Shown here: in pieces, positions 1 to 64,000 of the stretch | How positions within the stretch are numbered: the first letter of the stretch is position 1 | Layout of the letters: each line of letters begins with the position of its first letter | Notes under the pieces: generated by a model | What the model was told of the DNA's origin: nothing | What the model saw: only the letters and a program-made list of their open reading frames with translations | Database searches by the model: none | Sequence record: MT708547.1 | Reading direction: 5' to 3' (one strand) | Length of the DNA: 64,000 nucleotides | Made by a program: the position numbers and the translations under genes

Positions 1-255
1 GATGATCTAACCGTTGATGAGGAAACCCCAACTTTTGATATGGAATCTGATGCTTCCTTTGATGATATTGAAGAACCTGTACCGGAAGATCGTGCAATGA
101 AAGAATCTGTACAATATACCCAAGTTGGTATCAAAATGGAAAGTACTAAAGGTACTATTGGTACAAAATATTTCAGTACTCATAAAGAAGCTGAAAAATG
201 GCTCAAAGAAAATGAATCTAAAGTCAAAAAAGTACTTGGGTTCGAGAAAAAATAA
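1..255 (+). CDS. Hypothetical protein, 5'-truncated by window edge
   Basis: Frame is open from base 1 to TAA at 253-255; acidic sequence. Confidence 0.6.
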   Translation, partial: DDLTVDEETPTFDMESDASFDDIEEPVPEDRAMKESVQYTQVGIKMESTKGTIGTKYFSTHKEAEKWLKENESKVKKVLGFEKK

Positions 256-263
256 GGTTAATT

Positions 264-614
264 ATGAAATTTCGTGATATTGTAAAAATCACAGAAGATG
301 CACCACCAAAAGATATTCGCAATATGATCACCAGTATTGCATTATCACTAGTTGCATCTGGTAGGGAAGAGGTTGGTATTCAGTCATTGGTTAATGAAAT
401 TAAGAAAAGGACTGGTATTGATGTTCCTTATAATGTGATGATGGATATTTTAAATTCGTTGCCATTTGTTCAGGATGCAAATTCTGATAGAGTACAATTT
501 TCAGGAACTGATACCAGTACTGACTTTAAGCAACCTAATTCAGAAGAAAGTTCTGAACAAAAAGTACAAGATATGGCTGGTAAAGCAGCCACCGACAGTA
601 TGAAATCACTATAA
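264..614 (+). CDS. Hypothetical protein
   Basis: 116-aa ORF with AAGGT RBS. Confidence 0.7.
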   Translation: MKFRDIVKITEDAPPKDIRNMITSIALSLVASGREEVGIQSLVNEIKKRTGIDVPYNVMMDILNSLPFVQDANSDRVQFSGTDTSTDFKQPNSEESSEQKVQDMAGKAATDSMKSL

Positions 615-619
615 AATTT

Positions 620-649
620 TTGAACAAAAAGACAAAAATAAGCTATAAT
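620..649 (+). promoter_or_regulatory. Sigma70-like early promoter
   Basis: TTGAAC-N18-TATAAT; the same A-rich design recurs at 6448, 24108, 51041, 53333, 54204, 54373 and 54580. Confidence 0.7.
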
Positions 650-666
650 TATGGAGTAACAAGGGA

Positions 667-1374
667 ATGTTTGTTCCACCTATTATTAGCAGATATTCTT
701 ATGTTGATTATAAAAGAATTGAAGGCGGCTCTCAGGGTCGCCTTTATTCTACCCCAACCGGAAATCTGCCATCGGTAACTACAATTCTAAGTGCCACATC
801 CAATGATGAAGGATTGAAAAAATGGCGTGAATTTGTGGGAGAAGAAAAAGCCAATGCTATCACACTGGAAGCAACGACAATTGGTACCTTTATGCATGAA
901 AATTTAGAAAATAGATTAAATTCTAAGCCAGATCATGAAGGTGGTATGCCAGTACGTGTATTAGCAAGAAAAATGGCTGATAAAATTCAAGAAGAAGCGT
1001 GGCCTAAAATTAATGAAGTATGGGGTCAGGAAGTACCACTGTACTATGAAGGTCTATGGGCTGGAACAACAGATTTGGTTGGAATTCATGACGGAATTCC
1101 AACCATCATGGATTACAAAAATTCTAGAAAAAAGAAAACATGGAATCATATTGAAAATTACCGTTTACAAATTGCCGCATATGCGTTGGCTCATAACTAT
1201 ATGTATGGAACTGATATACGACGTGGTGTAATATTTGTTTGTGTAAGAGAAGATCCTCAAAATTTACAATATCAGGAATTTATAATTGAAGGTGATGATT
1301 TTGATGAAGCCGTACAAATGTGGATTTCTAGAGTAGAGCAATATTATATAATGAATGGGCAAATTATAAATTAA
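667..1374 (+). CDS. PD-(D/E)XK exonuclease (Cas4/MGME1-like)
   Basis: LPSVTTIL, GTFMHENLE, AGTTDLVG, IMDYKNS and YRLQIAAYALA motifs. Confidence 0.85.
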   Translation: MFVPPIISRYSYVDYKRIEGGSQGRLYSTPTGNLPSVTTILSATSNDEGLKKWREFVGEEKANAITLEATTIGTFMHENLENRLNSKPDHEGGMPVRVLARKMADKIQEEAWPKINEVWGQEVPLYYEGLWAGTTDLVGIHDGIPTIMDYKNSRKKKTWNHIENYRLQIAAYALAHNYMYGTDIRRGVIFVCVREDPQNLQYQEFIIEGDDFDEAVQMWISRVEQYYIMNGQIIN

Positions 1375-1394
1375 ATTAGCAAACTGGAGTAACA

Positions 1395-1931
1395 ATGAAA
1401 GACAACGTATACATTTATATTATTAAAGTACTGGAAGGTAAAGGTTACGATATCAATGAAGTAATCAAGAAAAGCGATAAAGAAATCAAATCTCTTCCTC
1501 TATCTCGTCAGATTATTGAGGGTATTATTTCTTATAAAGAAAAGGGTTCCCCAAAACTAGAAGAAATCGAAAAGGAAATCTTTGATAAGAGATATAACCC
1601 AGACGTGGAAGTAAAAACTTCAGATATTATCGAATATGTAAAAAACACCGATGAACAAAATGAAGTCCTGGATAATATTAAACAAGAACAACTTGAAGAA
1701 ATTCCTGATGATGTAATTGTAATTAAACATACTGCTCCGAACAAAGAAGATTTGGATATCATCAAAGATGCCCTTCAACAAAAAGAACTCCGTACAATTG
1801 CAAAATATGTTAAACACCTGAAAGACACCGTTCCTTCTGCTATTATGTCTGCTGTTGATAGTGTGACTATTAATGACCTAATTAATGCACGAATTGCAGA
1901 AGTAAAATCAGCAGAAGAAAAAACTAAATAA
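1395..1931 (+). CDS. Hypothetical protein
   Basis: 178-aa ORF with GGAG RBS. Confidence 0.7.
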   Translation: MKDNVYIYIIKVLEGKGYDINEVIKKSDKEIKSLPLSRQIIEGIISYKEKGSPKLEEIEKEIFDKRYNPDVEVKTSDIIEYVKNTDEQNEVLDNIKQEQLEEIPDDVIVIKHTAPNKEDLDIIKDALQQKELRTIAKYVKHLKDTVPSAIMSAVDSVTINDLINARIAEVKSAEEKTK

Positions 1932-1962
1932 TCCTATAACGAACTTTGATTAAGGGTTTAAT

Positions 1963-2538
1963 ATGGCTCAACAACAAATCGCTTTACAACAAATCAGAAC
2001 AGGTAAACAGCGTGATTTACCGGATGCGTTGGAAAAAGGACAACTAGGATTCAGTACTGACGTAGGTCGTATGTTCGTTGGTTTACCATCCTCATCTGAT
2101 CCTGCAAGTTTAGTAGCAGGTCGTAATTGGGACAATGCACCAAATAGTGGGAAAGAAAATGTAGAAATTATTACGGAGTTTACACCATGGCAGGTTGTTT
2201 CTAATATTGTAAACCGACCGTATGTATTCTCTGTACCGAAGGGTGGTAGTACGCAAATTTCAATTCAAAGTGATAATAGAGTGTTTCTTGATTATATGGC
2301 ATATAACGATACTTCCAGTATTCTGGAAAGTGGTAATGTACAAATGTTGTGTAATGATTCAAAAACACTACTGGCACAATTTAATAATACAACTCAAGAA
2401 GAGGGTATCATTTCATTGACTTTCTCGGATGCAACATTCGATGAAAGTACTAAATTGATGGTATTCACTATCACTAATAATGACACGGAAAGTGATTATA
2501 GTATAGAATTCGTATATAGAGGCTGGGATAAACCGTAA
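1963..2538 (+). CDS. Putative virion/tail-associated protein
   Basis: N-terminal QIRTGKQRDLPDALEKGQLGFSTDVGRMFVG resembles the N-terminal module of phage tail-fibre/tropism proteins. Confidence 0.5.
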   Translation: MAQQQIALQQIRTGKQRDLPDALEKGQLGFSTDVGRMFVGLPSSSDPASLVAGRNWDNAPNSGKENVEIITEFTPWQVVSNIVNRPYVFSVPKGGSTQISIQSDNRVFLDYMAYNDTSSILESGNVQMLCNDSKTLLAQFNNTTQEEGIISLTFSDATFDESTKLMVFTITNNDTESDYSIEFVYRGWDKP

Positions 2539-2605
2539 AAGGCTCCCAGCCTTTTTATCCCCTAAAATAATTAAAAACAATAAAAAAAACTTAAAAGGAT
2601 GTAAA

Positions 2606-4921
2606 ATGATTAACGTTATTAAACGTGATGGATCAAAAGAACCACTCGACCTTGATAAAATTCACCAGATTTTATTTTTTGCATGTGAAGGTATTTCTGG
2701 TGTGTCTGTGTCCGAAATTGAAATTCGTGCTAAATTGCAATTTCATGAAGGAATTAAAACTTCTGTAATTCATGATATCCTAATTAAAAGTTCATCAGAG
2801 CTTATTTCTGAAGATACTCCAAATTATCAATACGTAGCTGGTCGTCTTTTGAATTATAGTATTCGTAAAGAAGTTTATGGTCAGTATGAACCAATTCCTT
2901 ACGGAGAATATGTAAATAACATGGTTCAAAAAGGTATATACGATCCTATCATTCTGGAAAAATATAATTCAGCAGAAATCGAAGAACTCGGGAAATGCAT
3001 TAAACACAAACGTGATGATAAATTTACTTTTGTTGCAATGAGTCAATGGCAAGGTAAGTATCTGTGTAAAAACCGTGTAACTAAAGAAATTTATGAAACA
3101 CCACAAATGGCTTATATGACTATCGCTGCTACGATTTTCTCTGAATACAGTACTGAAATTCGTTTGTCATATGTTAAGAAGTTCTATGATGCTATTAGTA
3201 CTTTTGATATTAGTTTACCAACTCCGATTATGTCCGGTCTTCGCACTAATACACGTCAGTTCTCAAGTTGTGTAGTACTGAATGTTGGCGATAGTCTTGA
3301 TAGTATTGGTTCCAGTAATCATGCAATCCTGCGTTATATTTCACGTAAAGCAGGGCTTGGTGTTAATATGGGACGTATTCGTGCAATTGATTCTGCAATT
3401 CGTGATGGTGATGCAGTACATACTGGTGTAGTACCATTCTTATCCGCATTAGCAAAAACAGTTAAAAGCTGTTCACAGGGAGGTGTAAGAGGTGGTGCAG
3501 CAACCGTACATTTTCCAATGTGGCATTTGGAATTTGAAAATATTGTAGTACTGAAAAATAATAAAGGAACTGAATTTAACCGAGTAAGACAACTGGACTA
3601 TTGCTTCCAAATCAATAAGACATTATATCAACGATTGATTGATGGAAAAGACATTACATTCTTTAGCCCACATGATGTTCCTGATCTATATGATGCATTT
3701 TGTGCTGATCAAGAAGAATTTGAACGTCTGTATATTAAGTATGAACTCGATGAAACTATTCGTAGGAAAACTATGCCAGCGATTGAAGCATTTAGTCATC
3801 TAATACAAGAGCGTGCAGAAACTGGTCGCATTTATATTCAGAATATTGATAATGCCAATGAGCATGGTTCATTTATTCCAGAAATTGCACCAATTGAGCA
3901 AAGTAATTTGTGTCAGGAAATTGATTTACCATCTGTTCCATTTGAAGATATTAATAATGGTGAAGGTCTTATTAGCCTATGTACTTTGAGTGCTATTAAC
4001 TGGGGTAATTTTGACAAACCCGAAGATATGGAAGAAGCGTGTGATTTGGCTGTCCGTGCCCTGGATGCTATTCTTGATTATCAGGATTATCCAGTACTAC
4101 ATGCTGAACGAGCTACAAAGCTCTACAGACCACTTGGTGTTGGTATTATGAGCCTAGCCTATTTCCTGGCTAAACGTGGCTTAAAATACGATACAAACGC
4201 ATTGAGCACTATTAACGAATGGTCAGAAGCGTGGTCTTATTATTTGATTAAAGCATCCGTAAACCTTGCAAAAGAAAAAGGGCATTGTGATGGATTTAAG
4301 AATACTAAGTACTCACTGGGTTTATTCCCACATGACACTTATAAATCAGATTCATATATCAATGAAATTGCACCATATGAATTAAAACAAGATTGGGATT
4401 CCCTACGTGAAGAAATGATGGTGTATGGTATTCGTAATGCTACATTACATGCAAATATGCCAGGAGAAACATCATCACAAATCAGTAATAGTACTGCTGG
4501 TATTGAAAAGATTCGTTCTCTTGTAACAGTAAAAACTTCTAAAGATGGTGTTCTTAAACAAGTTGTACCTGAAATTTCAAAATTAAAGAACAAATATGAC
4601 CTACTATGGGAACAATCTGATAATATTGGTTATCTTCAGGTGTGCGGCGTTATGCAGAAATATATGGATCAAGGTATAAGTACTAATACGAGTTATAATC
4701 CTGAAAAGTTCCAAGATGGAAAAGTGCCAATGTCAGTACTGTTAACAGAACTTCTAATGGCTTATAAACTTAACACAAAACAACTATACTATCATAACGT
4801 GTTGGACAATGCTTCTGAAGTTGATATTGACAAATATATGGAAGAAAAAAATAAATTAACAAAAAATGATATTGTTTTGCTTGAGCTACCAGAAGATGAC
4901 TGTGAGAGTTGTAAATTGTAA
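2606..4921 (+). CDS. nrdA: Ribonucleoside-diphosphate reductase class Ia, alpha subunit
   Basis: ATP-cone VIKRDG, SLPTPIM, FSSC, GGVRGGAAT, QSNLCQEI, LKQLYY-like motif and C-terminal CESCKL. Confidence 0.98.
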   Translation: MINVIKRDGSKEPLDLDKIHQILFFACEGISGVSVSEIEIRAKLQFHEGIKTSVIHDILIKSSSELISEDTPNYQYVAGRLLNYSIRKEVYGQYEPIPYGEYVNNMVQKGIYDPIILEKYNSAEIEELGKCIKHKRDDKFTFVAMSQWQGKYLCKNRVTKEIYETPQMAYMTIAATIFSEYSTEIRLSYVKKFYDAISTFDISLPTPIMSGLRTNTRQFSSCVVLNVGDSLDSIGSSNHAILRYISRKAGLGVNMGRIRAIDSAIRDGDAVHTGVVPFLSALAKTVKSCSQGGVRGGAATVHFPMWHLEFENIVVLKNNKGTEFNRVRQLDYCFQINKTLYQRLIDGKDITFFSPHDVPDLYDAFCADQEEFERLYIKYELDETIRRKTMPAIEAFSHLIQERAETGRIYIQNIDNANEHGSFIPEIAPIEQSNLCQEIDLPSVPFEDINNGEGLISLCTLSAINWGNFDKPEDMEEACDLAVRALDAILDYQDYPVLHAERATKLYRPLGVGIMSLAYFLAKRGLKYDTNALSTINEWSEAWSYYLIKASVNLAKEKGHCDGFKNTKYSLGLFPHDTYKSDSYINEIAPYELKQDWDSLREEMMVYGIRNATLHANMPGETSSQISNSTAGIEKIRSLVTVKTSKDGVLKQVVPEISKLKNKYDLLWEQSDNIGYLQVCGVMQKYMDQGISTNTSYNPEKFQDGKVPMSVLLTELLMAYKLNTKQLYYHNVLDNASEVDIDKYMEEKNKLTKNDIVLLELPEDDCESCKL

Positions 4922-5019
4922 TATATTAATTACTAAAAATATCACAAATTAATATCAATAGTAAAAAGCTAAACACCATATAACGGTTTTTTACTTTCGA
5001 ATACAAATAATAATATAAT

Positions 5020-5045
5020 AAATCCCACAATTAAGTGGGATTTTT
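5020..5045. terminator. Intrinsic terminator-like hairpin between nrdA and nrdB
   Basis: AAATCCCAC-AATTAA-GTGGGATTTTT. Confidence 0.6.
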
Positions 5046-5072
5046 ATTCTATAAAACAAAGGAATGTAACAA

Positions 5073-6197
5073 ATGTCAGTGTTTCAAAAAAATACAAAAT
5101 CACATTTAGAAAAGAATATGTTTTTTGATGAAGCGGTAGATATCCAACGCTTTGAAACTAACAAGTATTCTACCATTGAGAAATTAACCGAACAACAAAA
5201 AGGATTTTTCTGGAGTCCCGGTGAAGTTGATGTAAATAAAGACAAAATTGATTTTACTAAATTATCTGAAGCGGAAAAGCATATTTTCACTTCCAACCTC
5301 AAACGTCAGATACTACTTGATTCAGTACAGGGTCGTGGTCCAAACACGGTACTTCTACCACTGGCTTCGTTACCGGAAGTAGAAAATTTTATTGAAACTT
5401 GGGCGTTCTTTGAAGGTGCAATTCATAGTAAATCATATACTCATATTATTCGTAACATCTACACCAATCCATCTGAAGTATTTGATACTATGCTTGATAT
5501 TCCTGAAATTCTGGATTGTGCCGTTGACGTATCTAAGTACTATGATGATTTAGAAGAATACGGTACTTGGTATCGTATGCTTGGTGTTGGCACACATACT
5601 ATCAATGGTAAAGAACTTGTTATTGACATGTATGAACTGAAAAAGAAACTGTGGTTGTGCTTAAATTCCATTAACGTATTGGAGGGTATACGATTTTATG
5701 TCTCATTCGCTGCATCCTTTGCATTTGGTGAAAATAAAATCATGGAAGGTAATGCCAAGATCATTAGACTAATTGCGAGGGATGAGTCTCTCCATTTAGC
5801 AGCAACTCAAATGATGCTTCGTTTGTTGAAAAAAGAAGATCCAGACTTTGTTAAAATTTCTGAAGAATGCTATGATGAAGTCCAGAGTATGTTCTTGGAT
5901 GCTATTAAGCAAGAAGAAGACTGGGCTGATTATCTATTTAAAGATGGTTCTATTATCGGTCTTAATGCTGAAATACTAAAACAGTATGTTCGCTGGATTG
6001 GATCTAAACGTATGGCAGCAGTTGGAATTAAGTGTCCATATGCTGTAACGAAAAATAGCCCACTCCCATGGATGGAACATTGGATTAGTAGTGCGGGTGT
6101 GCAGGTTGCACCACAAGAAACTGAAATTAGTTCCTATGTAATTGGTGGTATAAAAGCCGATATTACAGAAAACACGTTCAGTACATTTAAACTATAA
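5073..6197 (+). CDS. nrdB: Ribonucleoside-diphosphate reductase class Ia, beta subunit
   Basis: FFWSPGEV, QILLDSVQGR, IHSKSYTHI, EGIRFYVSF, RDESLH, VAPQETEISSY. Confidence 0.98.
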   Translation: MSVFQKNTKSHLEKNMFFDEAVDIQRFETNKYSTIEKLTEQQKGFFWSPGEVDVNKDKIDFTKLSEAEKHIFTSNLKRQILLDSVQGRGPNTVLLPLASLPEVENFIETWAFFEGAIHSKSYTHIIRNIYTNPSEVFDTMLDIPEILDCAVDVSKYYDDLEEYGTWYRMLGVGTHTINGKELVIDMYELKKKLWLCLNSINVLEGIRFYVSFAASFAFGENKIMEGNAKIIRLIARDESLHLAATQMMLRLLKKEDPDFVKISEECYDEVQSMFLDAIKQEEDWADYLFKDGSIIGLNAEILKQYVRWIGSKRMAAVGIKCPYAVTKNSPLPWMEHWISSAGVQVAPQETEISSYVIGGIKADITENTFSTFKL

Positions 6198-6204
6198 AAT
6201 ACAA

Positions 6205-6236
6205 AATTCAGTACTGATTAAGTACTGAATTTTTTT
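6205..6236 (+). terminator. Terminator hairpin after nrdB
   Basis: AATTCAGTACT-GATTA-AGTACTGAATT followed by a T-run. Confidence 0.65.
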
Positions 6237-6250
6237 ATAAGGTATAAATT

Positions 6251-6442
6251 ATGGATGAAATAAATCATATTACAAAAGATGTTTTTACTATTGATTACGG
6301 GGTTGAATACAAATTCGTAATGCAAGGTGGGTTTGAAATTTTAGGCACCGTTGTTGATGTGTTTGATAACGGGATTGAGCTATCAGATGGCACTCGACTG
6401 GTGCAGGAGCATATTCTTTTATTCAAAGCGATGAAACGATAA
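6251..6442 (+). CDS. Hypothetical protein
   Basis: 63-aa ORF with AAGGT RBS. Confidence 0.6.
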   Translation: MDEINHITKDVFTIDYGVEYKFVMQGGFEILGTVVDVFDNGIELSDGTRLVQEHILLFKAMKR

Positions 6443-6514
6443 AATTTTTGAACAGACACAAATTCATGTGATATAATAAACTTGATAAAACACCAACACT
6501 AAGGAAACAAACAA

Positions 6515-6757
6515 ATGAACGAACTAAACAAAGAAGCTCTAAATGAAATGGTAGAAAACAACATCGAAGCAGCACAAGAAGAAATTGGTTATGAATTGTC
6601 AGAAGAAGATCTGGCAAAATCTCGTGATATCATTGCTCAACTGACTAAGTACTACAACATCAAAGATCAGAAACAAGAACATAACAAAAAGATCAAAGCA
6701 CAACGCCGAGCTAAAAATAAAGTACAACGTAATTCTCGTCGTATTAACCGAAAATAA
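6515..6757 (+). CDS. Hypothetical protein with basic C-terminus
   Basis: 80 aa; promoter at 6448-6477; AAGGA RBS. Confidence 0.7.
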   Translation: MNELNKEALNEMVENNIEAAQEEIGYELSEEDLAKSRDIIAQLTKYYNIKDQKQEHNKKIKAQRRAKNKVQRNSRRINRK

Positions 6758-6772
6758 AAAGAGGTACCCAAG

Positions 6773-7890
<1,118 letters not shown>

Positions 7891-7895
7891 TAAAA

Positions 7896-7917
7896 AAGGA
7901 GGACTGTTGTCCTCCTT
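7896..7917. terminator. Bidirectional terminator between convergent genes
   Basis: AAGGAGGAC-TGTT-GTCCTCCTT with an A-run upstream. Confidence 0.7.
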
Positions 7918-8560
7918 ATAGTTTATTTAATTCAGTACCAATAAACTGCATTTGATCTTTGATTTTATTGACAAGTAATTCAACTTCGAATTTATTACAA
8001 GGTTTATCAACTGTAATCATTGTATATCCTACGATTTCATACCCTTTGGTGTCCAAAATAGGAATAGTGATAACAGTATCATATGTGACCCTTGTGCTTT
8101 TAACATAAGCACATGTGAAGTTTTTCGGATCATAATTTTGACTACATTCGTTGTTTGAAGTATAGATATTTTCAAAATGTACTTTGTTTAAAAGTAATTC
8201 TTGAAAAGTATTATTTTTCTTGTCAATCAAATACATATAATTACTTATCTTTCTTTCTGGATAACGGTTTTTAAATGCTATCCCCTCTTGTGATACTATT
8301 ATTTTTGTATTTTTATCTTTGTTAAATTTATATACAACTATATATTGTACTGAATCATCAAGATTTATAATTTCTTGCATATTGGTATCAATCCTGTTGA
8401 TATGATAACTATATGGAAAAGCATTCTCTTGAATATGCGGAACTATTTGATTAACCAAAAAATCAGTTATTGTATCTTTATTGTAAATCATTAAAGAGAG
8501 TATAGTAACGAAAAACGCTATAATACAAAGCTTTGATAGACCATGTTTTGTGCTGAGCAT
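7916..8560 (-). CDS. T4 gpT-like holin-family membrane protein (paralog 2)
   Basis: One N-terminal TM helix plus a GAF-like soluble domain (VYKF ... IPILD ... VGY). Confidence 0.45.
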   Translation of the reverse strand: MLSTKHGLSKLCIIAFFVTILSLMIYNKDTITDFLVNQIVPHIQENAFPYSYHINRIDTNMQEIINLDDSVQYIVVYKFNKDKNTKIIVSQEGIAFKNRYPERKISNYMYLIDKKNNTFQELLLNKVHFENIYTSNNECSQNYDPKNFTCAYVKSTRVTYDTVITIPILDTKGYEIVGYTMITVDKPCNKFEVELLVNKIKDQMQFIGTELNKL

Positions 8561-8572
8561 AAGTTTACCTCC

Positions 8573-9295
8573 TTAATATTCCAAATAATAACCAACATCA
8601 TTCGCAATATTTTGTGCTATGTTGTTGAATTGCTCAACTTCAGCTTCATCTTTAGGAACTCTTTTGAAATATACAGCAATATACCCAGTTATTGTTGCAA
8701 ATTTAACAGGAGCAGAAACAAGATAAACATTTCCATCATTAACTAATGCAGGATAGTTAATCTGAGATGTATATTCGTTTCGTGTCTCGTTACTATCTTT
8801 CAAATACTCTGTGTATATTTTTTTTATTTCAACATAATATATGTGATTATTCCATAATTTATTAGTTTCTGCAAGAAATGAACTTAGTGGCAAGTTATCT
8901 AAATGGTAGACACTAATATCGTCTTTATTTGGTGGATTAACCTTATAGGTAACTAAAATACGTCTTTCTGAAAATTGTGTATTTTCAGGAACATACTTAT
9001 AAACTAATATCATAGATATATCATTTGGATAAGCATTGATTGCTTTAGTTAGCCCTTTATCAATAGTATCTTTATTTTCTTTCTTTATAGTATACTTCGT
9101 AGAATTTCCTAGTTCTTCATGTTTATTGGGATTGTTTAATGTATTATTGATATATAATGTCCAAGAATCTGCTGTACTATATATAATAAAACCAATAACC
9201 AAGCAAAAAAACACTGTAATTATTTTAGAAGTCTTCCATTTCGTGATCATATCAAGGAGTTTATTAATATTTTCACTATCAAAATTGATATTCAT
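8573..9295 (-). CDS. T4 gpT-like holin-family membrane protein (paralog 1)
   Basis: One TM helix; VYKYVPENTQF resembles T4 T VYSFRPKNLNY; SAPV ... GYIAVYF near the C-terminus. Confidence 0.5.
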   Translation of the reverse strand: MNINFDSENINKLLDMITKWKTSKIITVFFCLVIGFIIYSTADSWTLYINNTLNNPNKHEELGNSTKYTIKKENKDTIDKGLTKAINAYPNDISMILVYKYVPENTQFSERRILVTYKVNPPNKDDISVYHLDNLPLSSFLAETNKLWNNHIYYVEIKKIYTEYLKDSNETRNEYTSQINYPALVNDGNVYLVSAPVKFATITGYIAVYFKRVPKDEAEVEQFNNIAQNIANDVGYYLEY

Positions 9296-9323
9296 ATCTC
9301 AATCCCCATGAGTAGACTATATA

Positions 9324-9333
9324 GAGTATTTAC
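9324..9333 (-). promoter_or_regulatory. Putative late promoter (RTAAATACYC)
   Basis: GTAAATACTC on the minus strand; related motifs at 14177 (ATAAATACTC) and 20943 (GTAAATACCC); resembles T4 TATAAATA. Confidence 0.5.
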
Positions 9334-9368
9334 CCCAAAACTAATTTTACCATGAGATAATTCTTAAT

Positions 9369-9725
9369 ATGATAATTTTATACTTTCTATGGATTAATAT
9401 ATTATTAGTACTGATAACTTCAGGATTTAGTACTACTGCAATTGTTGTTTATATTTTAAGTTCAGTGTTTATGATTATGAGATCATTATCTATAATTTTC
9501 AGTACTGAATTAGCAAAAAAGAATAATGATTTTTATGTCTTTTTATCGGAACTTAAAGATGATAATCCAAAATTAACTAAAAGTAACATCGTGTGTTCCA
9601 ATTTAATACATTTGATACTAATATTTGTATTTTTGCATAGTTATATTGCATTGGGCTTTGTATTATTTAATGTTATTATTAGACTTATCGAATCATATAA
9701 AATGGAGAAATTATTTAATGGCTAA
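9369..9725 (+). CDS. Hypothetical membrane protein
   Basis: Several hydrophobic segments. Confidence 0.6.
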   Translation: MIILYFLWINILLVLITSGFSTTAIVVYILSSVFMIMRSLSIIFSTELAKKNNDFYVFLSELKDDNPKLTKSNIVCSNLIHLILIFVFLHSYIALGFVLFNVIIRLIESYKMEKLFNG

Positions 9726-10242
9726 AATTATTTTATGTACAGATAAAAATTACGGTATAGGATATAAAAATACAATTCCGTGGCATAGCAGTGAAGATTT
9801 TAAACACTTCAAAGAAGAAACTTTGAATAAAACTGTTGTGATGGGATATAATACATGGAAATCCCTACCAAATAAACCACTTTCAAAAAGACTTAATATT
9901 GTGCTTGTTAATCGTGCATATGAAGATCGTGATATGTATGATCAAACCAACGTCTTATTTCTGGATGAAGATAATTTAGAAAGTATTATTCGTAATAACC
10001 CTGATTGTGTTATTATTGGCGGTGCATCAATTTATAAAATGAGTTTGCCTCATGTAGATGAAATCGTACATAGTATAATTCCCAAAGAATTTGTATGTGA
10101 TTGCTTTTTTGACTTCACTATTGATAAGCGTGTGATTATTGAACGTGAAAGTTGTAAAACACTTGATGATGGTATTATGGTGGATTATTATAAATGCAAA
10201 CCAAATCCAGATTATGATGATTACGTGGATTCATATCAATGA
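9718..10242 (+). CDS. frd: Dihydrofolate reductase
   Basis: GIGYKNTIPWHSSEDFKHFK, VVMGYNTWKSLP, RLNIVL, IIGGASIY; start reassigned to ATG 9718. Confidence 0.95.
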   Translation: MAKIILCTDKNYGIGYKNTIPWHSSEDFKHFKEETLNKTVVMGYNTWKSLPNKPLSKRLNIVLVNRAYEDRDMYDQTNVLFLDEDNLESIIRNNPDCVIIGGASIYKMSLPHVDEIVHSIIPKEFVCDCFFDFTIDKRVIIERESCKTLDDGIMVDYYKCKPNPDYDDYVDSYQ

Positions 10243-10823
10243 AGATAAAGGATATGGAAGTTCATTTATGTGAGCGTGGTGAAATTTCTTCATTCATTGA
10301 AGAACATCATTATTCTAAAAATATTAATGGTTGTATAACTGATTATTGTTTCAAATTAACATATAATAATGAAATAATTGGTGCTATGTTTTATGGAAAA
10401 ATGGCTATGGCTAACCAATACAAAAGATTTGTTGATAGAGAAGAAGATTGTATTGAGTTGCGTAGATTATGCTGTATTGATGATACACCAAAAAACACTG
10501 AAAGTTTTTTTATTGGTAAAACACTAAAATGGCTTAAAAAGAACACGCAAATAAAGGTGGTTGTTAGTTATGCAGATCAAGAATATGGTCATAGTGGTAT
10601 AATTTATAAAGCATCTAATTTTGAATATAATGGATTTAAAAAAGGTGCTAAAGTTATAATCCACAATGGCAAACAATATCATGATAAAGCTATTAGAACT
10701 AAGTATAAAGGGAAGTTAAAACCATTTGCACAAAGATTAAAAGATGCATTAGACAGTGGTGATGCTTATTATAAACAAACTGCTGGAAAACATACTTACA
10801 CTTACAAGTTAAGGAAAACTTAG
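10239..10823 (+). CDS. Mom-like (GNAT-fold) putative DNA modification protein
   Basis: EEHHYSK, IELRRLC, TESFFIG, SYADQEYGHSGIIYKASNF. Confidence 0.7.
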   Translation: MKIKDMEVHLCERGEISSFIEEHHYSKNINGCITDYCFKLTYNNEIIGAMFYGKMAMANQYKRFVDREEDCIELRRLCCIDDTPKNTESFFIGKTLKWLKKNTQIKVVVSYADQEYGHSGIIYKASNFEYNGFKKGAKVIIHNGKQYHDKAIRTKYKGKLKPFAQRLKDALDSGDAYYKQTAGKHTYTYKLRKT

Positions 10824-10846
10824 TATCATATACTCAAGGAAGAATA

Positions 10847-12205
10847 ATGTCAATAAAAAAAGAAACTACAAAATTAAAACCCACCGCAGATCAGAAAGTT
10901 ATACTTGATGATTTTTTGGATAGAGTTGATAATTATCCAGGTAGGACTGAAGCTGTTCTTTCTGCACCTGCTGGTACTGGTAAAACGTTCACCACTGCTG
11001 AAATTATTAAATTACTTTATAAAGATTATAATATTGCGGTAACTTCTCCTACACACAAAGCAAATTCCGTAATTCAAAATATGCTTATCAACCAAGCAGG
11101 GATTACAAAAGAAGATGCAAAGGTAAGTACTATTCATTCTTTTCTTGGGCTTAAATTGGTACAGGAAAAAAATCATCAAGTACTGAAGCACGATCCACAT
11201 AGTAAATTATCAACAACCAACGTTGATGTTCTTATCGTGGACGAATGTTCTATGATTTCAGAAGAATTATATTTCCATATACAGAATCAATTACATCGTG
11301 TACGAAGGGCAGTGTTATACATTGGCGATAAATGTCAGTTACCACCAGTAGAAGCTGAAGTTATTGGTAAAGAAAAATTATCCCCAACCTTTGATGTTTC
11401 AGTACAGTATACATTAACTGAAGTACTACGTCAGGCAATGGACAATCCAGTACTATCAGTCGCTACTGCTATCAGAGAATGCATCGGTACCAATAAAGAT
11501 CCAATGCATATTATGGTCAATAACACAAAAGGCCATGATACTATCACACCCATTGATGATGAAGATTTATTTCTGAATGTATATAAGGATTTTATTATTG
11601 AAAACAAAGGTAATAGTAATAAAATTTTTGATTTCGTGAATGAAAATAAAATCCTTGCATATACGAATATGAGAGTTAATATTGCAAACATGTATATCAG
11701 AAATCAATTATATGATGTACTTGATGAATTTGTAAAAGGGGAACCTATTGTATTTGAGAGTATTACCGAAAATAGTCCATATTCTGTTCAACAAATTATT
11801 CAGTGTCCAAGAGTGAGAAAAGAATCATTTATGGGTATTGATTGTTGGCAGTTTCAGTTACTTAATGGTAGTTTCATTTACGGTGTTGGTCCTTCATCAC
11901 GTGCGGCAATGGAAGATCATTTACAGGATATGGTAAGAAAGATTGAAAAGAAAGTTTTTAATCCATTGACAAAACGACCATATGTATGGCAGGATTATTA
12001 TATCATTCGCAATAAAATGCATATCATTAATTACCCATACGCAACAACTGTCCACAAATCACAGGGTAGTACATTCGATAATATTTGGTTTGATACTGAT
12101 TTCATTGAGAGAATCCCAAACAATGATATGAAATGTCGAATTCTTTATACTGCAATGACACGTCCCAGATATAGTGTAATGTTAAGACAGAATGATTACT
12201 ATTAA
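10847..12205 (+). CDS. dda: SF1B DNA helicase (Dda/RecD-like)
   Basis: APAGTGKT, SPTHKA, IVDECSMI, IGDKCQLPPV, EVLRQ, TVHKSQGSTF, YTAMTR. Confidence 0.92.
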   Translation: MSIKKETTKLKPTADQKVILDDFLDRVDNYPGRTEAVLSAPAGTGKTFTTAEIIKLLYKDYNIAVTSPTHKANSVIQNMLINQAGITKEDAKVSTIHSFLGLKLVQEKNHQVLKHDPHSKLSTTNVDVLIVDECSMISEELYFHIQNQLHRVRRAVLYIGDKCQLPPVEAEVIGKEKLSPTFDVSVQYTLTEVLRQAMDNPVLSVATAIRECIGTNKDPMHIMVNNTKGHDTITPIDDEDLFLNVYKDFIIENKGNSNKIFDFVNENKILAYTNMRVNIANMYIRNQLYDVLDEFVKGEPIVFESITENSPYSVQQIIQCPRVRKESFMGIDCWQFQLLNGSFIYGVGPSSRAAMEDHLQDMVRKIEKKVFNPLTKRPYVWQDYYIIRNKMHIINYPYATTVHKSQGSTFDNIWFDTDFIERIPNNDMKCRILYTAMTRPRYSVMLRQNDYY

Positions 12206-12232
12206 AATAAATAACAAAAAGAACTCTATGTT

Positions 12233-12805
12233 TTGGAGAACAAAATGAATAACCAAATGCATGTTTTTAAAATTACAGTACCAGGTAAAGTACTGGATGA
12301 TAAACTATATTATCAATATACCGATTTCGAAGATGTAGTAGGTGATGCTACTAAACCACCAAGTGATGCACAAACTGTTGAGAAAAGTAAGGCGTATGTT
12401 CGTATGCGTTATTTCAATATTCAACTGGCATCTCTAATGATTCCTGTGTATGCTACATTTGAACCAACTACTGCTGGTACTTGTGCTGTTATTCCAGATA
12501 CACCAGTACTGCACATTGGATACGTAAGTTATGAACCGTTCCTTAGTACTCTAAGTGATGCCGCACGTGCAGCCTTGGATACTGAAGACAAACGCACCGC
12601 TGCCGCAGCAAGTGTTATTGAACAACTTCTAATCGACACCCTGGCTAAAGATCTGGTTGGTGAACAAGTACAAGTTCAAAAAACCACCAATCGCACTACA
12701 AGTCCACTAACAACCACTGAGGTTGATTATCGTGAAATCAGTATCGTGGAACTTGATGTTCCAGGAAGTGAAGTATTAGTTACTGTAGAATATGTAAAAT
12801 TATAA
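12233..12805 (+). CDS. Hypothetical protein (possibly late/virion)
   Basis: 190-aa ORF; AATAAATA upstream. Confidence 0.65.
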   Translation: MENKMNNQMHVFKITVPGKVLDDKLYYQYTDFEDVVGDATKPPSDAQTVEKSKAYVRMRYFNIQLASLMIPVYATFEPTTAGTCAVIPDTPVLHIGYVSYEPFLSTLSDAARAALDTEDKRTAAAASVIEQLLIDTLAKDLVGEQVQVQKTTNRTTSPLTTTEVDYREISIVELDVPGSEVLVTVEYVKL

Positions 12806-12826
12806 TTTTTCAATTGGAGTCTTGAC

Positions 12827-13015
12827 ATGCAGGATAAAAAATTCTATGATCGCATTATTGAAGATGAACAATTTTTTGATAAAGTAATCTATGATATTGA
12901 GCATTTTATTGAAAATGCTCCAACGGTGAAAGCACGTCAACTAGGCTATGCAGTAAAACAAGGCTTAGTTGAAATCAAAAAAATTGCATCATACTATTCT
13001 GATGCTAAAAAATAA
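12827..13015 (+). CDS. Hypothetical protein
   Basis: 62 aa with GGAG RBS. Confidence 0.6.
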   Translation: MQDKKFYDRIIEDEQFFDKVIYDIEHFIENAPTVKARQLGYAVKQGLVEIKKIASYYSDAKK

Positions 13016-13083
13016 TGCTTTACTAATGTTTTAAAATAACATATAATACAATCTTACCAATAAAAAACGGAGTAGTATAATAC

Positions 13084-13593
13084 ATGAAAGAAATTATTGC
13101 CAATGACAAAATTATTGCTAAAACTGTTCGTTTAGTAATGGACGGTTCTAGTGAAGTAATGGCAATTGCTAAAGCACGTCAGGAAGCCGATAATTTGGGT
13201 CTTGATATTGTGGTTGTAAATAATGGGGATGTGCCTGTAGTTAAAATTGTAGACCTTAACAAATACAAATACGAACTCAAACAATCAGAAAAAGCATCTC
13301 TGAAAAAACAGCGTCAGAATGTTATCAGTACTAAGGAGATTCAATTCACTTTCGGTACTCAGGATAATGATTTGATCGTTAAGGCTAAATCTGCTACTAA
13401 GTTTTTATCAGAAGGTAAAAATGTATTAATTGTTATGAAAACCGTTGGTCGTGGAAATACACCTCAATTAGTTAAACAAAATATTGATGCGATGAATGCT
13501 TTTGTGAAACGTCTTGGTGAAGTAGACTTTATCCAAAAAGTCGAATATCAGGGCAAAAAAGTAACATGCACTGTCAAAAGTACTGTAAAATAA
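13084..13593 (+). CDS. infC: Translation initiation factor IF-3 homolog
   Basis: ANDKI..VRLV, GLDIVVV, PVVKIVDLNKYKYE, KEIQF, DNDLIVKAK..KFLSEG.NV, GRG; two-domain IF-3 layout. Confidence 0.9.
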   Translation: MKEIIANDKIIAKTVRLVMDGSSEVMAIAKARQEADNLGLDIVVVNNGDVPVVKIVDLNKYKYELKQSEKASLKKQRQNVISTKEIQFTFGTQDNDLIVKAKSATKFLSEGKNVLIVMKTVGRGNTPQLVKQNIDAMNAFVKRLGEVDFIQKVEYQGKKVTCTVKSTVK

Positions 13594-14148
<555 letters not shown>

Positions 14149-14152
14149 TAAT

Positions 14153-14773
<621 letters not shown>

Positions 14774-14785
14774 GGAGTAAATCCA

Positions 14786-15703
14786 ATGCCTAGTAAGAGT
14801 CAATCACAAGCACGATTATTTGCAGCAATGGCACATGATCCAGAAATTGCAAAACAACATGGTGTTTCTATGAGTACAGCAAAAGAATGGAATAAATCAG
14901 ATGCAGAAATGGGTAATCTAAATAAAAGTTCTAAACTACCAAAGCATGTAAAAAAAGAAAAGACTGAAGAAAGTTCTACTCGTGATATTCTGGATTATCT
15001 CAATAATCTGGAATTACAGGACGAAATAGAACAAGAAGAGAAAGCGGTACAGTACAGTACAGAACGCTCTAGAATGCACCAAAAAGGCTGTCAGTGCGAC
15101 GATTGTTCCAATAATGAGCACCACTATTACCCTGATGTACAACACGCCCATGATTGCTCCTGTGATGATTGTGCTTCACATATTGAGTTACAGGAAATGC
15201 CACAGAGATTTGACGCATTTGCTGGACAAGACCGAGATGAATTCGTTGATAAAACCGCTGAAATGACAGGCAGACACAACATGGTTCCATTTGCTGAACA
15301 TGCTGATTATACTGTGTATAAAAATAAAAACGGTTCAGGGTTTATTGCTTATGACAAAGATGGTAAACAGCTTGCAGTACTTAGTGGGTATGTGAGTGAT
15401 AATGCAGTACATGGAGTACCAAATGTATTTGTTGAAGAAGCAATTGCATCCAAGACTGGTACTAAGGGTGTAATTTATACTATTTTCACTGATCTGTTAA
15501 ATGCAGGATATAAAATTTTAAGTGATGAATTACATTCAGATGATGCAATTACTTTTTGGTCTAAATTGATTTCATCTCATCAGGTATATGTGGTTGGTGA
15601 CGGTGAAGTACTGGCTCGTGCTAATACTCAAAAATTACACAAGTATTGGAGTTCAGATGAAACAAGTCCAAGTGCAGAATTACGTTTATTACTAGTAAAA
15701 TAA
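14786..15703 (+). CDS. Hypothetical protein with His/Cys-rich repeats and a possible GNAT-like C-terminus
   Basis: MPSKSQSQARLFAAMAH; HQKGCQCDDC and HAHDCSCDDC. Confidence 0.7.
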   Translation: MPSKSQSQARLFAAMAHDPEIAKQHGVSMSTAKEWNKSDAEMGNLNKSSKLPKHVKKEKTEESSTRDILDYLNNLELQDEIEQEEKAVQYSTERSRMHQKGCQCDDCSNNEHHYYPDVQHAHDCSCDDCASHIELQEMPQRFDAFAGQDRDEFVDKTAEMTGRHNMVPFAEHADYTVYKNKNGSGFIAYDKDGKQLAVLSGYVSDNAVHGVPNVFVEEAIASKTGTKGVIYTIFTDLLNAGYKILSDELHSDDAITFWSKLISSHQVYVVGDGEVLARANTQKLHKYWSSDETSPSAELRLLLVK

Positions 15704-15800
15704 AAAATGGGAGCTTATGCTCCCATAAATATTTTTGAACAAAAACATTAAAATCAACTATAATTTATACGTTATAACAAAGATACAAAAGGATTTAATA

Positions 15801-17768
15801 ATGGCTAAGAAACAAGAAAGTTCAGTACTTCAAGAACATGATGTACAACGCCTTAATGATTATCAACATGCTCGTCTACGCAGTGAAATGTACTTAGGAT
15901 CAAGAAGTATCCATGAAAGCCAAGTTCTCATTTTTGGGGAAAATTCATACCAAGTTACTAACATGGAATGGGTGCCTGCATTACTTACTGCATGTCGTGA
16001 ATTATGGGATAATTCACTTGATGAGTTTAAAAAAGCCGGTACTAAAGAACCGGTACTTAAAATTGAATTTGATGAAAATGAATTAACATTCAGTTGTATT
16101 GATAATGGACGCGGTATTCCAATTGATTATGTTCCAGATTTCAATACTAATCTCTGTACTATGGTAATGACTGAAACAAAGACTGGTAGAAACTTTGATG
16201 ATTCAAAGCGTGATGAAACTATTGGTCAAAATGGTCTGGGTGGATCCGTGGCAATGCTTGTAAGTTCTAAAGCTGAAATGGAAATACATCGAAAAGGTCG
16301 TCCATATAAAACATCAGCGTCCAATGATTCATATGATGGATTTTATAAATTCAGTCAAAATTTTAAAGAAGGTACTGAATTTATTCCAGAAATTCAAATT
16401 TCTGAACCAGTAATTAGAAAAATTAGTTCTGATAAAACAGGAACAAGTATTAGACTAACATTTAGTCCTTCTGTATTTCCTAACAGAAAATTACCAATTG
16501 AACTGTTGTACAGCATTTTAAAAGAAATGGCATCAGCAAATCCAACATATAAAATCTTTTTGAATAATAAACGAATTAATGTTAAACCAACTCCAGAAAA
16601 AACATTATTTAATGCATCTAAACTAATGCAACTAAATGTTAACGATGAATCTTTTAACTTTAACAGTACTTTTTATATTATTCCAAATGCTGTTAATAAT
16701 ATGAATACTAATTTTCATATGCATGGTTTAGTTAATAATGCACCAGCGTTCGATGGTGGTACTCATCTAGATACATTCAAGAAACATTTTTCACTTGGTA
16801 TTGCTAATGCTCTTGAAAAAGAAGCGAAGAAGCGTAAGATGAAGCCAAACCGTTCAGATATTGAAGAAGGGCTTCTGATTTATAATGTAACTACAATGAA
16901 AGCACCTTCATTCAATTCACAAATTAAATCCAAATTAACTAACGAAAATGTAGTTAAACCAATTCAACAAGCAATGAGTACTGAATGGTTCGAAGAATTA
17001 GTTAAAAAGAATAAAGATTGGGTTGATGAAATATTTGAACGTTGTGCTGCACGTACAAATAAAAAAGATGCAGAAGAAGATCGTCGTCTTGCTAAAAAAC
17101 TTCTTAAAGGTAAAGTTGCCAAACTACTTGATTCAGTTGGTACTGATCGTTCCAAATGTATTCTAATGTTGGCAGAAGGTGATTCTGCTATTTCTAACAT
17201 GGCTAGTGCTCGTGATCCTAATATTCATGGTATCTTACCTTTACGTGGTAAAATTATGAATGTGAGTGGTGAAGAGAAAACAAAAGAATTAATGGATTCT
17301 GATGCATTGCATGATATCATGGCTAGTATTAACCTAGTTCCAGGTGTGAAGGCAAATCGTGATGAATTGAGTTTTGGTAAATTATACATAGCAACGGATG
17401 AAGATACTGACGGCCTTAATATAGCCGCATTGATTTGTAATTTTCTTTATAAATTCTGGCCTGAACTATTTCAGGATGCCGATAATCCGTTTGTGTATGT
17501 ATTCAAAACTCCATTTATTATTCTGGAGAAAGGGAAAGAATCAAAATACTTCTATGGTTATAATGTTTCTGAATACAATCCTGAAGATTGGAAGGGTTGG
17601 AACGCCACACGTGCAAAAGGATTGGGAACATTGGAAAAGAGTAATTTCAGAGACGCATTCACCAATAGTGTAGCGGTTGCAATTACCGATGATGGTAATT
17701 TAGGTGAAACACTGGATTTGATATTCAATAAAAAGAGAGCAGATGATCGTAAAGCATGGATGGCTTAG
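15801..17768 (+). CDS. Type II DNA topoisomerase, ATPase/TOPRIM subunit (T4 gp39+60 / GyrB-like)
   Basis: RLRSEMYLGS, ELWDNSLDE, DNGRGIP, GQNGLGG, LAEGDSA, PLRGKIMN, TDEDTDG, KGLGT. Confidence 0.95.
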   Translation: MAKKQESSVLQEHDVQRLNDYQHARLRSEMYLGSRSIHESQVLIFGENSYQVTNMEWVPALLTACRELWDNSLDEFKKAGTKEPVLKIEFDENELTFSCIDNGRGIPIDYVPDFNTNLCTMVMTETKTGRNFDDSKRDETIGQNGLGGSVAMLVSSKAEMEIHRKGRPYKTSASNDSYDGFYKFSQNFKEGTEFIPEIQISEPVIRKISSDKTGTSIRLTFSPSVFPNRKLPIELLYSILKEMASANPTYKIFLNNKRINVKPTPEKTLFNASKLMQLNVNDESFNFNSTFYIIPNAVNNMNTNFHMHGLVNNAPAFDGGTHLDTFKKHFSLGIANALEKEAKKRKMKPNRSDIEEGLLIYNVTTMKAPSFNSQIKSKLTNENVVKPIQQAMSTEWFEELVKKNKDWVDEIFERCAARTNKKDAEEDRRLAKKLLKGKVAKLLDSVGTDRSKCILMLAEGDSAISNMASARDPNIHGILPLRGKIMNVSGEEKTKELMDSDALHDIMASINLVPGVKANRDELSFGKLYIATDEDTDGLNIAALICNFLYKFWPELFQDADNPFVYVFKTPFIILEKGKESKYFYGYNVSEYNPEDWKGWNATRAKGLGTLEKSNFRDAFTNSVAVAITDDGNLGETLDLIFNKKRADDRKAWMA

Positions 17769-17771
17769 GAT

Positions 17772-19481
17772 ATGAAACATGATGAAGTAGTTAGTATAAT
17801 TAAAAAATTTGCCAATGAAGTCAAGTCCAATGGGGAATCAGTACTAAAGCAAATTAAAAAGATGGATAGATATGAAGAAGTTATTTCATATCTAAAAAGC
17901 TATTATGGTGACTATGATATTAAAGTTCTAATTGGTTCAGTACTGAATGATTTAGATACCATTCCCATTGCTGCTTGTGGGAATGTATGTAGATTTGATG
18001 GATTAAAATTGAGGTACGTATGTACCTCATATAAAATGAACAAAGAAGAAACATGTCCTGAGTGTCATATTAAATTAAAAGAAATAATGAACAACAACAG
18101 AATGCAATCTGTGGAAATGAAGTACGGTACTCCATATATATCTAAAGTTCCAGAATTTAGAGAGAAAGCAAAAAATACAATGTTTAATGAGTATGGTGTA
18201 TATAATATTTCTAATTTGGATTCTGTGAAAAAGAAAAAAAGTGATAATTATCACAATAAAAGTTTAGAAGAAAAAGAACGTATTAAAGAAAAAAATAAGA
18301 AAAAAGTAATACAGACATATGGTGTTGATAACGTATCTAAATCTGAAATTGTAAAACAAAAGAAACTTGGTAATAAAAATCCATTCAATAATAGTACTTT
18401 TAAAATTAAAAATATCATTAATACAACCAAACGAAGATATAATAGCATAACAGACTATTTAAAAACCAATGATAAACCATATACACTAACTTACATGCCA
18501 TTTGCATATAAAGATGACCATGTATTTCAATGTAAGTGTGGTGAAATTATAAGTTGTAAAATACAATCGTTTGATACAATACGTTGTTATAAATGTTTCC
18601 CATTGGAAGTAAGTTCTGGTGAACTTTGGTTGAGACAAGAAATTGAAAATATTATAAGTAATACATCAACAAGTACTGAAATGTTATTAAATCAAAGGTA
18701 TGATTTTATTGATAACAGAGAAATTGATATATACTTACCTGAATTGAAAATAGGTTTTGAATTCAATGGTTCGTACTGGCATAATGATGAACACAAAGAT
18801 AAGTACTATCATCAGAAGAAATCGATTTCTGCAAAAAACAATGGTATCAATTTAATACATATCCATGAATCTGATTATAATAAAATAAAAGATAAAATTG
18901 TAATGAGATTAAAACATGTATTAAACAAAAATGATAAAACAATTTATGCAAGAAAATGTATTGTAAAAGAAGTATCATTTAAAGAAAGTGAAGTATTTTT
19001 GGATGAATATCATTTTCAACAATCATGTGTATCAGGTATAAGAATTGGATTATATTATGATAATGAATTAGTAGCATTGGCTACGTATGGAAAATCCAGA
19101 TATGACAAAAAATATGAATATGAATTATTGAGATTCTGTACCAAGTATTCGGTACCGGGTGGGTTTAGTAAAATAATGAAATACTTTGAGCAAACATACA
19201 ACCCTAAATCATTGATGACATATGCCGATCTGGACTGGAGTAATGGTAATGTTTATGAAAAAAATGGGTTTGAGTTTGTGAAATACACCGAACCAAGTTA
19301 CTTTTATGTGGATAAATATCAAAATAAAATTTCAAGATATGATTGTCGTAAAACGGAATTATTAAAACTGTATGATTGGGCTACCAATGATATGACGGAA
19401 ACTGAAATCTGTAAAAAATTAAATTACAATAAAATATATTCATCTGGAAATATCGTTTATCGTAAAATATATAACAAATAA
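17772..19481 (+). mobile_element. Free-standing Hef/DUF559-like endonuclease with a C-terminal Mom-like domain
   Basis: YGVYNIS/YGVDNVS repeats, Cys clusters, SSGE..EIDIYLPELKIGFEFNGSYWH, and C-terminal ELLRFC..TYADLDWSNGNVY. Confidence 0.75.
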
Positions 19482-19496
19482 CAAAGAGGCAATGGA

Positions 19497-20903
19497 ATGG
19501 CTAAAAAAGAAAAAACTCAAGGTATTGATAATGCAACATTAACGCTATTAGATTACAACAGTTCTGAATATTTGAATAGCACTTCACTAGAATATTCAAT
19601 GTATACATTAGATCGTGCTATTCCGGGAATTGATGGTCTAAAGAGTTCACAACGAAAAGCAATTTTTACGCTAAGTAAAATATCAGGTGAAATTAAAACA
19701 GTATCATGTGCTGGTCGCATGATTAGTGATGGTATCTATTTACATGGTGATTCATCTGCAAGTGGTACACTACAACAACTGGCATCACCTGTAGCAAACA
19801 ATTATCCACTCATTGGTAAACGTGGTGGTTTTGGTACACAGGTAAACAGTACACCAGCATCACCTCGATATACATATGTGAAGAAGAACAAAAGCACTGA
19901 AGAATTAATTCTTCGTGATATGGAAATTATTCCAATGCAAGAAAACTATGATGGTACCACTATGGAACCAACACATTTTCTTCCAATCATTCCATTATCG
20001 TTGTTTGGTAATGACAGTATGTCGGTTGGTTATAAGAGTACAATTCTTCCTTATAAAATTAAAGATATTATTGATAACTGTATCCGTGTTATTGATAAAA
20101 CTGAACTAAGAGAAATGACCCCATATTATGTATCAGTTGGTGCAAGCGAAACTGTAACTAAACTTGATGAAAACAAATATGAGTTCTATGGAACAGCAGA
20201 AGTTATTGATGCCAGTACCGTAAAAGTTACTGGATTGCCACCCAACTATAGCGTTGAAAAATTTGTTGAAAAATTAATTAAGATGGGTGATGATGGTGAA
20301 ATTCGTGATTATGATAATGGTAGTACTGATACCATTGATATAACGATAAAATTACCACGTGGTACATCAAGCAAATGGACTGAAAAGGATGTGATTGATT
20401 ATTTTGGTCTATCCAAGAAAATTACACAAATTCTTACAGTACTCGATGCGAATGGTCGTGTTCGTGTATATGATAACACTTCTGACCTAATTAAAGATTT
20501 CGTTGAATTTCGTTTTGGCTATTATATTAAACGTTATGAGAAAAAAGTTAAAGATTGCACTGAAGAAGTTATATATAAAATTCTAATTAAAGAATGCTTT
20601 GATAATGATATGATTGGTAAAGTTAAATCATTTAAGAATCGTGCTGAGTTAGTTGATTTTGTAACTAAACTCAATATTGATATTGGGGCAAGTGAAGATA
20701 ATATTCAAAGCATAGTTAATTATCCTTCTTATCGCTGGACACAGGAAAACTATAATGCAGTATTGAAAGATATTCAGGATAATATGGATTTAATTGATAA
20801 GTACAACGATTTACTTAATAATAAAAATAAAATTTGGGATATCTACAAAGAAGAACTTAAAGAGCTTCGTAAGATTGATTTTACACCAAAACAAGAAAAC
20901 TAA
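19497..20903 (+). CDS. Type II DNA topoisomerase, breakage-reunion subunit (T4 gp52 / GyrA-like)
   Basis: RAIPGIDGLKSSQRK, YLHGDSS, catalytic ASPRYT, PTHFLPIIP. Confidence 0.95.
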   Translation: MAKKEKTQGIDNATLTLLDYNSSEYLNSTSLEYSMYTLDRAIPGIDGLKSSQRKAIFTLSKISGEIKTVSCAGRMISDGIYLHGDSSASGTLQQLASPVANNYPLIGKRGGFGTQVNSTPASPRYTYVKKNKSTEELILRDMEIIPMQENYDGTTMEPTHFLPIIPLSLFGNDSMSVGYKSTILPYKIKDIIDNCIRVIDKTELREMTPYYVSVGASETVTKLDENKYEFYGTAEVIDASTVKVTGLPPNYSVEKFVEKLIKMGDDGEIRDYDNGSTDTIDITIKLPRGTSSKWTEKDVIDYFGLSKKITQILTVLDANGRVRVYDNTSDLIKDFVEFRFGYYIKRYEKKVKDCTEEVIYKILIKECFDNDMIGKVKSFKNRAELVDFVTKLNIDIGASEDNIQSIVNYPSYRWTQENYNAVLKDIQDNMDLIDKYNDLLNNKNKIWDIYKEELKELRKIDFTPKQEN

Positions 20904-20976
20904 TAATAAAGACTGGAGCACATATAATAGTGCTCCTTTTTAGTAAATACCCTATATAAAACGGGAGAAAAGAAGA

Positions 20977-23304
20977 ATGGAAAATTTTACTCCTTTATGG
21001 GATATAAAATCGGAATCTGAATTTATTCAAGAGAGTGCTGACATATTAGTAACAACAAATATTAATAAAGATCCAGATGATAAAAACACTTCGTATGTTC
21101 TCAAGGACGGGGAATATATACTAATTCAGTTTCTAATAGAAACAAAAAATAAAGATGATACCAGTTTTGTGGCAGAAGACCATTATACGTTGTATGCCGG
21201 TGAAGATGTTAATAATTTGAAAAACATAACCATGGGTATTACTAAAAATAAATCAATCGCAGGAAATCACTATGCTAAATTAACAAAAGAGCAATTTGAT
21301 TTAATTGATGAAAATACATCACCCATCTGGTATTTCAAATTACATTGTAAAAATAACGGAACATTTGATAGTATTGAAATTACTACATTTACAATAGTGA
21401 GTGTAACTCGCGTTTCTCCATCTGATAGCATTACCATTGGTACAATTACAACCAGTTCACAATCTATCACTTATAACAGTACTGAATTTTGGGTAACTCC
21501 CGGTGTAGTTGTTGGTGATGATAACAATAATTATTGTATAGGTGATATTAGTTTCGGTAATGATAGTACTCTGTTTGTACAGGCGTTTGGTCGTAAAGTA
21601 CCAGGAACCACACCGAGAGTATTTTATCCAATTTATCGTTTAATGTCTATTACAGAAGATGAATTACCACAAACTGATATTACTGGAAAGAGAGCAATTC
21701 TTTTTCCACAAAAAGAAGAATTCCCAATTACTGGCAATAACAAAGAAGTGAAAGTGAACATTCTTGATGAAACAACAAAAACCTATGATACAGGTTTGGT
21801 GTTCAACCCAAATGGACAATTCTTACAAGCATTTTTATATGATTCATCACCATATGATTTGTATTTTAAAGTTCAAATACAAGATATAGAAAGTTCGTAT
21901 ACTAATGATAGTGAGCGTTATGCAATTTCACAAAGTTTTAAATCCGGTCAGATGTTTTTATGTCCAAGTGAATTTGATTTCATTTATTCAAACGATGTTC
22001 CAGTCGCTAATCATTTATATCAGTTGAAATCTGGTGTTACTTACCCATATGTTGTTGACAGTGATACAGAAGACGGTTTGGAAAAACCCGTATTTAATAG
22101 TGATGACTGGGTTGATCTTGGTTTGTATGATAAAACACTGGGTACAGGGATTATTGGTGAAACAAAAATATTCAGAATGCTTGCAAACTCTGGTACTTCT
22201 GGTAAAATTAGTTTTATTACTGATAGTGATTTGGGTACTATTCATGTAGGTGAATATTTTGGTCACAGTACTTATCCTGTTATTGAAACAGATTCTGAAT
22301 TTAACGTATCTTTTAAAATAGTATCAGGTTCTGATATTACAAAATATGGACTTGAATTAAAACCAAATGGTTATTTATGTGGTACTGCGTATGCTAAAAG
22401 TACTGATTTCACTGCAAATGATGATATCCCACTCGAATTTGAAGTTGAGGCTTATGATACTTCTGGTCTGAGAAATACAAAAACATTCCAATTAAGAATT
22501 ATTCGTGGATTTGGAGAAAACTATATAAGTTCACATTTAGTACCATCTGTACAATTCGAAAGAGAATGGTTTAAATGTATTAGTTCTACGATATTTGGTA
22601 ATCAGCAATTATTCAGAATTTCTGACGAACGATATGGGTTACAAAAAGTTCCGCGTATTCTATTAAAAGAGAATTATGTTTCACAGGATTATAATTATAA
22701 TACACTAAAAGAACTAAAAAGAGTACTAAGGAAAAATATTATTGATGAAAATAATATCCCACAAGGTACTTTCAATTTAGTAATGGGTAATTACAAAGTA
22801 CTATCATGTCTTGACAATTTAGGAAATTTACAGTACGATTTATTATTCAGAGAAGTACACCCATCTGGTTCTATTATTTCAGTAAGTAATAATCCAAGAA
22901 GTTATTCGATTAAAAATTATACTTCTTTGACTGAAGTTTTTGGTTTAAGACAGAATTTGTTCAATGCTATTGGAGAAGACACTACCAATCTCATAACAGA
23001 TCCAGATGATTTGAATAACAGGGGGTTATATGTAACGGGTTTGGACAGTTCACAAATGCTCGATACCGTTCCTCGTTTCATGAATCATCCATATGAAGGT
23101 GATGGTCTTAGTTCTGAATTCATGGTATTAATACCGGTTGCTTACTGTTTGCCGGGTAAAGGCGATGATTTGTTCTATAATCTCTATCAAAACAATGAGC
23201 ACAAACTTATGGTAGGTACTGAATTTGAAGTTCCAGCAGTTGAATTTATTACTCATGTTGGCTATATGAAGGAAAAATTTCAAATTATTTTACAAAAATC
23301 TTAA
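20977..23304 (+). CDS. Large putative structural (baseplate/tail) protein
   Basis: 775 aa, Ser/Thr/Gly-rich and beta-like; late-type motif at 20943. Confidence 0.5.
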   Translation: MENFTPLWDIKSESEFIQESADILVTTNINKDPDDKNTSYVLKDGEYILIQFLIETKNKDDTSFVAEDHYTLYAGEDVNNLKNITMGITKNKSIAGNHYAKLTKEQFDLIDENTSPIWYFKLHCKNNGTFDSIEITTFTIVSVTRVSPSDSITIGTITTSSQSITYNSTEFWVTPGVVVGDDNNNYCIGDISFGNDSTLFVQAFGRKVPGTTPRVFYPIYRLMSITEDELPQTDITGKRAILFPQKEEFPITGNNKEVKVNILDETTKTYDTGLVFNPNGQFLQAFLYDSSPYDLYFKVQIQDIESSYTNDSERYAISQSFKSGQMFLCPSEFDFIYSNDVPVANHLYQLKSGVTYPYVVDSDTEDGLEKPVFNSDDWVDLGLYDKTLGTGIIGETKIFRMLANSGTSGKISFITDSDLGTIHVGEYFGHSTYPVIETDSEFNVSFKIVSGSDITKYGLELKPNGYLCGTAYAKSTDFTANDDIPLEFEVEAYDTSGLRNTKTFQLRIIRGFGENYISSHLVPSVQFEREWFKCISSTIFGNQQLFRISDERYGLQKVPRILLKENYVSQDYNYNTLKELKRVLRKNIIDENNIPQGTFNLVMGNYKVLSCLDNLGNLQYDLLFREVHPSGSIISVSNNPRSYSIKNYTSLTEVFGLRQNLFNAIGEDTTNLITDPDDLNNRGLYVTGLDSSQMLDTVPRFMNHPYEGDGLSSEFMVLIPVAYCLPGKGDDLFYNLYQNNEHKLMVGTEFEVPAVEFITHVGYMKEKFQIILQKS

Positions 23305-23317
23305 AAAGGAGTGTATA

Positions 23318-23626
23318 ATGTCTCATCCATTATTTGATGCCAGTGATTTTACAGATAAGGAATTATATGCTAAAATTAATGAGCAAATTTTACGTATAGC
23401 AAAAGCACGCTCGATTGGTATGAGTGAATCAGTAATTAGTCAAATGCAGATGCTTTTGGATTCTTATTATACAGAAATTGAAAACAGATCAACCAAAAAG
23501 GTTATAAGTAAAATGGAAGATTCAGATCCTTGTGTGTTTGATTTGAGTTCATATCTGGAAGACAACGACGGTGTGAAGAAGAAAAATGAAAGTACAGGGA
23601 AACAGATATATAAGTCCCAATGGTGA
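23318..23626 (+). CDS. Hypothetical protein
   Basis: 102 aa with AGGAG RBS. Confidence 0.7.
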   Translation: MSHPLFDASDFTDKELYAKINEQILRIAKARSIGMSESVISQMQMLLDSYYTEIENRSTKKVISKMEDSDPCVFDLSSYLEDNDGVKKKNESTGKQIYKSQW

Positions 23627-24104
23627 TGTTAAATGTAATCTAAATGCAGTAGTTTATGCCATTAATTGTGGTGCTGATATTCAGTACTTGCAATTAATGG
23701 ATTTGGATGAAAGAGAAAGATTACTTTTCAATGATAACTGTAAGAAGTTTGGTTTAGAACAACGTATGTTGGACTACACAATAGATCATGAACGTAATCA
23801 TGAATTATGGTGCTATGATCCATTCTATGATAAAATCAACCTCAAAGAGTTCTTTTTGAGTAAATGTGAAACGCCAGAAGCAAGAGAGCGAGTTCTTTAT
23901 GAACTGGAATTGTATGAATTTTACAATATGTCCAAATTACTTCGTTGTATGATTTGGTTGGTTGATTACTTTAAAGAAAATAATATCTTTTGGGGTTTGG
24001 GTCGTGGTAGTTCAGTATCATCTTATTGTTTATTTTTGATTGGATTACATTTGGTGGATTCGTTGAAATACGATTTAGATGTTAATGAATTTTTGAAATA
24101 TTGA
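23586..24104 (+). CDS. DNA polymerase III alpha (DnaE)-like fragment
   Basis: RERVLYELE..., IFWGLGRGSSVSSYCLFLIGLHLVDSLKYDL. Confidence 0.8.
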   Translation: MKVQGNRYISPNGDVKCNLNAVVYAINCGADIQYLQLMDLDERERLLFNDNCKKFGLEQRMLDYTIDHERNHELWCYDPFYDKINLKEFFLSKCETPEARERVLYELELYEFYNMSKLLRCMIWLVDYFKENNIFWGLGRGSSVSSYCLFLIGLHLVDSLKYDLDVNEFLKY

Positions 24105-24168
24105 TTTTTGAACAAAAATCACAAAAATGATATAATAAAGAAAACAATTAATAAAAAGGATTTTTAAA

Positions 24169-24528
24169 ATGGTAAAGCACGTATCTTATCGTGGTAAAGT
24201 TGTTGATATGGAATTACTTAAATCACAAAACCAATATAAAGCTGCAATTGGTAATGCACAACTAAATGCTCGCGGCGATAAAATTGGTCGAGGTGGTACG
24301 GTCATTAAAACGCGTGAACAATTGATGCAAGAACGTGAAGCTGCACTACAGGTTCCTGATTTTATTCCAGTACAGAATTCTTCCAGTACTGAATATTCAA
24401 CTGAATGGGATGATTCACAATTTAATGCATTTCCTGACATTACGGAATCACCACAAGAAGCACCAGCAGAAGTTCAGACGAAAAAAGCTGCACCACGTAG
24501 GACAAAAAAGGGTTCAAGTAATGAGTGA
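24169..24528 (+). CDS. Hypothetical protein
   Basis: 119 aa; promoter at 24108-24136. Confidence 0.7.
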   Translation: MVKHVSYRGKVVDMELLKSQNQYKAAIGNAQLNARGDKIGRGGTVIKTREQLMQEREAALQVPDFIPVQNSSSTEYSTEWDDSQFNAFPDITESPQEAPAEVQTKKAAPRRTKKGSSNE

Positions 24529-24853
24529 TAAAGTATTGAAAGCATGTAGAGGTAAAGTACTCGTAACTGATTTGGAAGTAGGTGAGCGAGTAACAAATGG
24601 TGGTATTGTTTTAACTAATGACAACGGTCGCAGTCGAGGCATTCGTTCCCGATGGGCTAAAGTTTATTCAATTGGTGAAGGTGTAACTGGTATTGAAGAA
24701 GGTCAATGGATTTTAATTGATCATGGTCGATGGAGCCGCACTATTGAAGTTGACGGTATTAAACTAAATCTAGTTGATTATCCAGCTTCAGTGATGTTAG
24801 TGTCAGATGACGACCCACGCCAGCGTTGCACTTCATTTAGTTATTTTTCTTAA
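24521..24853 (+). CDS. groES: GroES-like co-chaperonin
   Basis: KVLV..ERVTNGGIVLT..AKVYSIGEG..GQWILI; start reassigned to ATG 24521. Confidence 0.85.
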   Translation: MSDKVLKACRGKVLVTDLEVGERVTNGGIVLTNDNGRSRGIRSRWAKVYSIGEGVTGIEEGQWILIDHGRWSRTIEVDGIKLNLVDYPASVMLVSDDDPRQRCTSFSYFS

Positions 24854-24861
24854 TATTATTA

Positions 24862-24890
24862 AAAGTCCAGAATATTCTGGACTTTATTTT
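24862..24890 (+). terminator. Terminator hairpin
   Basis: AAAGTCCAGA-ATAT-TCTGGACTTT. Confidence 0.65.
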
Positions 24891-24904
24891 TTAATGAGGA
24901 AAAT

Positions 24905-25174
24905 ATGATAACACCAGAAGGACAATTCAGCTTCAAAGATATTATATTAGTGGCAAAAAATAATAGATTTATGCTGGAAGACAGAAAAAGAAAAAACAAA
25001 GTATATGAAGTACAACATGATACTTTTAAAACTATGTTAGTACTTGCTGCACAAGCAAAGGGGAGAGGATTTACTAAAAAAGTAAATTCATTTGAGTTTT
25101 TATATAACCAATTAGAAGTTACAGAAGATTTATTCACTGCATTAATGTATGATTTTACTGATTGGACTAATTAA
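24905..25174 (+). CDS. Hypothetical protein
   Basis: 89 aa with GAGGA RBS. Confidence 0.65.
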   Translation: MITPEGQFSFKDIILVAKNNRFMLEDRKRKNKVYEVQHDTFKTMLVLAAQAKGRGFTKKVNSFEFLYNQLEVTEDLFTALMYDFTDWTN

Positions 25175-25185
25175 AGGAAAAATAA

Positions 25186-26145
25186 ATGAGTAGTAGTACT
25201 TTATGGACAGAAAAATATCGCCCACTTACTATGGATGATTATGTTTCAAAAAATGACGCCCTTCGTCAAAAGATGGAAGAATGGATCCGTACTGGTGATA
25301 TTCCCCATATTGGTTTTTTTGGTCCAGCAGGAACTGGTAAAACGAGTGCGATTGGTGTTTTACTGAATGGATTGGAACAAAACGGTCACATTGATATGGG
25401 TGATGTGACTATTCTTAATATGAGTTCAGAAGGTATGGATGCTATTCGTGAAAAAATCGAAAGCACAGCACAGTTATCATGTTATGGAAGATACAGGATT
25501 TTTGTTCTCGAAGAGTTTGAAACTACTTCACAGCGTTCACAAGGTTCAATGAAACGTATTATGGAAGATTATCATGAAACTTCTCGTTTCATCATTACCA
25601 GTAATGAACCACATAAAATCCAAAAACCTATCATCTCCCGATTACAAGTAATTAATATCGAAAAACATGATATTGACCAATTCATGACGCGAGTACTCGA
25701 TATCCTTATCAAAGAAGGTGTTGAACTTGATACAGAAGAAAGTATTAATACAGTACAGGAATACATCAAAGCATCATACCCAGATTTTCGTAAAACACTA
25801 AATGTATTGCAACAAAATGTCATTAATGGTAAACTTGTCCACATGGAAGATAGTATTGAATCTTCTGCAACGTACAGAACCGAGATAGTAGAAGCACTGA
25901 AAAACGGTACTATTCGTGCAATGCGTGAAAAAATTGTACAAAGTATTCCAGAAGATGAGATGGATGCATTCTTTTCTTATCTGTACCGCAATGCTGAAAT
26001 GTTCAGTACTGAACCTGTTACTCTGATGAAAATCAAAGTAAAAATTCGTGATGCAGTTGTTAAACAAGCTACTGTATCAGACCGAGAAATGAATCTAAGT
26101 GCTTTACTTTGTGAAATAGATTTGATCTGTTCAGGAAATATGTAA
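25186..26145 (+). CDS. Sliding-clamp loader AAA+ subunit (RFC small / T4 gp44-like)
   Basis: LWTEKYRP, GPAGTGKT, EEFE, RIMED, SRF, ISRLQ, PDFRKTLNVLQ. Confidence 0.92.
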   Translation: MSSSTLWTEKYRPLTMDDYVSKNDALRQKMEEWIRTGDIPHIGFFGPAGTGKTSAIGVLLNGLEQNGHIDMGDVTILNMSSEGMDAIREKIESTAQLSCYGRYRIFVLEEFETTSQRSQGSMKRIMEDYHETSRFIITSNEPHKIQKPIISRLQVINIEKHDIDQFMTRVLDILIKEGVELDTEESINTVQEYIKASYPDFRKTLNVLQQNVINGKLVHMEDSIESSATYRTEIVEALKNGTIRAMREKIVQSIPEDEMDAFFSYLYRNAEMFSTEPVTLMKIKVKIRDAVVKQATVSDREMNLSALLCEIDLICSGNM

Positions 26146-26146
26146 A

Positions 26147-26770
26147 ATGAATAAACAAGATTGTCTTGTATTTGATTGTGATGAAGTTCTTCTTAACCAC
26201 TTAGGGGCTTTTCGCTCCTTTGTTTTTGAACATTACAATATCACACCGAATACTGAATACCCAGTTGAATATGATTTGGGATCGTGGTTTGATGTTTCTA
26301 ACACTGAAATTAACGAAATGATAAAACACTTCAATGAACGTTCTTATCAATTCGGATTACTAGAACCATTACAGAACAATACAGTAGAAGTAATGCATGA
26401 ATTGCGAAGAGAATTCCCTAATAAAAAAATTGTAGTATTAACTAAATCAGGCACTGGTGGTCATGGTGAAGTACTTAGAAAAGTAAATTTAATTAATGTC
26501 TTCGGGTATATATTCGATGACATTATTATAATTGAAATGTATGAATCCAAAAAAGGTGCACTATATCAATTACAACAAAAATATAATGTAAAATTTTTAG
26601 TTGATGATTATATTAAAAATATCAAGGATGCTATGCAATTGGGAATTCGTGGTATTATGCTTAAATCCACATATAATGAAATTTACAGTTCAAGTACTGA
26701 ATTTGATTATGTAAATAACTGGAGTGAGCTTAGATTAAAAATATACGAAATTTTGAACAGTAGTAAATAG
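26147..26770 (+). CDS. HAD-superfamily hydrolase (5'-nucleotidase-like)
   Basis: VFDCDEVL motif I, VLTK motif II, LVDDY motif IV. Confidence 0.75.
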   Translation: MNKQDCLVFDCDEVLLNHLGAFRSFVFEHYNITPNTEYPVEYDLGSWFDVSNTEINEMIKHFNERSYQFGLLEPLQNNTVEVMHELRREFPNKKIVVLTKSGTGGHGEVLRKVNLINVFGYIFDDIIIIEMYESKKGALYQLQQKYNVKFLVDDYIKNIKDAMQLGIRGIMLKSTYNEIYSSSTEFDYVNNWSELRLKIYEILNSSK

Positions 26771-26807
26771 TATATATGATTGTAGATTTATAAAGGAATA
26801 TAAAATT

Positions 26808-27353
26808 ATGCAAAACCCACAATCTACTATACAACAGTTATACGATAATCAGGGAATGTTGGATATTCTTATTGCTATTGAAAAATATTTTGAAGATAAT
26901 GATTTATATGCATATAAAGATATTCAAAGTGGTGAGATAGTTGAAGGCCCAAATATTGAAAAATACTGGGTAGAAATTGTACTGAAATATTATCGTGAAA
27001 ATTTTCCAGATCCTGCTGCATTTAAAATTCTGGAACGTCATGGTACTAAAGTTAAAGTTAAAGGTGATTATGAAATTCGCCCAATTGAACACCCACGTTC
27101 CCGTAGAGATATGGAGCAAGTTCCTGCACAAAATGGTACTGTTTCTATGCCTAAAGAAGAACGAGTACCAGTACTTTTAGTTAGAGTTCAAATTCCACGA
27201 AGTGTTATTAATCCAGAAAGCTTTGATGAATACAAACTAAGTATCGCTGAATTAAATAAATCTCAAATTCAGGATGTATCAGAATTTGAATCTGATGTGG
27301 AACAAGATGCTCCGGTGTCAGATGATGAACAATCAAATGCCGGGGGTATGTAA
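26808..27353 (+). CDS. Hypothetical protein
   Basis: 181 aa with AAGGA RBS. Confidence 0.7.
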   Translation: MQNPQSTIQQLYDNQGMLDILIAIEKYFEDNDLYAYKDIQSGEIVEGPNIEKYWVEIVLKYYRENFPDPAAFKILERHGTKVKVKGDYEIRPIEHPRSRRDMEQVPAQNGTVSMPKEERVPVLLVRVQIPRSVINPESFDEYKLSIAELNKSQIQDVSEFESDVEQDAPVSDDEQSNAGGM

Positions 27354-28030
27354 TGAAAGAACAATTAAATGAACAAGGACTGCGACCAAATATTCTTCAT
27401 GATTTGGTATATCCAATTATTAGTATAGATGAATATGAACCTAAAATTAATCAAGATAATATCGTGGTTATGTTTCAGGTATTGAATAATTATGATGCAG
27501 CATATGATTTATCTTCTTTTATAGAGAAGACAAGCAAAAATGCCATTGATACTGAAGCAGCGGAAACTCCTAATCTTGATGGTCGTTATACTGTATTTGT
27601 CGAGATGCCGAGAAATGTTGAATTTCCAGAAGCATTGTATGATATGATCGTCAATATTCAAAATCTGTGTCCAGATCCGAGTTGGAAATTACAGTTATAT
27701 GGGGTTAATGATCCAATTGATTTGGATGTAAAGGAAATCACCAAACTGATTAATTTGAGTTCACCTGAGAGTATTAAAGAATTTTTAGATGTAGAAGACG
27801 TAAAAATACTAAATGAGGGTGTTTTACAAATTTCAGTACACAATAAGGATTTGTATTATAGTACTGCATCTGCATTTGGTTCGGAAGATTATGTAAAAAA
27901 ACTTCTTTCCGAGAATGTTGATATTGATAACACACCTTTATCTAATTATCTGAGTACTGATTTTACTGTTGTTAGAAGTAATGACAAGTACATTGTTGAA
28001 AAGAATGGGAAATATTTAATACTTAAATAG
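27353..28030 (+). CDS. Hypothetical protein
   Basis: 225 aa, translationally coupled (TAATG). Confidence 0.7.
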   Translation: MKEQLNEQGLRPNILHDLVYPIISIDEYEPKINQDNIVVMFQVLNNYDAAYDLSSFIEKTSKNAIDTEAAETPNLDGRYTVFVEMPRNVEFPEALYDMIVNIQNLCPDPSWKLQLYGVNDPIDLDVKEITKLINLSSPESIKEFLDVEDVKILNEGVLQISVHNKDLYYSTASAFGSEDYVKKLLSENVDIDNTPLSNYLSTDFTVVRSNDKYIVEKNGKYLILK

Positions 28031-28041
28031 GGATTTATTGT

Positions 28042-28857
28042 ATGAGAGTATTGAAATATGTACAAGCATTACACCAGAATACTAAAATTGATGAATTCAA
28101 AAAAGAAAACGTCAAGAAACATGACAACAAAGATATAGCTATTAGGATGTATCTTCGTCGATTTGAGGTTAATAGAATTGGAAAAAACTGGAGTGGTGAA
28201 GTAAGAGAAGATTTGGATACTGATGCAATACTAAAATCATATCTAGCCCGAAAAATTTACATCAACGAAAAGAGAATTTATATAGATCACTATCGTGAAA
28301 TGGAAGAAAAGTTCACCGCTGGGTTATGGAAAATCTGGAGTATTGAACAATTTGGACACGAAGTACCTGAATTGAATGTACCAACTACATTCGAAGAATT
28401 ACATAATATTTTAGTTAACAAAAATATTCATGATAAATTTTCTTTGAAAGATACTATAGATTTAGCATTGACACACAGTATGCTACATGGATACAATGGT
28501 TTCTTCGAAACGTTTGATGAATTCGATTTACTATGTGCACTACCAGGAGAGAAAAGTTGGACTTTGAGTCAAACATTTTCACAAAAAAGCGATAACCGAA
28601 AACTGAGTCCACAACGCTGTATTCAAGTTGCTATTGCTATGTATAAACTGGACTATCTGAATTGTTCAGAACCATATCCACACTTCTGGAAGCAAAAAGC
28701 AATGGAATGTATGAACTATGCTTTGTGTAATATGGAAAAAAGTTATGAAATAAAATTCAGGAACGCAACTGTATACGACAATCCTGAAATTTGTGAGAAC
28801 CCAGACAGATACCCTCCACCAAAACCAATAGCTGAATACATCAAAAAAAGGACGTGA
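28042..28857 (+). CDS. Hypothetical protein
   Basis: 271-aa ORF. Confidence 0.7.
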   Translation: MRVLKYVQALHQNTKIDEFKKENVKKHDNKDIAIRMYLRRFEVNRIGKNWSGEVREDLDTDAILKSYLARKIYINEKRIYIDHYREMEEKFTAGLWKIWSIEQFGHEVPELNVPTTFEELHNILVNKNIHDKFSLKDTIDLALTHSMLHGYNGFFETFDEFDLLCALPGEKSWTLSQTFSQKSDNRKLSPQRCIQVAIAMYKLDYLNCSEPYPHFWKQKAMECMNYALCNMEKSYEIKFRNATVYDNPEICENPDRYPPPKPIAEYIKKRT

Positions 28858-28872
28858 AAACGTCCTTTTTTT
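28843..28872. terminator. Bidirectional terminator
   Basis: A7-GGACG-TGAAAA-CGTCC-T7. Confidence 0.75.
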
Positions 28873-28874
28873 AT

Positions 28875-28903
28875 TTGACAAATCATTTCAAAAGAGTTAT
28901 AGT
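28875..28903 (+). promoter_or_regulatory. Sigma70-like promoter
   Basis: TTGACA-N17-TATAGT. Confidence 0.7.
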
Positions 28904-28941
28904 ACTGAAAATGTTTAATTGAATAGGACGGATAAACCCAA

Positions 28942-30057
28942 ATGAAAGGTAAATTTTTCTTCAAAGAAAAAGGTAAAGAAATCGAAATCCAGGAGTTTGA
29001 TTTCGAATACGTTCTTAATTCTTTGTGTAAAGAATATAATCGCCATTCCAACAAAGAGTATTGCTATACTGTGATTGTTAGTAGAACTTATAATTCTCTT
29101 GGGGAACCAGTTTTTGATGTTCGCACATTAAATTTAAAAGAAATTTATTACGACAATGTTCGTTTGTGTGTATACGATCTCATGATGGACAAAATTGCAT
29201 TTCGCCGTCCAGAAATCAAAAACTTACCAGTTCCTGCATTACAGAAAGAATACCAGGAATGGAAAGAAGGTAAAGTTAAAAAATCGAGTACGCCAGTTGT
29301 TGTCGATATTCCTTTTAAAGAACTAAAACGTACTGAAATCTCCAGTAACGATCATCGTATTCCAGATATTATGTCACAATTTAATGTGGATAGTTCTAAA
29401 GCATTAAAAGTGCTGGATTGGATTGTTAATCTTCCAGTATGTACACAAGAAGTGACAATTAAAGTTCAAAACATCAGTACAAGACAACTGGAACTCAATG
29501 ATGCATTACAACAACACAGTGAATATATTCATAAACTAATGAATAACTTAACATCTGCGTTAGAAACATTATTTCCATTAAAGCCAACATTTACTCAGAA
29601 GTTATTTGGTAAACAACCAGTTATTAAAATAGAACAATCTGATTTAAAAAATGTGATGGATACATTGAAGAAAGCAGTACAGTATGACACCACTAAGTTT
29701 AATGGTATTGATACTATGTTTTCTTCTTTAATTAGTGATATTCGTGCAATGCAAGATGAATTTGGTACAGCAGAAAATGCATGTGATTTTGCTATCAGTA
29801 CATTAGAAGATAACTTTGAATTTGAATTAATGAAAAATCGCATTCTGAAAATGTCGATTACTAATACATCATCAGAAGCTGCACTAATTGGGTTCAATAA
29901 GAAATACAGAATAGATGTGGATCAAATGGTTGATATTCAAACAACAACGATTCCATGGATTATCATGCGTTTGCAGAATCAGGTAGGACAAACTGTTGAT
30001 TCTGAAACAGTTGATATTCTTAAAAATTTGGCATACGGTAAAAAAGATGACAAATAA
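28942..30057 (+). CDS. Coiled-coil protein, possible divergent TelA paralog
   Basis: Helical C-terminal half with KPTFTQKLFGK and TTTIPW. Confidence 0.5.
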   Translation: MKGKFFFKEKGKEIEIQEFDFEYVLNSLCKEYNRHSNKEYCYTVIVSRTYNSLGEPVFDVRTLNLKEIYYDNVRLCVYDLMMDKIAFRRPEIKNLPVPALQKEYQEWKEGKVKKSSTPVVVDIPFKELKRTEISSNDHRIPDIMSQFNVDSSKALKVLDWIVNLPVCTQEVTIKVQNISTRQLELNDALQQHSEYIHKLMNNLTSALETLFPLKPTFTQKLFGKQPVIKIEQSDLKNVMDTLKKAVQYDTTKFNGIDTMFSSLISDIRAMQDEFGTAENACDFAISTLEDNFEFELMKNRILKMSITNTSSEAALIGFNKKYRIDVDQMVDIQTTTIPWIIMRLQNQVGQTVDSETVDILKNLAYGKKDDK

Positions 30058-30149
30058 CGGTTGACACAGTAGCAGAGTGCTGTATAATCTTTTATATCGA
30101 AACAACATACAGCACTTAAAACTTTTAATTCACCGAAGGAAACATTACA

Positions 30150-31277
30150 ATGTCCGAGAAAGAAATTAATCCCACTAAAGCAACCAAGAAAACTAACACT
30201 AAAACGCGTAAAGCTCTAGCTATGGATGATTCTATCCTGGAAACTCCAAAAAAGAATCTACCGTCAAATGTTGCTTTGCGTGATACCAAAGGTACTCAAC
30301 TCGCATTAACTATTGAAAACATCAATAGCATTGGTACTGTAACTGGTACTAAAGTTGCTGCATTAAGCAATGACATTCTAACTAAAGTCAATGCAAGTGA
30401 TACCAGTACTGAATTTGGTAAATCAGTATCCACTATTCTGAATCTTACTCGTTCAGTTGATATTGAATCACTTGTACAGGATAAAAGCCTTATCGGTTGG
30501 TTGCGTTCTAAATTTGTTGATGTTAAACAAAAAGTAGGCGATCAGTACAAAAATAGTAAAGAACAAATTGATGAAATTCTTACAACCATGGAACGCGGTA
30601 TTATCCGCCAGCAAGGTGAGCAGACGTGGCTGGAAAATTCCTATAATGAAAGTAAGAACTATCTCTTTGAATTACGTGATTCACTTGATAATTTGCTTGA
30701 AGTAACTGCTGAACAACAATCTATTCTTGCTGAATACCAGAAAGATGAAAATGTTGATGTATATGTTATTCAAGATCAAAAAGCAATCGTGGATGCATTG
30801 GAACGTCAGGTTGATACCGTCCGTCGACTGATTCTGATGGTGGAAATTAATATTCCACAGATCGCGGCGATGAAGAAAGTGAATCTCAGTACTATCTCAA
30901 AATTCCATGATATGAAAACTATCATGATTCCGAGTTGGACTACTACTCTTAGTCAGAACTTGATCAGTGACCGCCAGAAAAAAGATCAAGAACTTACTGA
31001 ATTGTTGGCTAATGAAACAAACCGTATGTTGCGTGTGGGAAGTGAAATGGTTGGTAAGAATATGATCGCGGCAGCTAAAGCAGCAGGTCGAGGTGTAGTT
31101 GATGTTGAAACTCTTCGTATTGCACAGAAAAACATCGTCGATGGTATGACTCAAGTTATTCATGAAGAGAAGAAACTGAAAGAAGAACGTGCTAATGCTG
31201 CAATTGAAATGAGTAAAATGTCACTTGAGTTAAAAGAAACTCTTCGTGATATTGCAGAGAAATCCGGTAAAATCTAA
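30150..31277 (+). CDS. telA: TelA-like toxic anion resistance protein
   Basis: Long helical protein: SIG..LSNDILTKV..., GWLRSKF, QIDEI, QIAAM, IPSWTTTL. Confidence 0.7.
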   Translation: MSEKEINPTKATKKTNTKTRKALAMDDSILETPKKNLPSNVALRDTKGTQLALTIENINSIGTVTGTKVAALSNDILTKVNASDTSTEFGKSVSTILNLTRSVDIESLVQDKSLIGWLRSKFVDVKQKVGDQYKNSKEQIDEILTTMERGIIRQQGEQTWLENSYNESKNYLFELRDSLDNLLEVTAEQQSILAEYQKDENVDVYVIQDQKAIVDALERQVDTVRRLILMVEINIPQIAAMKKVNLSTISKFHDMKTIMIPSWTTTLSQNLISDRQKKDQELTELLANETNRMLRVGSEMVGKNMIAAAKAAGRGVVDVETLRIAQKNIVDGMTQVIHEEKKLKEERANAAIEMSKMSLELKETLRDIAEKSGKI

Positions 31278-31298
31278 TACACAATCATACTCACAGTT

Positions 31299-31328
31299 AA
31301 AAAGGTTCCACTTCTGGAACCTTTTTTT
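31299..31328. terminator. Terminator hairpin
   Basis: AAAAAGGTTCCA-CTTC-TGGAACCTTTTT. Confidence 0.75.
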
Positions 31329-31345
31329 AATATTGGAGGTTATTA

Positions 31346-32026
31346 ATGACAAAGTTGTTATCACTTGATATTGAATCATTTGGTGTACCTGAACGTTCTG
31401 GGTATAATATCGTAGTACCAAATTATGCGGTTGTGCTTATCCCAGATAATCCCATGCATTTAATTGAATCTTTTTCGTATGTAAAACTACCATTTCAACC
31501 ACAAGTGGAAAATGGATTAAAAGTTGATGCAGGTTCGATGGATTTTTGGTTCAATGAATGTAGGAAGTATTACCCAAATGCACTAAATGAAGTTACAAGT
31601 ACTTTCAATTTAAAAGAACCTGAAGTTTATCAAGTAACAAAATCTTCTAGATTTAAATCCAATGATGTTATTTCTATGTGGAAAGACCTCAGATATAATA
31701 TCTATGGTGAAGAAGAATCGTTGGAAATTTGGGGCAATGGTTGTAACTTTGATTGTAGTATTTTACAAGCAAATCATTTACTTCAATTCAATAAAGGTGA
31801 CTTGTGGAATTATGCTTCACCACAAAACGCCCGTTCTTTAAAACGATTGTTAAGTGCTGAAGAGCGTGAAGAAATGGATGAAATTGTTAAAAAACAGTTA
31901 TTAAAATTCACTGACTTTGCAGCAGGGCATGGTTTTAACGCACTGGAACTGCATCACCCATTATATGATGCAGCACGAGAAGCCATTCAGATTTCTTATT
32001 GCTTGAATAAAAAATCATCAAAATAA
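31346..32026 (+). CDS. DEDDh 3'-5' exonuclease (DexA/Rv2179c-like)
   Basis: LDIES, WGNGCNFDCSIL, HHPLYDA. Confidence 0.8.
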   Translation: MTKLLSLDIESFGVPERSGYNIVVPNYAVVLIPDNPMHLIESFSYVKLPFQPQVENGLKVDAGSMDFWFNECRKYYPNALNEVTSTFNLKEPEVYQVTKSSRFKSNDVISMWKDLRYNIYGEEESLEIWGNGCNFDCSILQANHLLQFNKGDLWNYASPQNARSLKRLLSAEEREEMDEIVKKQLLKFTDFAAGHGFNALELHHPLYDAAREAIQISYCLNKKSSK

Positions 32027-32091
32027 AAGTTGAAAAAATTTTGAATACAGGATATACTAGTTATATCCTTTTTAATTTAAGAGATGATCAA

Positions 32092-33189
32092 ATGTTAAGT
32101 TATGTCATTTTGTTACTACCTGCACTTATTGTTATGTTTGTGATGAAATACATTTATAACAAAGAAATTAGTACTAAAGAATTTTTGATTCATGGGGCTA
32201 TTTGTATTATTAGTGCAACTGTTGTATTGGCACTTTCTTATGCAATAAATTACGCTTCATTGACTGATACCCAGATTTTAAATGGTAAAGTACTAAGTAA
32301 GAACAAACACGTTGAGACTTGTACTCAATATAGCTCGTGTGAGCATTATTATGTAAAAGAAAAATGTCATTATTACACAGATAGTAAAGGAAAACGTCAC
32401 AAAAGTTGTGAAACATATAAAGTGTTTGATTATCCGTATGAAGTTGACTGGTATGTCAATACCAGTGTGGGTGACTTCAAAATTAAACGAGTCAACCGAC
32501 AAGGTACTACAACACCAAATAGATGGTCAGTTGTTAAAATAAATGATTATGCAAGTAATACTTCATATTATATAAATTATCTTCTTTCTGATAAAAATTC
32601 ATTATTCAGTACTGAAAATGATATCAAAAATTACAGCGAAAAATATTTGAATTCTCTACCAGAATATCCTGAAATTTTTGATTATTATCATACTGAACAT
32701 GTAATCAATACAACAAAAGCAGATGTTTCTGGTTTTGATGAATACATTAAAGATGAACTGAAAGATTTGGGATCATCTAAACAAGTAAACATTGAAATAT
32801 TAATTTATGATTACAAAGATGTTGACTTTGTTGATGCAGTATTGTTAAAATGGAAGGGTGGTAAGAAAAATGATGTTATCATGTTCTTTGGTATTGATGA
32901 AAATTCAATTGTAAAATCTTTCGTAAGTACATCTTTCGCCAAAGGAGTTGGTAATGAAGAATTACATTCCAAAATGAGAATTGATGCATTACAAGAGGAA
33001 TTAAATCTTGACTTAATCAAGAAAGAAGTACATAATATCAGTACAAAGTTCGTAAGACAACCAAATGAAAACTTTTCTTATCTAGCAACAAAACTGGAAC
33101 CAAGAAAAGATGTGATGATTTTGGTGTCTATTATATTGTTAATTCTGTCCTATTTCGTTGGACTATACATGAGAGATAATGAAGTATGA
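32092..33189 (+). CDS. Membrane protein, possible TPM-like domain
   Basis: Two N-terminal TMs and one C-terminal TM; WKGGKKNDVIMFFG; start reassigned to ATG 32092. Confidence 0.55.
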   Translation: MLSYVILLLPALIVMFVMKYIYNKEISTKEFLIHGAICIISATVVLALSYAINYASLTDTQILNGKVLSKNKHVETCTQYSSCEHYYVKEKCHYYTDSKGKRHKSCETYKVFDYPYEVDWYVNTSVGDFKIKRVNRQGTTTPNRWSVVKINDYASNTSYYINYLLSDKNSLFSTENDIKNYSEKYLNSLPEYPEIFDYYHTEHVINTTKADVSGFDEYIKDELKDLGSSKQVNIEILIYDYKDVDFVDAVLLKWKGGKKNDVIMFFGIDENSIVKSFVSTSFAKGVGNEELHSKMRIDALQEELNLDLIKKEVHNISTKFVRQPNENFSYLATKLEPRKDVMILVSIILLILSYFVGLYMRDNEV

Positions 33190-33740
33190 ATAAAAATCTA
33201 ATTGCTGTTTGTGCTGGACTGGTTTTAATTTTTTTGTGTGCAGTAGGTTATGTATCGATGTATAGTTCTGCTCATGATACTGCTGTGTCATTTGAAGAGA
33301 ATATTAAAAAGTACTACGATGCTAGTGAATCACAATTGAGTACATATACACTGACTATTCAGGAAAAAGTACAAATTTCCGACAAATATAAAGATGGCCT
33401 GAAAGAAGTAATTGAATCATATTTCAAAGGTCGTGAAGGTGCAGATCAAAACTTTGTAATGTCATATGTTCAACAGCATGTCCCAAATCTTGATCCTAAA
33501 ATGTATCAAGAACTAATGGTGACGATTGATTCAGGGCGAGAGAAGTTTAACAATCTTCAGAAAATGAAAATAGAACAATGTACTGAATATGGTAAATTCA
33601 GAAAAGGATTCTGGAATTCCAAAATTCTGGATAAGGATGTATTCCCAGGTAAAGATATTGAACATTACTGTGCAGTGGTATCCGATACACGTACCAAGAA
33701 TGCAATGAAAACTGGAGTACAAGAAGTTATTAAATTATAA
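33186..33740 (+). CDS. LemA-like membrane-anchored protein
   Basis: N-terminal TM followed by a helical domain (AVSFEENIKKYY..SQLS). Confidence 0.45.
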   Translation: MNKNLIAVCAGLVLIFLCAVGYVSMYSSAHDTAVSFEENIKKYYDASESQLSTYTLTIQEKVQISDKYKDGLKEVIESYFKGREGADQNFVMSYVQQHVPNLDPKMYQELMVTIDSGREKFNNLQKMKIEQCTEYGKFRKGFWNSKILDKDVFPGKDIEHYCAVVSDTRTKNAMKTGVQEVIKL

Positions 33741-33743
33741 TTT

Positions 33744-33770
33744 GAAGGGGAGACGAAAGTCTTCCCTTTT
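33744..33770 (+). terminator. Terminator hairpin
   Basis: GAAGGGGAGAC-GAAA-GTCTTCCCTTTT. Confidence 0.65.
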
Positions 33771-33786
33771 CTTGTTAGGTGAATAT

Positions 33787-34377
33787 ATGTATCACAATGA
33801 AACAATAGAGCTATTTGAAATAATCAACTCATTTGAGCCGGAGATGTTAAAAACATTACCCAGTTATGATGTACAACACAACGGACGTTCTTTCAGTTAT
33901 ATTTCAACATATGCAGAATCAGAACATCCAATAAAATACAACGAATTTACGGTTAAATGGGTAACAGAAAGGGAAGATGAAGTTGTGCCAACTATTTCAG
34001 TTGGTTCTTCAACTTTAACATCATTGACTCGTACTTACAATAATGTCAGTACTGATTTATTGAATACTTGTACAGTACTTGTATCAAGTGATTTATCCAG
34101 ATTGATTTCAGTACAATGGGAAATGGGCTTGAATAGCAATATGATTTACCCACAGGCTATGATTAGTTCTACAATTATTAAAAAAACAACATCTGAAATG
34201 AAATTGATGAATGCGTTGTATTTGCGAAATGAAAGTGTATTAATTAATGGTGTACTTTATGATTTAAATGCAAATGCAAATGCATTCACTGAAGATATTA
34301 GTGATGATAAATCACATTTTTCTATACTAAACGTCATTAATTTAAGGAACATTTTTAATGAATTACGATTGGCTTGA
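33787..34377 (+). CDS. Hypothetical protein
   Basis: ORF; start reassigned to ATG 33787 after AGGTG. Confidence 0.6.
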   Translation: MYHNETIELFEIINSFEPEMLKTLPSYDVQHNGRSFSYISTYAESEHPIKYNEFTVKWVTEREDEVVPTISVGSSTLTSLTRTYNNVSTDLLNTCTVLVSSDLSRLISVQWEMGLNSNMIYPQAMISSTIIKKTTSEMKLMNALYLRNESVLINGVLYDLNANANAFTEDISDDKSHFSILNVINLRNIFNELRLA

Positions 34378-34921
34378 AACCCTTATTAACGAATCATGTA
34401 ATGCACTAAAAGAATATGATATTTCAGTGTTTTTCAATCCACTATTCAATGATCACAAATTTGAATCATTTGATATAGAAAAAAGAGATAATTTTATTAT
34501 CTTAAAAAATGGTATTAGTCAGAAAGAAGTCGTGACATATAAAAAGAATTCAAGTCCTTATAATATTAGTACTGCGATAGTTGGTAGTTCTGCGATAAAT
34601 GGTAATATCAATGTTTATAACAAAAATCCATTTCATGATGATTTACCTGATTATCACAGTATTGAGTATGTAAATTACACTTATTCATTTGTTTTCAGAC
34701 AAGACGGTTTTATCGGGTTTGATGTAAAGAAAAAATCAGAAACTTTATTGAATATTATTGTTGGAAATAGTGATATTTTGATATACAATGAAAATGGTTA
34801 TAACTGGTACAACAAAGAAACATTTGAAGAATTTTCATTTCAAAATTCATTAATTGAACCAAGAAAAAATTTTGATTTATTTTATATTAATTCTGTACTT
34901 AAAAATTTTAAATTAGTTTAA
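34358..34921 (+). CDS. F[QM]xS-module family protein
   Basis: C-terminal EEFSFQNSLIE. Confidence 0.65.
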   Translation: MNYDWLETLINESCNALKEYDISVFFNPLFNDHKFESFDIEKRDNFIILKNGISQKEVVTYKKNSSPYNISTAIVGSSAINGNINVYNKNPFHDDLPDYHSIEYVNYTYSFVFRQDGFIGFDVKKKSETLLNIIVGNSDILIYNENGYNWYNKETFEEFSFQNSLIEPRKNFDLFYINSVLKNFKLV

Positions 34922-34931
34922 GGATAATAAA

Positions 34932-35294
34932 ATGTGGTATATTATTAGTGTAGTAGTACTTTCTGTTTTGGTTGGTATTGTATTACTGAAAGGTGTAACG
35001 TATACAATGTCTAAAATAGACAAGTACCAGGAAAATTCAGTAATCGATTTGTTTATTGATTACCCAAAAAGCATCATTGCTTTTCTGTTTGTTATGGTAC
35101 TGATTGGTTTTTATATGGTATCTCATCAAATTGGAGAAATGTACACTTGTGCCATCCGAAGTAGTTCACAGAATGTAGAAACCGAATATAGTTGGTATTT
35201 TGATAAATGTCGCTTCAAAAATAAAGATGGTGCATGGGTAGATATTGATCGTTTATTGGGTATGCCTGATGGCAAAGAACATGAACAACAATGA
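34932..35294 (+). CDS. Hypothetical membrane protein
   Basis: Two TM segments. Confidence 0.65.
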   Translation: MWYIISVVVLSVLVGIVLLKGVTYTMSKIDKYQENSVIDLFIDYPKSIIAFLFVMVLIGFYMVSHQIGEMYTCAIRSSSQNVETEYSWYFDKCRFKNKDGAWVDIDRLLGMPDGKEHEQQ

Positions 35295-35805
35295 ACATAA
35301 ATTCTTCATAGAGCCAGAAGATGAAATAGACTATTTTGATGCAATAGACAGTACTGAAGATGGATATACACATATCAATATATATAGTAAAGGTAAAACT
35401 AAATTAGGACGCGATTTATCTAATTTTAGTCCCTATAGTTTTACGCTTGAACCATATGGATGGTTTCCATCAGTAGAGTCATTTTATTTCTGGTTTTTAA
35501 CTGGACAAAAACACCATGAGCTACGTAAGCTCTCTGGGGCGGCAGCTAAGGCTGCTGCGGAAAAGTATACCAATGACAGGCTTGAGATGAATGAGGAGCG
35601 TCTTGGTGTGATACAGGCCGCTATTTGTGCCAAGATAGTACAGAACCCCGACTTAGCAGAGCGTTTAAAGAAAAGTACATTAGCTTTTAAGCATTATTAT
35701 TGTTATGGTACTAAAGTAATAAACGTGGAAGATGAACATGGGTGGTTTGTTCAAACAATCGAAGATATAAGGACTGTATTAAAAGAAGGAGATGAACATG
35801 AATAA
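35281..35805 (+). CDS. NADAR-domain protein (T4 gp30.3-like)
   Basis: HINIYSKGKTKLGRDLSNF, FPSVESFY, AKIVQNPDL. Confidence 0.8.
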   Translation: MNNNEHKFFIEPEDEIDYFDAIDSTEDGYTHINIYSKGKTKLGRDLSNFSPYSFTLEPYGWFPSVESFYFWFLTGQKHHELRKLSGAAAKAAAEKYTNDRLEMNEERLGVIQAAICAKIVQNPDLAERLKKSTLAFKHYYCYGTKVINVEDEHGWFVQTIEDIRTVLKEGDEHE

Positions 35806-36031
35806 TACACAGTTTGAATCATTTGATATAGAGAGTATATTAAAACCAACTGATAACTGTACTGTACTTATGAATATGTACTGGATAGTCAAAGATGAAA
35901 AAGTCTTTAGATCATTGCGAACTAAAGTATGGCAATGCAATAAATTTGAGAGTGTAGTTAAACATGTAATCGAATCTTATCCTGGTTGTGAGGTTCGTTT
36001 TCTTGAATATGCTTATGTAAAGAAGGATTGA
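35792..36031 (+). CDS. Hypothetical protein
   Basis: 79 aa with AGGAG RBS. Confidence 0.6.
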   Translation: MNMNNTQFESFDIESILKPTDNCTVLMNMYWIVKDEKVFRSLRTKVWQCNKFESVVKHVIESYPGCEVRFLEYAYVKKD

Positions 36032-36474
36032 TTATGAAATATTATATGGTAACGGAAGGTGATTCGAGTGGTATTCATTTTTTATGGTCTTATTATGAAT
36101 TACTTGACTGTTGCACCGTAGAAGATGCAGAAGATTTATACAGAGAAGAAAATGGATATTCACTGGATGCACCTTATGGATTGAGAATTTATAGTAAAGA
36201 AATTACAGAAAAAGAATATCATGATGGATTGCATTTTAACGATTATTATGGTGTTAGAACGCTAATTACCGAATTGATGTTTAAAAATAACATTTTCCCA
36301 CTAAAAAGTTGGGCTTTAATGTTTGCAAATCCAAAAAAACCTGTTAGAATAGGGTTTCCTGGTTCACATCTAGTCTATCGTATGAATGATAAACGAGAGC
36401 TTAGCTACCAGTATGATTATGATTCACATAAGTTTGGTCTTCTACCAGCATTTAAAGGTTTGACAAATGAGTAA
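36028..36474 (+). CDS. Hypothetical protein
   Basis: 148-aa ORF in operon. Confidence 0.6.
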   Translation: MIMKYYMVTEGDSSGIHFLWSYYELLDCCTVEDAEDLYREENGYSLDAPYGLRIYSKEITEKEYHDGLHFNDYYGVRTLITELMFKNNIFPLKSWALMFANPKKPVRIGFPGSHLVYRMNDKRELSYQYDYDSHKFGLLPAFKGLTNE

Positions 36475-36802
36475 AGATTCATTAGAATTTATTTTACGTT
36501 GTGATTGTGGTGAAAAATCAGATCATGTAATTCACATTGCACAATACGATCTAGACGAAGAGTACGGTGATAATAAACTTGGCACTTGTTTAATCAGTGC
36601 TCGTTTAGAACCATGTAAAACATGGTATGAACGTGTTTGGATTGGTATCAAATACATCTTTGGTTACAATAGTTATCAGTATATGGATACAATGGTTGAT
36701 GTTGATATCCTACGTGAAGTAGTACAACAGTTAAAAGATGAACGTTCAGAAGAAGACAAAAAAGCTTCTCGTGAAAAACGCTCAGAGGTTAAGGTTCTAT
36801 GA
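36467..36802 (+). CDS. Hypothetical protein
   Basis: 111 aa; CDCG motif. Confidence 0.6.
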   Translation: MSKDSLEFILRCDCGEKSDHVIHIAQYDLDEEYGDNKLGTCLISARLEPCKTWYERVWIGIKYIFGYNSYQYMDTMVDVDILREVVQQLKDERSEEDKKASREKRSEVKVL

Positions 36803-36993
36803 GTGTGTTATTTGAAAAGAAATATTGTACTAAATGCTTGACAGCTTATACAATTCAGGGTATGATTTGTTGCTCAAACTGTCAAAGCACAGATGCTCAA
36901 ACGTTTTTGGTTGATGATCGTTACACCGATTTAATTCAATTCAAAGCGAATCGAAATTTAAAACATTTTAGTGCTTTACACGACAAAGATTGA
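36799..36993 (+). CDS. Small zinc-ribbon protein
   Basis: CTKC..CSNC. Confidence 0.55.
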   Translation: MSVLFEKKYCTKCLTAYTIQGMICCSNCQSTDAQTFLVDDRYTDLIQFKANRNLKHFSALHDKD

Positions 36994-37038
36994 ATGCTAT
37001 AATCATCTTAACTTAAACAAAAACAGGAATTACTTTAT

Positions 37039-37530
37039 ATGACTAACGTTAATACCAATCTAGTAACTGATATCAAAAAAGTTATTACTTCTCATCATTT
37101 CTTTGCACCAGAAAAACAACGAGTCATCTCTGATATCAAAGAAGATGAACTTAGTATTATTATTCGTTTTAAAGAACCTGGTGATGAAATTTCATCACAG
37201 TTCACTGTACTTCGTGGTAAATTCCGCGAAGAAGGCGTTGACAAGATCCCAGCTTACATTCTTTTTATTACACTTGGTAGTGTAATTAAGCTGGAAATTG
37301 ATGAAAATCTGGAGCGTTCATATAAATTTATGCTTGCACCAGTTACAGATGATGATAACGTTGAACTGGATTTCAAGAATGATTTCACTGAAGAAGAATT
37401 CTTTCAGCAAAGTACAATCCATGATTTCCGTTCAGTAACTTATGAACACGTCGAACTTATCAAAGATATGATTGAACCAGTTACCAGTTACGAGAAATAT
37501 CTCGATGGTCAAGCTGAAGGCAACGAATAA
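37039..37530 (+). CDS. F[QM]xS-module family protein
   Basis: TEEEFFQQSTIHDF. Confidence 0.7.
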   Translation: MTNVNTNLVTDIKKVITSHHFFAPEKQRVISDIKEDELSIIIRFKEPGDEISSQFTVLRGKFREEGVDKIPAYILFITLGSVIKLEIDENLERSYKFMLAPVTDDDNVELDFKNDFTEEEFFQQSTIHDFRSVTYEHVELIKDMIEPVTSYEKYLDGQAEGNE

Positions 37531-37534
37531 AAAT

Positions 37535-37561
37535 AAATAACCCACTTCGGTGGGTTATTTT
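37535..37561. terminator. Terminator hairpin with UUCG loop
   Basis: AAATAACCCAC-TTCG-GTGGGTTATTT. Confidence 0.8.
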
Positions 37562-37580
37562 CTATATAAGGATATAAATT

Positions 37581-38138
37581 ATGTTAAAAGAAATTCAAAA
37601 ATTAACAAATTCAATTGTAGATTTTCTTAAAGATAAAAATGGTTTTAGTACTGAAGTATCAAAACAGGGTGTTCAGTTAATCGTTAAAAGTCCTAATGGT
37701 ACTGAAACTTTGTATGATGTTTATGAATTGCTTTTATATAAACTTAGTGCTAATAAACTAGGTGGTGATATTCAGTTAAACATTAATGATAGTACTGAGG
37801 GTAAGATTTTTGCAATTAACACGAATGTAAATTTTGATATACATTCTAAAATCCTCGAAATTAATAATTCATTTGATGATTTCAAACACGACACCATTCG
37901 TGGTGTTTTTGTTAGTACTCAATTATCTGAAAGTACAAATCCGTTTTCGGTACTAACTATGTATAAAAATGGTACATGGGTTCGTTACGATTTAACACTG
38001 TCGGAATTACTGTACGCTTGTGTAAATGGGTATAAATTACAATTGAACGATTCAGGTTTTGTATACAATGAATTACGTGAATTGTGCGAAAATGTAAAAA
38101 AAGAAATGAAGCAAGAAGAAAATACAATATCCAAATAA
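37581..38138 (+). CDS. Hypothetical protein
   Basis: 185 aa with AAGGA RBS. Confidence 0.65.
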   Translation: MLKEIQKLTNSIVDFLKDKNGFSTEVSKQGVQLIVKSPNGTETLYDVYELLLYKLSANKLGGDIQLNINDSTEGKIFAINTNVNFDIHSKILEINNSFDDFKHDTIRGVFVSTQLSESTNPFSVLTMYKNGTWVRYDLTLSELLYACVNGYKLQLNDSGFVYNELRELCENVKKEMKQEENTISK

Positions 38139-38154
38139 TGAGGTAGATCTCTGT

Positions 38155-38577
38155 ATGACATTACATGAAGTACTGAATAGTTTCTTTGAATTGAATATTT
38201 CAGAAATGAAAACCAAACAAAATAGACACCAACATAGTGTTTGGTATGATGCCCAACCACAACCGTTTTTAATCAATTTTAAAGAAACAGAAACATACAC
38301 AATAATGAGATTTCATCATTTTGATGGTGAAAATAATTACAGGGTATCATATGATGCAGGAACTGATCGACTGATTTACACAGTAATGGGTACCATTTCA
38401 TCAACCATTACGATTGGAAACTTCTCTTCTTATAAATCAGAAGATAATTTTTTTCAGGATTCACTGATTAATGATTACAATGATTTATCATTCGAAGATA
38501 TTGACAAAATGATGAATATGTTCTATAATGTAAAAAATACAAGTTTATCCCTATTTGGTGAAGATGATGAAATTTGA
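38155..38577 (+). CDS. F[QM]xS-module family protein
   Basis: SEDNFFQDSLINDY. Confidence 0.7.
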   Translation: MTLHEVLNSFFELNISEMKTKQNRHQHSVWYDAQPQPFLINFKETETYTIMRFHHFDGENNYRVSYDAGTDRLIYTVMGTISSTITIGNFSSYKSEDNFFQDSLINDYNDLSFEDIDKMMNMFYNVKNTSLSLFGEDDEI

Positions 38578-39004
38578 TTTAGAAAAATTTCTGGATTTGG
38601 ATTTAGATTCATTTTATATCAGAAAGTTTATTTTTAAACCACACACAAATGTGGTTGATTATGCTGTGATTGAACTACATGAATCGGATTATACAATTTG
38701 GTACGATGTTGATGATTGTATTCAACTAAAGGAATGTGATGAATGTAAAGGTTATGTTCTGTTGTATGACCTCAATACAAATGAAATTACATTAAAAACT
38801 TCACATTATGATGAATACGGTATTATAACAAGACGTGAATGTGTTGCATTTTCACATGATGATTACACAGAAGAATCATTTTTTATGATTAGTACCTTAC
38901 ATGATGTTGGGGAATTTACATTTGAAACTTTCGATAAATTTAATAAAATTTTGAAAAAGATTAAATCAATGATCAAGGAAATTGAAAATGAACAGTCCAA
39001 GTAA
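38555..39004 (+). CDS. F[QM]xS-module family protein
   Basis: TEESFFMISTLHDV. Confidence 0.7.
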   Translation: MVKMMKFDLEKFLDLDLDSFYIRKFIFKPHTNVVDYAVIELHESDYTIWYDVDDCIQLKECDECKGYVLLYDLNTNEITLKTSHYDEYGIITRRECVAFSHDDYTEESFFMISTLHDVGEFTFETFDKFNKILKKIKSMIKEIENEQSK

Positions 39005-39401
39005 ATGTTATATTGTTATTCGTAATGATTTGGATATGCCAGAAGGTAAATTTGGTGCACAAATCGGTCATGGCATCGACGCAGTATGGAAAGAGGTTTT
39101 GGTAGCCGGTACAATGGTGCGTGCTGCAAATATAGCCAATGAACAACCAAAAGAGCGTGATATCAAAATACAGGATGAAATTTCTAAATGGGTGAGTGAC
39201 GGTAGTAGAAAGATTATTCTAAAAACAAAATCAGAAGACGAATTACTGAAAATTTATAAAAAGGTATTGTCTGAAGGTTGTATTTGTACTAAAATTTATG
39301 ATTATGGATTTAATTTTTTTGATGGTTTAACTTTAACTGGTATTGTTGTACATCCATGTTCAGAAGAAATTAAAACATTAAAACGAGTACGCTTATGGTA
39401 A
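38982..39401 (+). CDS. Peptidyl-tRNA hydrolase, PTH2 family
   Basis: YIVIRNDLDMPEGKFGAQIGHG, RKIILK, DYG. Confidence 0.85.
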   Translation: MKMNSPSKCYIVIRNDLDMPEGKFGAQIGHGIDAVWKEVLVAGTMVRAANIANEQPKERDIKIQDEISKWVSDGSRKIILKTKSEDELLKIYKKVLSEGCICTKIYDYGFNFFDGLTLTGIVVHPCSEEIKTLKRVRLW

Positions 39402-39769
39402 ATGAACATTTAAAAGAATTATGTTCTTTATGGAAATCATCTGATGTAAGATTTGAACCTGTACCCAAAAATAAAGATAACTGGCATAATTCTATTGTTA
39501 TGGGGTCTGGTGGTTTTTTTCTTTTACCTATGGTACTAAAAGATAAAAAAATAGGTATTGTTGTTTTATACAATGATCTTATATATTATTTTTTGTACGA
39601 AGATGAAATTCAGTACGTACATAATAATATGACACATACATACAAAAGAGATACCACACATGAAGAACTATTCCAACTAAGTACTTTATACGATGAAGTA
39701 ATTCAGTACGAAAACTTAATAGAAGTTTTTAACTTATATGATTCCGTAATGGAGGTAATTGAAAGATGA
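39395..39769 (+). CDS. F[QM]xS-module family protein
   Basis: THEELFQLSTLYDE. Confidence 0.7.
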   Translation: MVNEHLKELCSLWKSSDVRFEPVPKNKDNWHNSIVMGSGGFFLLPMVLKDKKIGIVVLYNDLIYYFLYEDEIQYVHNNMTHTYKRDTTHEELFQLSTLYDEVIQYENLIEVFNLYDSVMEVIER

Positions 39770-40107
39770 TGAGTCATTGTAAATTCTGGCTTCCTGTTAT
39801 GGTTGTTCTGTTTATTATTTTTACAGTAGTAAACTATAAAATCCACAATTCTATCCCAAGACAGCCTACAGCAGAAGAATTAGCTATTCATCAAAATAGT
39901 GGTTTATATGCTGAAGTACTCAATAAAATCAAAAACAAATGTACTGGTATCAGTGATAATGAAAAGAATACATTTTATACATGTGAAGATGGTTCTAAAG
40001 TATCAGTGATTTACTGGAAACGTCAAGAAAGAACTGGGTATGTCACTCGTGATTTTGATAAGGATGGTAAATTAATTTCAATTTATGGACACCCAGATGA
40101 TATCTAA
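39766..40107 (+). CDS. Hypothetical membrane-anchored protein
   Basis: N-terminal TM. Confidence 0.6.
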   Translation: MMSHCKFWLPVMVVLFIIFTVVNYKIHNSIPRQPTAEELAIHQNSGLYAEVLNKIKNKCTGISDNEKNTFYTCEDGSKVSVIYWKRQERTGYVTRDFDKDGKLISIYGHPDDI

Positions 40108-40549
40108 AGAACAACATAAATTTTTATTCAAAATATTGAATTCTTATAAAGTTAATAAGTTCAGTACTAAACACGTTCACAATCCAAAAATTATTATTAT
40201 CACAAGGCGATATATAGGAAATAACAGATTTGAAATACACTTATATAAAGGAACTATTTCATTAGAAATTCAAAGATATGGTATTATTTTATTATTAATT
40301 GAGTATAATCCAATTTCTGACAATATGACATTATTATTCAATGATAATGAACATTGTTCTGAAATCGTTTATCGTATAAACGATGTGTCGGAAATTCTTG
40401 AAGAAGATGGTTATTTTCAACAAAGTCTTGTACAAAATCTTCCATTGGAATATAATGATTTTTGTAAAATGATGGATGATATCACAACCATCAAAAATTC
40501 AATGCTGGAACGTTTTGAGTTAACAGAGCAAGTGTGCGACAATGACTAA
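40085..40549 (+). CDS. F[QM]xS-module family protein
   Basis: EEDGYFQQSLVQNL. Confidence 0.7.
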   Translation: MDTQMISKEQHKFLFKILNSYKVNKFSTKHVHNPKIIIITRRYIGNNRFEIHLYKGTISLEIQRYGIILLLIEYNPISDNMTLLFNDNEHCSEIVYRINDVSEILEEDGYFQQSLVQNLPLEYNDFCKMMDDITTIKNSMLERFELTEQVCDND

Positions 40550-40796
40550 AGTAGTTAGAAAGCGTAGAGTACTGGATAATGATGAATTCAAATCATTAGA
40601 GATTCATCGTCAATTGTTTCACCGTCTTTGTGCTGGTGAGAAACAAATTGTAGTTACTGAAACATATGAAGAACCAGAAAATATTTTCGGTAACTATTTC
40701 CCTGTATTCAATTTGTATATTAAACGCGGTCTATTGGAAGTAATTACAATAGATCAGTTACCGGAAGATGAACATGAATTTACTGTTATCAAATAA
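40542..40796 (+). CDS. Hypothetical protein
   Basis: 84 aa, overlapping start/stop. Confidence 0.6.
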   Translation: MTKVVRKRRVLDNDEFKSLEIHRQLFHRLCAGEKQIVVTETYEEPENIFGNYFPVFNLYIKRGLLEVITIDQLPEDEHEFTVIK

Positions 40797-40857
40797 AGAA
40801 CCATTAGATCGTGATGATGATTTTTATGATGAACGTTATGGTGAATCGGAGGAATAA

Positions 40858-41412
40858 ATGGGATTAGATATCTATAAATGTAAAATTAGTTCTACTAAAC
40901 AAGAACATGGTTTTATTACATGTTCACAAGAAGAGATTGATTCAAATAAATCAATTAAAGAACTATTCCAGAAATATAAAAATTATATCAATATCGGCAC
41001 TGAAGAATACATTGATATTGAACAAAGTTTAATCAAATTTAATCTTTCTGATGAATGGTTTTTATCTGGATATGAGTTCAATGAAGATGAGGATTCATAT
41101 TATGCAGTATTTGATTGTACTCTACCATTGTTCGATTCCGTAAAAGTATTATATAATGAACTCATCACAAAAGATGAAAAAGTTTATACATTATATTACA
41201 CAGAAATTGGCTATCAACGTAGAGATTATAAACCCGGAATCTATGCTGATCTTTGGGGATGTGACCATGAAGAACACGACGGATATTACAGCTTAAATGT
41301 TGTAACAGATAATTCAGTACTTGAACTTGTTAAAATGTATGCGAATGAAAATTCTCCACTTAGTCAATGGGTACTAAACGATAATGATGAATTTATTATC
41401 TTCGATTATTGA
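40858..41412 (+). CDS. Hypothetical protein (acidic)
   Basis: 184 aa with GGAGG RBS. Confidence 0.7.
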   Translation: MGLDIYKCKISSTKQEHGFITCSQEEIDSNKSIKELFQKYKNYINIGTEEYIDIEQSLIKFNLSDEWFLSGYEFNEDEDSYYAVFDCTLPLFDSVKVLYNELITKDEKVYTLYYTEIGYQRRDYKPGIYADLWGCDHEEHDGYYSLNVVTDNSVLELVKMYANENSPLSQWVLNDNDEFIIFDY

Positions 41413-41442
41413 GATTTCTAAATAAAATAAAACATAACAAGG

Positions 41443-42336
41443 ATGTTTATGAAACCTATTACAGTACTGTCATTATTCAATGGGATGAGTGTTGGGTATA
41501 TGGCACTAAAGAATGCTGGAATTCCAGTACAGAAATATTACTCATCAGAAATTGATAAATTTGCTATTGCTGAATCACAAGCCAACTACCCTGATATTAT
41601 TCAGTTAGGTGATATAACTAAATGGGAAGATTGGGATATCGACTGGGGTAGTATTGACCTACTTATTGGTGGAAGTCCTTGTACTGATGTAAGTTTTGCG
41701 GGAAAACAAGAGGGGTTAGTGAAACCAGATGAAAACGGTGATGGTGGAACACGAAGTGGTTTATTTTATATAATGATTGACATATTCAATCATATTAAAT
41801 CGATAAATCCAGATTTAAATTTTTTATTTGAAAATGTCAAGATGAAAAAAGAACATCTTGAAGAATTTAATAATAATATAGGGGTTGATCCTGTTCTAAT
41901 CAATTCTGAATTATATACTGCTCATTACAGACAGAGATATTACTGGATTAGCTCAAATAAGCTAATTCTCAATCCCACCTACGAAGCCCCCGTACTTCAA
42001 GATATTATTGTTAATGCATATACTGACAGGAATAAATCATATTGCATTGATGCCAATTACTGGAAAAAGGGGAACATTAAACAGTACTTACACAAATCAA
42101 GAAGACAGATTGTTTATCTAAGAGACGATCATGATTTATTCAGTACTGAAGAAAAAATTAACACATTTAAACTTAATGTTGATTATCGACATTTAACAGT
42201 AGATGAAGTATGTTTATTACAGGGTGTACCTGTTGGATTTTTTAAAGTAAGTAGTACAACACAAGCATACAAAATGCTAGGTAATGGATGGACATGTCCA
42301 GTTATTGAACATCTATTAAAGGAAATTTTCTTTTAA
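41443..42336 (+). CDS. DNA (cytosine-5) methyltransferase
   Basis: LSLFNGMSVG, SEID, GDI, GGSPCTD, FENV, RQRYYW, GNGW. Confidence 0.9.
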   Translation: MFMKPITVLSLFNGMSVGYMALKNAGIPVQKYYSSEIDKFAIAESQANYPDIIQLGDITKWEDWDIDWGSIDLLIGGSPCTDVSFAGKQEGLVKPDENGDGGTRSGLFYIMIDIFNHIKSINPDLNFLFENVKMKKEHLEEFNNNIGVDPVLINSELYTAHYRQRYYWISSNKLILNPTYEAPVLQDIIVNAYTDRNKSYCIDANYWKKGNIKQYLHKSRRQIVYLRDDHDLFSTEEKINTFKLNVDYRHLTVDEVCLLQGVPVGFFKVSSTTQAYKMLGNGWTCPVIEHLLKEIFF

Positions 42337-42365
42337 TTAATAATTTAAAATGGAAAATAATATCA

Positions 42366-42575
42366 ATGATTAGTAAAGTATACCTTGATGAAAATATTTC
42401 TAACGAAAAGACACAATATGCAGTTTATGATTCCTTGACTGATAAAGTACTAACAGAGAGTATTCATTCTTATAAAGCAGATGTTGAAGATTTTATGACA
42501 CACAAATATGGTGCTGACTGGCGTACAACACATGCATTATATAGTATTCGTGAAATTAAAATCGTAGTGTTATAA
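42366..42575 (+). CDS. Hypothetical protein
   Basis: 69-aa ORF. Confidence 0.55.
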   Translation: MISKVYLDENISNEKTQYAVYDSLTDKVLTESIHSYKADVEDFMTHKYGADWRTTHALYSIREIKIVVL

Positions 42576-42594
42576 ACAAAAAAATCCACCACAT

Positions 42595-43065
42595 GTGGAT
42601 TTTTTTCTATTTGAGATTAAATTAAACATGCATAATGAAGAAATAATTCATTTTCTTAAATTTTATTTAAAATGTATGAATGCTGTTCAAAAATTAATGG
42701 AATGTGAAATGATTAATGATTTCAATGATCATTTTGGATATATAAGTACAGATTTATATCCCGTCCCTGTTCGTGCAAAATGGAATTATGATCAAGATGC
42801 ATATGCAATGCAACTGGATTTTGATTTATTCGGACTTCCATCTAAATTTAATATAGGAACTATTTGTTTTGATAAAAATGATGGTTTGATTTTAATTTGT
42901 TATAACAATAAAACAGAAGTTGATTTAAAATACAGAGAATGGTTAACCGAAGAATCGTTTTTTCAGTCCTCGTTAATATATGATTTTGGTAGTACTGATT
43001 TACAGTACTGGAAAAAATGCATTGATTTATTTGAAAAGATTGAAGGAGTAATGACAGGTGTTTAA
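42595..43065 (+). CDS. F[QM]xS-module family protein
   Basis: WLTEESFFQSSLIYDFGSTDLQYWKKCIDL; close paralog of 53689..54138; true start is probably the internal ATG. Confidence 0.7.
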   Translation: MDFFLFEIKLNMHNEEIIHFLKFYLKCMNAVQKLMECEMINDFNDHFGYISTDLYPVPVRAKWNYDQDAYAMQLDFDLFGLPSKFNIGTICFDKNDGLILICYNNKTEVDLKYREWLTEESFFQSSLIYDFGSTDLQYWKKCIDLFEKIEGVMTGV

Positions 43066-43453
43066 AATAAAACTAATTTATACCACTGGTAATACATTCG
43101 AAACATGTGAAGTAGAAAGATTTATTAATTGCGAATGGGATACAGAAGAGAAAGCTATTCATGAAATGAATAAAATCCGAGAGCACTGGATTTTCAATAA
43201 AAAAATTAGTTCTACTCGTGATAAAGACACAAAGAAGAAATTGGTATCACAAGCTATTATGCAATCATGGTATAAACCTGGTAATTCTGAATATACTATG
43301 TTGCTAGTTGATAATGATGGAAATTCTTTTGAAATGTATGCTGCATGGTTAGGGTATTTTGAAATTCTTCACAGTACTGAAGTAGTAAATGCAAACCAAT
43401 TAGACAACTATATTGATTTCGATGAATTAAGATCAAATATGGGATTGTGGTAA
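43058..43453 (+). CDS. Hypothetical protein
   Basis: 131-aa ORF. Confidence 0.6.
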   Translation: MFKIKLIYTTGNTFETCEVERFINCEWDTEEKAIHEMNKIREHWIFNKKISSTRDKDTKKKLVSQAIMQSWYKPGNSEYTMLLVDNDGNSFEMYAAWLGYFEILHSTEVVNANQLDNYIDFDELRSNMGLW

Positions 43454-43887
43454 TGGATGGTCCAACTGTACTAAAAATCCTTCGTAAATTTAAACACCCA
43501 ATGTTGTTCGGACGTTGGAAATCGTTAAAAGAAAATAAAAATACCGACGATCAAAAAAATATCAATTATAGATGGTATTGGGATTATTCAAAAGATTATG
43601 GTGATTCACTTTGTATAAAAATTAAATTCAATAATTATAATAAATGGTCTAGAGATAAAAAATATATATATTCATATGATATTCACTTATCAAAGGAACA
43701 TGTATTTATTTTTCATAGAAGTTACAACAAATTTTCATTGAAACATGATGTACTATTTTCTATAAATGAATTATATGAAGATTTAGAAAGTGTATTATTT
43801 CAGCAATCATTATTGACTTCTACTGGTATGATGAGTACCCAAGAAATTGAAGTACTTAAAGAATTAAAAGATATGTATTTTCCATAA
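43447..43887 (+). CDS. F[QM]xS-module family protein
   Basis: LESVLFQQSLLTS. Confidence 0.65.
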   Translation: MVMDGPTVLKILRKFKHPMLFGRWKSLKENKNTDDQKNINYRWYWDYSKDYGDSLCIKIKFNNYNKWSRDKKYIYSYDIHLSKEHVFIFHRSYNKFSLKHDVLFSINELYEDLESVLFQQSLLTSTGMMSTQEIEVLKELKDMYFP

Positions 43888-43908
43888 TACAAATTGAGGA
43901 TATAATAA

Positions 43909-44436
43909 ATGTTTGGTATATTATATAAATGTAATGATGGTAGAGACTATTATTGTACTTCTTCGAGATTTGCACATTTCTCAGAAGATATTGAATCGAT
44001 TGCTGAATTTGCACAACAAAAAACTGCTGAAAAAATTGCAAACCATTTTACCAAAACAAATGATTTTGAAGAATTATATGGTACTGGTAAATTGTTAGTG
44101 ATTAAAGTAGTTAAAGTTCCTTTAAGTCTAAAGGAAATTCCATTGATTAAACTAAAATCTGGATACCGAATTTATTCAGAAGAAAATGATGAATATTATA
44201 GTGGTAATAAAAATCCAAAAAGTTTCAATCATTTAAATCTTGATGATTTACATTGTAGTACTGTTTATAAGTCAGAAAAAGAAGCACAAAAAACGATTGA
44301 TGCTATGATTAAAGAATTTTATGATTATGCATTCAACACTTATGAACCAGGTCATAATCGTTATGAATATCATGTAAAGATGTATGAAACAGATTACATC
44401 ATTGCTTCTAAATTAAAAATTGTTTATATTGAATAA
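43909..44436 (+). CDS. Hypothetical protein
   Basis: 175 aa with GAGGA RBS. Confidence 0.65.
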   Translation: MFGILYKCNDGRDYYCTSSRFAHFSEDIESIAEFAQQKTAEKIANHFTKTNDFEELYGTGKLLVIKVVKVPLSLKEIPLIKLKSGYRIYSEENDEYYSGNKNPKSFNHLNLDDLHCSTVYKSEKEAQKTIDAMIKEFYDYAFNTYEPGHNRYEYHVKMYETDYIIASKLKIVYIE

Positions 44437-44501
44437 AAAAAGCTTGACATATAAATTGACAATGATATAATAATTGCAAATCAACCAAAGAGTAAATTTG
44501 T

Positions 44502-44741
44502 ATGAAATATTATAATGGCTTTAGTGATATTGGTGTAAAGTTTGAAAATGGTAAAGGATACTATTTCCATGGTATGTCACCGTGGATTGAAACCAATGTA
44601 TCTGAGGGATTAATTAAGTCCCTTGCATACTATAAAAAACTTAATGAATATGATATTCCTATGCGTGAAAAATCATCATTCAGTACTTCAATCGTTGATA
44701 ACAAAGATCTTCTTATGGAGAAATTTAATGCCTTATCGTAA
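44502..44741 (+). CDS. Hypothetical protein
   Basis: 79 aa after promoter 44444-44471. Confidence 0.6.
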   Translation: MKYYNGFSDIGVKFENGKGYYFHGMSPWIETNVSEGLIKSLAYYKKLNEYDIPMREKSSFSTSIVDNKDLLMEKFNALS

Positions 44742-44886
44742 AAGTCGCGGTGAAATGCATCCAGAAACCAAAGCCTCATTAATGAATACGATGCTGATTG
44801 GAACAAATTATCATTACATTGTTATTGATGGCAAAATTCATAAAATTAATGTCAAAAAAATCCTTGACGAACGTCCTGATCTTTGA
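44728..44886 (+). CDS. Small hypothetical protein
   Basis: MPYRKSRGEM..., GGAG RBS. Confidence 0.5.
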   Translation: MPYRKSRGEMHPETKASLMNTMLIGTNYHYIVIDGKIHKINVKKILDERPDL

Positions 44887-44934
44887 TATAATCGTTCATA
44901 TCATCTACTGATACTATTAATTAAAGGAAATACC

Positions 44935-45366
44935 ATGAAATCTAAAATTCAGATGCGTCGTGCCAAACATATGATTGCTATTTGGTTAAAACCAGGTGAT
45001 AAAGAATCATTAAAAGATGCATTTGATACTGCTAAACGTTGCTGGAATCGTTCTTCACAACGTGTATTGAAAACATGGGCTAAGGAACTCTATAAGAATC
45101 CCGAACGTTATGAATTCACTGGTATGGCACATAAAGAGTTGAAATTGGAAGATTTCTTCACTGAAGATGATTGTCAATATGTACTGGATACTGTACAAGA
45201 ACACGTATCAGGTAGTGACAATCATTATGCTATTCGTAGTATTATTCAGCACAAATGGGTTTATGGACTCAGCACTGATTACGCTATCCAATATGGATTA
45301 GAAGCATACTTTGGTAAAGGTTTGAAATTTCGTCCTAAACGTCCAGTACTGAAAGGTATCAAATAA
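44935..45366 (+). CDS. Hypothetical protein
   Basis: 143 aa; promoter TTGACG-N17-TATAAT at 44864-44892. Confidence 0.7.
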   Translation: MKSKIQMRRAKHMIAIWLKPGDKESLKDAFDTAKRCWNRSSQRVLKTWAKELYKNPERYEFTGMAHKELKLEDFFTEDDCQYVLDTVQEHVSGSDNHYAIRSIIQHKWVYGLSTDYAIQYGLEAYFGKGLKFRPKRPVLKGIK

Positions 45367-45722
45367 TGAAACAATATGCTATCAAATATAAACCCAATGG
45401 GAAAATCATTTCTTTGTATAATACAAAAGAAGCTGCATTGGATCGTTGTAAGTTTATTGGTGGTGATTCTAATGTATTTGGTGTATTTGAAGTATTTGTA
45501 TATTTTGACCGTTATGATTCATCATATGAATGGATCGGTGTAGTACTGAAATCTAATAATACTGTATTGAATATCTTTGCTGATACTGGTGAAATTTCTA
45601 ATAGTTGCCAGTACTTAATTAAAAACAAGCATTGCTATACCAAAAATGTACAGATCCGTACTAATGGAAAAGAAATCAAAGCACCAAAAGTCAAAAAAGA
45701 TGAGTTTTCATTTGAGGATTAA
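45366..45722 (+). CDS. Hypothetical protein
   Basis: 118 aa, coupled. Confidence 0.6.
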   Translation: MKQYAIKYKPNGKIISLYNTKEAALDRCKFIGGDSNVFGVFEVFVYFDRYDSSYEWIGVVLKSNNTVLNIFADTGEISNSCQYLIKNKHCYTKNVQIRTNGKEIKAPKVKKDEFSFED

Positions 45723-45725
45723 ATA

Positions 45726-46268
45726 ATGGCTGGTATTGAAAAAGTTTGTGAATATAGTGGTGAATATCCAGGTGGTTTAATGTATGGATATAAGCGTAAT
45801 CATATTCAGGTTATTCCAAAATATCGCAAAGAATTTCGTGGTAAGAAAGCAACACTGCATGTATTTAAAAATGGTTTAAAAGAAGTATATAAATGTGGTG
45901 CACGAAGTGATGCAGAACTCAAATGCATAAATCCTAATCCAACTGAAGAGAATTGGGATAATCATGAGTATTATCGAATGGGTAAACGTACTCCCTGGGG
46001 AAAACCAGAAGTTTATGGTGTGTTCTTTGAAAATATCAAAGAATATAAAAATGCATTGAAGCAATATCATCAACGCCTTCTAATGGAATATGCTTATATT
46101 CTTGAAGTTCCAGAAGTTCAAGGCGAAGTCAATGGTTTGTACAGTAATTACAGTACAGATCTGACTTCGGTAAAACGCCGTATTCGTCGTTTGGTTGGAC
46201 GAAAAAACTTGACAATCATTTATCATGATTGTACAATGTACGAATTCTATGAATCATTGGGGTATTAA
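45726..46268 (+). CDS. Hypothetical protein
   Basis: 180 aa with GAGGA RBS. Confidence 0.65.
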   Translation: MAGIEKVCEYSGEYPGGLMYGYKRNHIQVIPKYRKEFRGKKATLHVFKNGLKEVYKCGARSDAELKCINPNPTEENWDNHEYYRMGKRTPWGKPEVYGVFFENIKEYKNALKQYHQRLLMEYAYILEVPEVQGEVNGLYSNYSTDLTSVKRRIRRLVGRKNLTIIYHDCTMYEFYESLGY

Positions 46269-46269
46269 T

Positions 46270-46536
46270 ATGAAAAAGATTATCATTGCAGCATTGCTCT
46301 GTACTCTAACTGGAGTAGTATCCAGTACAGCAAATGCTTCTCTTCTTGGTAATAACAACAATAAAGAAGAACAAAAAGGAAAATACCATATTACATGTTG
46401 GCATCCAAATGGTAGTGAATACGTAAATCGTGATATTAAAGACTTTTATTCTTATAATTCTTTACTATTGAAGATTATCAATTTAAATGATAGTGTTGAC
46501 TATGTTAATAGTGAATGTTATATTGAAAAATATTAA
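46270..46536 (+). CDS. Putative secreted protein
   Basis: Signal-peptide-like MKKIIIAALLCTLTGVVSSTANA. Confidence 0.6.
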   Translation: MKKIIIAALLCTLTGVVSSTANASLLGNNNNKEEQKGKYHITCWHPNGSEYVNRDIKDFYSYNSLLLKIINLNDSVDYVNSECYIEKY

Positions 46537-46726
46537 TTCTATTTCGAGAAATATGGTTTGGTTAATACAATCGATATTTCTTAATATATTGACATTGTTG
46601 ATTTTATTTACACCATCCATGATATATGTATATTTTGGTGGTAGTGATCCAAATATTGAATTTTCATGCAGAGTATTGGGATTTATTATTTGGTTGACCA
46701 TTCTTTTATATATAATGAGAAAATAA
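46487..46726 (+). CDS. Small membrane protein
   Basis: Two hydrophobic segments; start uncertain. Confidence 0.45.
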   Translation: MIVLTMLIVNVILKNINSISRNMVWLIQSIFLNILTLLILFTPSMIYVYFGGSDPNIEFSCRVLGFIIWLTILLYIMRK

Positions 46727-46727
46727 T

Positions 46728-47557
<830 letters not shown>

Positions 47558-47561
<4 letters not shown>

Positions 47562-47830
47562 AAATTTTAAAACTTCGTGTATCTGATTTTAGTTCAGAAA
47601 TTTATGTTGGTAACGATTTTAGCCCAGATCCTCTCGAAATGCTTGAAAAGATTCGCACTGCTGGTGCTATTGGGACTGAAACAGATCGTACAATGCATTT
47701 TCTTACTGAATCTAAAGATAAATTCGAAAAAGCACAAGAAGATGTAAAAAAGCTCTTGACAAAGAATGGTTATGTACTATATAATCCATGTACTGTCCTG
47801 ATTGATTGTAAGACTGAGAAGAGAAAATAA
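47558..47830 (+). CDS. Hypothetical protein
   Basis: 90 aa, ATGA overlap. Confidence 0.6.
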
Positions 47831-48128
47831 TATGTCAGAATTGCAAGAAAAATACATCTCTCTTAAAAAAGAACTCAACTCTGCTAAAGAGCAGAAAGAA
47901 AAATTGCTACCGCGTTATAAAGAACTCAATGAACTAGATAACAACGGATATAGTGTTGCACTAAATGACTTGGTAAATAAACGTACCAAAGCAGAAGAAC
48001 GCGAGTTTAATAACCTAAGCAAAAATATTAGTGCACTAAATAGCAAAATCACTGGATTGCAGAAAACGATCATCAAACTCGGTTCTGAAATCCTTGAAGA
48101 AATCGCTAAAAAAGCTGAACAAAATTAA
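47802..48128 (+). CDS. Coiled-coil hypothetical protein
   Basis: Heptad-rich; start is probably the internal ATG. Confidence 0.6.
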   Translation: MIVRLRRENNMSELQEKYISLKKELNSAKEQKEKLLPRYKELNELDNNGYSVALNDLVNKRTKAEEREFNNLSKNISALNSKITGLQKTIIKLGSEILEEIAKKAEQN

Positions 48129-48183
48129 TTTTTAGTGATATAATATAAGCATCAGTAAAAAAACTGATAAACATGGCGTCTCA

Positions 48184-48429
48184 ATGAAGAGACATTCTAT
48201 AAAAGAAACAAAAAAGGGTTATACAACAATGGCTAATGAAGTAAACAACAACGAACTAATCGATATCACCGATGTTGAACGTACTGAAAACTACATTCAG
48301 TTCCAAATCTCTCAAGCAGAATCGATGTTGGAAGAACATCATCGCATTGGTTCCAGGCCATTTATTTTCCACCACATTGTGACGTGGAAGAAAAATCTTC
48401 AATCTGAGCTTGATGCTCTTCGTAAGTAA
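48184..48429 (+). CDS. Hypothetical protein
   Basis: 81-aa ORF after a promoter-like element. Confidence 0.55.
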   Translation: MKRHSIKETKKGYTTMANEVNNNELIDITDVERTENYIQFQISQAESMLEEHHRIGSRPFIFHHIVTWKKNLQSELDALRK

Positions 48430-48508
48430 TATCAAATCCAGCCACTACGTATATGTAGTGGCTATTATTTTAAGTACATGTTTAAGTACATTACAAAGGT
48501 GAATTATC

Positions 48509-49012
<504 letters not shown>

Positions 49013-49040
49013 TATTTTATAATAAAAAGGGATATTTTAT

Positions 49041-49286
49041 ATGAATGAAAAAATTGTAAAACTAAACACTTTACTACAAGAAATTGTAGATCTAAGTTCT
49101 CACATGGATGATACACATATTCATATGGTTGAGGAATTATGTTCATCTGTACTTGCAGTATTTGCTGATCATGATTATGTTCCTATGGTACACGTAGAGG
49201 CACCTGAAGAAGACGGCGAAACTGAAATTTCTCCTGGTGTATTTGCTGTTCGCAAGGACAATAAAATTACGATTGTTAAAAAATAA
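49041..49286 (+). CDS. Hypothetical protein
   Basis: 81-aa ORF. Confidence 0.6.
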   Translation: MNEKIVKLNTLLQEIVDLSSHMDDTHIHMVEELCSSVLAVFADHDYVPMVHVEAPEEDGETEISPGVFAVRKDNKITIVKK

Positions 49287-49319
49287 TATTAAGGAGACTA
49301 CTAATAGTCTCCTTTATTT

Positions 49320-50218
<899 letters not shown>

Positions 50219-50220
50219 AT

Positions 50221-50427
50221 ATGCATGTAAAAATTAACCCAGAAAAGAACTTTTATAATGAAGTATTCGGTTCTGAAGATTTAGTACGTCATTTTCCTGA
50301 ATTAGAAACAACTGGCGTCGAAGTTTATTATGATGGTGACTTGTATCATATCATTAAAGATGGTAAACTAGCTGGAGATTGCTGTTTCTTTGATGAAGAA
50401 GAAATGGAACATCTTACCATTCTATAA
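50221..50427 (+). CDS. Hypothetical protein
   Basis: 68-aa ORF. Confidence 0.6.
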   Translation: MHVKINPEKNFYNEVFGSEDLVRHFPELETTGVEVYYDGDLYHIIKDGKLAGDCCFFDEEEMEHLTIL

Positions 50428-50444
50428 ATAAAAAATGGAGGCGA

Positions 50445-50588
50445 CTGTATTCAGTACTGAATCAATTGATCGTTGCGTAATCAGATTCAGTTAGCGTAGT
50501 ATTAGCTGGGACGCGTACTTGTGATCCGCAACCACAACGTACTTAAAATCCAACGCGTGGAGGGTAAGCATTCTGTACTGAATAGCAG
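50445..50588 (+). ncRNA. Putative structured ncRNA with loop-loop complementarity
   Basis: Closing stem TATTCAGTAC/GTACTGAATA; loops contain GTTGCG and CGCAAC. Confidence 0.55.
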
Positions 50589-50616
50589 AAGGGCTACAAA
50601 AACTTATACTTCAAAA

Positions 50617-50794
50617 AGGTTCGGGAAGTATTCGTAATAAACCGTTTAATCGTCTTATCAGTACTATGAACAACCAATATATTTGTGGTGGATATTATTG
50701 GACTCAAGTAGATGATATTATCTTTGTACGCTTTCTAACCAAAAGGTCAGATAATAAAAATGTAAGAAAATTTCAGTACTGATAGCTGGAACCT
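50617..50794 (+). ncRNA. Putative multibranch ncRNA
   Basis: Nested stems AGGTTC/GAACCT, TATCAGTACT/AGTACTGATA, CCAATA/TATTGG, ATTATCT/AGATAAT. Confidence 0.45.
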
Positions 50795-50853
50795 TACTAT
50801 AGTAAAAAAAGACCTGATATGACTCGCTTAGGTCTTTAAATTATATAATGCGA

Positions 50854-50925
50854 GGGACGCTACGCCTTAGTTTAGGGCTAAATCGTAAGGATTGAGTACT
50901 AAACCGCCTTGAGAGTCCCAAGGCA
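50854..50925 (+). ncRNA. Putative pseudoknotted ncRNA
   Basis: GGGAC/GTCCC crossing GCCTT/AAGGC; GC-rich and intergenic. Confidence 0.45.
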
Positions 50926-51073
50926 ACTTTTAATTTAAACAAATTTGTACAAAACACAAAAAGGTGATATAATGATTCTATCTGAAGAAGATTGGGGTGT
51001 TTATCCTAAAGACGAATTTGATGGATTTTAATAAAAAATCTTGAACAAAAACAAAATAATGTGATATAATATT

Positions 51074-51205
51074 AGTACTGAATGAGGATAGGTGCAGTTG
51101 GTGAGATACCTCATGAGAAATCATAGACACCGTAGAAAGCGAAGGGCTTGGTGAGCGACGGCAATAGACAAGCATAGTAGAGGCTTGAAGAACTCATTTA
51201 GTACT
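51074..51205 (+). ncRNA. Repeated ncRNA family B, copy 1
   Basis: Closing stem AGTACTGAATGAG/CTCATTTAGTACT; shares motifs with 51804-51903; promoter at 51041-51070. Confidence 0.65.
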
Positions 51206-51309
51206 TTTTTAATTTAAAGAATTGTGCACTAGTTGTTTTAAATCAGTAAAACACCGAAGATGCAAGTACTATGTAGTATGTCAAAATCAAATACAATAAG
51301 AGTATACAT

Positions 51310-51783
51310 ATGAAAGTCGAATTGGGAAGTACTATCAAAGCAGGTTATACTGTTTCAGTTACAACGTGGGAAAATGATGGAGATAATTATCAAACAAATG
51401 ACATTGTAGGTTTATCTAAAGAAGATGCAAAAATGTTTATTGATACTTTACCCATTTTTAAATGCGTTCATAGTAAAAAGAAAGGTCTTGGAAACAAAGA
51501 ACTTAATATTAACCAGTACTTGGGTAAGTTCGAAGACCTAATCAATAACAATATTATCACAGTGTCATTTGCTGAAAAATATTTTGGTTATATTAACCCA
51601 AATAGTGATTATGATGAAGATGAACAACAAGACACGATTATTGAAGCATTGTCTGAAATTCTAGGATATCCAGTTGAATACGATTATGGTTTTATCAGAG
51701 TCTTTGAAAAAGTTCAAGTACTCTACTTCGATGAAGATACCGTAATTCCTTCAGGTTTGAAAGTAGACACCAGTACTTTATAA
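51310..51783 (+). CDS. Hypothetical protein
   Basis: 157-aa ORF. Confidence 0.65.
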   Translation: MKVELGSTIKAGYTVSVTTWENDGDNYQTNDIVGLSKEDAKMFIDTLPIFKCVHSKKKGLGNKELNINQYLGKFEDLINNNIITVSFAEKYFGYINPNSDYDEDEQQDTIIEALSEILGYPVEYDYGFIRVFEKVQVLYFDEDTVIPSGLKVDTSTL

Positions 51784-51803
51784 CATATAAAATACAGAAC
51801 AAA

Positions 51804-51903
51804 TACTGAATGAGGATAGGTCATTGTGACCGGATGAAGTGAAAGGCTTGGTGAGCGACGGCAAAACCCAACCGTAGTAGAAGCTCTAGGAACTTATTCA
51901 GTA
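51804..51903 (+). ncRNA. Repeated ncRNA family B, copy 2
   Basis: TACTGAATGAG/CTTATTCAGTA; GGCTTGGTGAGCGACGGCAA identical to copy 1. Confidence 0.65.
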
Positions 51904-51924
51904 CATTTTAATTTAAAGAATTAT

Positions 51925-52020
51925 GTGGGTGTGGCGGTATTGGTTGTACGCAAAGGTCTTAAAAACCTTCAGAGGGCTTAAAATGCATTCCTCTTGTGAG
52001 TTCGAATCTCATCACCCGTA
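51925..52020 (+). tRNA. tRNA-Leu(TAA), CCA not encoded
   Basis: AAGGT-CT-TAA-AA-ACCTT anticodon arm, long variable arm, GTGAG-TTCGAAT-CTCAT T-arm. Confidence 0.85.
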
Positions 52021-52049
52021 CTCATTAAATAGTCAATGGATTGACACAA

Positions 52050-52868
52050 ATGGCAAGAAAAGATATATTAGAACAAAAAGAATTAATATTAGATTTAATT
52101 TCCAAGAATACCGCAAAATCAACAATATGTAAGATTTTAAATTGTAAATCATCAACGTTAGATACGTATTTGAAAAAGATGGGTATTATATATAAAGGAA
52201 ATCAATCTGGTAAAGGAACAAAGAAAGGAACACATTCAAAATATGTAGAAGCTTCACATTTTCTTAATAAAAATTCATCAATATCATCTAATCAATTAAA
52301 ACTAAAATTATTGAGAGAAGGATATTTTGAACATAAATGTTCAAAATGTGAATTGACAGAATGGATGGGTAAACGAATACCAATTGAATTGGAACACATA
52401 GATGGTGATAATACAAATAACGAATTATCAAATCTATGTATGTTATGCCCAAATTGTCACGCACAAACCGATACATATAAAGGAAAAAATAAAAAATCAG
52501 TTCGTGAAAAGAAACATATACAAGAAATTTTAAATTTTGAAAATTCTTTTGAACGTTCAGAAATAAAAGATAAAGTTGGGAAGAAAATTAGAATTTCCAA
52601 AATTAAAAAATGTGAAGAATGTGGTAATGAATATAAAGGTAAAAATAAAAAATATTGTTCACGTGTTTGTATGCATTTATCACAAAAAAAATTTCTTTTG
52701 ACATACGAAGAACTTAAAGAAATAATTTGGAAATATCCAAGAACAAAAATAGGAGAAATGTATGGTGTTTCTGATAATACTGTCTTGAAACGTTGTAAAC
52801 TTCTTGATATAGAAGTTCCACCATTGGGATATTTCATAAGTTCAAAATATAAAGATAATAATCAATAA
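52050..52868 (+). mobile_element. Free-standing HNH homing endonuclease
   Basis: CSKCELTEWMGKRIPIELEHIDGDNTNNELSNLCMLCPNCHAQT; C-terminal Zn finger and HTH-like segment. Confidence 0.9.
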
Positions 52869-52884
52869 TAAATATAATAACAAA

Positions 52885-52960
<76 letters not shown>

Positions 52961-52965
52961 AATTC

Positions 52966-53061
52966 AACAGGTAGTAACGCTCTTAGGTGTACATTAATAT
53001 AGGAATAAGGGTTAACAGTACTGTACACAAACGAGTAACCCCGAAAGACCCGAAACCTGTT
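52966..53061 (+). ncRNA. Putative structured ncRNA
   Basis: AACAGGT/ACCTGTT closing stem; GTGTACA/TGTACAC; GGGTTA/TAACCC pseudoknot candidate. Confidence 0.5.
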
Positions 53062-53071
53062 AAAGTTTTAC

Positions 53072-53121
53072 GGATGATTATAAATCTGAATTGACAGAAA
53101 CAGCTAAAACTGTTATTATCC
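53072..53121 (+). ncRNA. Repeated 50-nt ncRNA family A, copy 1
   Basis: GGATGAT/ATTATCC, TATAAATCTGAATTGACAG core, AACAG/CTGTT hairpin. Confidence 0.7.
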
Positions 53122-53129
53122 TATTTTAT

Positions 53130-53313
53130 TCCACAATCAGACGTATATGGTGTAAGTTACGTCGATGAAATCCAGAACAAGATCTCTGGTACTCTAGGAA
53201 GTGGTGAATGTTAACCTAGACGGGTTTGTTAATTGGACGATAAGCAATTAATACTTGACTAGCAGGTTTAAACTAGAGGTGACTGTCCTTCACTAAACTG
53301 GAAAACCGGATGG
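53130..53313 (+). ncRNA. Putative multi-hairpin ncRNA
   Basis: Hairpins GACGT/ACGTC, CCAGA/TCTGG, TCTAGG/CCTAGA, TTAATTG/CAATTAA, CTAG/CTAG. Confidence 0.45.
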
Positions 53314-53332
53314 ATTTTTAATTAAAAAAGTG

Positions 53333-53361
53333 TTGAACAAAATGTTCAATAATGATATAAT
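53333..53361 (+). promoter_or_regulatory. Sigma70-like promoter with a palindrome over the -35
   Basis: TTGAAC-N17-TATAAT containing TGAAC-N5-GTTCA. Confidence 0.7.
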
Positions 53362-53370
53362 AATTATCAA

Positions 53371-53443
53371 TGTAAGGCGTGGAACAATGTTTACATAAGT
53401 TACTTAGTAGCCTGTACGCCCCACGTCAAGGTAGCCGAAAGGC
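53371..53443 (+). ncRNA. Putative pseudoknotted ncRNA
   Basis: TGTAA/TTACA crossing GGCGTGG/CCACGTC; GCC-GAAA-GGC hairpin. Confidence 0.45.
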
Positions 53444-53452
53444 AAGTTTAAT

Positions 53453-53502
53453 GGGTGGTTATAAATCTGAATTGACAGAGACTATTAAAACAGTCACCAT
53501 CC
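53453..53502 (+). ncRNA. Repeated 50-nt ncRNA family A, copy 2
   Basis: GGGTGGT/ACCATCC; same core; GACT/AGTC. Confidence 0.7.
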
Positions 53503-53688
53503 AAATTTTAATTTAATAGTTTAGTATGAATAAAAAACAAATACATAAACAATATGATGAAATTGCAGTGAAGGTTTTTCGTGGTGAATTAGGTTATAAA
53601 CCATCTGTTAAATCTAAATATTCAAAATCTTCTTCACTAAAATTCAATCATAAAATAGAGTTTAAATAGTACTGGACAATAATATATA

Positions 53689-54138
53689 ATGAATATCACT
53701 AATGTAAAAGATTTTTTAGAATATTTTATTAAGAATACTCGTGCACGTGATGAATTAGAAAAGAATGGATTCATCCAAGGTTACGATTGCACTAATTTCT
53801 TTTATACTATTGATAAACATGAATATTATGTCGATGCAATTTTAATTGATGATGATGGGTATTGCGTTGGATTTTCGTTCGAAGATATATCACAAGATGC
53901 ACCAATAAACTTTTATGCATTATATTATAATAAAAAAGATAATATTTTGAAATTAGGATTTACCAGTGACACGGATGAAGATGTTGTATTCAATTGTAAC
54001 ACATGGTTGGAACATGATTCATTCTTTCAAAGTACATTAATTCATAACTTTATGACAACAGATTTAGAGTACTGGAAAACTTGTATAGAATTACTTAATG
54101 TAATTTATAATGAACAAGTCAAACAAAAATGGCAATAA
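53689..54138 (+). CDS. F[QM]xS-module family protein
   Basis: WLEHDSFFQSTLIHNFMTTDLEYWKTCIEL. Confidence 0.7.
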   Translation: MNITNVKDFLEYFIKNTRARDELEKNGFIQGYDCTNFFYTIDKHEYYVDAILIDDDGYCVGFSFEDISQDAPINFYALYYNKKDNILKLGFTSDTDEDVVFNCNTWLEHDSFFQSTLIHNFMTTDLEYWKTCIELLNVIYNEQVKQKWQ

Positions 54139-54203
54139 TCACAGAACGGTTCAGCATTTGGTAGTATGTTTGACTGAATAAAGCATAAACGTTTAAAAAA
54201 GTG

Positions 54204-54231
54204 TTGAACAAAAAGTTCAGTACTGTATAAT
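54204..54231 (+). promoter_or_regulatory. Promoter for tRNA-Arg
   Basis: TTGAAC-N16-TATAAT with TGAAC-N5-GTTCA. Confidence 0.65.
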
Positions 54232-54242
54232 TGACTTACTAC

Positions 54243-54316
54243 GTCCCCTTAGTTCAGTTGGATAGAACAACTGCCTTCTAAGCAGTAGGTCACTGGTTCG
54301 AGTCCAGTAGGGGATA
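54243..54316 (+). tRNA. tRNA-Arg(TCT)
   Basis: ACTGC-CT-TCT-AA-GCAGT; ACTGG-TTCGAGT-CCAGT. Confidence 0.92.
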
Positions 54317-54372
54317 TACCATACAATATGGGAATAGTTAGAAGATATTCCCAATTTTAATTTAAAAAAGTG

Positions 54373-54401
54373 TTGAACAAAAAGTTCAATAATGATATAA
54401 T
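54373..54401 (+). promoter_or_regulatory. Promoter for tRNA-Ser(GCT)
   Basis: TTGAAC-N17-TATAAT with TGAAC-N5-GTTCA. Confidence 0.7.
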
Positions 54402-54466
54402 GGTATTATAAAAGATTGTAATACATAATATTAACTTTTAAGAACATAATTAAGTTATCATACACA

Positions 54467-54558
<92 letters not shown>

Positions 54559-54577
54559 TAAAATTCAATTAAAAAAT

Positions 54578-54708
<131 letters not shown>

Positions 54709-54716
54709 GATTTCAT

Positions 54717-54766
54717 GGATAGTTATAAAGTTGAATTAACAGCGACACTTAAAATTGTCACTATCC
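54717..54766 (+). ncRNA. Repeated 50-nt ncRNA family A, copy 3
   Basis: GGATAGT/ACTATCC; TATAAAGTTGAATTAACAG; GACA/TGTC. Confidence 0.7.
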
Positions 54767-54825
54767 AAATTTTAATTTAAATAGTACTTGACAAAAATAT
54801 TCAGTACTGATACATAAAGAATATT

Positions 54826-55136
54826 GGCCCCTTAGCTCACGCTTTGGTTAGAGCAGACGACTCATCGATAAATGGTGACTTTCACAAGTAATTGTGATTG
54901 AAAAACTGGATGAATTCAGGGAAACCTTAACACATAATGGTGATGGCAATCCTGAGCCAAGCCCAATAAGCGTATTGGGAAGGTGCAGAGACTAGGTGGT
55001 TCAGCACGATCTTGCTGTGTAATACACCAATAGCGTCCGGCATCCTTATAGGATGATGATATAGTCCTTTCTATAATGAAAATTATAGGTAAAAAGAATC
55101 GTTTGGTACTGTGTTCGACTCACAGAGGGGCCACCA
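54826..55136 (+). tRNA. tRNA-Ile2(CAT), interrupted by a group I intron (exons 54826-54865 and 55097-55136)
   Basis: Joined exons give GGCCCCTTAGCTCA..GACGA-CT-CAT-AA-TCGTT..AGGGGCCACCA, closely resembling E. coli ileX. Confidence 0.92.
54866..55096 (+). mobile_element. Group I self-splicing intron, 231 nt, ORF-less
   Basis: AATTCAGGGAAACC (54913), GGCAATCCTGAGCCAA (54945), GAAGGTGCAGAGACTAG (54979), GATGATATAGTCC (55055); exon ends in U, intron ends in G. Confidence 0.92.
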
Positions 55137-55141
55137 CACAT

Positions 55142-55213
55142 TGTACTCTTCTCCTGTAAGGAGAATGACAAAAAGCTATCCGAAAGATAGAAAGCCTGAA
55201 ATAACAGGGTACA
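55142..55213 (+). ncRNA. Putative four-way-junction ncRNA
   Basis: TGTAC/GTACA enclosing TTCTCC/GGAGAA, CTATC/GATAG and CCTG/CAGG. Confidence 0.5.
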
Positions 55214-55223
55214 TTTAATCAAT

Positions 55224-55306
55224 TGGTAGTTGGCAGAGCGGCTTTTGCGACGGACTGTTAATCCGTGTCAGAAATGACAAGACTGGTTCGACTCCAGTAC
55301 TACCAG
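55224..55306 (+). tRNA. tRNA-Asn(GTT) with a long variable arm, CCA not encoded
   Basis: TGGTAGT/ACTACCA, ACGGA-CT-GTT-AA-TCCGT, GTCA-GAAA-TGAC arm, G73. Confidence 0.85.
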
Positions 55307-55371
55307 CATATAAAAAATGAACTTCAGAACAATAAATAATATCATAGAGGATATTATGAGGTCTGAAGTTC

Positions 55372-55917
55372 ATGGGAAGAAAGCAAACAGAAGAAACACG
55401 CAAAAAAATTTCTAATGCATTAAAAGCAAAAAATACAGTTTTACCCGAAAAAGAAATTATTGAAAAATACACAAACGGTATAGCTGTATATAAGTTAGCA
55501 AAAGAATACAAATGCCACAAAACAAGAATAAATTCTATAATTGAAGCTAGTGGTGTTAAACGACCAATCGCTACAAATAAAAATAGATTTTGTGAAATTC
55601 ATAAATGTAATTATGAAAAAAATCCACAAGGTAAGTGGAAATGTAATAAATGTGATATTCAACGTGTTTCTGATAGACGTAGAGAACTTAAATTACTTGC
55701 TGTGGAATATAAAGGTGGGTGTTGTGAAAAATGTGGATATGATAAATGCATAGCTGCGTTAGAATTTCACCATTTAGATCCAAATGAAAAAGATTTTGGA
55801 ATATCATCCAGTGGTCATACACGAAGTTTCGAAAAGTTAAAGATAGAACTTGATAAATGTATTATGGTTTGTGCTAATTGTCATCGTGAAATTCATGATG
55901 ATGAAAGAAAAGAATAA
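55372..55917 (+). mobile_element. Free-standing HNH endonuclease
   Basis: GGCCEKCGY..ALEFHHLDPNEKDF..ELDKCIMVCANCHREIH. Confidence 0.9.
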
Positions 55918-56115
<198 letters not shown>

Positions 56116-56139
56116 TTAATTTAAATGGAGTACTGAATA

Positions 56140-56340
56140 ATGTCCAAATATGTTAATCGTCAAAAACGAAAAGCACGTACTAAGGACGAAATTCTACAGT
56201 TGATACAAAAAAATCAAAAAGATGTAGTTATTGAAGAATATATTTTTCAGTACGGTAATCAACAATCAATGGTACAAGAAAGTAATGGTAAGTATCATTC
56301 TGAGCATTACGATCTCATTAAACGAATTCTTTTGAAATAA
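56140..56340 (+). CDS. Hypothetical protein
   Basis: 66 aa with GGAG RBS. Confidence 0.55.
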   Translation: MSKYVNRQKRKARTKDEILQLIQKNQKDVVIEEYIFQYGNQQSMVQESNGKYHSEHYDLIKRILLK

Positions 56341-56491
56341 ACAATAATACTCATCATCTAATATCAGTACTGATGCGTATCAGCAGGTGGCTTGATGGGC
56401 AGTACTGACAGGATACATCGTTCTCCGGTGGCGGGTTCGGTGGATATACGTAAAGTCGTATTGGGTATACCAAATATAATAATAAAAATAT

Positions 56492-56574
56492 GTAATAATG
56501 TGATAGCTCAAATAGGTAGAGCGGGAGGCCAAAGTGCTGACTGGTTTGTGAGTTCAATTCTCACCCGTTATTAC
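56492..56574 (+). ncRNA. tRNA-like RNA or tRNA pseudogene lacking a canonical anticodon arm
   Basis: D-arm TAGCTCAAATAGGTAGAGC, T-arm GTGAG-TTCAATT-CTCAC, 9-bp end stem. Confidence 0.6.
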
Positions 56575-56583
56575 TAAACTAGT

Positions 56584-56615
56584 AAGCTACCCTATGTTAT
56601 TCGGGTAGCTTTTTC
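56584..56615 (+). terminator. Terminator closing the RNA island
   Basis: AAGCTACCC..GGGTAGCTTTT. Confidence 0.75.
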
Positions 56616-56640
56616 TTTTTTTATAACAAGAGAGATTATC

Positions 56641-57057
56641 ATGAGTAAAGTTACTTTACTGAATATTTTACAAGAATGCTATGAAAAACTTGAAAATTCC
56701 AATCCAAGTGTCATATTCAACTCATCATTTGATAATTATTCTACTTCAAATTATAAAGCAAAAATTTTAGTATATAATCACTTTGATTTATCATCATTAA
56801 GTGATTGTAGTAACATTTACTTACACATTTGTGACTACAATGATGATAGTGGGTATACTATGACGATTGATATTTACAAAGGATATTTTTATTATAAAAA
56901 TAAAAAATTTGACAATTTTGAAAATTTATTCCCATTGACTGAAGATACGATGTTTCAGTACTCAACACTTTATGACACATCATCCTTGACAATCGATGAG
57001 TTAAATTTTATAATGTCTATTAGTTTGGATATTCCAATTTATGAAGCATCATTATAA
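56641..57057 (+). CDS. F[QM]xS-module family protein
   Basis: LTEDTMFQYSTLYDT. Confidence 0.7.
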   Translation: MSKVTLLNILQECYEKLENSNPSVIFNSSFDNYSTSNYKAKILVYNHFDLSSLSDCSNIYLHICDYNDDSGYTMTIDIYKGYFYYKNKKFDNFENLFPLTEDTMFQYSTLYDTSSLTIDELNFIMSISLDIPIYEASL

Positions 57058-57074
57058 AATCTAGGAGCATTTTT

Positions 57075-57227
57075 ATGAAAATTAAGTGTTGTGTATGTGA
57101 TTGTGAAATTGATGAAAAGCATGTATATGGCGAATGGGATGATTACTGCTCCGATTGCTGGGAATCTGAAGGACGTGATGCAGAACGATGGGAAGATGAG
57201 AGTGAGTGGGATGAGGATGAAGAATAA
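57075..57227 (+). CDS. 50-aa acidic zinc-finger miniprotein (absent from the ORF track)
   Basis: AGGAG RBS; MKIKCCVCDCEIDEKHVYGEWDDYCSDCWESEGRDAERWEDESEWDEDEE. Confidence 0.6.
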   Translation: MKIKCCVCDCEIDEKHVYGEWDDYCSDCWESEGRDAERWEDESEWDEDEE

Positions 57228-57323
57228 ACGTATGTTTAAAGTACTGTTTCTTCATGCGTTTTAATTTATAGAGGCTGATTCATTGAATCGGCCATTTTCT
57301 TTGTTAAAAAAAGAGATAAAAAT

Positions 57324-57731
57324 ATGAAAAAATTTCTTTCAAAAGAACACGAAGAAAATATTCTTAATGCATTGAGTGTATTTCCAGAGAGTGTCATAAG
57401 TAATAATAAGAATTCTACATATTATTATGGTAAAGGTAATTGGTTTTATTTTAGCGACAGTTCATATATGTGTGTATTAAATCTATGTACTGAAGAATAT
57501 TCTTATTGTTTAAGGATCGATCCTCGTTATAAATTAATCCTACTATGCGAAAAGAATGATGAATTTTATGAAAGTGAGATAGATGATACCGATTCATATA
57601 TTAGTAATTTTTATCTCGAAGAAGATGTTTATTTTATGGATAGTACTGTGAATGAAATTACTATTCCTTTTAGTATAATGAAACGTTCGCATGAATTTCT
57701 AAAATACAGCAGAGAAAAATTTCATGACTGA
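57324..57731 (+). CDS. F[QM]xS-module family protein
   Basis: LEEDVYFMDSTVNEI. Confidence 0.65.
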   Translation: MKKFLSKEHEENILNALSVFPESVISNNKNSTYYYGKGNWFYFSDSSYMCVLNLCTEEYSYCLRIDPRYKLILLCEKNDEFYESEIDDTDSYISNFYLEEDVYFMDSTVNEITIPFSIMKRSHEFLKYSREKFHD

Positions 57732-58095
57732 TATAAATGAAGTTATAGAGCATTTTTATAATTGGGTAATAACGGATCCAATAAAAACTGGATTAATTGA
57801 AAAATATAACTGCTCTATGTATTCTTATTGTTCAAATAAAGCTACGATGTATAGTAAGGATGTTGATAATTATTTACTAATCACTGACGATGTAGTTTAT
57901 GATGTATTTGACAATGAAATTGTCATTGATGGTGGTGATGTTGATATTGTAAAATTACATGATATAGATTTCTCATGTACTGAATCGGCGGCGTTCCAAT
58001 TAAGCACATTATATGATTTCCGATGCAGTACTGAAAGTATTGTATTATTATTGAAAATAGTACATATTTTAAGAAAAAAGAGAATGGTATTATAA
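57724..58095 (+). CDS. F[QM]xS-module family protein
   Basis: TESAAFQLSTLYDFRCSTESIVLLLKIV. Confidence 0.7.
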   Translation: MTDINEVIEHFYNWVITDPIKTGLIEKYNCSMYSYCSNKATMYSKDVDNYLLITDDVVYDVFDNEIVIDGGDVDIVKLHDIDFSCTESAAFQLSTLYDFRCSTESIVLLLKIVHILRKKRMVL

Positions 58096-58511
58096 TGGTG
58101 GAATTTAATGTTCAAGATTTTTATGATTTTGTAATGAAAGCAGAAAAGAATAATCGTGAATATATTAAAACAGTTGGGGGTAATATATATCAACACTACT
58201 GTTATTCTTTAACGGAGGGAATGGATGCATTTACAAATTCAACTATGGACAATGTATTATATAATTTATTAATGCATAATTGTCATTATGTATTTGATGT
58301 TTACAGTAATCAAATAATTTATAAAATTATATTTTTTGATAAAAAACAAATTGAAAATACAATTAATTTGGATTGTTATGATTCTGAATCAAAAGAAGGA
58401 TTTGCTTTTCAGTTATCAGTTTCATATGATTTCCCATTTAGTACTGAAGATTATATTTTAATGTTAAAGATTGTTGATAAATTAAGACTAAACGAAAGGA
58501 ATTTCAAATGA
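58095..58511 (+). CDS. F[QM]xS-module family protein
   Basis: KEGFAFQLSVSYDFPFSTEDYILMLKIV. Confidence 0.7.
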   Translation: MVEFNVQDFYDFVMKAEKNNREYIKTVGGNIYQHYCYSLTEGMDAFTNSTMDNVLYNLLMHNCHYVFDVYSNQIIYKIIFFDKKQIENTINLDCYDSESKEGFAFQLSVSYDFPFSTEDYILMLKIVDKLRLNERNFK

Positions 58512-58954
58512 ACATTACTAGTGTTAAACTAATTTTTGAAAACTGTGAAGCAATAGACATTCCTTTTAATGATATATTGTTTTTGCATATAGGGAAAGAA
58601 TACAAAAAAACACATAGAACTTTTAATTCTTTGTCTATAGAAACGGTTTTAAAAGAATTTGCTATTGCACTGAATAAGGATATTGAATGTAATTTCTGGA
58701 ATAACCAGAGCATCGAAGAAAGACTTGCTATGCGTGATATAACATGGGTAGAACTGTGCAATAATAATGAGAAAGTATCATATTATATTGAATGGCCTGA
58801 ATACGATGAGTATTATAGTACTGCACAACGTTTGCAGTACACACCAGATGGTAATTTAATTTTTACCAGTTCTACTCAATCATTCATCAAAATCGAAACT
58901 GATGATATCGATCATATGGCTAAATCAATTGGGATGTACGGACATGAAAAATGA
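58508..58954 (+). CDS. Hypothetical protein
   Basis: 148 aa, ATGA overlap. Confidence 0.65.
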   Translation: MNITSVKLIFENCEAIDIPFNDILFLHIGKEYKKTHRTFNSLSIETVLKEFAIALNKDIECNFWNNQSIEERLAMRDITWVELCNNNEKVSYYIEWPEYDEYYSTAQRLQYTPDGNLIFTSSTQSFIKIETDDIDHMAKSIGMYGHEK

Positions 58955-59387
58955 TAATGATGGGAATTTTATAAAAATTCATTTAAAAAGAACCTGGACA
59001 GATGTTGAATCAGGTGATATAATGAACGTAGAATATAGCACAGAAAAGATTTTAGTTAAAAACCAACTTAATGCAAATGATGAAGCAAATGATTTCATTG
59101 AAAAAAATGTTGGCGTTTATGTTCTTGATGGAATAGAATATAAAACTGAACTCATCGAGAAGGATGTTATGCAAGATAAACAGGTCTTTTTAACTAAAGA
59201 ACAAATGTTCGATTTTATTCTCAATAATACTGTGACAATCATTCCAGATAACACCATCTGGACTGATGAAAATGGTAATAAAGTCAAAAAGAAATATACA
59301 GTATCGATTAATTCAACATCAATGAGTGGGTTTGACTTAGAAGATGCTATTAATTACTACGTAAACAATAGGAGTTCAATGAAATGA
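58944..59387 (+). CDS. Hypothetical protein
   Basis: ORF; start reassigned to ATG 58944. Confidence 0.55.
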   Translation: MKNDNDGNFIKIHLKRTWTDVESGDIMNVEYSTEKILVKNQLNANDEANDFIEKNVGVYVLDGIEYKTELIEKDVMQDKQVFLTKEQMFDFILNNTVTIIPDNTIWTDENGNKVKKKYTVSINSTSMSGFDLEDAINYYVNNRSSMK

Positions 59388-59713
59388 TATTCATCATTGT
59401 CGCAGTTATTTGTTGTGTTACGGTTATTATCTGTAAATCAATTCAGGTAAAAAGTTATCATAAAGCACTGGAGATGGAAAAGAATTTATATAGTACTGAA
59501 ATTCTTTGTGAAGACCCTAATGCGAAAAAATCACCATATTCACTAACAAGAGAACTCCATGTAGAATCAGAAACATGGGGATGGACTGTAAACAGAAACG
59601 GTGAAAAAGTCAAAAGTTCAAATGGTTATTATCAAATTCTCAACTTAGATAAAGCACAAGAACTGATGAATACTATGGAAAAAATTGATGGATACAAAAT
59701 AACCAAATTTTAA
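59384..59713 (+). CDS. Membrane-anchored hypothetical protein
   Basis: N-terminal TM. Confidence 0.6.
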   Translation: MIFIIVAVICCVTVIICKSIQVKSYHKALEMEKNLYSTEILCEDPNAKKSPYSLTRELHVESETWGWTVNRNGEKVKSSNGYYQILNLDKAQELMNTMEKIDGYKITKF

Positions 59714-59729
59714 TCCAGGAGAAATATAT

Positions 59730-60068
59730 ATGGATATTAGTAGTACTATAAAATTCTTGGCAGAGAATTTTGAAAAGATTATCACAAGGGGTGGTTTAAT
59801 AGTTCACCCCAATACGAATATTATGTATCAAATTAGATTTGACACTCAGTCTTATGATCAAGTACTTGTATTTTCCAAGTTCAATGATTATAAAGAAGTA
59901 GTGATGTTTTGTTGTACAGAATTTGGTGTATATATCAAAGATACTGAAACTCAAACAATTTCCCATTACTTTTACCATACATTAATGGGCACTGATTTAT
60001 TTGGTCTTAAATTTAATGATTTGGCTAATTTGCATTACATGTTCAAACACTATCCACACACTAACTAA
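59730..60068 (+). CDS. Hypothetical protein
   Basis: 112 aa with AGGAG RBS. Confidence 0.6.
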   Translation: MDISSTIKFLAENFEKIITRGGLIVHPNTNIMYQIRFDTQSYDQVLVFSKFNDYKEVVMFCCTEFGVYIKDTETQTISHYFYHTLMGTDLFGLKFNDLANLHYMFKHYPHTN

Positions 60069-60077
60069 GGAAGTACA

Positions 60078-60905
60078 ATGAAAAATATTATTTTTAAAAA
60101 CGTTGCGTTTGTAAAAGATCTATACACTGGTGCATATGTATCTGGTAATAAACTAATTATCTCTGCTGGTAATGAATATGAAGTGCAATTTGAGTCCAGT
60201 GATAAGGCATTTGAAGGTTTAACTGAACTAGATAGTCTGTTGAATGCAGAAGAACATACCAAATCACCAAAAGCAAGTACTGTTTCTGATGAAATTACTT
60301 CTCTTTTGAACGGTATTAAAAACGGTTCAGTACTGAATACTATTAACGGAATTAATGACAAACTTCGTAATAAAGTAAGTTCATTTAAAAACGATGCACA
60401 AGAAAAAGCAATGGAAATCGCATTTGAAAAACTATTTAAAGAAGGTTCACTTGCTATCGATAAAGCTATTTCTGATCTGGACAACGCTTTCAACGTTCTG
60501 TTCCCTGAAGATGAAACAGAAACACCAAAACAACAAAATACAACTAGCACAAAACCCACTGAAAGCACAGAAAGTATTAAATCCAAAAAATTTAACATTG
60601 ATGATATTTTTAGTACTCTAAATGTTGGTCAGGATCAAAGTGTACTAACTTTTGATAAAATCATGGCTTCTGATAAGATCATTGATGATATGACAAGTAC
60701 TGAACTTCGTCGTATTATTGAGATTTTCATTGATGAAATTGTGAATTCCGAAAAAGGTAAAGAGATGATTGATTCAATCAAAACCAATTTTGGTACAGCA
60801 GAAGTTGATGCCGCGATCCAGAAAATCAAAGATACTGCATATCAGGTTTGTATTGAAAATTCAAATCTAACATTTGCTGATGTGATGCAAAAATACTTCT
60901 TTTAA
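60078..60905 (+). CDS. Hypothetical protein
   Basis: 275 aa with AAGGA RBS. Confidence 0.7.
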   Translation: MKNIIFKNVAFVKDLYTGAYVSGNKLIISAGNEYEVQFESSDKAFEGLTELDSLLNAEEHTKSPKASTVSDEITSLLNGIKNGSVLNTINGINDKLRNKVSSFKNDAQEKAMEIAFEKLFKEGSLAIDKAISDLDNAFNVLFPEDETETPKQQNTTSTKPTESTESIKSKKFNIDDIFSTLNVGQDQSVLTFDKIMASDKIIDDMTSTELRRIIEIFIDEIVNSEKGKEMIDSIKTNFGTAEVDAAIQKIKDTAYQVCIENSNLTFADVMQKYFF

Positions 60906-60926
60906 TGTATAAAATTTGATATAATA

Positions 60927-60953
60927 AAAGCCTCCCTTCGTGGAGGCTTTTTT
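60927..60953 (+). terminator. Terminator hairpin
   Basis: AAAAGCCTCC-CTTCGT-GAGGCTTTTTT. Confidence 0.75.
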
Positions 60954-60979
60954 CGTTCTTTTTTAATTTAAATTGAGTC

Positions 60980-61008
60980 TTGACAAATAATACATTTTTA
61001 TGTATAAT
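60980..61008 (+). promoter_or_regulatory. Consensus sigma70 promoter
   Basis: TTGACA-N17-TATAAT. Confidence 0.8.
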
Positions 61009-61043
61009 AATCCTAATAATTAGAAAAGTATCAGGTGTGATTT

Positions 61044-61628
61044 ATGTTAAGTACTTTTAAGCGAGTTTATTTAAGAAACAACAAAATGCAAGTTCGTTTA
61101 CACAAAGACGAAGCTGATTCGTTTATGGCTAAAGCTATTGTTAAATCTGAATTGTACAAACGCCTTTCACCAAAAGAAAGCTCGCCATATGGATTTAATC
61201 ACCCACACAGCCATTATGTTGGATTGGTGTGTGAACACGCTGCTTATGTGTTGTTCACGGAACTGGAAGAAATGACTGGCATCAAATACTATATCGATCC
61301 AGCATTCCAGAATAGTAAAAGAGATGGTGAATGTGATTTAATTGTTAACAATCTACGTATAGAAGTGAAGGGTATTAAGTACAAATCATGGACTAATTAT
61401 GGTCCGTGTATCAGTACAAGACAATTGAAGAATATTGAGAAAAAGGCAGATATCATTCTGTGGGTTTTGTATAATGAAAAACGTCATGAATTTTCGTTTG
61501 AAGGTTTTAATTATGTAAAAGATGTACATACTGTACCAGTTAAAATTACTGGTGCTAAAGGTAAACCACAAATTAAAAATCATCCAGTTATTGATATTAT
61601 TAAACCATTACAGGAATTACCAATATGA
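61044..61628 (+). CDS. Putative PD-(D/E)XK restriction-endonuclease-like protein
   Basis: GLVCEHAA..DGECDLIVNNLRIEVKG. Confidence 0.6.
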   Translation: MLSTFKRVYLRNNKMQVRLHKDEADSFMAKAIVKSELYKRLSPKESSPYGFNHPHSHYVGLVCEHAAYVLFTELEEMTGIKYYIDPAFQNSKRDGECDLIVNNLRIEVKGIKYKSWTNYGPCISTRQLKNIEKKADIILWVLYNEKRHEFSFEGFNYVKDVHTVPVKITGAKGKPQIKNHPVIDIIKPLQELPI

Positions 61629-61882
61629 TCAAATGTAATATCGTAGTGTATAATTATGAGATTAATTCACGCGATGGAAGTGAAGAATTAGTGAATTCAT
61701 ATTTAGAATATGTAGTTAATTTTCCAGTACTACCGGCGATTGGTTCTGAATTGAAAATTTATACATACAATGAAAAAGTATATGTAGTACTGGATATTGA
61801 ATACAGAACACGAATTATGGATTGTCATAATATTGACAATCCAAGTACTATGGAAATTAATATCATTGTTAAGGAAGTATAA
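61625..61882 (+). CDS. Hypothetical protein
   Basis: 85 aa; LPAIG motif similar to the next ORF. Confidence 0.6.
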   Translation: MIKCNIVVYNYEINSRDGSEELVNSYLEYVVNFPVLPAIGSELKIYTYNEKVYVVLDIEYRTRIMDCHNIDNPSTMEINIIVKEV

Positions 61883-62124
61883 TGAACCAACAATACATGA
61901 TTAAAGTGGTTTTGTACAAAAATGATAATCAGAGAACTAAAATCTGTTCTTCTTATGTTCAGTCATTGCCAAGAACCGGGGAACTTATTACAGTACTTAA
62001 TGATAAATTCATTGTTGAACAGATTGAACACACACTGTATCCAATTAGTACAACTGATACAGTTTCATGGAATATGAATCAACATTCTGAATCTGGTATT
62101 GCTATTATTTGTACAAAAACATAA
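61882..62124 (+). CDS. Hypothetical protein
   Basis: 80 aa; LPRTGE motif. Confidence 0.6.
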   Translation: MNQQYMIKVVLYKNDNQRTKICSSYVQSLPRTGELITVLNDKFIVEQIEHTLYPISTTDTVSWNMNQHSESGIAIICTKT

Positions 62125-62584
62125 GGTGCCACAATATATGATGTATTTTATATTTCTGTACTTAATATGTCACCTTGTTATTGTTACTATTATGGACAGA
62201 CATTCACACTTTGGATATAGTTATAAAGTTGCTAAGATTTATGGTTTTAAATCATATTTTGTTGCACTATTTTATAGTTATATACTCGATCCAAAGTATA
62301 TGGTATTGTCTCTTATACTACAAAAAGAAGCAAATATTGATACTATTTCTAAAATAGAATTCGTGTGTAGACGATTTCTTAATTCAGATGATAAATGCTC
62401 CATTGATTTTCATTCGGATAAAATCATTTTTGTGTATAAAGGTGTATTCACTTGTGGTATTGAATTAAATCAGGTATTAGGTGTAGTTGATATTTCATGG
62501 AATCATAATGTCATTATGCATCCAAGAACTATCAAGCTAATAGAAGCATGTAAAATAAAAGTTGACAGCGACACAAAGAGATGA
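62099..62584 (+). CDS. Hypothetical membrane protein
   Basis: Hydrophobic N-terminus; start uncertain. Confidence 0.5.
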   Translation: MLLFVQKHKVPQYMMYFIFLYLICHLVIVTIMDRHSHFGYSYKVAKIYGFKSYFVALFYSYILDPKYMVLSLILQKEANIDTISKIEFVCRRFLNSDDKCSIDFHSDKIIFVYKGVFTCGIELNQVLGVVDISWNHNVIMHPRTIKLIEACKIKVDSDTKR

Positions 62585-62612
62585 TATTATATAGAATAAA
62601 CATATTAAAGAG

Positions 62613-63086
62613 GTGTATATGGATTCTTTAGCTACTCTATTCAAACTGAATACTTCAGAAAAAGAAGGTTATTTGAGTATCAGTGATCTTGAAAATACAA
62701 GTGAATATATTTTCAAAAATACAATCAAAATTAAAGCGAATAAGGATAAAAGCAATACACATTTCACAAAATGGATTGCTTATTGGGAGGGTGTTAATTT
62801 CGCAGTTGAAATGACAGTTCTACCAAAAGTATTAAGTACCGGATTTGTTAAAGTTGTTATTATTGATAAAAATCTTCGACCAATTTCTGAAATTGGTGAA
62901 TACCCGGTTAAGGGTACTAAAGTTTTTGGTACCATGATCAATAATAAGTTCATGATCGAAAAAACAAAAACTCAATACATCAATCAGGTTATTTCTGAAT
63001 TCGAGAACAAACCTAAACCAAAAACTAAATCAGAAACCAATGAAGAATATGTTAATAAAATTAAAGAAGCATGGGGATTGAAATAA
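62613..63086 (+). CDS. Hypothetical protein
   Basis: 157 aa with GAGGT RBS. Confidence 0.65.
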   Translation: MYMDSLATLFKLNTSEKEGYLSISDLENTSEYIFKNTIKIKANKDKSNTHFTKWIAYWEGVNFAVEMTVLPKVLSTGFVKVVIIDKNLRPISEIGEYPVKGTKVFGTMINNKFMIEKTKTQYINQVISEFENKPKPKTKSETNEEYVNKIKEAWGLK

Positions 63087-63535
63087 TGTTAACTTTAAAA
63101 AATCTAAAGTACTTAATTATGATTAGTATTATCCTATTCATCTCCAATGTACCTATGGATATTTTTAAATTTGGTGACACACGATTGGGTGCATTCATTG
63201 GTGTATACAGTTTAATATTCTGCATCATAACATTTGTGGTTGCGTTTGTTATGTTCATTGAAGATATGTATGATGATAAAGACTTTTATTTCGAATTTCT
63301 CGGAAAAGATAGTTATTCATTTATCTGGACATTCTCTATTTTACCAGCATTAATTTATGCATTCTTTATCGCAGAGGGTGGTATCGCCTATGGAGTTATG
63401 GGTATCTTCTTATTTCTTTTCTGGGAAAGAATCAGAACTATTCAAAACCGATATGCTCAAGAATATCGTGATGAAGAACTAAAAAATGAAGCAATGCGTA
63501 AGAATTATCCACCAGAAGAGGTAGAAATTAAATGA
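63071..63535 (+). CDS. Four-TM membrane protein (paralog 1)
   Basis: Hydrophobic; layout similar to the next ORF. Confidence 0.6.
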   Translation: MGIEIMLTLKNLKYLIMISIILFISNVPMDIFKFGDTRLGAFIGVYSLIFCIITFVVAFVMFIEDMYDDKDFYFEFLGKDSYSFIWTFSILPALIYAFFIAEGGIAYGVMGIFLFLFWERIRTIQNRYAQEYRDEELKNEAMRKNYPPEEVEIK

Positions 63536-63960
63536 GTACTTATTTGAAAATAACACTATTTGCTTTTATTGTATTTCTTATTCAGTTATATGGTATTCTT
63601 GTACATAACTACAATTTACCTTCATTTCTGAATGAATCTTGGTATATTGGTTCTTTTTGGGTTACTGGAGCATTGGGTGTACTTGGGGTAATTCTGTCAA
63701 TTGCAATAATCATTATTACAGCCGACGATGCAGACAAAGAAACTACTATTAAAATGTTCGGATTTGATGAACTTAGTCCGTGGATTTATAGTAGACCATT
63801 CCTTTTATTGGCTATCGTATTTGTACAACTAGGTTCTCTATGGGTTGCTGCTTTCTGTTTTAGTGTGTGGTCTTACCAAACTCTTCAGATTAGTGAACAC
63901 CGTGACTATTTGATTGAAAAGCTAACAAAAGAGGCAGAAAAAGGCACCAAAAATCATTAA
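63532..63960 (+). CDS. Four-TM membrane protein (paralog 2)
   Basis: Hydrophobic; ATGA overlap. Confidence 0.6.
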   Translation: MSTYLKITLFAFIVFLIQLYGILVHNYNLPSFLNESWYIGSFWVTGALGVLGVILSIAIIIITADDADKETTIKMFGFDELSPWIYSRPFLLLAIVFVQLGSLWVAAFCFSVWSYQTLQISEHRDYLIEKLTKEAEKGTKNH

Positions 63961-64000
63961 TCATTGACAAATGTTCTTCACATGAGGTAATATCATTACC

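Follow-up and report, generated by a model that had tools for sequence, protein, structure and literature searches.

The palindrome AGTACT is probably a selected DNA word in RaK2-like jumbo phages of enterobacteria

The hexamer AGTACT is most probably a DNA-level word whose high density throughout the genomes of RaK2-like jumbo phages of enterobacteria is maintained by natural selection, a reading to which we assign a probability of roughly 0.8. In this reading, selection acts on the density of the word, and the excess is not the product of a mutational ratchet. Since AGTACT is kept despite its cost to protein sequences, some machinery must read it. Our analysis was centered on a stretch of 64,000 nt (hereafter the window), which covers positions 248,001-312,000 of record MT708547.1, the genome of the RaK2-like jumbo phage Klebsiella phage Muenster.

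Overrepresentation of AGTACT and controls for sequence composition

The strong overrepresentation of AGTACT that had been noticed by eye was confirmed by counting. The window contains 150 copies (2.3/kb), whereas dinucleotide-preserving shuffles yielded 13.1 ± 3.9 copies and never more than 24. This represents an 11-fold excess over the dinucleotide expectation, and an excess of 11-12 fold over order-1 models when the tests at genome level are counted, where AGTACT ranks first among hexamers. The initial estimate of about 25 copies in the first 10 kb proved to be exact. Copies are dispersed over the entire window (4-16 per 4 kb) with Poisson-like spacing. In a further test, spacing was slightly more even than Poisson (coefficient of variation of 0.935 vs 0.998 ± 0.038), with 44 gaps shorter than 40 bp where 66 were expected. 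The enrichment extends to longer sequences: the 8-mer CAGTACTG, which contains AGTACT, was found 34 times in the window against ~0.5 expected, and TTCAGTACTGAA with at most one mismatch 23 times against 0.34 expected. The phage has lost most short palindromes from its DNA: AGTACT is enriched in the genomes of Alcyoneusvirus and Asteriusvirus while 17-23 other palindromic hexamers are purged to zero.

It could be argued that codon usage, the amino-acid content of the proteins or a bias in shorter k-mers produces this excess indirectly, and a maximal-order Markov model does predict 134 of the 150 sites of the window. However, this value is built from the enriched 5-mers of AGTACT itself and does not refute the excess; models of orders 0-3 predict only 13-62 sites. 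Shorter words inside AGTACT are enriched in a nested fashion: GTAC leads the tetramers of the window (maximal-order Markov z of 11.8), the pentamers are led by AGTAC and GTACT (z of 9-10), and CAGTAC comes first among hexamers in the same analysis. When genes of the window were shuffled while keeping protein sequences and per-gene codon usage, 38.9 ± 5.6 coding copies were expected against 128 observed (3.3-fold), and codon permutation lowered the expectation to 20.5 ± 4.1. The excess therefore survived the correction for codon and k-mer bias on which the original prediction had staked its claim. A similar excess was obtained with synonymous shuffles for the whole genome of K64-1, a 99% relative, whose genes contain 709 copies against 220.6 ± 13.1 expected (3.2 fold, z of 37). 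The word is also less dense in coding than in intergenic DNA (2.2/kb vs 3.5/kb in the window, with 21 intergenic copies), which further argues against a coding side effect. Codon usage and composition are thus refuted as the cause by the shuffles of both the window and K64-1, and the probability that they produce the excess is negligible.

As originally proposed, sites are found in all reading frames, and the three phases are all enriched in the genes of the window (66/13/49 copies against 22.5/2.3/14.1 expected). Ser-Thr dipeptides, 66 of which are encoded by AGTACT, number 137 against 75 expected and 71 for the reverse Thr-Ser, and Val-Leu dipeptides number 146 against 98 expected and 75 for the reverse Leu-Val. 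Protein sequences are bent to accommodate the word.

Conservation across genera and mutational input

AGTACT was found enriched, at 2-3 sites/kb, in four genera of enterobacterial jumbo phages and in one unclassified contig: Alcyoneusvirus (940 copies vs 79 expected), Asteriusvirus (918 vs 101), a GAP32-like contig (68 vs 6), Eneladusvirus (49 vs 4.4) and the unclassified Logan contig (44 vs 3.1). A Vibrio relative presented no excess (8 vs 6 expected). Individual sites are not well conserved: the phage group of the window and Asteriusvirus have 26% of their sites in common, with a hexamer baseline of 10%, and at 79% nucleotide identity 62% of the sites are common, with a baseline of 33%. Synonymous sites are nearly saturated between genera (four-fold codon identity of 0.468 vs 0.413 at saturation). 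AGTACT nevertheless encodes 9-10 of the 15 conserved Ser-Thr pairs, when codon usage predicts 12%. The excess is thus kept independently in lineages with near-saturated synonymous sites while individual sites come and go.

Among close strains (1% divergent), we counted 12 losses of AGTACT (10.9 expected) and 3 gains (2.5 expected); these counts are small (15-22 events) and were polarized by majority rule among five recombining strains. Six gains were G>A, A>T, A>T, C>T, G>T and C>A, all at outer positions; this set includes no T>C or A>G at the position that could be methylated. Mutational input to AGTACT is unbiased.

These results leave little room for the methylation/repair ratchet that had been suggested as a source of the palindrome, in which an m5C methyltransferase and very-short-patch repair would create AGTACT through biased T:G correction. 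The window does encode both an m5C methyltransferase and a nuclease of Vsr-like fold (Table 1), and both transition neighbours fall mildly below the synonymous-shuffle expectation (AGTATT at 0.89 of it, AATACT at 0.78). However, comparable depletion is seen for other one-off neighbours, gains match the background rate alongside 12 losses (at equilibrium, our Poisson figure gives P(<=3 | 12) ~0.002) and none of the six gains is of the predicted type. The Vsr-like gene is a mobile insert that is missing from Asteriusvirus, and the methyltransferase is DNMT3-like, its best solved relatives being the catalytic domains of DNMT3A/3B (E 3e-22). Bisulfite data for RaK2 report CpG methylation. Moreover, no AGTACT excess was detected in the ~65 phage contigs with homologous methyltransferases that were long enough to score out of 80 fetched. 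The ratchet is largely refuted, and we consider it very improbable.

Candidate enzymes of the window (Table 1) were also considered as parts of the system in their own right. The methyltransferase is an unlikely reader or writer of the word, given its DNMT3-like domain, the CpG methylation reported for RaK2 and the contigs that carry homologues without any excess. We rejected the Hef-like gene, since the two topoisomerase genes are adjacent in Asteriusvirus with its 918 sites, and the Mom-like enzyme, which has no homologue in Asteriusvirus. Finally, a type II restriction-modification system of the ScaI/RsaI type finds no cognate endonuclease/methyltransferase pair among the phage genes, and the site is enriched rather than avoided.

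Shape and orientation of the word

The word consists of a strict AGTACT core with graded symmetric flanks, ttCAGTACTGaa. Among 12-mers with one mismatch, 97 of 111 deviate in the flanks and not in the core. Each half-site reads T T C A G T, dyad symmetry is perfect in core and flanks, and the graded consensus spans 12-14 bp. Flank preferences drift between genera, but all five lineages use G least often beside the core (5-8%).

A distinct pattern was observed beside the terminal repeat of Asteriusvirus. An 8-kb domain (56,330-64,616) contains no AGTACT and no TGTACT but 45 copies of AGTACA on the same strand, which lie in all frames and in unrelated genes. The same domain of strain TH47 (87% identity) presents 0 AGTACT, 42 AGTACA and 1 TGTACT, indicating that this pattern is kept with turnover. 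The adjoining 5 kb show the opposite polarity without any change of gene strand (9 TGTACT vs 1 AGTACA), based on only ~10 sites. In both genera, half-words are in excess on the top strand over 40-60 kb just inside the terminal repeat, and beyond the repeat-adjoining domain they are unskewed (545 vs 504, and 460 vs 400).

Promoters, terminator and terminal repeat

The original prediction had also placed AGTACT in a terminator (6205-6231) and in promoter spacers, and both contexts are real (Table 1). AGTACT is self-complementary, so that two nearby copies can pair, as they do in the terminator stem; the promoter sites lie at 54219, 54595 and 54803. The promoter at 54190 shares its design with the early promoters of the terminal repeat. 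The double arrangement seen at 54780 recurs 19 times in K64-1, where dozens of early promoters carry one copy centred near -37.5 and another 21 bp away, near -16.5, and the -10-proximal copy is conserved in the early promoters of Asteriusvirus. The dyad-symmetric word overlaps the -35 box, spacer and -10 box of sigma70 promoters, as the operator of a dimeric repressor does. Promoter-like context accounts for only ~145 of 940 sites.

Density triples in the 20-kb terminal repeat (positions 1-20,030 of the Muenster record), which coincides with a hot region of 5-7 sites/kb. Early promoters in this repeat have the word directly against their -35 and -10 boxes. The repeat also encodes a protein with an H-NS N-terminal domain (PF22470, E 6e-6), annotated as DNA-binding and matched by HHpred to NP_417155.1. 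Among the genera with the word, tblastn matches to this H-NS/StpA-like early protein were found in Alcyoneusvirus and Asteriusvirus only.

Table 1. Features of the window related to AGTACT or to its candidate enzymes
Feature	Position in the window	Strand	Remarks
Terminator after nrdB (annotated)	6207..6238	+	Stem formed by two AGTACT copies, 6210 and 6221
Mom-like DNA modification enzyme	10239..10823	+	Pfam PF25680
Hef-like homing endonuclease, Vsr-like fold according to the record annotators	17772..19481	+	Inserted between topoisomerase II subunit genes
C5-cytosine DNA methyltransferase, 295 aa	41449..42336	+	Pfam PF00145, E 1e-30
Sigma70-type promoter, tRNA region	54190..54232	+	TTGAAC, 16-nt spacer with TTCAGTACTG at its end, TATAAT
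Second tRNA-region promoter	54566..54612	+	CAGTACTG abuts the -10 box; TG of CAGTACTG is the extended -10
Promoter with two copies	54780..54822	+	AGTACT fused to TTGACA at -35 (54783); CAGTACTG before the -10 (54803)
Perfect TTCAGTACTGAA copies (n = 8)	9498, 17936, 26002, 32605, 42139, 50450, 60326 and others		

Candidate readers of the word

The suggestion that a protein reads AGTACT is supported in its general form by the selected density, the dyad symmetry and the maintenance of the word across genera despite turnover. Our best explanation as a whole combines a selected recognition word, an oriented unit and a tracking enzyme as its reader, and we hold it at somewhat less than even odds. 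The mechanism by itself, an oriented word met by a tracking enzyme, is slightly more tentative. The functional unit would be an oriented word close to (TT)CAGTAC that is read on one strand, and CAGTACTG would be two CAGTAC words overlapped on opposite strands. Because the two words are opposed and overlapped, CAGTACTG would present the signal at the lowest cost to a machine arriving from either side. Such a unit would account for the symmetric flanks, for the threefold density in the direct terminal repeat, which is present at both ends of the virion DNA, and for the repeat-adjoining domain in which one-strand AGTACA is kept and the palindrome excluded. As a best guess, the reader may be an enzyme that tracks along DNA during replication or recombination, setting out from ends or forks; candidates are a primase-helicase of the T4 type or a Chi-like control of an end-processing exonuclease.

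Several observations fit this mechanism poorly. The palindrome, its symmetric flanks and the fixed -35/-10 placement in two genera match the operator of a dimeric repressor, and a tracking model must treat the promoter placement as opportunistic packing into free promoter positions. Half-words are unskewed outside the repeat-adjoining domain, and the model leaves unexplained why the reverse orientation is excluded, and not merely unneeded, in the oriented domain.

The main competitor is a homodimeric sequence-specific DNA-binding protein, encoded by the phage or delivered with the virion, which we regard as possible but rather unlikely. The two promoter copies would then be operators through which early transcription is shut off or activated, while the protein would nucleate on or coat the DNA at the hundreds of intragenic copies and thereby mark or organise the phage genome. 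The H-NS/StpA-like early protein of the terminal repeat would be one candidate. Perfect dyad symmetry in core and flanks and the graded consensus are consistent with such a dimer, flank drift between genera is what a co-evolving protein would cause, and promoter copies recur at the same positions in K64-1, in Asteriusvirus (-10-proximal copy) and in the tRNA promoters of the window (-10-proximal copy). The conservation of the H-NS-like protein in Alcyoneusvirus and Asteriusvirus points in the same direction. However, a dimer fails to explain the selected domain of AGTACA without AGTACT or TGTACT, and most sites lack a promoter-like context. In addition, H-NS-type domains recognise minor-groove shape and not 6-bp palindromes, and the candidate was placed in only two of the genera that carry the word.

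It is improbable, although less so than the ratchet, that AGTACT is a site of DNA modification, for instance N6-adenine methylation by a phage methyltransferase that would leave a phage-private mark comparable to Dam/GATC. Selection for strand discrimination or self-recognition would then account for its high and even density, and early promoters with AGTACT would be sensitive to methylation state, which differs between parental and newly replicated DNA. Marks based on hemimethylation need a palindrome, spacing is slightly more even than random, and AGTACT, with one copy per ~370 bp, reaches a density of the same order as GATC in E. coli, which occurs once per few hundred bp. The phages also encode several methyltransferases: a second enzyme of K64-1 belongs to PF05869, the phage Dam family, which typically targets GATC, and Sharanji and CBB are listed with further ones. 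In addition, the DNA of RaK2 is resistant to many restriction enzymes. Nonetheless, the two identified methyltransferases, DNMT3-like/CpG and phage Dam family, point elsewhere, graded flanks of 12-14 bp are unusual for a methyltransferase site and we know of no MutH-like partner. Binding of the host nucleoid-occlusion factor SlmA is very improbable. Its consensus GTGAGTACTCAC has an identical central hexamer (PMC3020112), and the word is limited to phages of enterobacteria. However, the SlmA half-site reads G, T, purine, A, G, pyrimidine, in which the G of position 1 and the purine of position 3 are required (PMC3020112), and the phage consensus departs from this rule with T at position 1 and C at position 3. 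The G next to the core is the rarest base in all five lineages, and GAGTACTC is found only once in the window.

Returning to the oriented word and its tracking enzyme, one specific version is doubtful but worth stating: RaK2-like jumbo phages may carry CAGTAC as a private polar signal, Chi-like or of the primase type, with ~900 copies per genome, mostly as an overlapped two-way palindrome and as a one-way version beside a fixed genome end. If true, a replication or recombination machine coming from either direction would use CAGTAC to recognise phage DNA and process it, and this would constitute a sequence-based system of self-marking in a virus without hypermodified bases.

Comparison with known systems

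Chi (GCTGGTGG), KOPS and DNA uptake sequences (DUS/USS) are read by DNA-tracking machines and, like AGTACT, are dispersed words under weak selection on density with positional turnover. The oriented AGTACA domain and the skew of half-words beside the genome end resemble the polarity of Chi and KOPS. In contrast to these motifs, which are non-palindromic and skewed genome-wide, most AGTACT copies are palindromic and unskewed, and to our knowledge the word has no RecBCD-, FtsK- or uptake-type reader. The GATC sites of Dam, used by MutH and SeqA, are also palindromes spaced a few hundred base pairs apart, and in promoters they can couple expression to replication state. GATC is, however, a 4-mer found at about chance frequency, whereas the AGTACT word is a 6-8-mer at 12-80 times chance.

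The SBS of SlmA, the NBS of Noc and the matS of MatP, which are sites of dimeric proteins that organise bacterial chromosomes, are likewise dyad-symmetric over 12-14 bp and scattered over the chromosome, and SBS shares the AGTACT core. These sites number tens per chromosome, unlike the ~900 copies of AGTACT in 347 kb, and the flanks required by SlmA are absent. The effect of Dcm/Vsr on CCWGG in E. coli is a proposed route to an overrepresented palindromic methylation site with a depleted deamination product, but it does not match the mutation spectrum, the distribution of the genes or the type of methyltransferase in the phage, where the effect is far larger.

In description, AGTACT also resembles HIP1 (GCGATCGC) of cyanobacteria, an analogy that had been drawn from the outset: both are short palindromes in many-fold excess genome-wide, in all frames and between genes, which affect protein sequences and whose density, not position, is conserved between relatives. 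For AGTACT, this excess is many-fold over both Markov and codon-corrected expectations. The analogy does not extend to a shared mechanism, since resident methyltransferases have sites that overlap HIP1 (CGATCG, GATC) and the identified phage enzymes point to other sites. AGTACT is thus a HIP1-like iterated palindrome in description, set apart by its occurrence in a virulent phage, by the one-strand AGTACA domain and by its peak in the terminal repeat.

AGTACT is overrepresented beyond nucleotide and codon composition

The window is identical to positions 248,001-312,000 of Klebsiella phage Muenster (MT708547.1), a RaK2-like jumbo myovirus with a genome of 346,937 bp (genus Alcyoneusvirus). Almost every gene of the window lies on the + strand, including nrdAB, DHFR, a helicase, topoisomerase II, a clamp loader, a tRNA cluster and many small ORFs without known function. 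AGTACT was found 150 times in this window against 13.1 ± 3.9 in dinucleotide-preserving shuffles (maximum 24), and our recount of the first 10 kb gave 25 sites, as estimated by eye in the original prediction. The enrichment is nested: under maximal-order Markov models GTAC is the top tetramer (z = 11.8), the pentamers are led by AGTAC and GTACT and the hexamers by CAGTAC; CAGTACTG occurs 34 times against ~0.5 expected. Markov orders 0-3 predict 13-62 AGTACT sites. The maximal-order model seemingly explains the hexamer because it is built from AGTACT's own enriched 5-mers. Within genes, 128 sites were observed versus 38.9 ± 5.6 when protein sequences and per-gene codon usage were held fixed and 20.5 ± 4.1 under codon permutation, and AGTACT ranks first among hexamers under both codon nulls. 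The predicted overrepresentation thus persists beyond codon and lower-order k-mer bias and, as also anticipated, sites are enriched in all three phases of the window genes. Their density is 3.5/kb in intergenic versus 2.2/kb in coding sequence.

The same pattern was observed in complete genomes. In the 99% relative K64-1, genes contain 709 sites against 220.6 ± 13.1 (z = 37), and the genome presents 940 copies of AGTACT (79 expected), 242 of CAGTACTG (3 expected) and 2,514 of GTAC (903 expected), an excess of 12-fold for AGTACT and of 80-fold as an 8-mer. The Asteriusvirus genome OR844650.1 contains 918 AGTACT sites against 101 expected, with the same flanks. AGTACT is a real, highly iterated word at the DNA level and not a product of composition or mutation bias.

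Protein sequences are affected as well. Ser-Thr dipeptides number 137 against 75 expected from amino-acid frequencies (Thr-Ser, 71), and 66 of the 137 are coded by AGTACT where codon usage predicts 20. Likewise, there are 146 Val-Leu dipeptides where 98 are predicted (Leu-Val, 75), 49 of them spelled A-GTA-CTn. Since the dipeptide surplus is similar to the number of in-frame copies, many copies must have arisen through amino-acid changes. Only 15 of the 66 Ser-Thr pairs are conserved in alignments with Asteriusvirus, in which word positions often stand opposite other residues.

Form and spacing of the word

The flanks are symmetric and graded, with the consensus ttCAGTACTGaa: the base before the core is C in 43-49% of sites, the base after it is G in ~48%, and the outer flanks are T-rich on the 5' side and A-rich on the 3' side. 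The perfect 12-mer occurs 33 times in K64-1 (0.1 expected at Markov order 1 and 0.8 at order 3) and 12-mers with one mismatch occur 111 times (1.2 and 13.2 expected); the mismatch falls in a flank in 97 of these 111 and in the central GTAC in only 5. The word thus combines a strict core with soft flanks. In the window, 8 perfect 12-mers and 15 with one mismatch are present. Sites within the window present a Poisson-like spacing, and those of K64-1 outside its dense block (see below) are slightly more even than random (CV of 0.935 versus 0.998 ± 0.038), with 44 gaps shorter than 40 bp versus 66 ± 8. We found neither clustering nor periodic spacing of AGTACT sites in these two datasets.

Other palindromes and depleted words

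Phage genomes are commonly said to avoid palindromes, and here the avoidance is extreme. GCGC is absent from both K64-1 and Asteriusvirus (~350 kb each; ~200 copies expected), and 17 and 23 palindromic hexamers, respectively, are missing altogether. These sets overlap only in part, CTTAAG being found 0 times in K64-1 versus 52 in Asteriusvirus and GGTACC 43 times versus 0. GCGC is also missing from the GAP32-like, Yersinia-phage and L088 (an unclassified Logan contig) loci and is not avoided in Vibrio phage 2.275.O. AGTACT is the sole strongly enriched palindrome of K64-1 and Asteriusvirus. That a single palindrome is pushed opposite to the general purging points to a positive function, one powerful enough to alter hundreds of proteins.

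Depletion extends to other words. The hexamers with the strongest depletion in the window, K64-1 and Asteriusvirus are TAAATA and TATTTA (e.g., 170 versus 499 expected in K64-1), and AAAAAA and TAAG are likewise depleted in all three; this may reflect avoidance of spurious T4-type late promoters (TATAAATA). The non-palindromic words GATGTC and GACATC have 1 and 0 copies in K64-1 (~76 expected for GATGTC) and 28 and 12 in Asteriusvirus. Their scarcity in K64-1 suggests that an asymmetric restriction site specific to Klebsiella is being avoided.

A dense block in the terminal repeat

AGTACT occurs at 2-3/kb over most of the genome and at 5-7/kb in one block of 20-30 kb, in both K64-1 and Asteriusvirus. 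For Muenster, the block corresponds to the PhageTerm prediction of the terminal repeat. The related phage CBB carries a 22-kb terminal repeat with early genes (PMC5259590). The hot region yielded no tRNA or Rfam matches, and structured RNA or tRNA was rejected on this basis as its cause.

The block contains dozens of sigma70-type promoters of one design, in which AGTACT overlaps the -35 box, with one T common to TTGACA, and CAGTACTG directly precedes the -10 box, its TG being usable as an extended -10. The distance between the two copies is 21 bp, and this double arrangement was found 19 times in K64-1. Early promoters of Asteriusvirus present the -10-proximal copy and often the -35 copy too. 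The tRNA promoters of the window likewise carry the -10-proximal copy and often the -35 copy, in agreement with the sites originally noticed in promoter spacers; one promoter of this region is a natural word-less variant. Extended perfect palindromes centred on the word lie shortly 3' of terminal-repeat promoters and, as RNA, would form hairpins with a GUAC loop. Among the products of the terminal repeat is an H-NS/StpA-like protein (PF22470) with a DNA-binding annotation; it is kept in Alcyoneusvirus and Asteriusvirus and has an N-terminal H-NS oligomerisation domain and a divergent C-terminal part.

Coordinates of the features discussed (L093, part of the K64-1 genome; L101, part of OR844650.1)
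Feature	Location	Remark
Predicted terminal repeat	Muenster record 1-20,030	
H-NS-like early gene	L093:6782-7279 = K64-1 230,004-230,501; Muenster record 5709-6209	HHpred match NP_417155.1
Extended palindromes centred on AGTACT	L093:4792-4831, 13098-13137, 15978-16017, 11024-11108	e.g. GGGAATCAGTACTGATTCCC
Word-less tRNA-region promoter	window 54360-54400	TTCAATAATGA in place of siblings' TTCAGTACTGA
Hef-like nuclease gene	window 17772-19481	
m5C methyltransferase gene	window 41449-42336	295 aa; PF00145
AGTACA gap of Asteriusvirus	L101:35093-44643	
Tandem array of small paralogous ORFs	L101:44500-46300	shown on - strand
KP13-7 nrdA insert	L086:275-4368	

Phylogenetic range and turnover of sites

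The excess was found in RaK2 (46 sites versus 4.3 expected), in a 358-kb GAP32-like contig (68 versus 6.0), in a new lineage at 79% identity (the contig L088; 44 sites in 14.7 kb) and in Yersinia phage fHe-Yen9-04 of the genus Eneladusvirus (49 versus 4.4). The related 349-kb Vibrio phage 2.275.O showed no excess (8 versus 6.0 expected). The word is kept across four enterobacterial genera and the unclassified Logan contig, with individual sites turning over. The preferred flanks drift among lineages: the base before the core is C in 46-58% of sites in three of them and A (40-44%) in the GAP32-like and Yersinia ones, and G is disfavoured at this position in all (5-8%).

Across 48 orthologues of the window and Asteriusvirus (61% nucleotide identity), site density is equal, and 14 of 53 alignable sites are common to both, i.e., 26% versus a hexamer baseline of 10%; at 79% identity, 20 of 32 sites are common versus a baseline of 33%. 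Four-fold codons at conserved residues are near saturation between the genera (0.468 identical versus 0.413 at saturation), yet of the 15 conserved Ser-Thr pairs AGTACT spells 9 in one genus and 10 in the other, versus 12% by codon usage. This persistence of the AGT-ACT pairing indicates that the pressure is active in both lineages and that the sites are not a decaying relic, and pure decay from a richer ancestor was rejected.

Gains and losses were counted among five strains ~1% apart, in an alignment of 44,221 columns of which 1,161 are polymorphic. Of the singleton changes, 12 abolished a site versus 10.9 expected from the substitution spectrum and 3 created one versus 2.5 expected from 364 one-off neighbours, and all events together gave 16 losses (15.6 expected) and 6 gains (3.6 expected); these counts are small, with polarity set by majority rule among recombining strains. 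Gains occur at the background rate, so mutation is not biased toward making AGTACT. A mutational equilibrium needs gains to equal losses, and we estimate P(≤3 | 12) at ~0.002 (Poisson). AGTACT losses still segregate among close strains, and the overall pattern fits weak per-site selection on AGTACT density.

A domain of the one-strand form

Next to the terminal repeat of Asteriusvirus, a gap of 8.3 kb contains no AGTACT, 45 AGTACA, no TGTACT and a single GTACT. It covers ~16 small genes on the + strand, and AGTACA reaches 8-fold its genome rate there, in all three frames and often as CAGTACAG or tandem CAGTA units. The genes are mostly unrelated to one another and functionally uncharacterised, with PHROG matches all of unknown function; paralogy was rejected as the source of the domain because all but 3 of the 16 ORFs are unrelated and the sites occur in all frames. 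The domain was found in all Asteriusviruses. In strain TH47 (87% identity) it contains 0 AGTACT, 42 AGTACA and 1 TGTACT; 29 of 43 sites are common with OR844650.1, and each strain has about a dozen of its own. The conservation of this domain, with turnover, shows that the same kind of selection can act on a one-strand form, the palindrome being excluded there.

Outside the domain AGTACT jumps back to 5/kb. The adjoining 5 kb presents the opposite polarity (9 TGTACT, 1 AGTACA) with genes on the same strand, and tandemly arrayed small paralogues (ORFs of ~70-85 aa) are located between these oriented domains. More broadly, half-words show a top-strand excess in the 40-60 kb right of the repeat in both genera (+24, +17, +17 and +14 per 10 kb in Asteriusvirus; +8 to +14 in K64-1) and are unskewed over the rest of both genomes. 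Elsewhere, a mild sense-strand preference for AGTACA is close to that predicted by codon usage.

Methylation, repair and host factors as candidate causes

The window's m5C methyltransferase aligns over its full length with the catalytic domains of DNMT3A/3B (E = 3e-22) and matches M.HaeIII and M.HhaI far more poorly; its closest solved structures are the mammalian enzymes rather than bacterial type II enzymes. Gene order equates it with RaK2 gp194, and the RaK2 paper reports methylated CpG from unshown bisulfite data (PMC3622015). We scored palindromes and built a tree for 80 IMG/VR loci around homologues of this enzyme. None of the ~65 phage contigs long enough to score presented an AGTACT excess, the word was confined to the RaK2-like clade of the tree, and we saw no convincing general link between methyltransferase clade and enriched palindrome. 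K64-1 encodes a second methyltransferase, a member of the small phage Dam family PF05869. A link of AGTACT to known methyltransferases is unlikely.

The Hef-like nuclease, assigned a Vsr-like fold by its annotators, lies between the genes of the large and medium subunits of topoisomerase II. K64-1 encodes three paralogues; Asteriusvirus has no homologue, its two topoisomerase genes being adjacent, so the nuclease behaves as a mobile insertion. The Mom-like gene has no counterpart in Asteriusvirus either, and both genes were dismissed as parts of the system. The type of methyltransferase, with its CpG report, and these gene absences led us to reject the proposed methylation/repair ratchet. Host SlmA was also discarded: its consensus is GTGAGTACTCAC, in which position 1 must be G and position 3 a purine (PMC3020112), and the phage consensus has neither. 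In Klebsiella phage KP13-7, nrdA is split by a ~4.1-kb insert with several ORFs and 4 AGTACT sites (1.0/kb, below the genome average).

What might read the word

AGTACT is a real, selected, DNA-level word common to the RaK2-like group. The original prediction offered either a protein that reads the site or a ratchet that creates it; selection on a DNA-level word stood and the ratchet did not. The preferred reading, to which we give a probability of about 35%, is that an oriented word, CAGTAC, may be read by an enzyme tracking along DNA from ends or forks. The palindrome (TTCAGTACTGAA) would then be two overlapped copies, giving symmetric flanks without a dimer. Both orientations would be needed, at top density, in sequence that lies at the two genome ends, and only one in a unique region beside one end. 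This geometry resembles that of words read by tracking enzymes, such as lagging-strand primase sites and Chi-like signals; a T4-type primase-helicase and gp46/47-like nucleases are among the products of these phages.

The main rival is a dimeric DNA-binding protein, with promoter copies as operators and the remainder as nucleation sites. This model accounts best for the promoters and least well for the AGTACA domain, and we regard it as only slightly less probable than the preferred reading. Only ~145 of the 940 sites in K64-1 have any promoter-like context, 660 being plain intragenic sites with the symmetric consensus, and when 20 ORFs of the terminal repeat were scanned with Pfam for a DNA-binding reader, only the H-NS-like protein and a weak kinase-like match emerged. 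A modification mark ranks third and appears improbable. For the methyltransferases examined, the Vsr-like nuclease and Mom, a connection with AGTACT is unlikely or excluded.

Full-text literature searches returned no prior report of the AGTACT word in these phages, and keyword searches of the RaK2, CBB, jumbo-phage review and Sharanji papers found nothing on AGTACT. Finding the reader would open new jumbo-phage DNA biology, namely how a virus of 347 kb that lacks hydroxymethylcytosine organises its DNA, replicates it or recognises it as its own, and would provide a tractable experimental system for asking why HIP1-type iterated palindromes exist, a long-standing question. The word is also a compact metagenome signature for this group and matters when recoding or engineering these therapeutic-candidate phages. 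AGTACT is alike in kind to HIP1, Chi, KOPS and uptake sequences, which are genome-wide iterated words. It is new as an instance: an enriched palindrome in a virulent phage that otherwise purges palindromes, with a domain of a one-strand variant and a peak in the terminal repeat.

Follow-up and report, generated by a model that had tools for sequence, protein, structure and literature searches.

Fifteen small proteins of Klebsiella phage Muenster (MT708547.1), a RaK2-like jumbo phage, belong to one undescribed, phage-specific paralogous family, of which each Alcyoneusvirus genome has ~47-50 genes. The window analysed here, a 64,000-nucleotide stretch of the phage record (record position minus 248000 gives the window position), contains the 15 genes, whose products carry a common signature, E-x-x-F-[QM]-x-S-[TL]. 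The best overall explanation, to which we assign a probability of about one half, is that these ~47-50 copies are single-domain proteins in which the signature forms an integral helix, and that they may be made early in infection as binders for host takeover or counter-defence. An initial annotation had regarded the motif as a docking or sorting tag on variable specificity domains, as a capsid-loading signal or as the mark of an expanding anti-defence family, an interpretation that is partly supported by the data presented below.

All 15 open reading frames (ORFs) were found at their reported positions, and each corresponds to a GenBank CDS annotated as 'hypothetical protein', six of which have a later start codon than the ORF (Table 1). 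The proteins are 123-187 aa long, and in every one the signature is present, with the motif F located 27-58 aa from the C-terminus. The strict pattern [ED]xxF[QM]x[ST][TLV] occurs in 11 of the 224 window ORFs against 0.23 +/- 0.49 expected from 1000 shuffles, a looser pattern returns 14 family ORFs together with 2 chance ORFs, and HMMs trained on the 15 members match exactly the same 15 in the window. The claim that about 15 small proteins share a C-terminal motif is thus borne out.

Table 1. Family members in the window (window coordinates; lengths of the six re-started genes are from the annotated start)
Gene	Coordinates	ORF opens	Strand	Length (aa)	Family evidence	Remarks
CPT_Muenster_418	34358..34921		+	187	C-module HMM E=2.5e-10; whole-family HMM E=4e-7	Most divergent member; longest N-part, 154 aa
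CPT_Muenster_425	37039..37530		+	163	Whole-family HMM E=6e-21	Full-length orthologues in Asteriusvirus phages, 44-46% identity
CPT_Muenster_427	38155..38577		+	140	Whole-family HMM E=4e-25	
CPT_Muenster_428	38567..39004	38555	+	145	Whole-family HMM E=8e-22	Overlaps end of preceding member CPT_Muenster_427
CPT_Muenster_430	39395..39769		+	124	Whole-family HMM E=2e-15	
CPT_Muenster_432	40097..40549	40085	+	150	Whole-family HMM E=2e-16	
CPT_Muenster_437	42628..43065	42595	+	145	Whole-family HMM E=3e-24	
CPT_Muenster_439	43453..43887	43447	+	144	Whole-family HMM E=8e-12	Basic, pI 9.0
CPT_Muenster_453	49332..49730	49320	+	132	Whole-family HMM E=1e-10	Signature degenerate, S replaced by L
CPT_Muenster_454	49739..50218	49727	+	159	Family HMM; AlphaFold model	Basic, pI 9.65
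CPT_Muenster_462	53689..54138		+	149	Family HMM; AlphaFold model	Situated among tRNA genes
CPT_Muenster_470	56641..57057		+	138	Whole-family HMM E=6e-15	
CPT_Muenster_472	57324..57731		+	135	Whole-family HMM E=4e-9	Opens run of three adjacent members
CPT_Muenster_473	57724..58095		+	123	Whole-family HMM E=3e-18	Overlaps a member on each side
CPT_Muenster_474	58095..58511		+	138	Whole-family HMM E=4e-16	

As a working definition, family members are proteins of 100-210 aa, encoded in co-oriented arrays, with a signature helix ~35-45 aa from the C-terminus (in order T/S, E, E/D, x, aromatic, F, Q/M, x, S, T/L, V/I/L, x, D/N) that is followed by an amphipathic helix. All 15 window ORFs encode a protein of this description, and all members found are in arrays, on the strand of their neighbours, in RaK2-like jumbo phage genomes. 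The pattern is present in 192 of the 201 family members collected, and conservation around it is high (F 98%, T/L 97%, Q 93%, V/I/L 90%, S 87%, E/D 86%, E at -4 83%, D/N 81% and T/S at -5 69%), while the positions -2, +2 and +6 relative to the invariant F are variable, with column shares of 24-40%. Given the Q-x-S-[TL]-[ILV] within the signature a bacterial sliding-clamp binding peptide (Q-L-[SD]-L-F type, five or six residues with L second and an aromatic residue last) was considered and rejected: position 2 varies, its top residue having a share of 25%, the fifth is V/I/L and not F, the motif is a confidently modelled helix inside a domain rather than a flexible segment, and ~50 clamp binders per genome would be implausible.

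The initial annotation correctly recognized an expanding family and proposed that profile hits be counted genome-wide; its figure of about 15 members, all of them real, is an undercount by a factor of about three. A genome 98.9% identical to Muenster contains 47-50 members, ~9% of its genes, and in OU509535.1 49 ORFs match the family HMMs, with iteration converging at 47-49, all on the + strand. Muenster itself has three more members beyond the window, and a second cluster in RaK2 comprises 25 members, whose similarity to the window set is, in profile-profile comparison, limited to ~23 columns around the motif. The lengths of the second-cluster proteins are more variable than those of the window set. 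A search of 1.84 billion representative proteins gave 70 representative hits, all of 81-217 aa and nearly all covering most of the profile; the relatives overall span 58-217 aa. The proteins (median 144 aa) have a single domain, lack signal peptides and are mostly acidic, although the acidity is not distinctive because the other small ORFs of the phage have a median pI of 5.2. Matches to viral contigs, with 2-17 members per 20-kb locus, are restricted to jumbo genomes of 346-378 kb and one 174-kb contig, and the phages with relatives, which include RaK2, 121Q, GAP32, CBB and fHe-Yen9-04, infect at least six host genera, while no relative was detected in the 185,579 bacterial and archaeal species genomes scanned.

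No Pfam-A or NCBIfam family was matched by more than 1 of the 15 or 1 of the 69 members searched, and such matches, each in one member only, had E-values of ~4e-4 or weaker. The 15 window members are scattered over ~20 unannotated PHROGs (phrog_17453, 24510, 21500, 23322, 27994, 24941, 23860, 22160, 23719, 24027 and others) with individual matches of E 1e-47 to 1e-83; these groups hold the same proteins or their orthologues, but do not represent the unity of the family or its ~50-copy size. Similarly, the literature searched contained no description of the signature or of a single family this large. RaK2-like jumbo phages thus carry a hidden, fast-evolving small-protein family that PHROGs split into many groups without annotation.

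The N-terminal parts of the proteins are, as had been claimed, largely dissimilar. Among the 15 members BLAST with the N-part alone found no pair below E=0.006, leave-one-out HMMs built from N-parts ranked the correct protein top in just 4 of 15 cases, profile-profile comparison of 18 orthologue groups gave P<1e-3 for 3 of 153 pairs, and N-part identity between paralogues equalled the shuffled null (25.0% and 25.0%). The N-parts of 38567 and 38155 are weakly related (hhalign P=2.5e-4), and those of 42628 and 53689 are related with an hhalign probability of 92.8%. The family nevertheless has a common N-part hydrophobic periodicity, helix-like at columns 15-25 and strand-like at 40/42, 58/60 and 67/69, with hydrophobic residues accounting for 93-97% at the periodic columns.

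Comparison of the N-terminal folds, a further proposal of the initial annotation, rests on two independent AlphaFold models with the same order of elements. The model of CPT_Muenster_454 (pLDDT 92.7, pTM 0.83) contains seven strands (22-93), the motif helix (98-107) and a C-terminal helix (115-157), while that of CPT_Muenster_462 (pLDDT 81.6, pTM 0.78) contains a helix (3-25), six strands (37-102), the motif helix (109-118) and a C-terminal helix (126-148). The predicted plan begins with an N-terminal helix and continues with an antiparallel beta-meander of 6-7 strands, the short N-capped signature helix and, at the C-terminal end, a long amphipathic helix, consistent with the amphipathic helix noted at the outset; it derives from two window members, the second cluster being tied to the window set by the 23 motif columns only. 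In both models the motif is a 10-residue helix (pLDDT ~89-96) that joins the meander to the C-terminal helix within one compact domain. With Foldseek, paralogues of 12-14% identity are linked across 115-120 columns, far more than the ~40-aa module covers; for example the model of 53689 matches the RaK2 paralogue H6X3Z3 (140 aa) over 120 columns at 14% identity. H6X3Z3 is probably the orthologue of CPT_Muenster_427, to which it was matched by length only.

These observations bear directly on the proposal that the motif is a portable tag on unrelated specificity domains, which is not upheld. Among the 1.84 billion representatives searched, no protein outside the range of 81-217 aa carries the signature, and its spacing from the N-terminus is fixed (median 105 aa, IQR 98-115); this size range and position, the integral modelled helix and the Foldseek links between paralogues all argue against a tag. 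As modelled, the signature helix is part of the small fold that the members share. The initial annotation had set ordinary paralogy, over a known domain spanning the whole protein, against its tag reading; the paralogy does extend over the whole protein, but the domain is new rather than known. If a structural relative is taken to be a sequence-profile match to a PDB chain, or a Foldseek match with E<=1e-3 and TM>0.5, the PDB provided none: with either model Foldseek found nothing at E<=1e-3 (top TM 0.38), and the best E-value of the family profile against PDB sequences was 4.2. The original view that the module has no named domain therefore agrees with the Pfam, NCBIfam and PDB searches.

It could be argued that all members dock through the conserved polar helix on a single partner, such as RNA polymerase, a sigma factor or a protease/unfoldase of the phage or the host, while the variable remainder recruits different cargo, so that the family would function as adaptors. 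Indeed the five polar positions (E, E/D, Q, S and D/N) are unusually conserved, beyond what helix packing needs, and could reflect a shared ligand or partner. The confinement of similarity between subfamilies to the motif columns, and the presence in the Muenster genome of genes for a ClpP and for an RpoD-like sigma factor, are also consistent with docking. It should be emphasized, however, that conservation wraps ~240 degrees, about two-thirds of the circumference, of the helix and not one face, leaving a single variable stripe (-2, +2 and +6), and that the T/S at -5, the acidic residues of the first turn and the D/N past the end correspond to ordinary helix-capping preferences. The helix is, moreover, modelled inside the domain, the motif is absent from other architectures among the 1.84 billion representatives, and it has no known partner. 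We therefore regard docking as a tentative alternative that is distinctly less probable than a structural role. The signature is better viewed as a core or hinge that would tie the sheet to the C-terminal helix, and not as a detachable tag, because its conserved positions cover most of the helix surface.

A more elaborate and rather unlikely version is a combinatorial adaptor system, in which the invariant polar face of the signature helix would dock all ~50 paralogues on one hub, such as the phage's own ClpP-based protease or transcription machinery, and each hypervariable sheet would capture a different host protein, for instance components of defence systems. Were this the case, RaK2-like jumbo phages would gain a modular repertoire with which to neutralise or degrade host factors, with a function akin to that of the adaptor families which large eukaryotic viruses encode, and built on a fold without a solved relative.

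A small ligand-binding or enzymatic domain, with a pocket bounded by the sheet and the long helix and a site lined by the conserved polar cluster, appears improbable. Such a function would account for the polar cluster, and in Foldseek both models weakly matched p32/C1QBP, FABP/CRABP and the lipid carriers Ups1/PRELI and LolA, but all of these are non-significant (E >= 0.025, TM <= 0.38). In addition, the strongly conserved polar residues all reside on one short helix, the sheet region of the family profile is without an invariant residue, and ~50 copies of one enzyme or carrier per genome are hard to explain. With respect to p32/C1QBP/Mam33 (PDB 1p32, 3rpx, 1yqf), which was among the top matches for both models (E 0.076-0.28, TM 0.20-0.32, non-significant), the two families share an N-terminal helix, antiparallel strands, C-terminal helices on the sheet and an acidic character. 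Membership was rejected, as the folds are not superimposable and there is no sequence match or, among family members, MAM33 Pfam match; the resemblance is a topological analogy only.

The family evolves faster than its surroundings, at about twice the divergence of neighbouring genes, but under purifying selection. Median orthologue identity between Muenster and phAPEC6 is 27.8% for the family and 53.7% for neighbours (p=4e-5), and the pN/pS between Muenster and RaK2 is 0.25 compared with 0.11 (Fisher p=0.0065). Relaxed constraint could be an alternative source of this acceleration. The extreme divergence, the excess of nonsynonymous change and the differences in copy number and length between related phages might even suggest decaying duplicates of little or no function, by-products of recombination in a gene-poor accessory region in which the motif erodes last. 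This is very improbable, however, as pN/pS is far under 1, the Muenster copies all have an undisrupted reading frame, 14 of the 15 RaK2 counterparts align end to end without gaps (that of 57724, with a 15-nt length change, is the sole exception), individual paralogues can be matched to full-length orthologues in other genera (25-48% identity), and the family is retained in phages of at least six host genera.

Several features of the genomic context may point to early expression. The window contains perfect sigma-70 consensus promoters on the + strand, where 10 of the 11 best sites are located, although promoter-like sites in total are not enriched (140 versus 130 in shuffles). The sigma-factor gene of Muenster is just downstream of the window array. 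In CBB, which carries family members, a stretch of short ORFs with RpoD-like promoters and a sigma-factor gene has been proposed as an early, host-takeover region (PMC5259590), and by analogy we infer that the family genes may likewise be expressed early.

The suggestion that the motif is a packaging signal, bringing these proteins into the head so that they can be injected, is largely refuted and scarcely credible. In T4-type phages an N-terminal capsid-targeting sequence, which is cleaved, delivers internal proteins into the head. That small phage proteins with little else in common share one short conserved stretch fits this logic, and phAPEC6 has an inner body (PMC7247149), but the segment of the present family is an internal, C-proximal structural helix that is preceded by ~105 aa. 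In RaK2, virion-protein annotation is given to the neighbouring non-member ORF182 but to none of the 15 orthologues and none of the 25 proteins of the second cluster, and 0 of 12 phAPEC6 members are among the 62 virion proteins found by mass spectrometry.

With arrays in a presumed early region and products that are not virion components, the family may therefore represent diversified intracellular binders or inhibitors produced early in infection. Tandem duplication would have been followed by fast divergence that erased the remaining sequence similarity while size and architecture were kept. The genes form co-oriented arrays, often with overlaps, in the region that in related phages is transcribed early by host RNA polymerase. 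In each paralogue the variable surface of the sheet and N-helix may engage a different host, or rival phage, target on a conserved scaffold, so that the set would serve host takeover or counter-defence. The anti-defence idea of the initial annotation thus fits the location and fast evolution of the genes, with the binding role, and one target per paralogue, being its conjectural part.

SUKH-type immunity proteins form tandem arrays in bacteria. Oomycete RXLR WY-domain effectors are a sequence-divergent, fold-conserved effector family (PMC3257287). Both resemble the phage family in that the structural core is conserved and has few signature residues, the surfaces are hypervariable, the genes lie in tandem arrays and evolution is fast, and they provide a working analogy for 'one scaffold, many targets', although their folds and organisms are unrelated to it. 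Identity with SUKH or polymorphic-toxin immunity proteins was rejected: no SUKH/SMI1_KNR4 or immunity-family Pfam match was obtained, the bacterial genomes scanned contain no relatives, and the neighbours of family genes are other small hypothetical genes, with no toxin gene seen in linkage. Large-scale copying of a small domain within one giant phage genome is, in contrast, shared with other jumbo-phage expansions, namely the 'nearly 10% paralogues' noted in RaK2 (PMC3622015), the 22 paralogous ORFs of CBB (PMC5259590) and the lineage-specific expansion of ~35 zinc-ribbon copies in Bacillus phage G (PMC7824862), which involves a domain different from the unnamed one described here.

The 15 small ORFs that the initial annotation had grouped by a shared E-x-x-F-[QM]-x-S-[TL] signature (window 34358-58511, + strand) are all present in Klebsiella phage Muenster, with the signature lying 27-58 residues from the C-terminus in the translations, and profiles built from the 15, from 69 or from ~200 relatives recover exactly these 15 in the window. 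Of the 224 window ORFs, 11 match the motif in its strict form, where shuffles predict 0.23; for six of the 15 the GenBank start codon is later. The 201 members collected have a median length of 144 aa; measured to the invariant phenylalanine, the median distance is 105 aa on the N-terminal side (IQR 98-115) and 38 aa on the C-terminal side (IQR 34-45). With this residue (F, 98%) as position 0, the signature comprises T/S at -5 (69%), E at -4 (83%), E/D at -3 (86%), F/Y/L at -1 (72%), Q (93%) or M (7%) at +1, S at +3 (87%), T/L at +4 (97%), V/I/L at +5 (90%) and D/N at +7 (81%), while at -2, +2 and +6 the top residue has a share of only 24-40%. With their i, i+4, i+8 spacing, these three form a single helix stripe, which leaves ~240 degrees of the circumference to the conserved positions. 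The signature also shows the usual preferences of helix capping: T/S ahead of the helix, acidic side chains in the first turn and D/N beyond the end.

It could be argued that the conserved helix acts as a common hub element, binding one partner shared by all members. The helix carries more conserved polar side chains (five) than its packing would call for, and for this reason we retain the shared partner as an alternative, albeit an improbable one. If it were correct, the phage's own ClpP subunit and RpoD-like sigma factor would be candidate hubs.

The signature had also been viewed as a portable docking or sorting tag carried by unrelated domains. The dissimilarity of the N-parts (the residues before the motif) on which this view was based holds at the sequence level by BLAST, HMMs, profile-profile comparison and a shuffled null. 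N-only BLAST among members gave nothing better than E=0.006, leave-one-out N-only HMMs detected only a minority, leave-cluster-out HMMs on ~200 N-parts ranked only 6 of the 15 in the top 3%, and N-part identity between paralogues equals the shuffled null. When N-part profiles of 18 orthologue groups were compared by hhalign, 3 of 153 pairs reached P<1e-3, and the shift over controls was small and significant. Judged from sequence, the homology signal in the N-parts is real but marginal, and useless for most pairs (Mann-Whitney p=7e-6 vs controls). What the family profile retains in this region is hydrophobic periodicity with almost no residue identity: columns 15-25 are helix-like, and columns 40/42, 58/60 and 67/69 are strand-like and 93-97% hydrophobic, two of them being occupied by an aromatic residue that is often Y.

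Two members were modelled with AlphaFold. The model of the 53689 protein (CPT_Muenster_462; pLDDT 81.6, pTM 0.78) runs from a helix (residues 3-25) through six strands (within 37-102) and a short helix to the signature helix (109-118), and ends with a C-terminal helix (126-148). In that of the 49739 protein (CPT_Muenster_454; pLDDT 92.7, pTM 0.83) a short N-terminal helix precedes seven strands (22-93), which are followed by the signature helix (98-107) and another helix (115-157). The N-parts of the two proteins display no detectable similarity (hhalign P=0.36), and yet both models form one compact domain on a common plan, with a β-meander leading to the signature helix and then to the long C-terminal helix. 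When the 53689 model was compared by Foldseek with predicted viral structures (BFVD), the matches were uncharacterised paralogues only; those from RaK2 and Yersinia phage, at 12-14% identity, align over 115-120 columns, far beyond the 40-residue module. A portable tag on unrelated domains is a poor fit; the evidence points to whole-protein paralogy, and fits a new small domain of which the integral helix is the only sequence-stable element. Pfam, NCBIfam and PDB sequences contained no match by sequence or profile search, and neither model had a significant Foldseek match in the PDB; a solved structure would therefore probably define a new family. The protein p32/C1QBP has the same element order as both models and was twice near the top of the PDB lists, with a non-significant TM of <=0.32. 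SUKH-type immunity proteins were rejected as there was no model match, and neither the column shares nor the helical context suits a clamp-binding motif, which was likewise rejected.

The genome-wide profile count upheld the family and indicated that 15 is only a partial figure. The near-identical genome OU509535.1 (unannotated and scanned in chunks; the 98.9% identity applies to the region compared) contains 49 family matches (47-49 after iteration), all on the + strand, consisting of the window's 15, three downstream, 28 in a second dense cluster and 3 scattered. The 34 extra matches all align with the profile by way of the signature; 30 of them fit the strict form F-[QM]-x-[ST]-[TLV]. Lengths are more variable in the second cluster (58-212 aa), which in RaK2 sits within 88 consecutive 'hypothetical' genes. 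By sequence it is linked to the window set through 23 motif columns only (profile-profile, probability 90.9%); with two members modelled, a common fold of all members is therefore putative. The family accounts for ~9% of gene content, or ~1 gene in 11 (~560 genes per genome, from locus tags). Nearly 10% of RaK2 products were described as paralogues by its authors (PMC3622015), and 22 paralogous ORFs were reported in CBB (PMC5259590). Neither the family nor its signature is described in the papers on RaK2 (PMC3622015), CBB (PMC5259590) and fEgEco12 or in a jumbo-phage survey (PMC7824862).

Locations of further family members, clusters and neighbouring features (L002, Muenster stretch downstream of the window)
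Feature	Location	Remark
CPT_Muenster_518, CPT_Muenster_552, CPT_Muenster_566	Muenster, downstream of window	further members
Second cluster	OU509535.1 51,050-81,508 (L020/L021)	28 members
Second cluster, RaK2 copy	NC_019526.1 245,582-274,659 (L027)	25 members
PTH2 peptidyl-tRNA hydrolase, archaeal/eukaryotic-type	window 38982-39401	embedded in family array
DNA methyltransferase	window 41443-42336	embedded in family array
Perfect sigma-70 consensus (TTGACA, 16-18 nt, TATAAT; 12/12)	window 38501-38529	+ strand
Perfect sigma-70 consensus (as above)	window 44444-44471	+ strand
Perfect sigma-70 consensus (as above)	window 47756-47785	+ strand
RpoD-like sigma factor, CPT_Muenster_490	L002 1382-2278	
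ClpP protease subunit, CPT_Muenster_563	L002 32207-32839	

When 1.84 billion representatives were searched with the profile, 70 proteins were returned, all of 81-217 aa and nearly all covering most of the profile, of which 66 carry the same signature; the ten distant matches that were looked up all derive from uncharacterised metagenome assemblies. A word-indexed protein search with the family alignment gave only 6 matches, and in PHROGs the 15 are spread over ~20 groups of unknown function. Full-length orthologues were found by tblastn in Escherichia, Salmonella and Erwinia jumbo phages. The scans of viral and genome contigs used canonical C-modules (motif segment plus following helix) only. 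Thus defined, the motif-guided IMG/VR scan matched only jumbo genomes of 346-378 kb and one 174-kb contig, including RaK2, 121Q, GAP32, CBB and fHe-Yen9-04, and 20-kb loci from these contain 2-17 members each; no relative was found in bacteria or archaea in one genome each of 185,579 species. A 50-kb metagenomic contig, syntenic with the window in its PTH2 hydrolase and DNA methyltransferase, contains 17 members in 20 kb.

The family also differs from its surroundings in evolutionary rate. Reciprocal-best orthologues in Muenster and phAPEC6 are 25-48% identical (median 27.8%, n=7), compared with a median of 53.7% for neighbouring genes (n=35; p=4e-5), and in the comparison of Muenster with RaK2 the family has a pN/pS of 0.25, against 0.11 in the other genes (Fisher p=0.0065). 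Members thus evolve under constraint, at about twice the rate of their neighbours. A 131-aa non-member without the signature, between two members (window 43058-43453), changes equally fast, with 27.6% identity between the Muenster and phAPEC6 versions.

MT708547.1 (346,937 bp, genus Alcyoneusvirus) matches window 34000-44000 at record 282000-292000 (megablast, 100%), and the same stretch is 98.6-98.9% identical in RaK2, K64-1 and other Klebsiella jumbo phages (megablast). The window is A+T-rich (G+C 29-34%), with positive GC skew throughout and six tRNA genes. In the array, small + strand genes are densely packed and nearly all annotated 'hypothetical protein'; the family genes are co-oriented, commonly overlap adjoining genes by a few bases, and are interspersed with other small unknown genes, the PTH2-type hydrolase, the methyltransferase, tRNA genes and HNH endonucleases. 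Besides the perfect sigma-70 sites, seven near-perfect consensus promoters lie on the + strand, and 10 of the 11 best promoter-like sites in window 33-52.9 kb are on the coding strand; the total of promoter-like sites is no higher than the shuffled level. Terminator-like hairpins are enriched (16 vs 5). In CBB, a stretch of short ORFs with RpoD-like promoters and a sigma-factor gene was proposed to be an early, host-takeover region (PMC5259590). CBB likewise has family members (L015), and in Muenster the window array is followed, a short way downstream, by the sigma-factor gene.

A capsid-loading signal, another role initially suggested for the module, is contradicted by the virion proteomes: no RaK2 counterpart of the family is annotated as a virion protein, and none of 12 phAPEC6 members is in the table of 62 virion proteins. 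Amid the presumed early array, a 111-aa non-member (window 36467-36802) has a RaK2 orthologue, ORF182, annotated as virion structural. The proposal of an expanding anti-defence family is consistent with where the genes lie, their copy number, their rate of evolution and the non-virion status of the products; the role itself we infer. That the proteins are diversified early intracellular binders is thus offered tentatively, at somewhat less than even odds, while the structural and evolutionary description of the family is very probably correct; to the two combined we assign a probability of about 0.5. Of the window members 13 are acidic and two basic, and the phage's other small ORFs are acidic as well; an argument for DNA mimicry from acidity was rejected, as the background pI is equally low.

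RaK2-, 121Q- and GAP32-like jumbo phages are studied for therapy and biocontrol against Klebsiella, E. coli, Salmonella, Cronobacter and soft-rot bacteria, and annotation is lacking for >80% of their genes. Here ~20 PHROGs and dozens of 'hypothetical' entries are brought together in one domain family, not recognised before, which lends itself to study as a whole and for which the signature provides a simple means of detection. The most diversified and fastest-evolving part of the genome is thereby flagged as a likely host-interaction repertoire.

The PTH2 and methyltransferase genes hold the same relative position in L003, a distant metagenomic jumbo phage; the methyltransferase position is also kept in phAPEC6 (L018), and no PTH2 gene is annotated in the phAPEC6 stretch examined. 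At window 51310-55917 two HNH endonuclease genes (52050-52868 and 55372-55917) lie in among the six tRNA genes. Both, together with ORF 51310-51783, lack a counterpart in the RaK2 stretches examined, and RaK2 has a different HNH gene, ORF219, among its tRNAs; the differences look like homing-endonuclease turnover. Further downstream (L002 28782-31544; Muenster record 340,782-343,544), eight small genes in tandem, CPT_Muenster_554-561, are all annotated as encoding membrane proteins (2-3 transmembrane segments apiece), and look like another expanded paralogue family.

Follow-up and report, generated by a model that had tools for sequence, protein, structure and literature searches.

The tRNA genes of RaK2-like giant phages (Klebsiella, E. 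coli, Salmonella, Pectobacterium, and Erwinia) are accompanied by a conserved RNA of about 140-155 bases whose folding is predicted from sequence comparison. In the window, by which we mean the whole 64,000-nucleotide stretch of DNA analysed, positions 50439-50595 (+ strand) on balance appear to be a gene for a structured non-coding RNA of an undescribed family. As shown by comparison of homologues, the predicted RNA is closed by a terminal helix of 9-10 bp (P1) and carries three or four hairpins on a multi-helix junction, with the loops of hairpins P2 and P4 predicted to pair with each other over 6-8 bases. An earlier note, made from the letters of the window alone, had proposed a compact RNA with a terminal stem and two mutually pairing loops. 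Direct reading of the sequence found every stem and loop that it named in place, and covariation in four or five lineages, including in the loop-loop helix, bore the architecture out; the complementarity of the loops, on whose conservation in homologues the proposal had been made to depend, was conserved.

Locus and parts of the element

Positions 50200-51300 of the window match positions 298200-299300 of the genome of Muenster, a Klebsiella jumbo phage, at 100% identity (MT708547, Alcyoneusvirus, 347 kb). The element lies at the opening of an ORF-poor gap (50430-51310) behind a 68-aa gene, and downstream of it is a tRNA region containing six tRNAs at 51925-55307 (ARAGORN, window), HNH endonuclease genes, and a group I intron. 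A MITE-like or repeated mobile element would have many copies with a common interior; the Muenster genome contains a single copy, and its internal stems covary and are not copied. The parts of the Muenster element are listed below in window coordinates, where groups A and B are the two sets of homologues defined in the next section.

50423-50430, + strand: TATAAATA, a T4-type late-promoter-like word 17 nt ahead of P1; from sequence, a possible promoter only.
50439-50447, + strand: 5' flank that probably belongs to the RNA; consensus close to GCGnnnG, conserved in both groups and covered by both covariance models.
50448-50457, + strand: P1 5' arm, TATTCAGTAC; partner 50575-50584; invariant in group A and covarying with group B.
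50458-50489, + strand: P2 hairpin; outer stem 50458-63/50484-89 (TGAATC/GATTCA) and 3-nt bulge 50464-66.
50467-70/50480-83, + strand: P2 inner stem TGAT/ATCA, with loop L2 at 50471-79; from sequence.
50472-50477, + strand: GUUGCG in L2, candidate 5' half of the kissing helix; partner 50527-50532.
50493-50507, + strand: P3 hairpin, AGC 50493-95 and GCT 50505-07 with a 9-nt loop; the weakest helix in group A, supported by group B.
50508-50514, + strand: junction J3/4, partly conserved and UCACG-like in relatives; from the alignments, with invariant UUCACGAGG in group B.
50515-50542, + strand: P4 hairpin; GTAC and TTGTG 50515-23, loop L4 50524-32, CACAA 50533-37, bulged C 50538, GTAC 50539-42.
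50527-50532, + strand: CGCAAC in L4, candidate 3' half of the kissing helix; partner 50472-50477.
50542-50568, + strand: P5; outer CTTA 50542-45 and TAAG 50565-68 with internal loop AAA/GGG, an unproven candidate pairing.
50549-52/50558-61, + strand: P5 inner hairpin TCCA/TGGA with ACGCG loop 50553-57; the inner stem covaries.
50569-50574, + strand: junction J5/1, CATTCT; from the alignments.
50575-50584, + strand: P1 3' arm, GTACTGAATA; partner 50448-50457.
50585-50595, + strand: conserved 3' flank, GCAGAAGGGCT; AAGG..CU is common to group B.

The element was found in the tRNA region of every lineage, and tRNA genes were its only recurrent neighbours. In 7t3, fENko-Kae01, and Hallingskeid it is followed after 25-60 nt by a same-strand tRNA-Gly(UCC). 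A tRNA-Thr lies about 380 nt downstream in Asteriusvirus, and Turkey5 has in addition a tRNA-Asn about 900 nt upstream; in Muenster the tRNA cluster follows the element. No protein neighbour that might be a candidate partner was conserved, the flanking proteins being unrelated between lineages.

Homologues and covariation

BLAST identified nine Alcyoneusvirus and 37 Asteriusvirus records (E. coli, Salmonella), which we define as group A. Between Alcyoneusvirus and Asteriusvirus, similarity was confined to the ends of the element and the interior had diverged. Among whole genomes of related jumbo phages, covariance model R1 gave a weak match (E = 0.03) in Salmonella phage 7t3, inside the tRNA region, and BLAST from this match recovered the rest of group B, consisting, besides 7t3, of near-identical copies in Munch, SE_PL, and PHA46 (Salmonella) and fENko-Kae01 (Klebsiella), a copy at 82% identity in CBB (Pectobacterium), and a partial match in Hallingskeid (Erwinia). 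Covariance model R2, built from four group-B sequence types alone, recovered the group-A elements at full length (E about 3e-7 to 1e-4), and we therefore consider the two groups homologous. A covariance-model search did not detect the element in the related phages GAP32, XbC2, Kaldavass, BF, and Xoo-sp13, where it is either absent or undetectable and therefore dispensable for the phage group. Exact and gapped pattern scans of IMG/VR, metagenomes, and bacterial genomes returned one 121Q copy, one CBB copy, and one Asteriusvirus-like metagenome contig, with no element in the bacterial genomes; both models rejected the remaining matches as chance. The metagenome match L055, at 36 bits with R1, proved to be a tandem palindrome array, and we discarded it as a homologue.

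The group-A alignment comprised 15 sequences, and pairs were counted over 14 distinct sequences. The model-fitted joint alignment A10 misplaced the group-A inner helices, so only its P1 columns were counted and the other helices were compared by hand. All sequences represent only four or five independent lineages, and the covariation counts therefore rest on few evolutionary events. In group A, 98.4% of cells were paired across the 14 distinct sequences, a value that none of 500 column shuffles attained, and 20-40% were paired when the partner columns were slid. In the four group-B sequences, 13 pairs had changed on both sides (0/500 shuffles reached this number; slid controls gave at most 2). 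For Muenster, about 2% of trials with shuffled loops gave at least six contiguous pairs, and for the Asteriusvirus loops 0.7-2% did. Folding energy was only mildly unusual (z = -2.2, + strand; z = -3.9, - strand), and taken alone is weak evidence. We regard the comparison among sequences as decisive for what is very probably a real, conserved RNA structure, loop-loop helix included.

Three P1 pairs changed on both sides across groups (UA to AU, UA to CG, and AU to GC), and both arms of the group-B helix, UAACCAGUA/UACUGGUUA, differ jointly from those of group A. The closing stem of the earlier note is real in this respect, and we settled on P1 as an RNA helix because its two arms changed together in group B. 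By itself it is weaker evidence than it appears, since the palindrome that builds it, TTCAGTACTGAA, is over-represented window-wide, with 67 matches at ≤2 mismatches against 4.8 expected. A 16-bp alternative P1, pairing whole palindrome with whole palindrome, was possible in group A and impossible in group B, and was rejected. A CUG/CAG extension of P1 was limited to the Muenster/RaK2 subgroup of Alcyoneusvirus.

The hairpins covaried as well. Three of the four pairs in the P2 inner stem changed on both sides between Alcyoneusvirus (UGAU/AUCA) and Asteriusvirus (GGGA/UCCC), and the P2 outer stem had other sequences in group B that still paired (CTGG/CCAG, CTAG/CTAG, and GCAG/CTGC). The group-B P2 has three segments. 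P3 covaried in group B from AGC/GCU to AGU/ACU, as did the next pair. Every pair of P4 was standard in the 15 group-A sequences, with GC/AU exchanges at four positions. The hairpin recurs in group B, lengthened at its base by a further stem that covaries as well. P2 (10-11 bp) and P4 (7-9 bp) had similar lengths in every lineage and left the same junction. The P5 inner stem was UCCA/UGGA, CCCA/UGGG, or CCUA/UAGG in group A. We classified this inner hairpin as a variable insertion because group B was missing it while the flanking strand AAAA...GGRUAAG was retained. The earlier suggestion that the fifth loop could also pair with the ACGCGT at 50511-50516 in Muenster did not hold: in the close relative OU509535 this site reads ACATAT and loop 5 is unaltered, and the P5 hairpin is missing altogether from group B.

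Loop-loop pairs were GUUGCG/CGCAAC in Alcyoneusvirus and GUUGUA/UACAAC or GUUGUG/UACAAC (with a G-U pair) in Asteriusvirus, where complementarity extended to eight contiguous pairs, or 8/9 loop bases. In group B the corresponding helix was GUAGUGA/UCACAAC (7t3, CBB), in which a central A-A mismatch is conserved and no more than 4-5 pairs are contiguous, and GUAAUGA/UCAUGAC in Hallingskeid, a further GC to AU exchange at position 4. Among the 14 group-A sequences, position 5 (columns 36:88) was UA in nine and CG in five, and position 6 (columns 37:87) was GU in six, GC in five, and AU in three. Three positions of the helix had alternative standard pairs; over four lineages, position 4 alternates between GC and AU and position 5 between CG and UA. 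A variant on a metatranscriptome contig had U-G and G-U wobble pairs in this helix. Complementary hairpin loops are kept here by compensatory change, as in a kissing loop. The minimum free energy fold of Muenster instead places GUUGCG-CGCAAC in a nested helix extended by AUCA/UGAU. We prefer the kissing topology because RaK2 and other close relatives do not keep this extension, whereas covariation is seen in P2 and P4. Covariation alone does not separate intramolecular from intermolecular pairing of the predicted loop partners.

Strand, coding potential, and expression

We assigned the RNA to the + strand, the strand of the neighbouring tRNA genes, because of its G-U pairs. These occur at ≥8 sites on the + strand and would be A-C mismatches on the other: in the P5 outer stem, at kissing position 6, in P2 of EJP2, P5 of CMSTMSU, P3 of EC.P1 and UE-S1, the P4 basal stem of all group B, and P4 of CBB. 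Only two A-C sites favoured the other strand, and the flanking genes and tRNAs are all on the + strand. The element is likely to be an independent + strand non-coding RNA and not the leader of a protein gene.

A 38-aa CDS is annotated by GenBank inside the Muenster element and was not kept by relatives, and in PBECO4 the short frame from the conserved ATG already ends at its second codon. Directly after P1, Asteriusvirus genomes have GAAGGA-N8-ATG. The reading frame downstream is not conserved: Turkey5 and PBECO4 disagree in its start and register, UE-S1 and JP4 carry indels, and the stretch is itself a second, covarying structured RNA. We rejected a coding reading of the element or of this Asteriusvirus stretch because of the codon-2 stop, the frame changes, and the indels. 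Several deposited genomes contain spurious protein annotations over the RNA, for example CPT_Muenster_456 and 7t3_031, which a covariance model would correct.

No infection transcriptome was found in the searchable literature, and papers on RaK2, CBB, fENko-Kae01, and fEgEco12 mentioned neither such an RNA nor a transcriptome. Four RNA-labelled public libraries contained short contigs over the Asteriusvirus element, unstranded and with DNA carry-over possible. On L006 these covered 558-1028; 828-1031; 731-958 plus 929-1068; and 565-1055 followed by divergent sequence. Each of the first three sets stops no more than about 30 nt from the U-run behind the second structured RNA, with the proviso that contig ends need not be transcript ends, and the contigs are compatible with a short transcription unit. 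No credible sigma-70 promoter was found ahead of P1. The word TATAAATA, which the earlier note had placed just ahead of the element, is indeed present at 50423-50430 and is specific to Muenster; its relatives in all lineages carry only loosely similar A/T-rich, TAAAT-like words at a similar distance. ATAAATA was proposed as the late-promoter consensus of the phage group in the CBB paper (PMC5259590).

Known RNAs and possible roles

A search of Rfam, which the earlier note had suggested, yielded no family in any lineage. Rfam 15 contains 4227 models, including riboswitches, ribozymes, pRNA, ROOL, GOLLD, 6S, tmRNA, and Y RNA; there was no gathering-level match on the element, only chance-level snoRNA/sRNA matches at E ≤ 10 over 50200-51400, and nothing at E ≤ 1 on the Asteriusvirus, 7t3, CBB, Hallingskeid, and fENko-Kae01 copies. 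Neither an ARAGORN tRNA at 50439-50595 nor a match to RF00005 at E ≤ 10 was found.

The closest analogues by location and size are T4 RNA C and RNA D, two stable products of that phage's tRNA region with no assigned role (PMC3014915). RNA C (species 1, 139 nt) and RNA D (species 2, 119 nt) resemble the Muenster RNA in lying in a tRNA cluster, on the tRNA strand, with paired termini. They are not detectably homologous to it. RNA C has a tRNA-type T arm (GGUUCGAAUCC), whereas the Muenster RNA lacks both T and D arms and draws no score from tRNA models, and in a homology search of the T4 tRNA region with filters off, R1 and R2 reached at best 7.6 bits on a 37-nt fragment.

The bacterial Y RNA-like YrlA shares a modular RNA plan, a long closing terminal stem, and a tRNA-like linkage. 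In CBB, a T-arm followed by a D-arm, the order seen in YrlA, lies 37 nt upstream of the element and scored 31 bits against a cut-off of 69. The YrlA model (RF02553) had no match on the element and none in the Muenster, PBECO4, and Hallingskeid genomes. Sub-threshold matches occurred in 13/14 control genomes, and since the 7t3 match spans the tRNA-Asp/tRNA-Lys junction, adjacent tRNA genes can yield such matches. The TROVE domain (PF05731, Ro) was absent from five phage genomes in a search to which control genomes responded. We set aside a link to YrlA because of the frequency of sub-threshold matches in controls and the position of the 7t3 match across two adjacent tRNA genes.

Of the readings considered, the likeliest is a stable RNA that acts in trans and is produced along with the tRNAs. 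Such an RNA would be transcribed with or next to the phage tRNA genes. A nearby A/T-rich late-type promoter and the processing enzymes for tRNA precursors may fix its ends; in 7t3-like phages, an RNase P cut at the tRNA-Gly 25-60 nt downstream would free it. The small RNA would then accumulate, as T4 RNA C and RNA D do. The kissing loop is predicted to lock P2 alongside P4 in a compact body, which could offer the conserved single strands of J3/4 (UCACG-like) and AAAA...GGRUAAG to a partner, perhaps a defence nuclease or a protein from the RNA machinery of host or phage. With no conserved neighbour protein, a role as trans-acting scaffold or decoy is a guess by analogy, which we adopt tentatively as a working idea. 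Phage tRNA islands repeatedly hold structured RNAs, such as T4 RNA C and D, ROOL, and GOLLD, whose roles have resisted explanation for decades. The present family offers an unusually tractable way into that question: the RNA is short, its fold is well defined and includes a covarying loop-loop helix, and it is present in phages of E. coli, Klebsiella, and Salmonella that can be cultivated.

One alternative, which we judge rather unlikely, is a self-assembling RNA in which L2-L4 pairing would join molecules hand in hand into dimers, rings, or cages. Loop complementarity kept by covariation is equally consistent with pairing between molecules, and the eight of nine complementary loop bases of Asteriusvirus are awkward and long for an intramolecular kiss, so that an intermolecular one fits as well or better. 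The phi29 packaging RNA (pRNA) is one precedent: its 5' and 3' ends form a terminal helix, and its two mutually complementary loops covary while the sequence drifts. The pRNA belongs to small protein-primed podoviruses, where it lies at the genome end and its loops pair over four bases between molecules; the Muenster RNA is found in the tRNA island of terminase-packaging jumbo myoviruses and has no Rfam match. Another precedent is that of ROOL and GOLLD, phage RNAs often near tRNA islands that form kissing-loop cages, with some of the loops earlier read as tertiary contacts (bioRxiv 10.1101/2024.12.08.627333). These phage and prophage RNAs are like the Muenster RNA in location and in an architecture that depends on covarying kissing loops, but they have 500-800+ nt, dozens of helices, and 8-mer and 14-mer cages, compared with about 150 nt and four or five helices here. 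Against self-assembly, the similar lengths of P2 and P4 from one junction are what a side-by-side kiss within one molecule needs, and the central mismatch in group B leaves a helix of 4-5 contiguous pairs that is weak for assembly. A miniature counterpart of ROOL and GOLLD, in which intermolecular L2-L4 pairing would form a ring, cage, or tether of the tRNA-cluster RNAs during infection, is unlikely, and equally so a new class of small self-cleaving ribozyme. If the RNA did self-assemble, it would be smaller than any other natural phage RNA that does so, the phi29 pRNA family excepted.

A self-cleaving ribozyme or processing element would cut the adjacent tRNA-cluster precursor and free a tRNA or its own ends. 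The multi-helix junction, tertiary loop-loop contact, and strongly conserved junction strands (UCACG and AAAA..GGRUAAG) have the typical layout of a small ribozyme, and the element has a tRNA a short way downstream in group B and is flanked by other structured RNAs in group A. This reading is likewise rather unlikely, given that no Rfam 15 ribozyme family matched even at E up to 10 and that no conserved candidate cleavage site was found. RNase P normally makes tRNA 5' ends, so a ribozyme is not needed for them.

Control of the downstream sequence in cis, by a riboswitch or a protein-binding leader, is improbable. A junction closed by P1 and bearing kissing hairpins recalls purine-type aptamers, in which parallel hairpins of matched length are joined by a loop-loop contact, and the GAAGGA-N8-ATG of Asteriusvirus comes directly after P1. 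Purine-type aptamers have three helices, compared with four or five here, and the contact in the present RNA is a predicted Watson-Crick helix of 6-8 bp. Unlike purine riboswitches, the Muenster family has no conserved downstream ORF or expression platform and no Rfam match; the content downstream varies by lineage. The Asteriusvirus frame is unconserved and its stretch a covarying RNA, as described above, while Muenster has no credible ORF for about 700 nt after the element and a tRNA comes next in group B. No terminator/anti-terminator alternative was conserved between P1 and the tRNA.

A feature of the DNA itself, with the two TTCAGTACTGAA copies as protein-binding sites or as a cruciform or origin-like element, is disfavoured and very improbable: the palindrome is strongly over-represented in the window and forms an iteron array of 22-bp period in an unrelated metagenome contig, but the P1 arms change jointly in group B, the internal hairpins and loop-loop helix covary in a way that paired binding sites do not predict, and G-U pairs are tolerated on one strand only. 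No palindromic hexamer is more frequent in the window than AGTACT, whose 150 copies fall in coding as well as non-coding DNA and occupy every one of the three reading frames. The word also occurs in the spacer of sigma-70-type promoters before tRNA genes, and it forms a terminator hairpin.

Candidate RNAs, a hairpin and a split tRNA gene in the Muenster window

In addition to the kissing-loop RNA element, the Muenster window contained the following:

51041-51208: second candidate small RNA of the window
50806-50840: hairpin AAGACCU...AGGUCUU
54827-55136: tRNA gene with a CAU anticodon, absent from the GenBank annotation

The candidate small RNA had a sigma-70-type promoter at 51041-51070 (TTGAAC and TATAAT separated by 18 nt, with TG upstream), followed by ~135 nt whose ends pair as a 13-bp helix (AGUACUGAAUGAG / CUCAUUUAGUACU) ahead of a U-run. 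Its folding z was -3.8; on the - strand, a 65-aa ORF of doubtful status overlapped it. Past the hairpin at 50806-50840, the - strand carried a run of seven U versus only UUU on the + strand, and the hairpin reads as a terminator of the - strand. The annotated genes surrounding it were all on the + strand. The CAU tRNA gene was split within the anticodon loop by a group I intron (Rfam, 54840-55088), with the 5' half beginning at GGCCCCTTAGCTCA and the 3' half containing the T arm and an encoded CCA at its end. A sigma-70-like promoter was located immediately upstream of this gene.

Candidate structured RNAs and a probable repeated module in jumbo phage loci

Features at other loci, including the Muenster terminal repeat, were as follows:

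L005:1538-1632 (phage 121Q), with counterparts at the equivalent position of other Asteriusvirus loci: structured RNA of ~95 nt, immediately 3' of the element
L074:201-291 (phage CBB): stretch with tRNA-type arms in permuted order, 37 nt upstream of the CBB copy of the element
L018:2872-2984 and 4827-4943, L017:4827-4941 (Mimasvirus-like phages Kaldavass and XbC2): features annotated as 'tRNA-OTHER' or tRNA-Phe(AAA)
L030:1501-1646 (Muenster record 11948-12093, terminal repeat): intergenic stretch of ~146 nt, starting at GTATTCAGTACT and ending at AGTACTGAATAG

The Asteriusvirus RNA had a closing stem (UGGUAC/GUACUA) and, inside it, a hairpin that showed compensatory changes. Downstream of the RNA came a U-run, with a strong sigma-70 promoter beyond it. 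Some records carried this RNA as a 54-aa protein in their annotation; indels within it break the reading frame.

The CBB stretch was ordered as T arm, 38-nt insert, acceptor-like strand, and D arm, with the halves of an anticodon-type stem flanking the T arm/D arm unit on the outside. This permuted arm order is YrlA-like. The stretch scored 31 bits against RF02553 (cut-off 69), and ARAGORN found no tRNA in it. Possible readings are tRNA debris or a tRNA-like RNA with permuted arms. The features annotated in Kaldavass and XbC2 were 113-117 nt, exceeding ordinary tRNA length, and may contain introns or represent other structured RNAs.

BLAST with a 191-nt query on the Muenster terminal repeat stretch gave 8 matching sites within the Muenster record and 4-12 in most of the related jumbo phages sampled. 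The stretch probably represents a module that combines an early promoter with a terminator and is present in repeated copies.

An over-represented palindrome

GTAC and AGTACT, extended to TTCAGTACTGAA, were strongly over-represented across the whole 64-kb window (e.g., 6200-6239, 54216, 54592, and 54800). AGTACT was the most frequent palindromic hexamer, with 150 occurrences compared to ~21 expected from base composition (31.5% G+C), and was present in non-coding DNA and in all three reading frames of coding DNA. The word formed a terminator hairpin at 6200-6239 and occurred within the spacer of sigma-70-like promoters preceding tRNA genes.

The identical palindrome was found in an unrelated contig:

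L055:1520-1690 (metagenome contig WFLX010380919.1): iteron/operator-like array of seven ATTCAGTACTG copies, spaced ~22 bp apart

With this layout, the copies resemble an array of iterons or operators.

Follow-up and report, generated by a model that had tools for sequence, protein, structure and literature searches.

A previously undescribed family of small structured RNAs in the tRNA islands of jumbo phages

What is encoded by two similar stretches of DNA at the head of a phage tRNA island, neither of them annotated? The question is posed by a window of 64,000 nucleotides from the Klebsiella jumbo phage Muenster (MT708547, 347 kb; RaK2-like, Alcyoneusvirus), in which a window coordinate equals the MT708547 record coordinate minus 248000. 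An earlier note on this DNA had proposed a duplicated functional RNA with a closing stem, an inner stem and a candidate pseudoknot. Both copies lie at the head of the Muenster tRNA island, which comprises six tRNAs at 51925-55307 and a group I intron (ARAGORN, Rfam), and the Muenster GenBank record carries no annotation at either of them. The locus is laid out as follows:

51074-51206, + strand: RNA copy 1 (c1), ~130 nt; covariance-model score 93.7 bits; predicted fold -37.6 kcal/mol, z -3.6
51310..51783, + strand: ORF gp457, 157 aa, phrog_2290, between the copies and separate from the RNA
51801-51906, + strand: RNA copy 2 (c2), ~102 nt; covariance-model score 123 bits; predicted fold -27.3 kcal/mol, z -2.2
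51925..52021, + strand: tRNA-Leu(UAA), 20 nt 3′ of c2, called by ARAGORN and Rfam

The shared motifs reported for the two copies are present in both, at the positions that the earlier note had given. The 17-mer ACTGAATGAGGATAGGT has exactly two occurrences, at 51077 and 51805, as does the 20-mer GGCTTGGTGAGCGACGGCAA (from GGCTT), at 51145 and 51845; TAGTAGA(G/A)GCT is found in c1 and c2. With three mismatches tolerated, GGCTTGGTGAGCGACGGCAA had no match in any of 100 shuffled sequences, and the exact motifs common to c1 and c2 are far above chance. Identity between the copies is 81%, with ~28 nt after GATAGGT missing from c2, and the whole Muenster genome holds these two copies only. The 17-nt AT-rich TTTTAATTTAAAGAATT said to follow both copies does stand exactly 3′ of each (51207 and 51906); it is not RNA-specific, being found also 3′ of another small RNA and of two tRNAs in the island. 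No ORF is common to c1 and c2, and indel lengths are not multiples of three. The RNA is not coding, and no ORF accounts for its conservation.

Searches against known families placed the element in none of them. Rfam 15 (4227 models) at gathering threshold gave no match at the RNAs, returning only tRNAs and a group I intron for the whole window and loci L002, L003 and L004, and with E-values up to 10 on 50700-52100 nothing overlapped c1 or c2. ARAGORN and the Rfam tRNA model call the neighbours and not c1 or c2, which have no GGUUCGA-type T-arm. A description of the RNA was found neither in the RaK2 genome paper nor in the literature searched, and in GenBank records small hypothetical ORFs have been drawn over it (for example 7t3_040 and K64-1 gp261-263), annotations that the present analysis corrects. 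The RNA family is previously undescribed, folded and real, and its kind would be that of an orphan stable RNA of phage tRNA islands.

Homologs fall into three clades, all of them jumbo phages of Enterobacterales, and the family is narrow. The first consists of the RaK2-like Klebsiella phages, all of which have the element by blastn of GenBank phages: K64-1, KP13-7, RCIP0023 and phiKp_21 have two copies each, and RaK2 and OU509535 have one. The second comprises the Salmonella phages 7t3 and SE_PL together with a 360-kb uncultivated phage (L004, the same as L178), which was located by pattern scans of IMG/VR and JGI metagenomes. The third comprises Erwinia phage Kaldavass and a 371-kb uncultivated phage (L211), in which the RNA is identical. 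When Muenster and 7t3 were compared by blastn, a 65-nt core alone aligned (86% identity) and the flanks did not, a pattern that we count as a likely sign of selection; SE_PL shares this core at 86% identity.

The earlier note had called for a covariance-model search. A model built from four short members (R1) recovered the Klebsiella and Salmonella-clade members at 86-125 bits and matched the much more divergent L211 member at 39.4 bits (E ~1e-8). The tRNA regions of Serratia phage BF, GAP32, CBB, XbC2, T2 and T4 yielded no homolog; the RNA is accessory, absent as it is from the tRNA regions of several related phages. E. coli genomes gave no blastn match. Most pattern matches in IMG/VR were chance, as sorted by nhmmer and the covariance model, the real ones being L004, L211 and L007 (which is RaK2). 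The metagenome scan gave the L004 phage again and nothing else, and the sole match in the genome collection scan, in a Collinsella MAG, was a chance match. A 140-kb phage locus (L352) with similar junction motifs scored 9.9 bits and was excluded as unproven.

From four sequences, RNAalifold predicts a three-way junction with a closing helix P1, a variable hairpin P2 and a P3 arm that ends in a 16-nt loop and is preceded by an AGUA/GAA internal loop. Because the P2 insert of c1 caused MAFFT to misplace the 5′ ends when c1 was aligned with the short forms, model-fitted alignments were used instead, and the parts of the two copies have the following model-fitted coordinates:

51074-51086 with 51193-51205, + strand: P1 of c1
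51087-51090, + strand: J1/2 of c1, GAUA
51091-51094 (GGUG) with 51128-51131 (CACC), + strand: P2 of c1, enclosing a 33-nt insert
51113-51124, + strand: hairpin AUGA-GAAA-UCAU within the c1 insert
51132-51145 and 51174-51192, + strand: 5′ and 3′ junction strands of c1
51146-51150 with 51169-51173, + strand: P3 of c1; its loop holds UGAGCGACGGCAA at 51152-51164
51803-51814 with 51893-51904, + strand: P1 of c2
51815-51818, + strand: J1/2 of c2
51819-51831, + strand: P2 of c2, GGUCA-UUG-UGACC
51832-51845 and 51874-51892, + strand: 5′ and 3′ junction strands of c2
51845-51851 with 51868-51873, + strand: P3 of c2, with its loop at 51852-51867

Pairs were counted in an alignment of 13 sequences (A5; 12 distinct rows, three clades) fitted to the covariance model. 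Standard pairs are formed in 94% of cells, with double changes in 13 of the 24 pairs; none of 500 shuffles equalled the observed pairing, and registers slid by 1-3 columns pair in 22-39% only. The closing stems, which the earlier note had described as pairing despite changes, do so in both copies, each with one G-U at a different position. P1 is kept by compensatory changes, its sequence being wholly different in the Salmonella and Erwinia phage homologs and still paired: it reads ACUGAAUGAG in Klebsiella phages, begins UAUCAGGA in Salmonella phages and reads GUAAUUAAG in Kaldavass, and pairs in all three. In P2, GGU/ACC becomes GGC/GCC in Kaldavass and the fourth pair is G-C, C-G or U-A; in P3, GCUUG/CAAGC is replaced by GUGUG/CACAU and by GUUAUA/UAUAAC. 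Some members have G-U at several pairs, a pairing valid on the + strand only, so that the + strand is the RNA strand. Covariation, homologs and strand-specific G-U pairs together bear out the duplicated, structured + strand RNA gene that had been proposed, and a genuine RNA gene of this type is very probable.

P2 is peripheral. The variable-length insert noted after GATAGGT corresponds to this hairpin, which is 13 nt long in most members; in c1 it holds an insert of 33 nt with a GAAA-capped hairpin, and in RCIP0023 a 9-nt duplication. Other individual differences include two P1 mismatches and a GAA-to-UAA change in the RaK2 copy, a G-to-U change in the loop of KP13-7 c2, and a 1-nt deletion in P1 of the K64-1 and RCIP0023 c1 copies.

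The junction strands are nearly constant across clades and the helix sequences are not. P1 is followed by a conserved GGAWAGG and P3 by UAGUAGArGCU...GAA, and a conserved purine-rich strand, which is GnAGAAAGnGAA in most members and GAUGAAGUGAA in c2, precedes P3. As judged from this pattern, the junction is the universally conserved part and probably functional, and a protein- or ligand-binding core, as the earlier note had suggested, is a reasonable candidate role for it. The AGUA strand and the GAA opposite it across the internal loop agree in consensus sequence with the bulged-G motif of loop E and the sarcin-ricin loop, and may form such a motif.

The finer model of the arm fared less well. 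The proposed inner stem TTG/CAA reads GTG/CAA in 7t3 and L004 and ATA/GGA in Kaldavass, and is disfavoured because it is broken in these homologs and competes with the covarying 6-bp P3; the inner helix with comparative support is GCTTG(G)/(C)CAAGC, which in c1 pairs 51146-51150 with 51169-51173. The pseudoknot GAGC:GCU(U/C) is the sole 4-bp long-range candidate in the alignment without Kaldavass, but it keeps two of its four pairs in Kaldavass, loses one in KP13-7 c2 and shows no compensatory changes. A nested AAGC/GCUU alternative is intact in c1, L004 and Kaldavass and imperfect in c2 and 7t3; the two fit about equally, and neither is preferred. The loop motif UGAGCGACGGCAA, described as invariant, is so throughout the Klebsiella and Salmonella clades, but Kaldavass has an unrelated 16-nt loop in its place.

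In every clade the RNA adjoins tRNA or tRNA-like genes within a tRNA island, with either a strong sigma-70 promoter of its own or a place between tRNAs. Like c2, the RaK2, 7t3 and L004 homologs are upstream of tRNA-Leu(UAA). A distance of ~20 nt separates c2, and likewise the one copy each of RaK2 and OU509535, from this tRNA, with no promoter between in the promoter scan; in 7t3 and L004, a cloverleaf-folding RNA begins 6 nt after the RNA and is followed by tRNA-Leu(UAA). In Kaldavass, the RNA begins at the CCA of tRNA-Ser(UGA), and 5 nt separate its end from a tRNA-like RNA; the tRNAs that flank it there are merely 7-8 nt apart in XbC2 and CBB. A search for a conserved downstream RNA in all clades showed that the Muenster sequence after c1 is weakly similar to the Kaldavass tRNA-like RNA. 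The signals around the Muenster copies are these:

51041..51070, + strand: c1 promoter, with -35 TTGAAC (51041-51046), TG (51062-51063) and -10 TATAAT (51065-51070)
51205..51223, + strand: U run (6 T) directly after c1 P1, running into the AT-rich TTTTAATTTAAAGAATT, as read from the sequence
51764..51793, + strand: candidate weaker c2 promoter (TAGACA, 18 nt, TAAAAT; 10/12), a consensus match only
51906..51922, + strand: AT-rich spacer TTTTAATTTAAAGAATT between c2 and tRNA-Leu (sequence and promoter scan)

The c1 promoter has 10 of 12 consensus matches plus the TG, that is, a perfect extended -10 element (TGaTATAAT) with TTGAAC 18 nt upstream. Its box ends at 51070, which makes 51074 the fourth base after it, in agreement with the start proposed earlier; the true 5′ end of c1 is more likely at ~51076-51078. 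TGnTATAAT stands directly upstream of P1 in c1, 7t3 and L004, and TGTGATATAAT of the c1 promoter recurs just upstream of the 7t3 and L004 homologs. The candidate c2 promoter sits within the end of gp457. CAGTACTG was rejected as a promoter element, preceding a -10 box at only 2 of 34 sites. The promoter scan found no separate promoter for gp457 after c1 and none in the spacer between c2 and tRNA-Leu; c2 and tRNA-Leu are therefore probably on one transcript. At the 3′ end, P1 is followed by 6-7 U in c1 copies, a run not kept outside c1, and in Muenster this U run and spacer are a candidate terminator tail, RNase E-type processing site or UP-like element.

The copies have also recombined. The RaK2 copy is chimeric, resembling c1 as far as the identical core and c2 beyond it, and the OU509535 copy resembles c1 over its whole length and carries the flank found after c2, placing its crossover at the 3′ end. 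These junctions differ, which indicates that two independent c1/c2 recombinations deleted gp457 and one copy. gp457 itself has no Pfam match; a homolog lies in T2 directly upstream of the T2 tRNA cluster, and other T-even matches are at similar genome positions. It has no relation to the ORF that precedes the 7t3 copy, on which ground it was rejected as a conserved partner of the RNA. Muenster homology to K64-1 or RaK2 breaks off precisely at the spacer that follows c2, from which point on the tRNA-Leu allele is a different one; the Muenster allele comes with an HNH endonuclease, and this endonuclease after tRNA-Leu has 52% identity to its 7t3 counterpart. The module may have been spread in part by homing-type exchange around tRNA-Leu. 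Divergence between RaK2 and Muenster is about equal within the RNA and in its flanks. The changes at conserved or paired positions in some Alcyoneusvirus copies, together with the accessory distribution, are points against strong selection.

Alongside the observed fold, strand, conservation and genomic placement, we infer how the RNA would be expressed and processed, how it would act in trans and on what sort of partner. Our preferred reading, held tentatively and at a little short of even chances, is by analogy a stable trans-acting RNA that is processed from a tRNA operon, with a junction that binds a protein and a clade-specific P3 loop. Host RNA polymerase would transcribe c1 early from its own extended -10 sigma-70 promoter, and the transcript would end at P1 and the U run. 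In the case of c2, and of the one copy each in RaK2 and OU509535, the RNA would be the 5′ part of a precursor reaching tRNA-Leu(UAA); the Kaldavass RNA is placed between a tRNA and a tRNA-like gene. The placement with tRNA-type genes suggests that the RNA is probably released in the style of a tRNA operon: cleavage at the downstream tRNA would be by RNase P and that in the AU-rich spacer by RNase E-type activity, with exonucleases shortening the ends as far as P1. In the mature RNA, P2 would be a dispensable arm of variable length, the near-invariant junction a platform for binding, most likely of a phage or host protein, and the 16-nt P3 loop a clade-specific recognition element. We favour a role in trans because ~35 junction nucleotides are kept whether an ORF, a tRNA or a tRNA-like RNA lies downstream.

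The constant place directly upstream of a tRNA-like gene also fits a role in cis. The RNA might be a leader, either a riboswitch or a processing or stability element, for the downstream tRNA-Leu, for the tRNA-like gene or, in the case of c1, for gp457. Its place is always immediately 5′ of a tRNA or tRNA-like gene or else in the gp457 5′ region, the promoter scan found no promoter belonging to either tRNA-Leu (after c2) or gp457 (after c1), and its junction-centred conservation is aptamer-like; P1 and the 6-7 U that follow it in c1 copies might possibly form a conditional terminator, and in Muenster c1 the P1-U6 sequence could terminate. We nevertheless consider a cis-acting leader unlikely. 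The U run is not kept beyond c1, other tRNAs in the same island have plain promoters and short leaders, no riboswitch family matched in Rfam, and with the next RNA gene 5-6 nt away in 7t3, L004 and Kaldavass there is no space for an expression platform. A classical riboswitch is unlikely because most members lack that room, and we know of no precedent for riboswitch control of a tRNA gene. Distinctly unlikely, too, is a base-pairing sRNA in which the 16-nt P3 loop would act as antisense seed on a host or phage transcript and the junction would be a scaffold or chaperone-binding site. Such an sRNA would account for the promoter of c1 and its stem-plus-U-run 3′ end, for a G+C-rich UGAGCGACGGCAA that is identical in the Klebsiella and Salmonella clades despite diverged stems in a phage of ~32% G+C, and for the Kaldavass loop, which has the same 16 nt in length and another sequence that would fit another target. 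Against this, a motif search of the 64-kb window gave 4 matches where 4.1 were expected, the best duplex there (-15.8 kcal/mol) was no better than that of any of 15 shuffled loops, and blastn against E. coli genomes gave nothing, the loop being too short for a host target search. The scaffold is moreover better conserved across clades than the would-be seed, the reverse of typical sRNAs.

The position beside tRNA genes also raises the prospect of catalysis. A new self-cleaving ribozyme that aids the cutting of phage tRNA precursors, as HDV-like theta ribozymes would by analogy, is possible but unsupported, and we give it a slim chance. The RNA adjoins tRNA or tRNA-like genes in all clades, the Kaldavass copy starts at the CCA end of tRNA-Ser, the compact junction is rich in invariant purines, and ribozymes beside viral tRNAs have precedent (PMC10879173). 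However, no known family matched at E-values up to 10, and conservation is lowest at the outer ends of P1, the expected place of a terminal cleavage site. A tRNA directly precedes the RNA in Kaldavass alone; the Klebsiella and Salmonella phages have the RNA at the start of its transcript, where cutting its own 5′ end would be pointless, and the downstream cut is already supplied by RNase P. A wider reading, in which the three-way-junction core is a new catalytic or ligand-binding fold in tRNA operons, or else a protein-bound scaffold with a swappable, guide-like P3 loop, seems very unlikely; if true in its catalytic form, it would add a new class of self-cleaving ribozyme that shapes tRNA precursors. 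Finally, there might be no functional RNA at all, the copies being duplicated intergenic DNA retained as a substrate for recombination or homing around the tRNA-Leu and HNH cassette. The RaK2 chimera with its crossover in the identical core, the 3′ crossover of OU509535, the end of homology to K64-1 and RaK2 at the spacer after c2 with a new tRNA-Leu allele and HNH gene, and the resemblance of that gene to its 7t3 counterpart are what such a substrate would leave. Yet compensatory helix changes and one-strand G-U pairs point to selection on RNA and not DNA, a promoter is kept in front, and Kaldavass has a different tRNA context with no annotated endonuclease gene within 2.5 kb on either side. 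Covariation at the RNA level is a strong argument against a mere DNA substrate, which we regard as highly improbable.

Phage tRNA islands are increasingly viewed as counter-defence and translation-takeover modules, and the non-tRNA RNAs in them are still unexplained; for T4 RNAC and RNAD, to our knowledge, no role has been known for ~50 years. The present family is a compact case of ~100 nt with strong covariation, clear promoters and natural one- and two-copy variants. Its cultured phages infect three host genera, which makes the question of what such RNAs do experimentally approachable, and the family is of interest mainly as a tractable model for the orphan stable RNAs of phage tRNA islands.

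Several known RNAs share parts of this design. Three-way-junction riboswitch aptamers, such as the purine class, likewise combine a conserved junction with variable peripheral helices and a closing P1, but the family RNA has, in most members, no room for an expression platform, has a tRNA as its downstream "gene" and matches no such family; c1 has P1 and 6 U, whereas other members are 5-20 nt from the next RNA gene and without a terminator. In its consensus, the RNA appears similar to 5S rRNA in having a closing helix and two arms around a three-way junction within ~100-130 nt; it differs in giving no model match at E-values up to 10 and in a P2 far too short for helix II-III. The likeness to loop E would extend to an AGUA strand that faces a GAA strand in one arm, with UAA for GAA in RaK2. 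ROOL and GOLLD are also orphan structured RNAs that often occur in phages or prophages near tRNA genes, but at ~500-800 nt they form multimeric assemblies, while the family RNA has ~100 nt and no Rfam match (PMC5737381; bioRxiv 10.1101/2024.12.08.627333). Theta ribozymes are likewise small structured RNAs directly beside viral tRNA genes (PMC10879173); they fold as a nested double pseudoknot, in contrast to the plain nested three-way junction described here, which matches no HDV-type or other ribozyme model.

The closest analogues are RNAC and RNAD of T4 (species 1 and 2; rnaC, rnaD), stable RNAs of 139 and 119 nt that are similar in size and likewise lie in a phage tRNA cluster beside tRNA and homing-endonuclease genes (PMC3014915; PMC9697503). 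The two systems share no sequence or structure homology, R1 reaching at most 10.3 bits (E 0.4) in an unfiltered search of T4 69500-74500. T4 rnaC has a tRNA T-arm-like sequence and the family RNA has none; the T4 RNAs stand at the end of their cluster, and the family RNA at the head of its island or between tRNAs, often with its own promoter. The likeness is best described as an analogy, without homology, between small RNAs of phage tRNA clusters.

The tRNA-Leu region at the head of the Muenster tRNA island looks like the product of an allele replacement driven by a homing endonuclease. The HNH endonuclease encoded directly after tRNA-Leu shares 52% identity with its counterpart in Salmonella phage 7t3. 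The related Klebsiella phages K64-1, RaK2 and RCIP0023 carry another tRNA-Leu allele and lack an HNH gene of the Muenster and 7t3 kind, and homology between Muenster and these three phages breaks at exactly 51923. This gene and the other features of the region are as follows.

Features in and around the tRNA island (window coordinates unless a locus is named)
50666-50782, 38-aa ORF remnant upstream of the tiny ORF MILSEEDWGVYPKDEFDGF
50849-50927, candidate small RNA that has a TATAAT box of its own and a 3′ terminator-like hairpin (50906-50924), followed by TTTTAATTTAAA
50945-51031, tiny predicted ORF MILSEEDWGVYPKDEFDGF with its own extended -10 promoter, conserved in RaK2
50928, 51207, 51906, 54355, 54770 and 60961, TTTTAATTTAAA sites
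51310-51783, gp457 (phrog_2290), together with L179 3501-4016
52050-52868, HNH endonuclease after tRNA-Leu (in the 7t3 locus, L002 2877-3689)
53072-53121, 53453-53502 and 54717-54766, three copies of an element of about 50 nt
54826-55136, tRNA(CAU) gene, apparently interrupted in the anticodon loop
L002 2584-2660, tRNA-like RNA of 7t3 directly 3′ of the three-way-junction RNA family; equivalent position in L004, a 360-kb uncultivated phage
L395 about 2783-2857, tRNA-like RNA of Erwinia phage Kaldavass directly 3′ of the same family

The element that appears to divide tRNA(CAU) is a group I intron (54840-55088; 104 bits, Rfam). The split exons are similar to the intron-less tRNA-Met(CAU) of RaK2 (L003 5318-5395), and the gene carries no annotation in the Muenster record. 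The tRNA-like RNA of 7t3 is predicted to fold into a cloverleaf whose anticodon-type loop is oversized, and a T-loop-like UUCAACU is present in the Kaldavass sequence; ARAGORN and Rfam called neither the 7t3 nor the Kaldavass RNA.

Further small RNAs may be encoded here. The candidate at 50849-50927 is kept in RaK2, and an Rfam search gave no match to it. Judged from its sequence, the three-copy element may be one more family of small RNAs in the tRNA island. Its pattern, GGNNNNTTATAAA..TTGA..ACAG...TAAAA...NNNNCC, includes a potential hairpin, and an AT-rich run follows on the 3′ side of every copy; the run reads TATTTTATT for the copy at 53072-53121 and AAATTTTAATTTAA for the other two. The word TTTTAATTTAAA occurs six times in the window where 0.1 occurrences are expected. 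As it lies after RNA genes, and at least three sites are directly upstream of the next promoter's -35 box, it may combine two roles, that of a tail for processing or termination and that of an UP-like element.

Palindromes are normally avoided in phages, and their enrichment in the window is unusual for a phage genome. Across the whole window there are 34 copies of the palindrome CAGTACTG where 0.5 would be expected, 150 of AGTACT where 21 would be expected, and seven of TTCAGTACTGAA; example sites lie at 9498, 17936, 26002, 32605, 42139, 50450 and 60326. Most palindrome sites fall within ORFs, and a -10 box follows CAGTACTG at only two of its 34 sites. The same palindromic word is found in the outer part of P1, the closing stem, of RNA family members from Klebsiella phages.

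The linkage between the gp457 ORF and tRNA islands seems ancient, because among the approximately 580 homologs of gp457 in T4-like phages, that of T2 lies directly upstream of a tRNA cluster.
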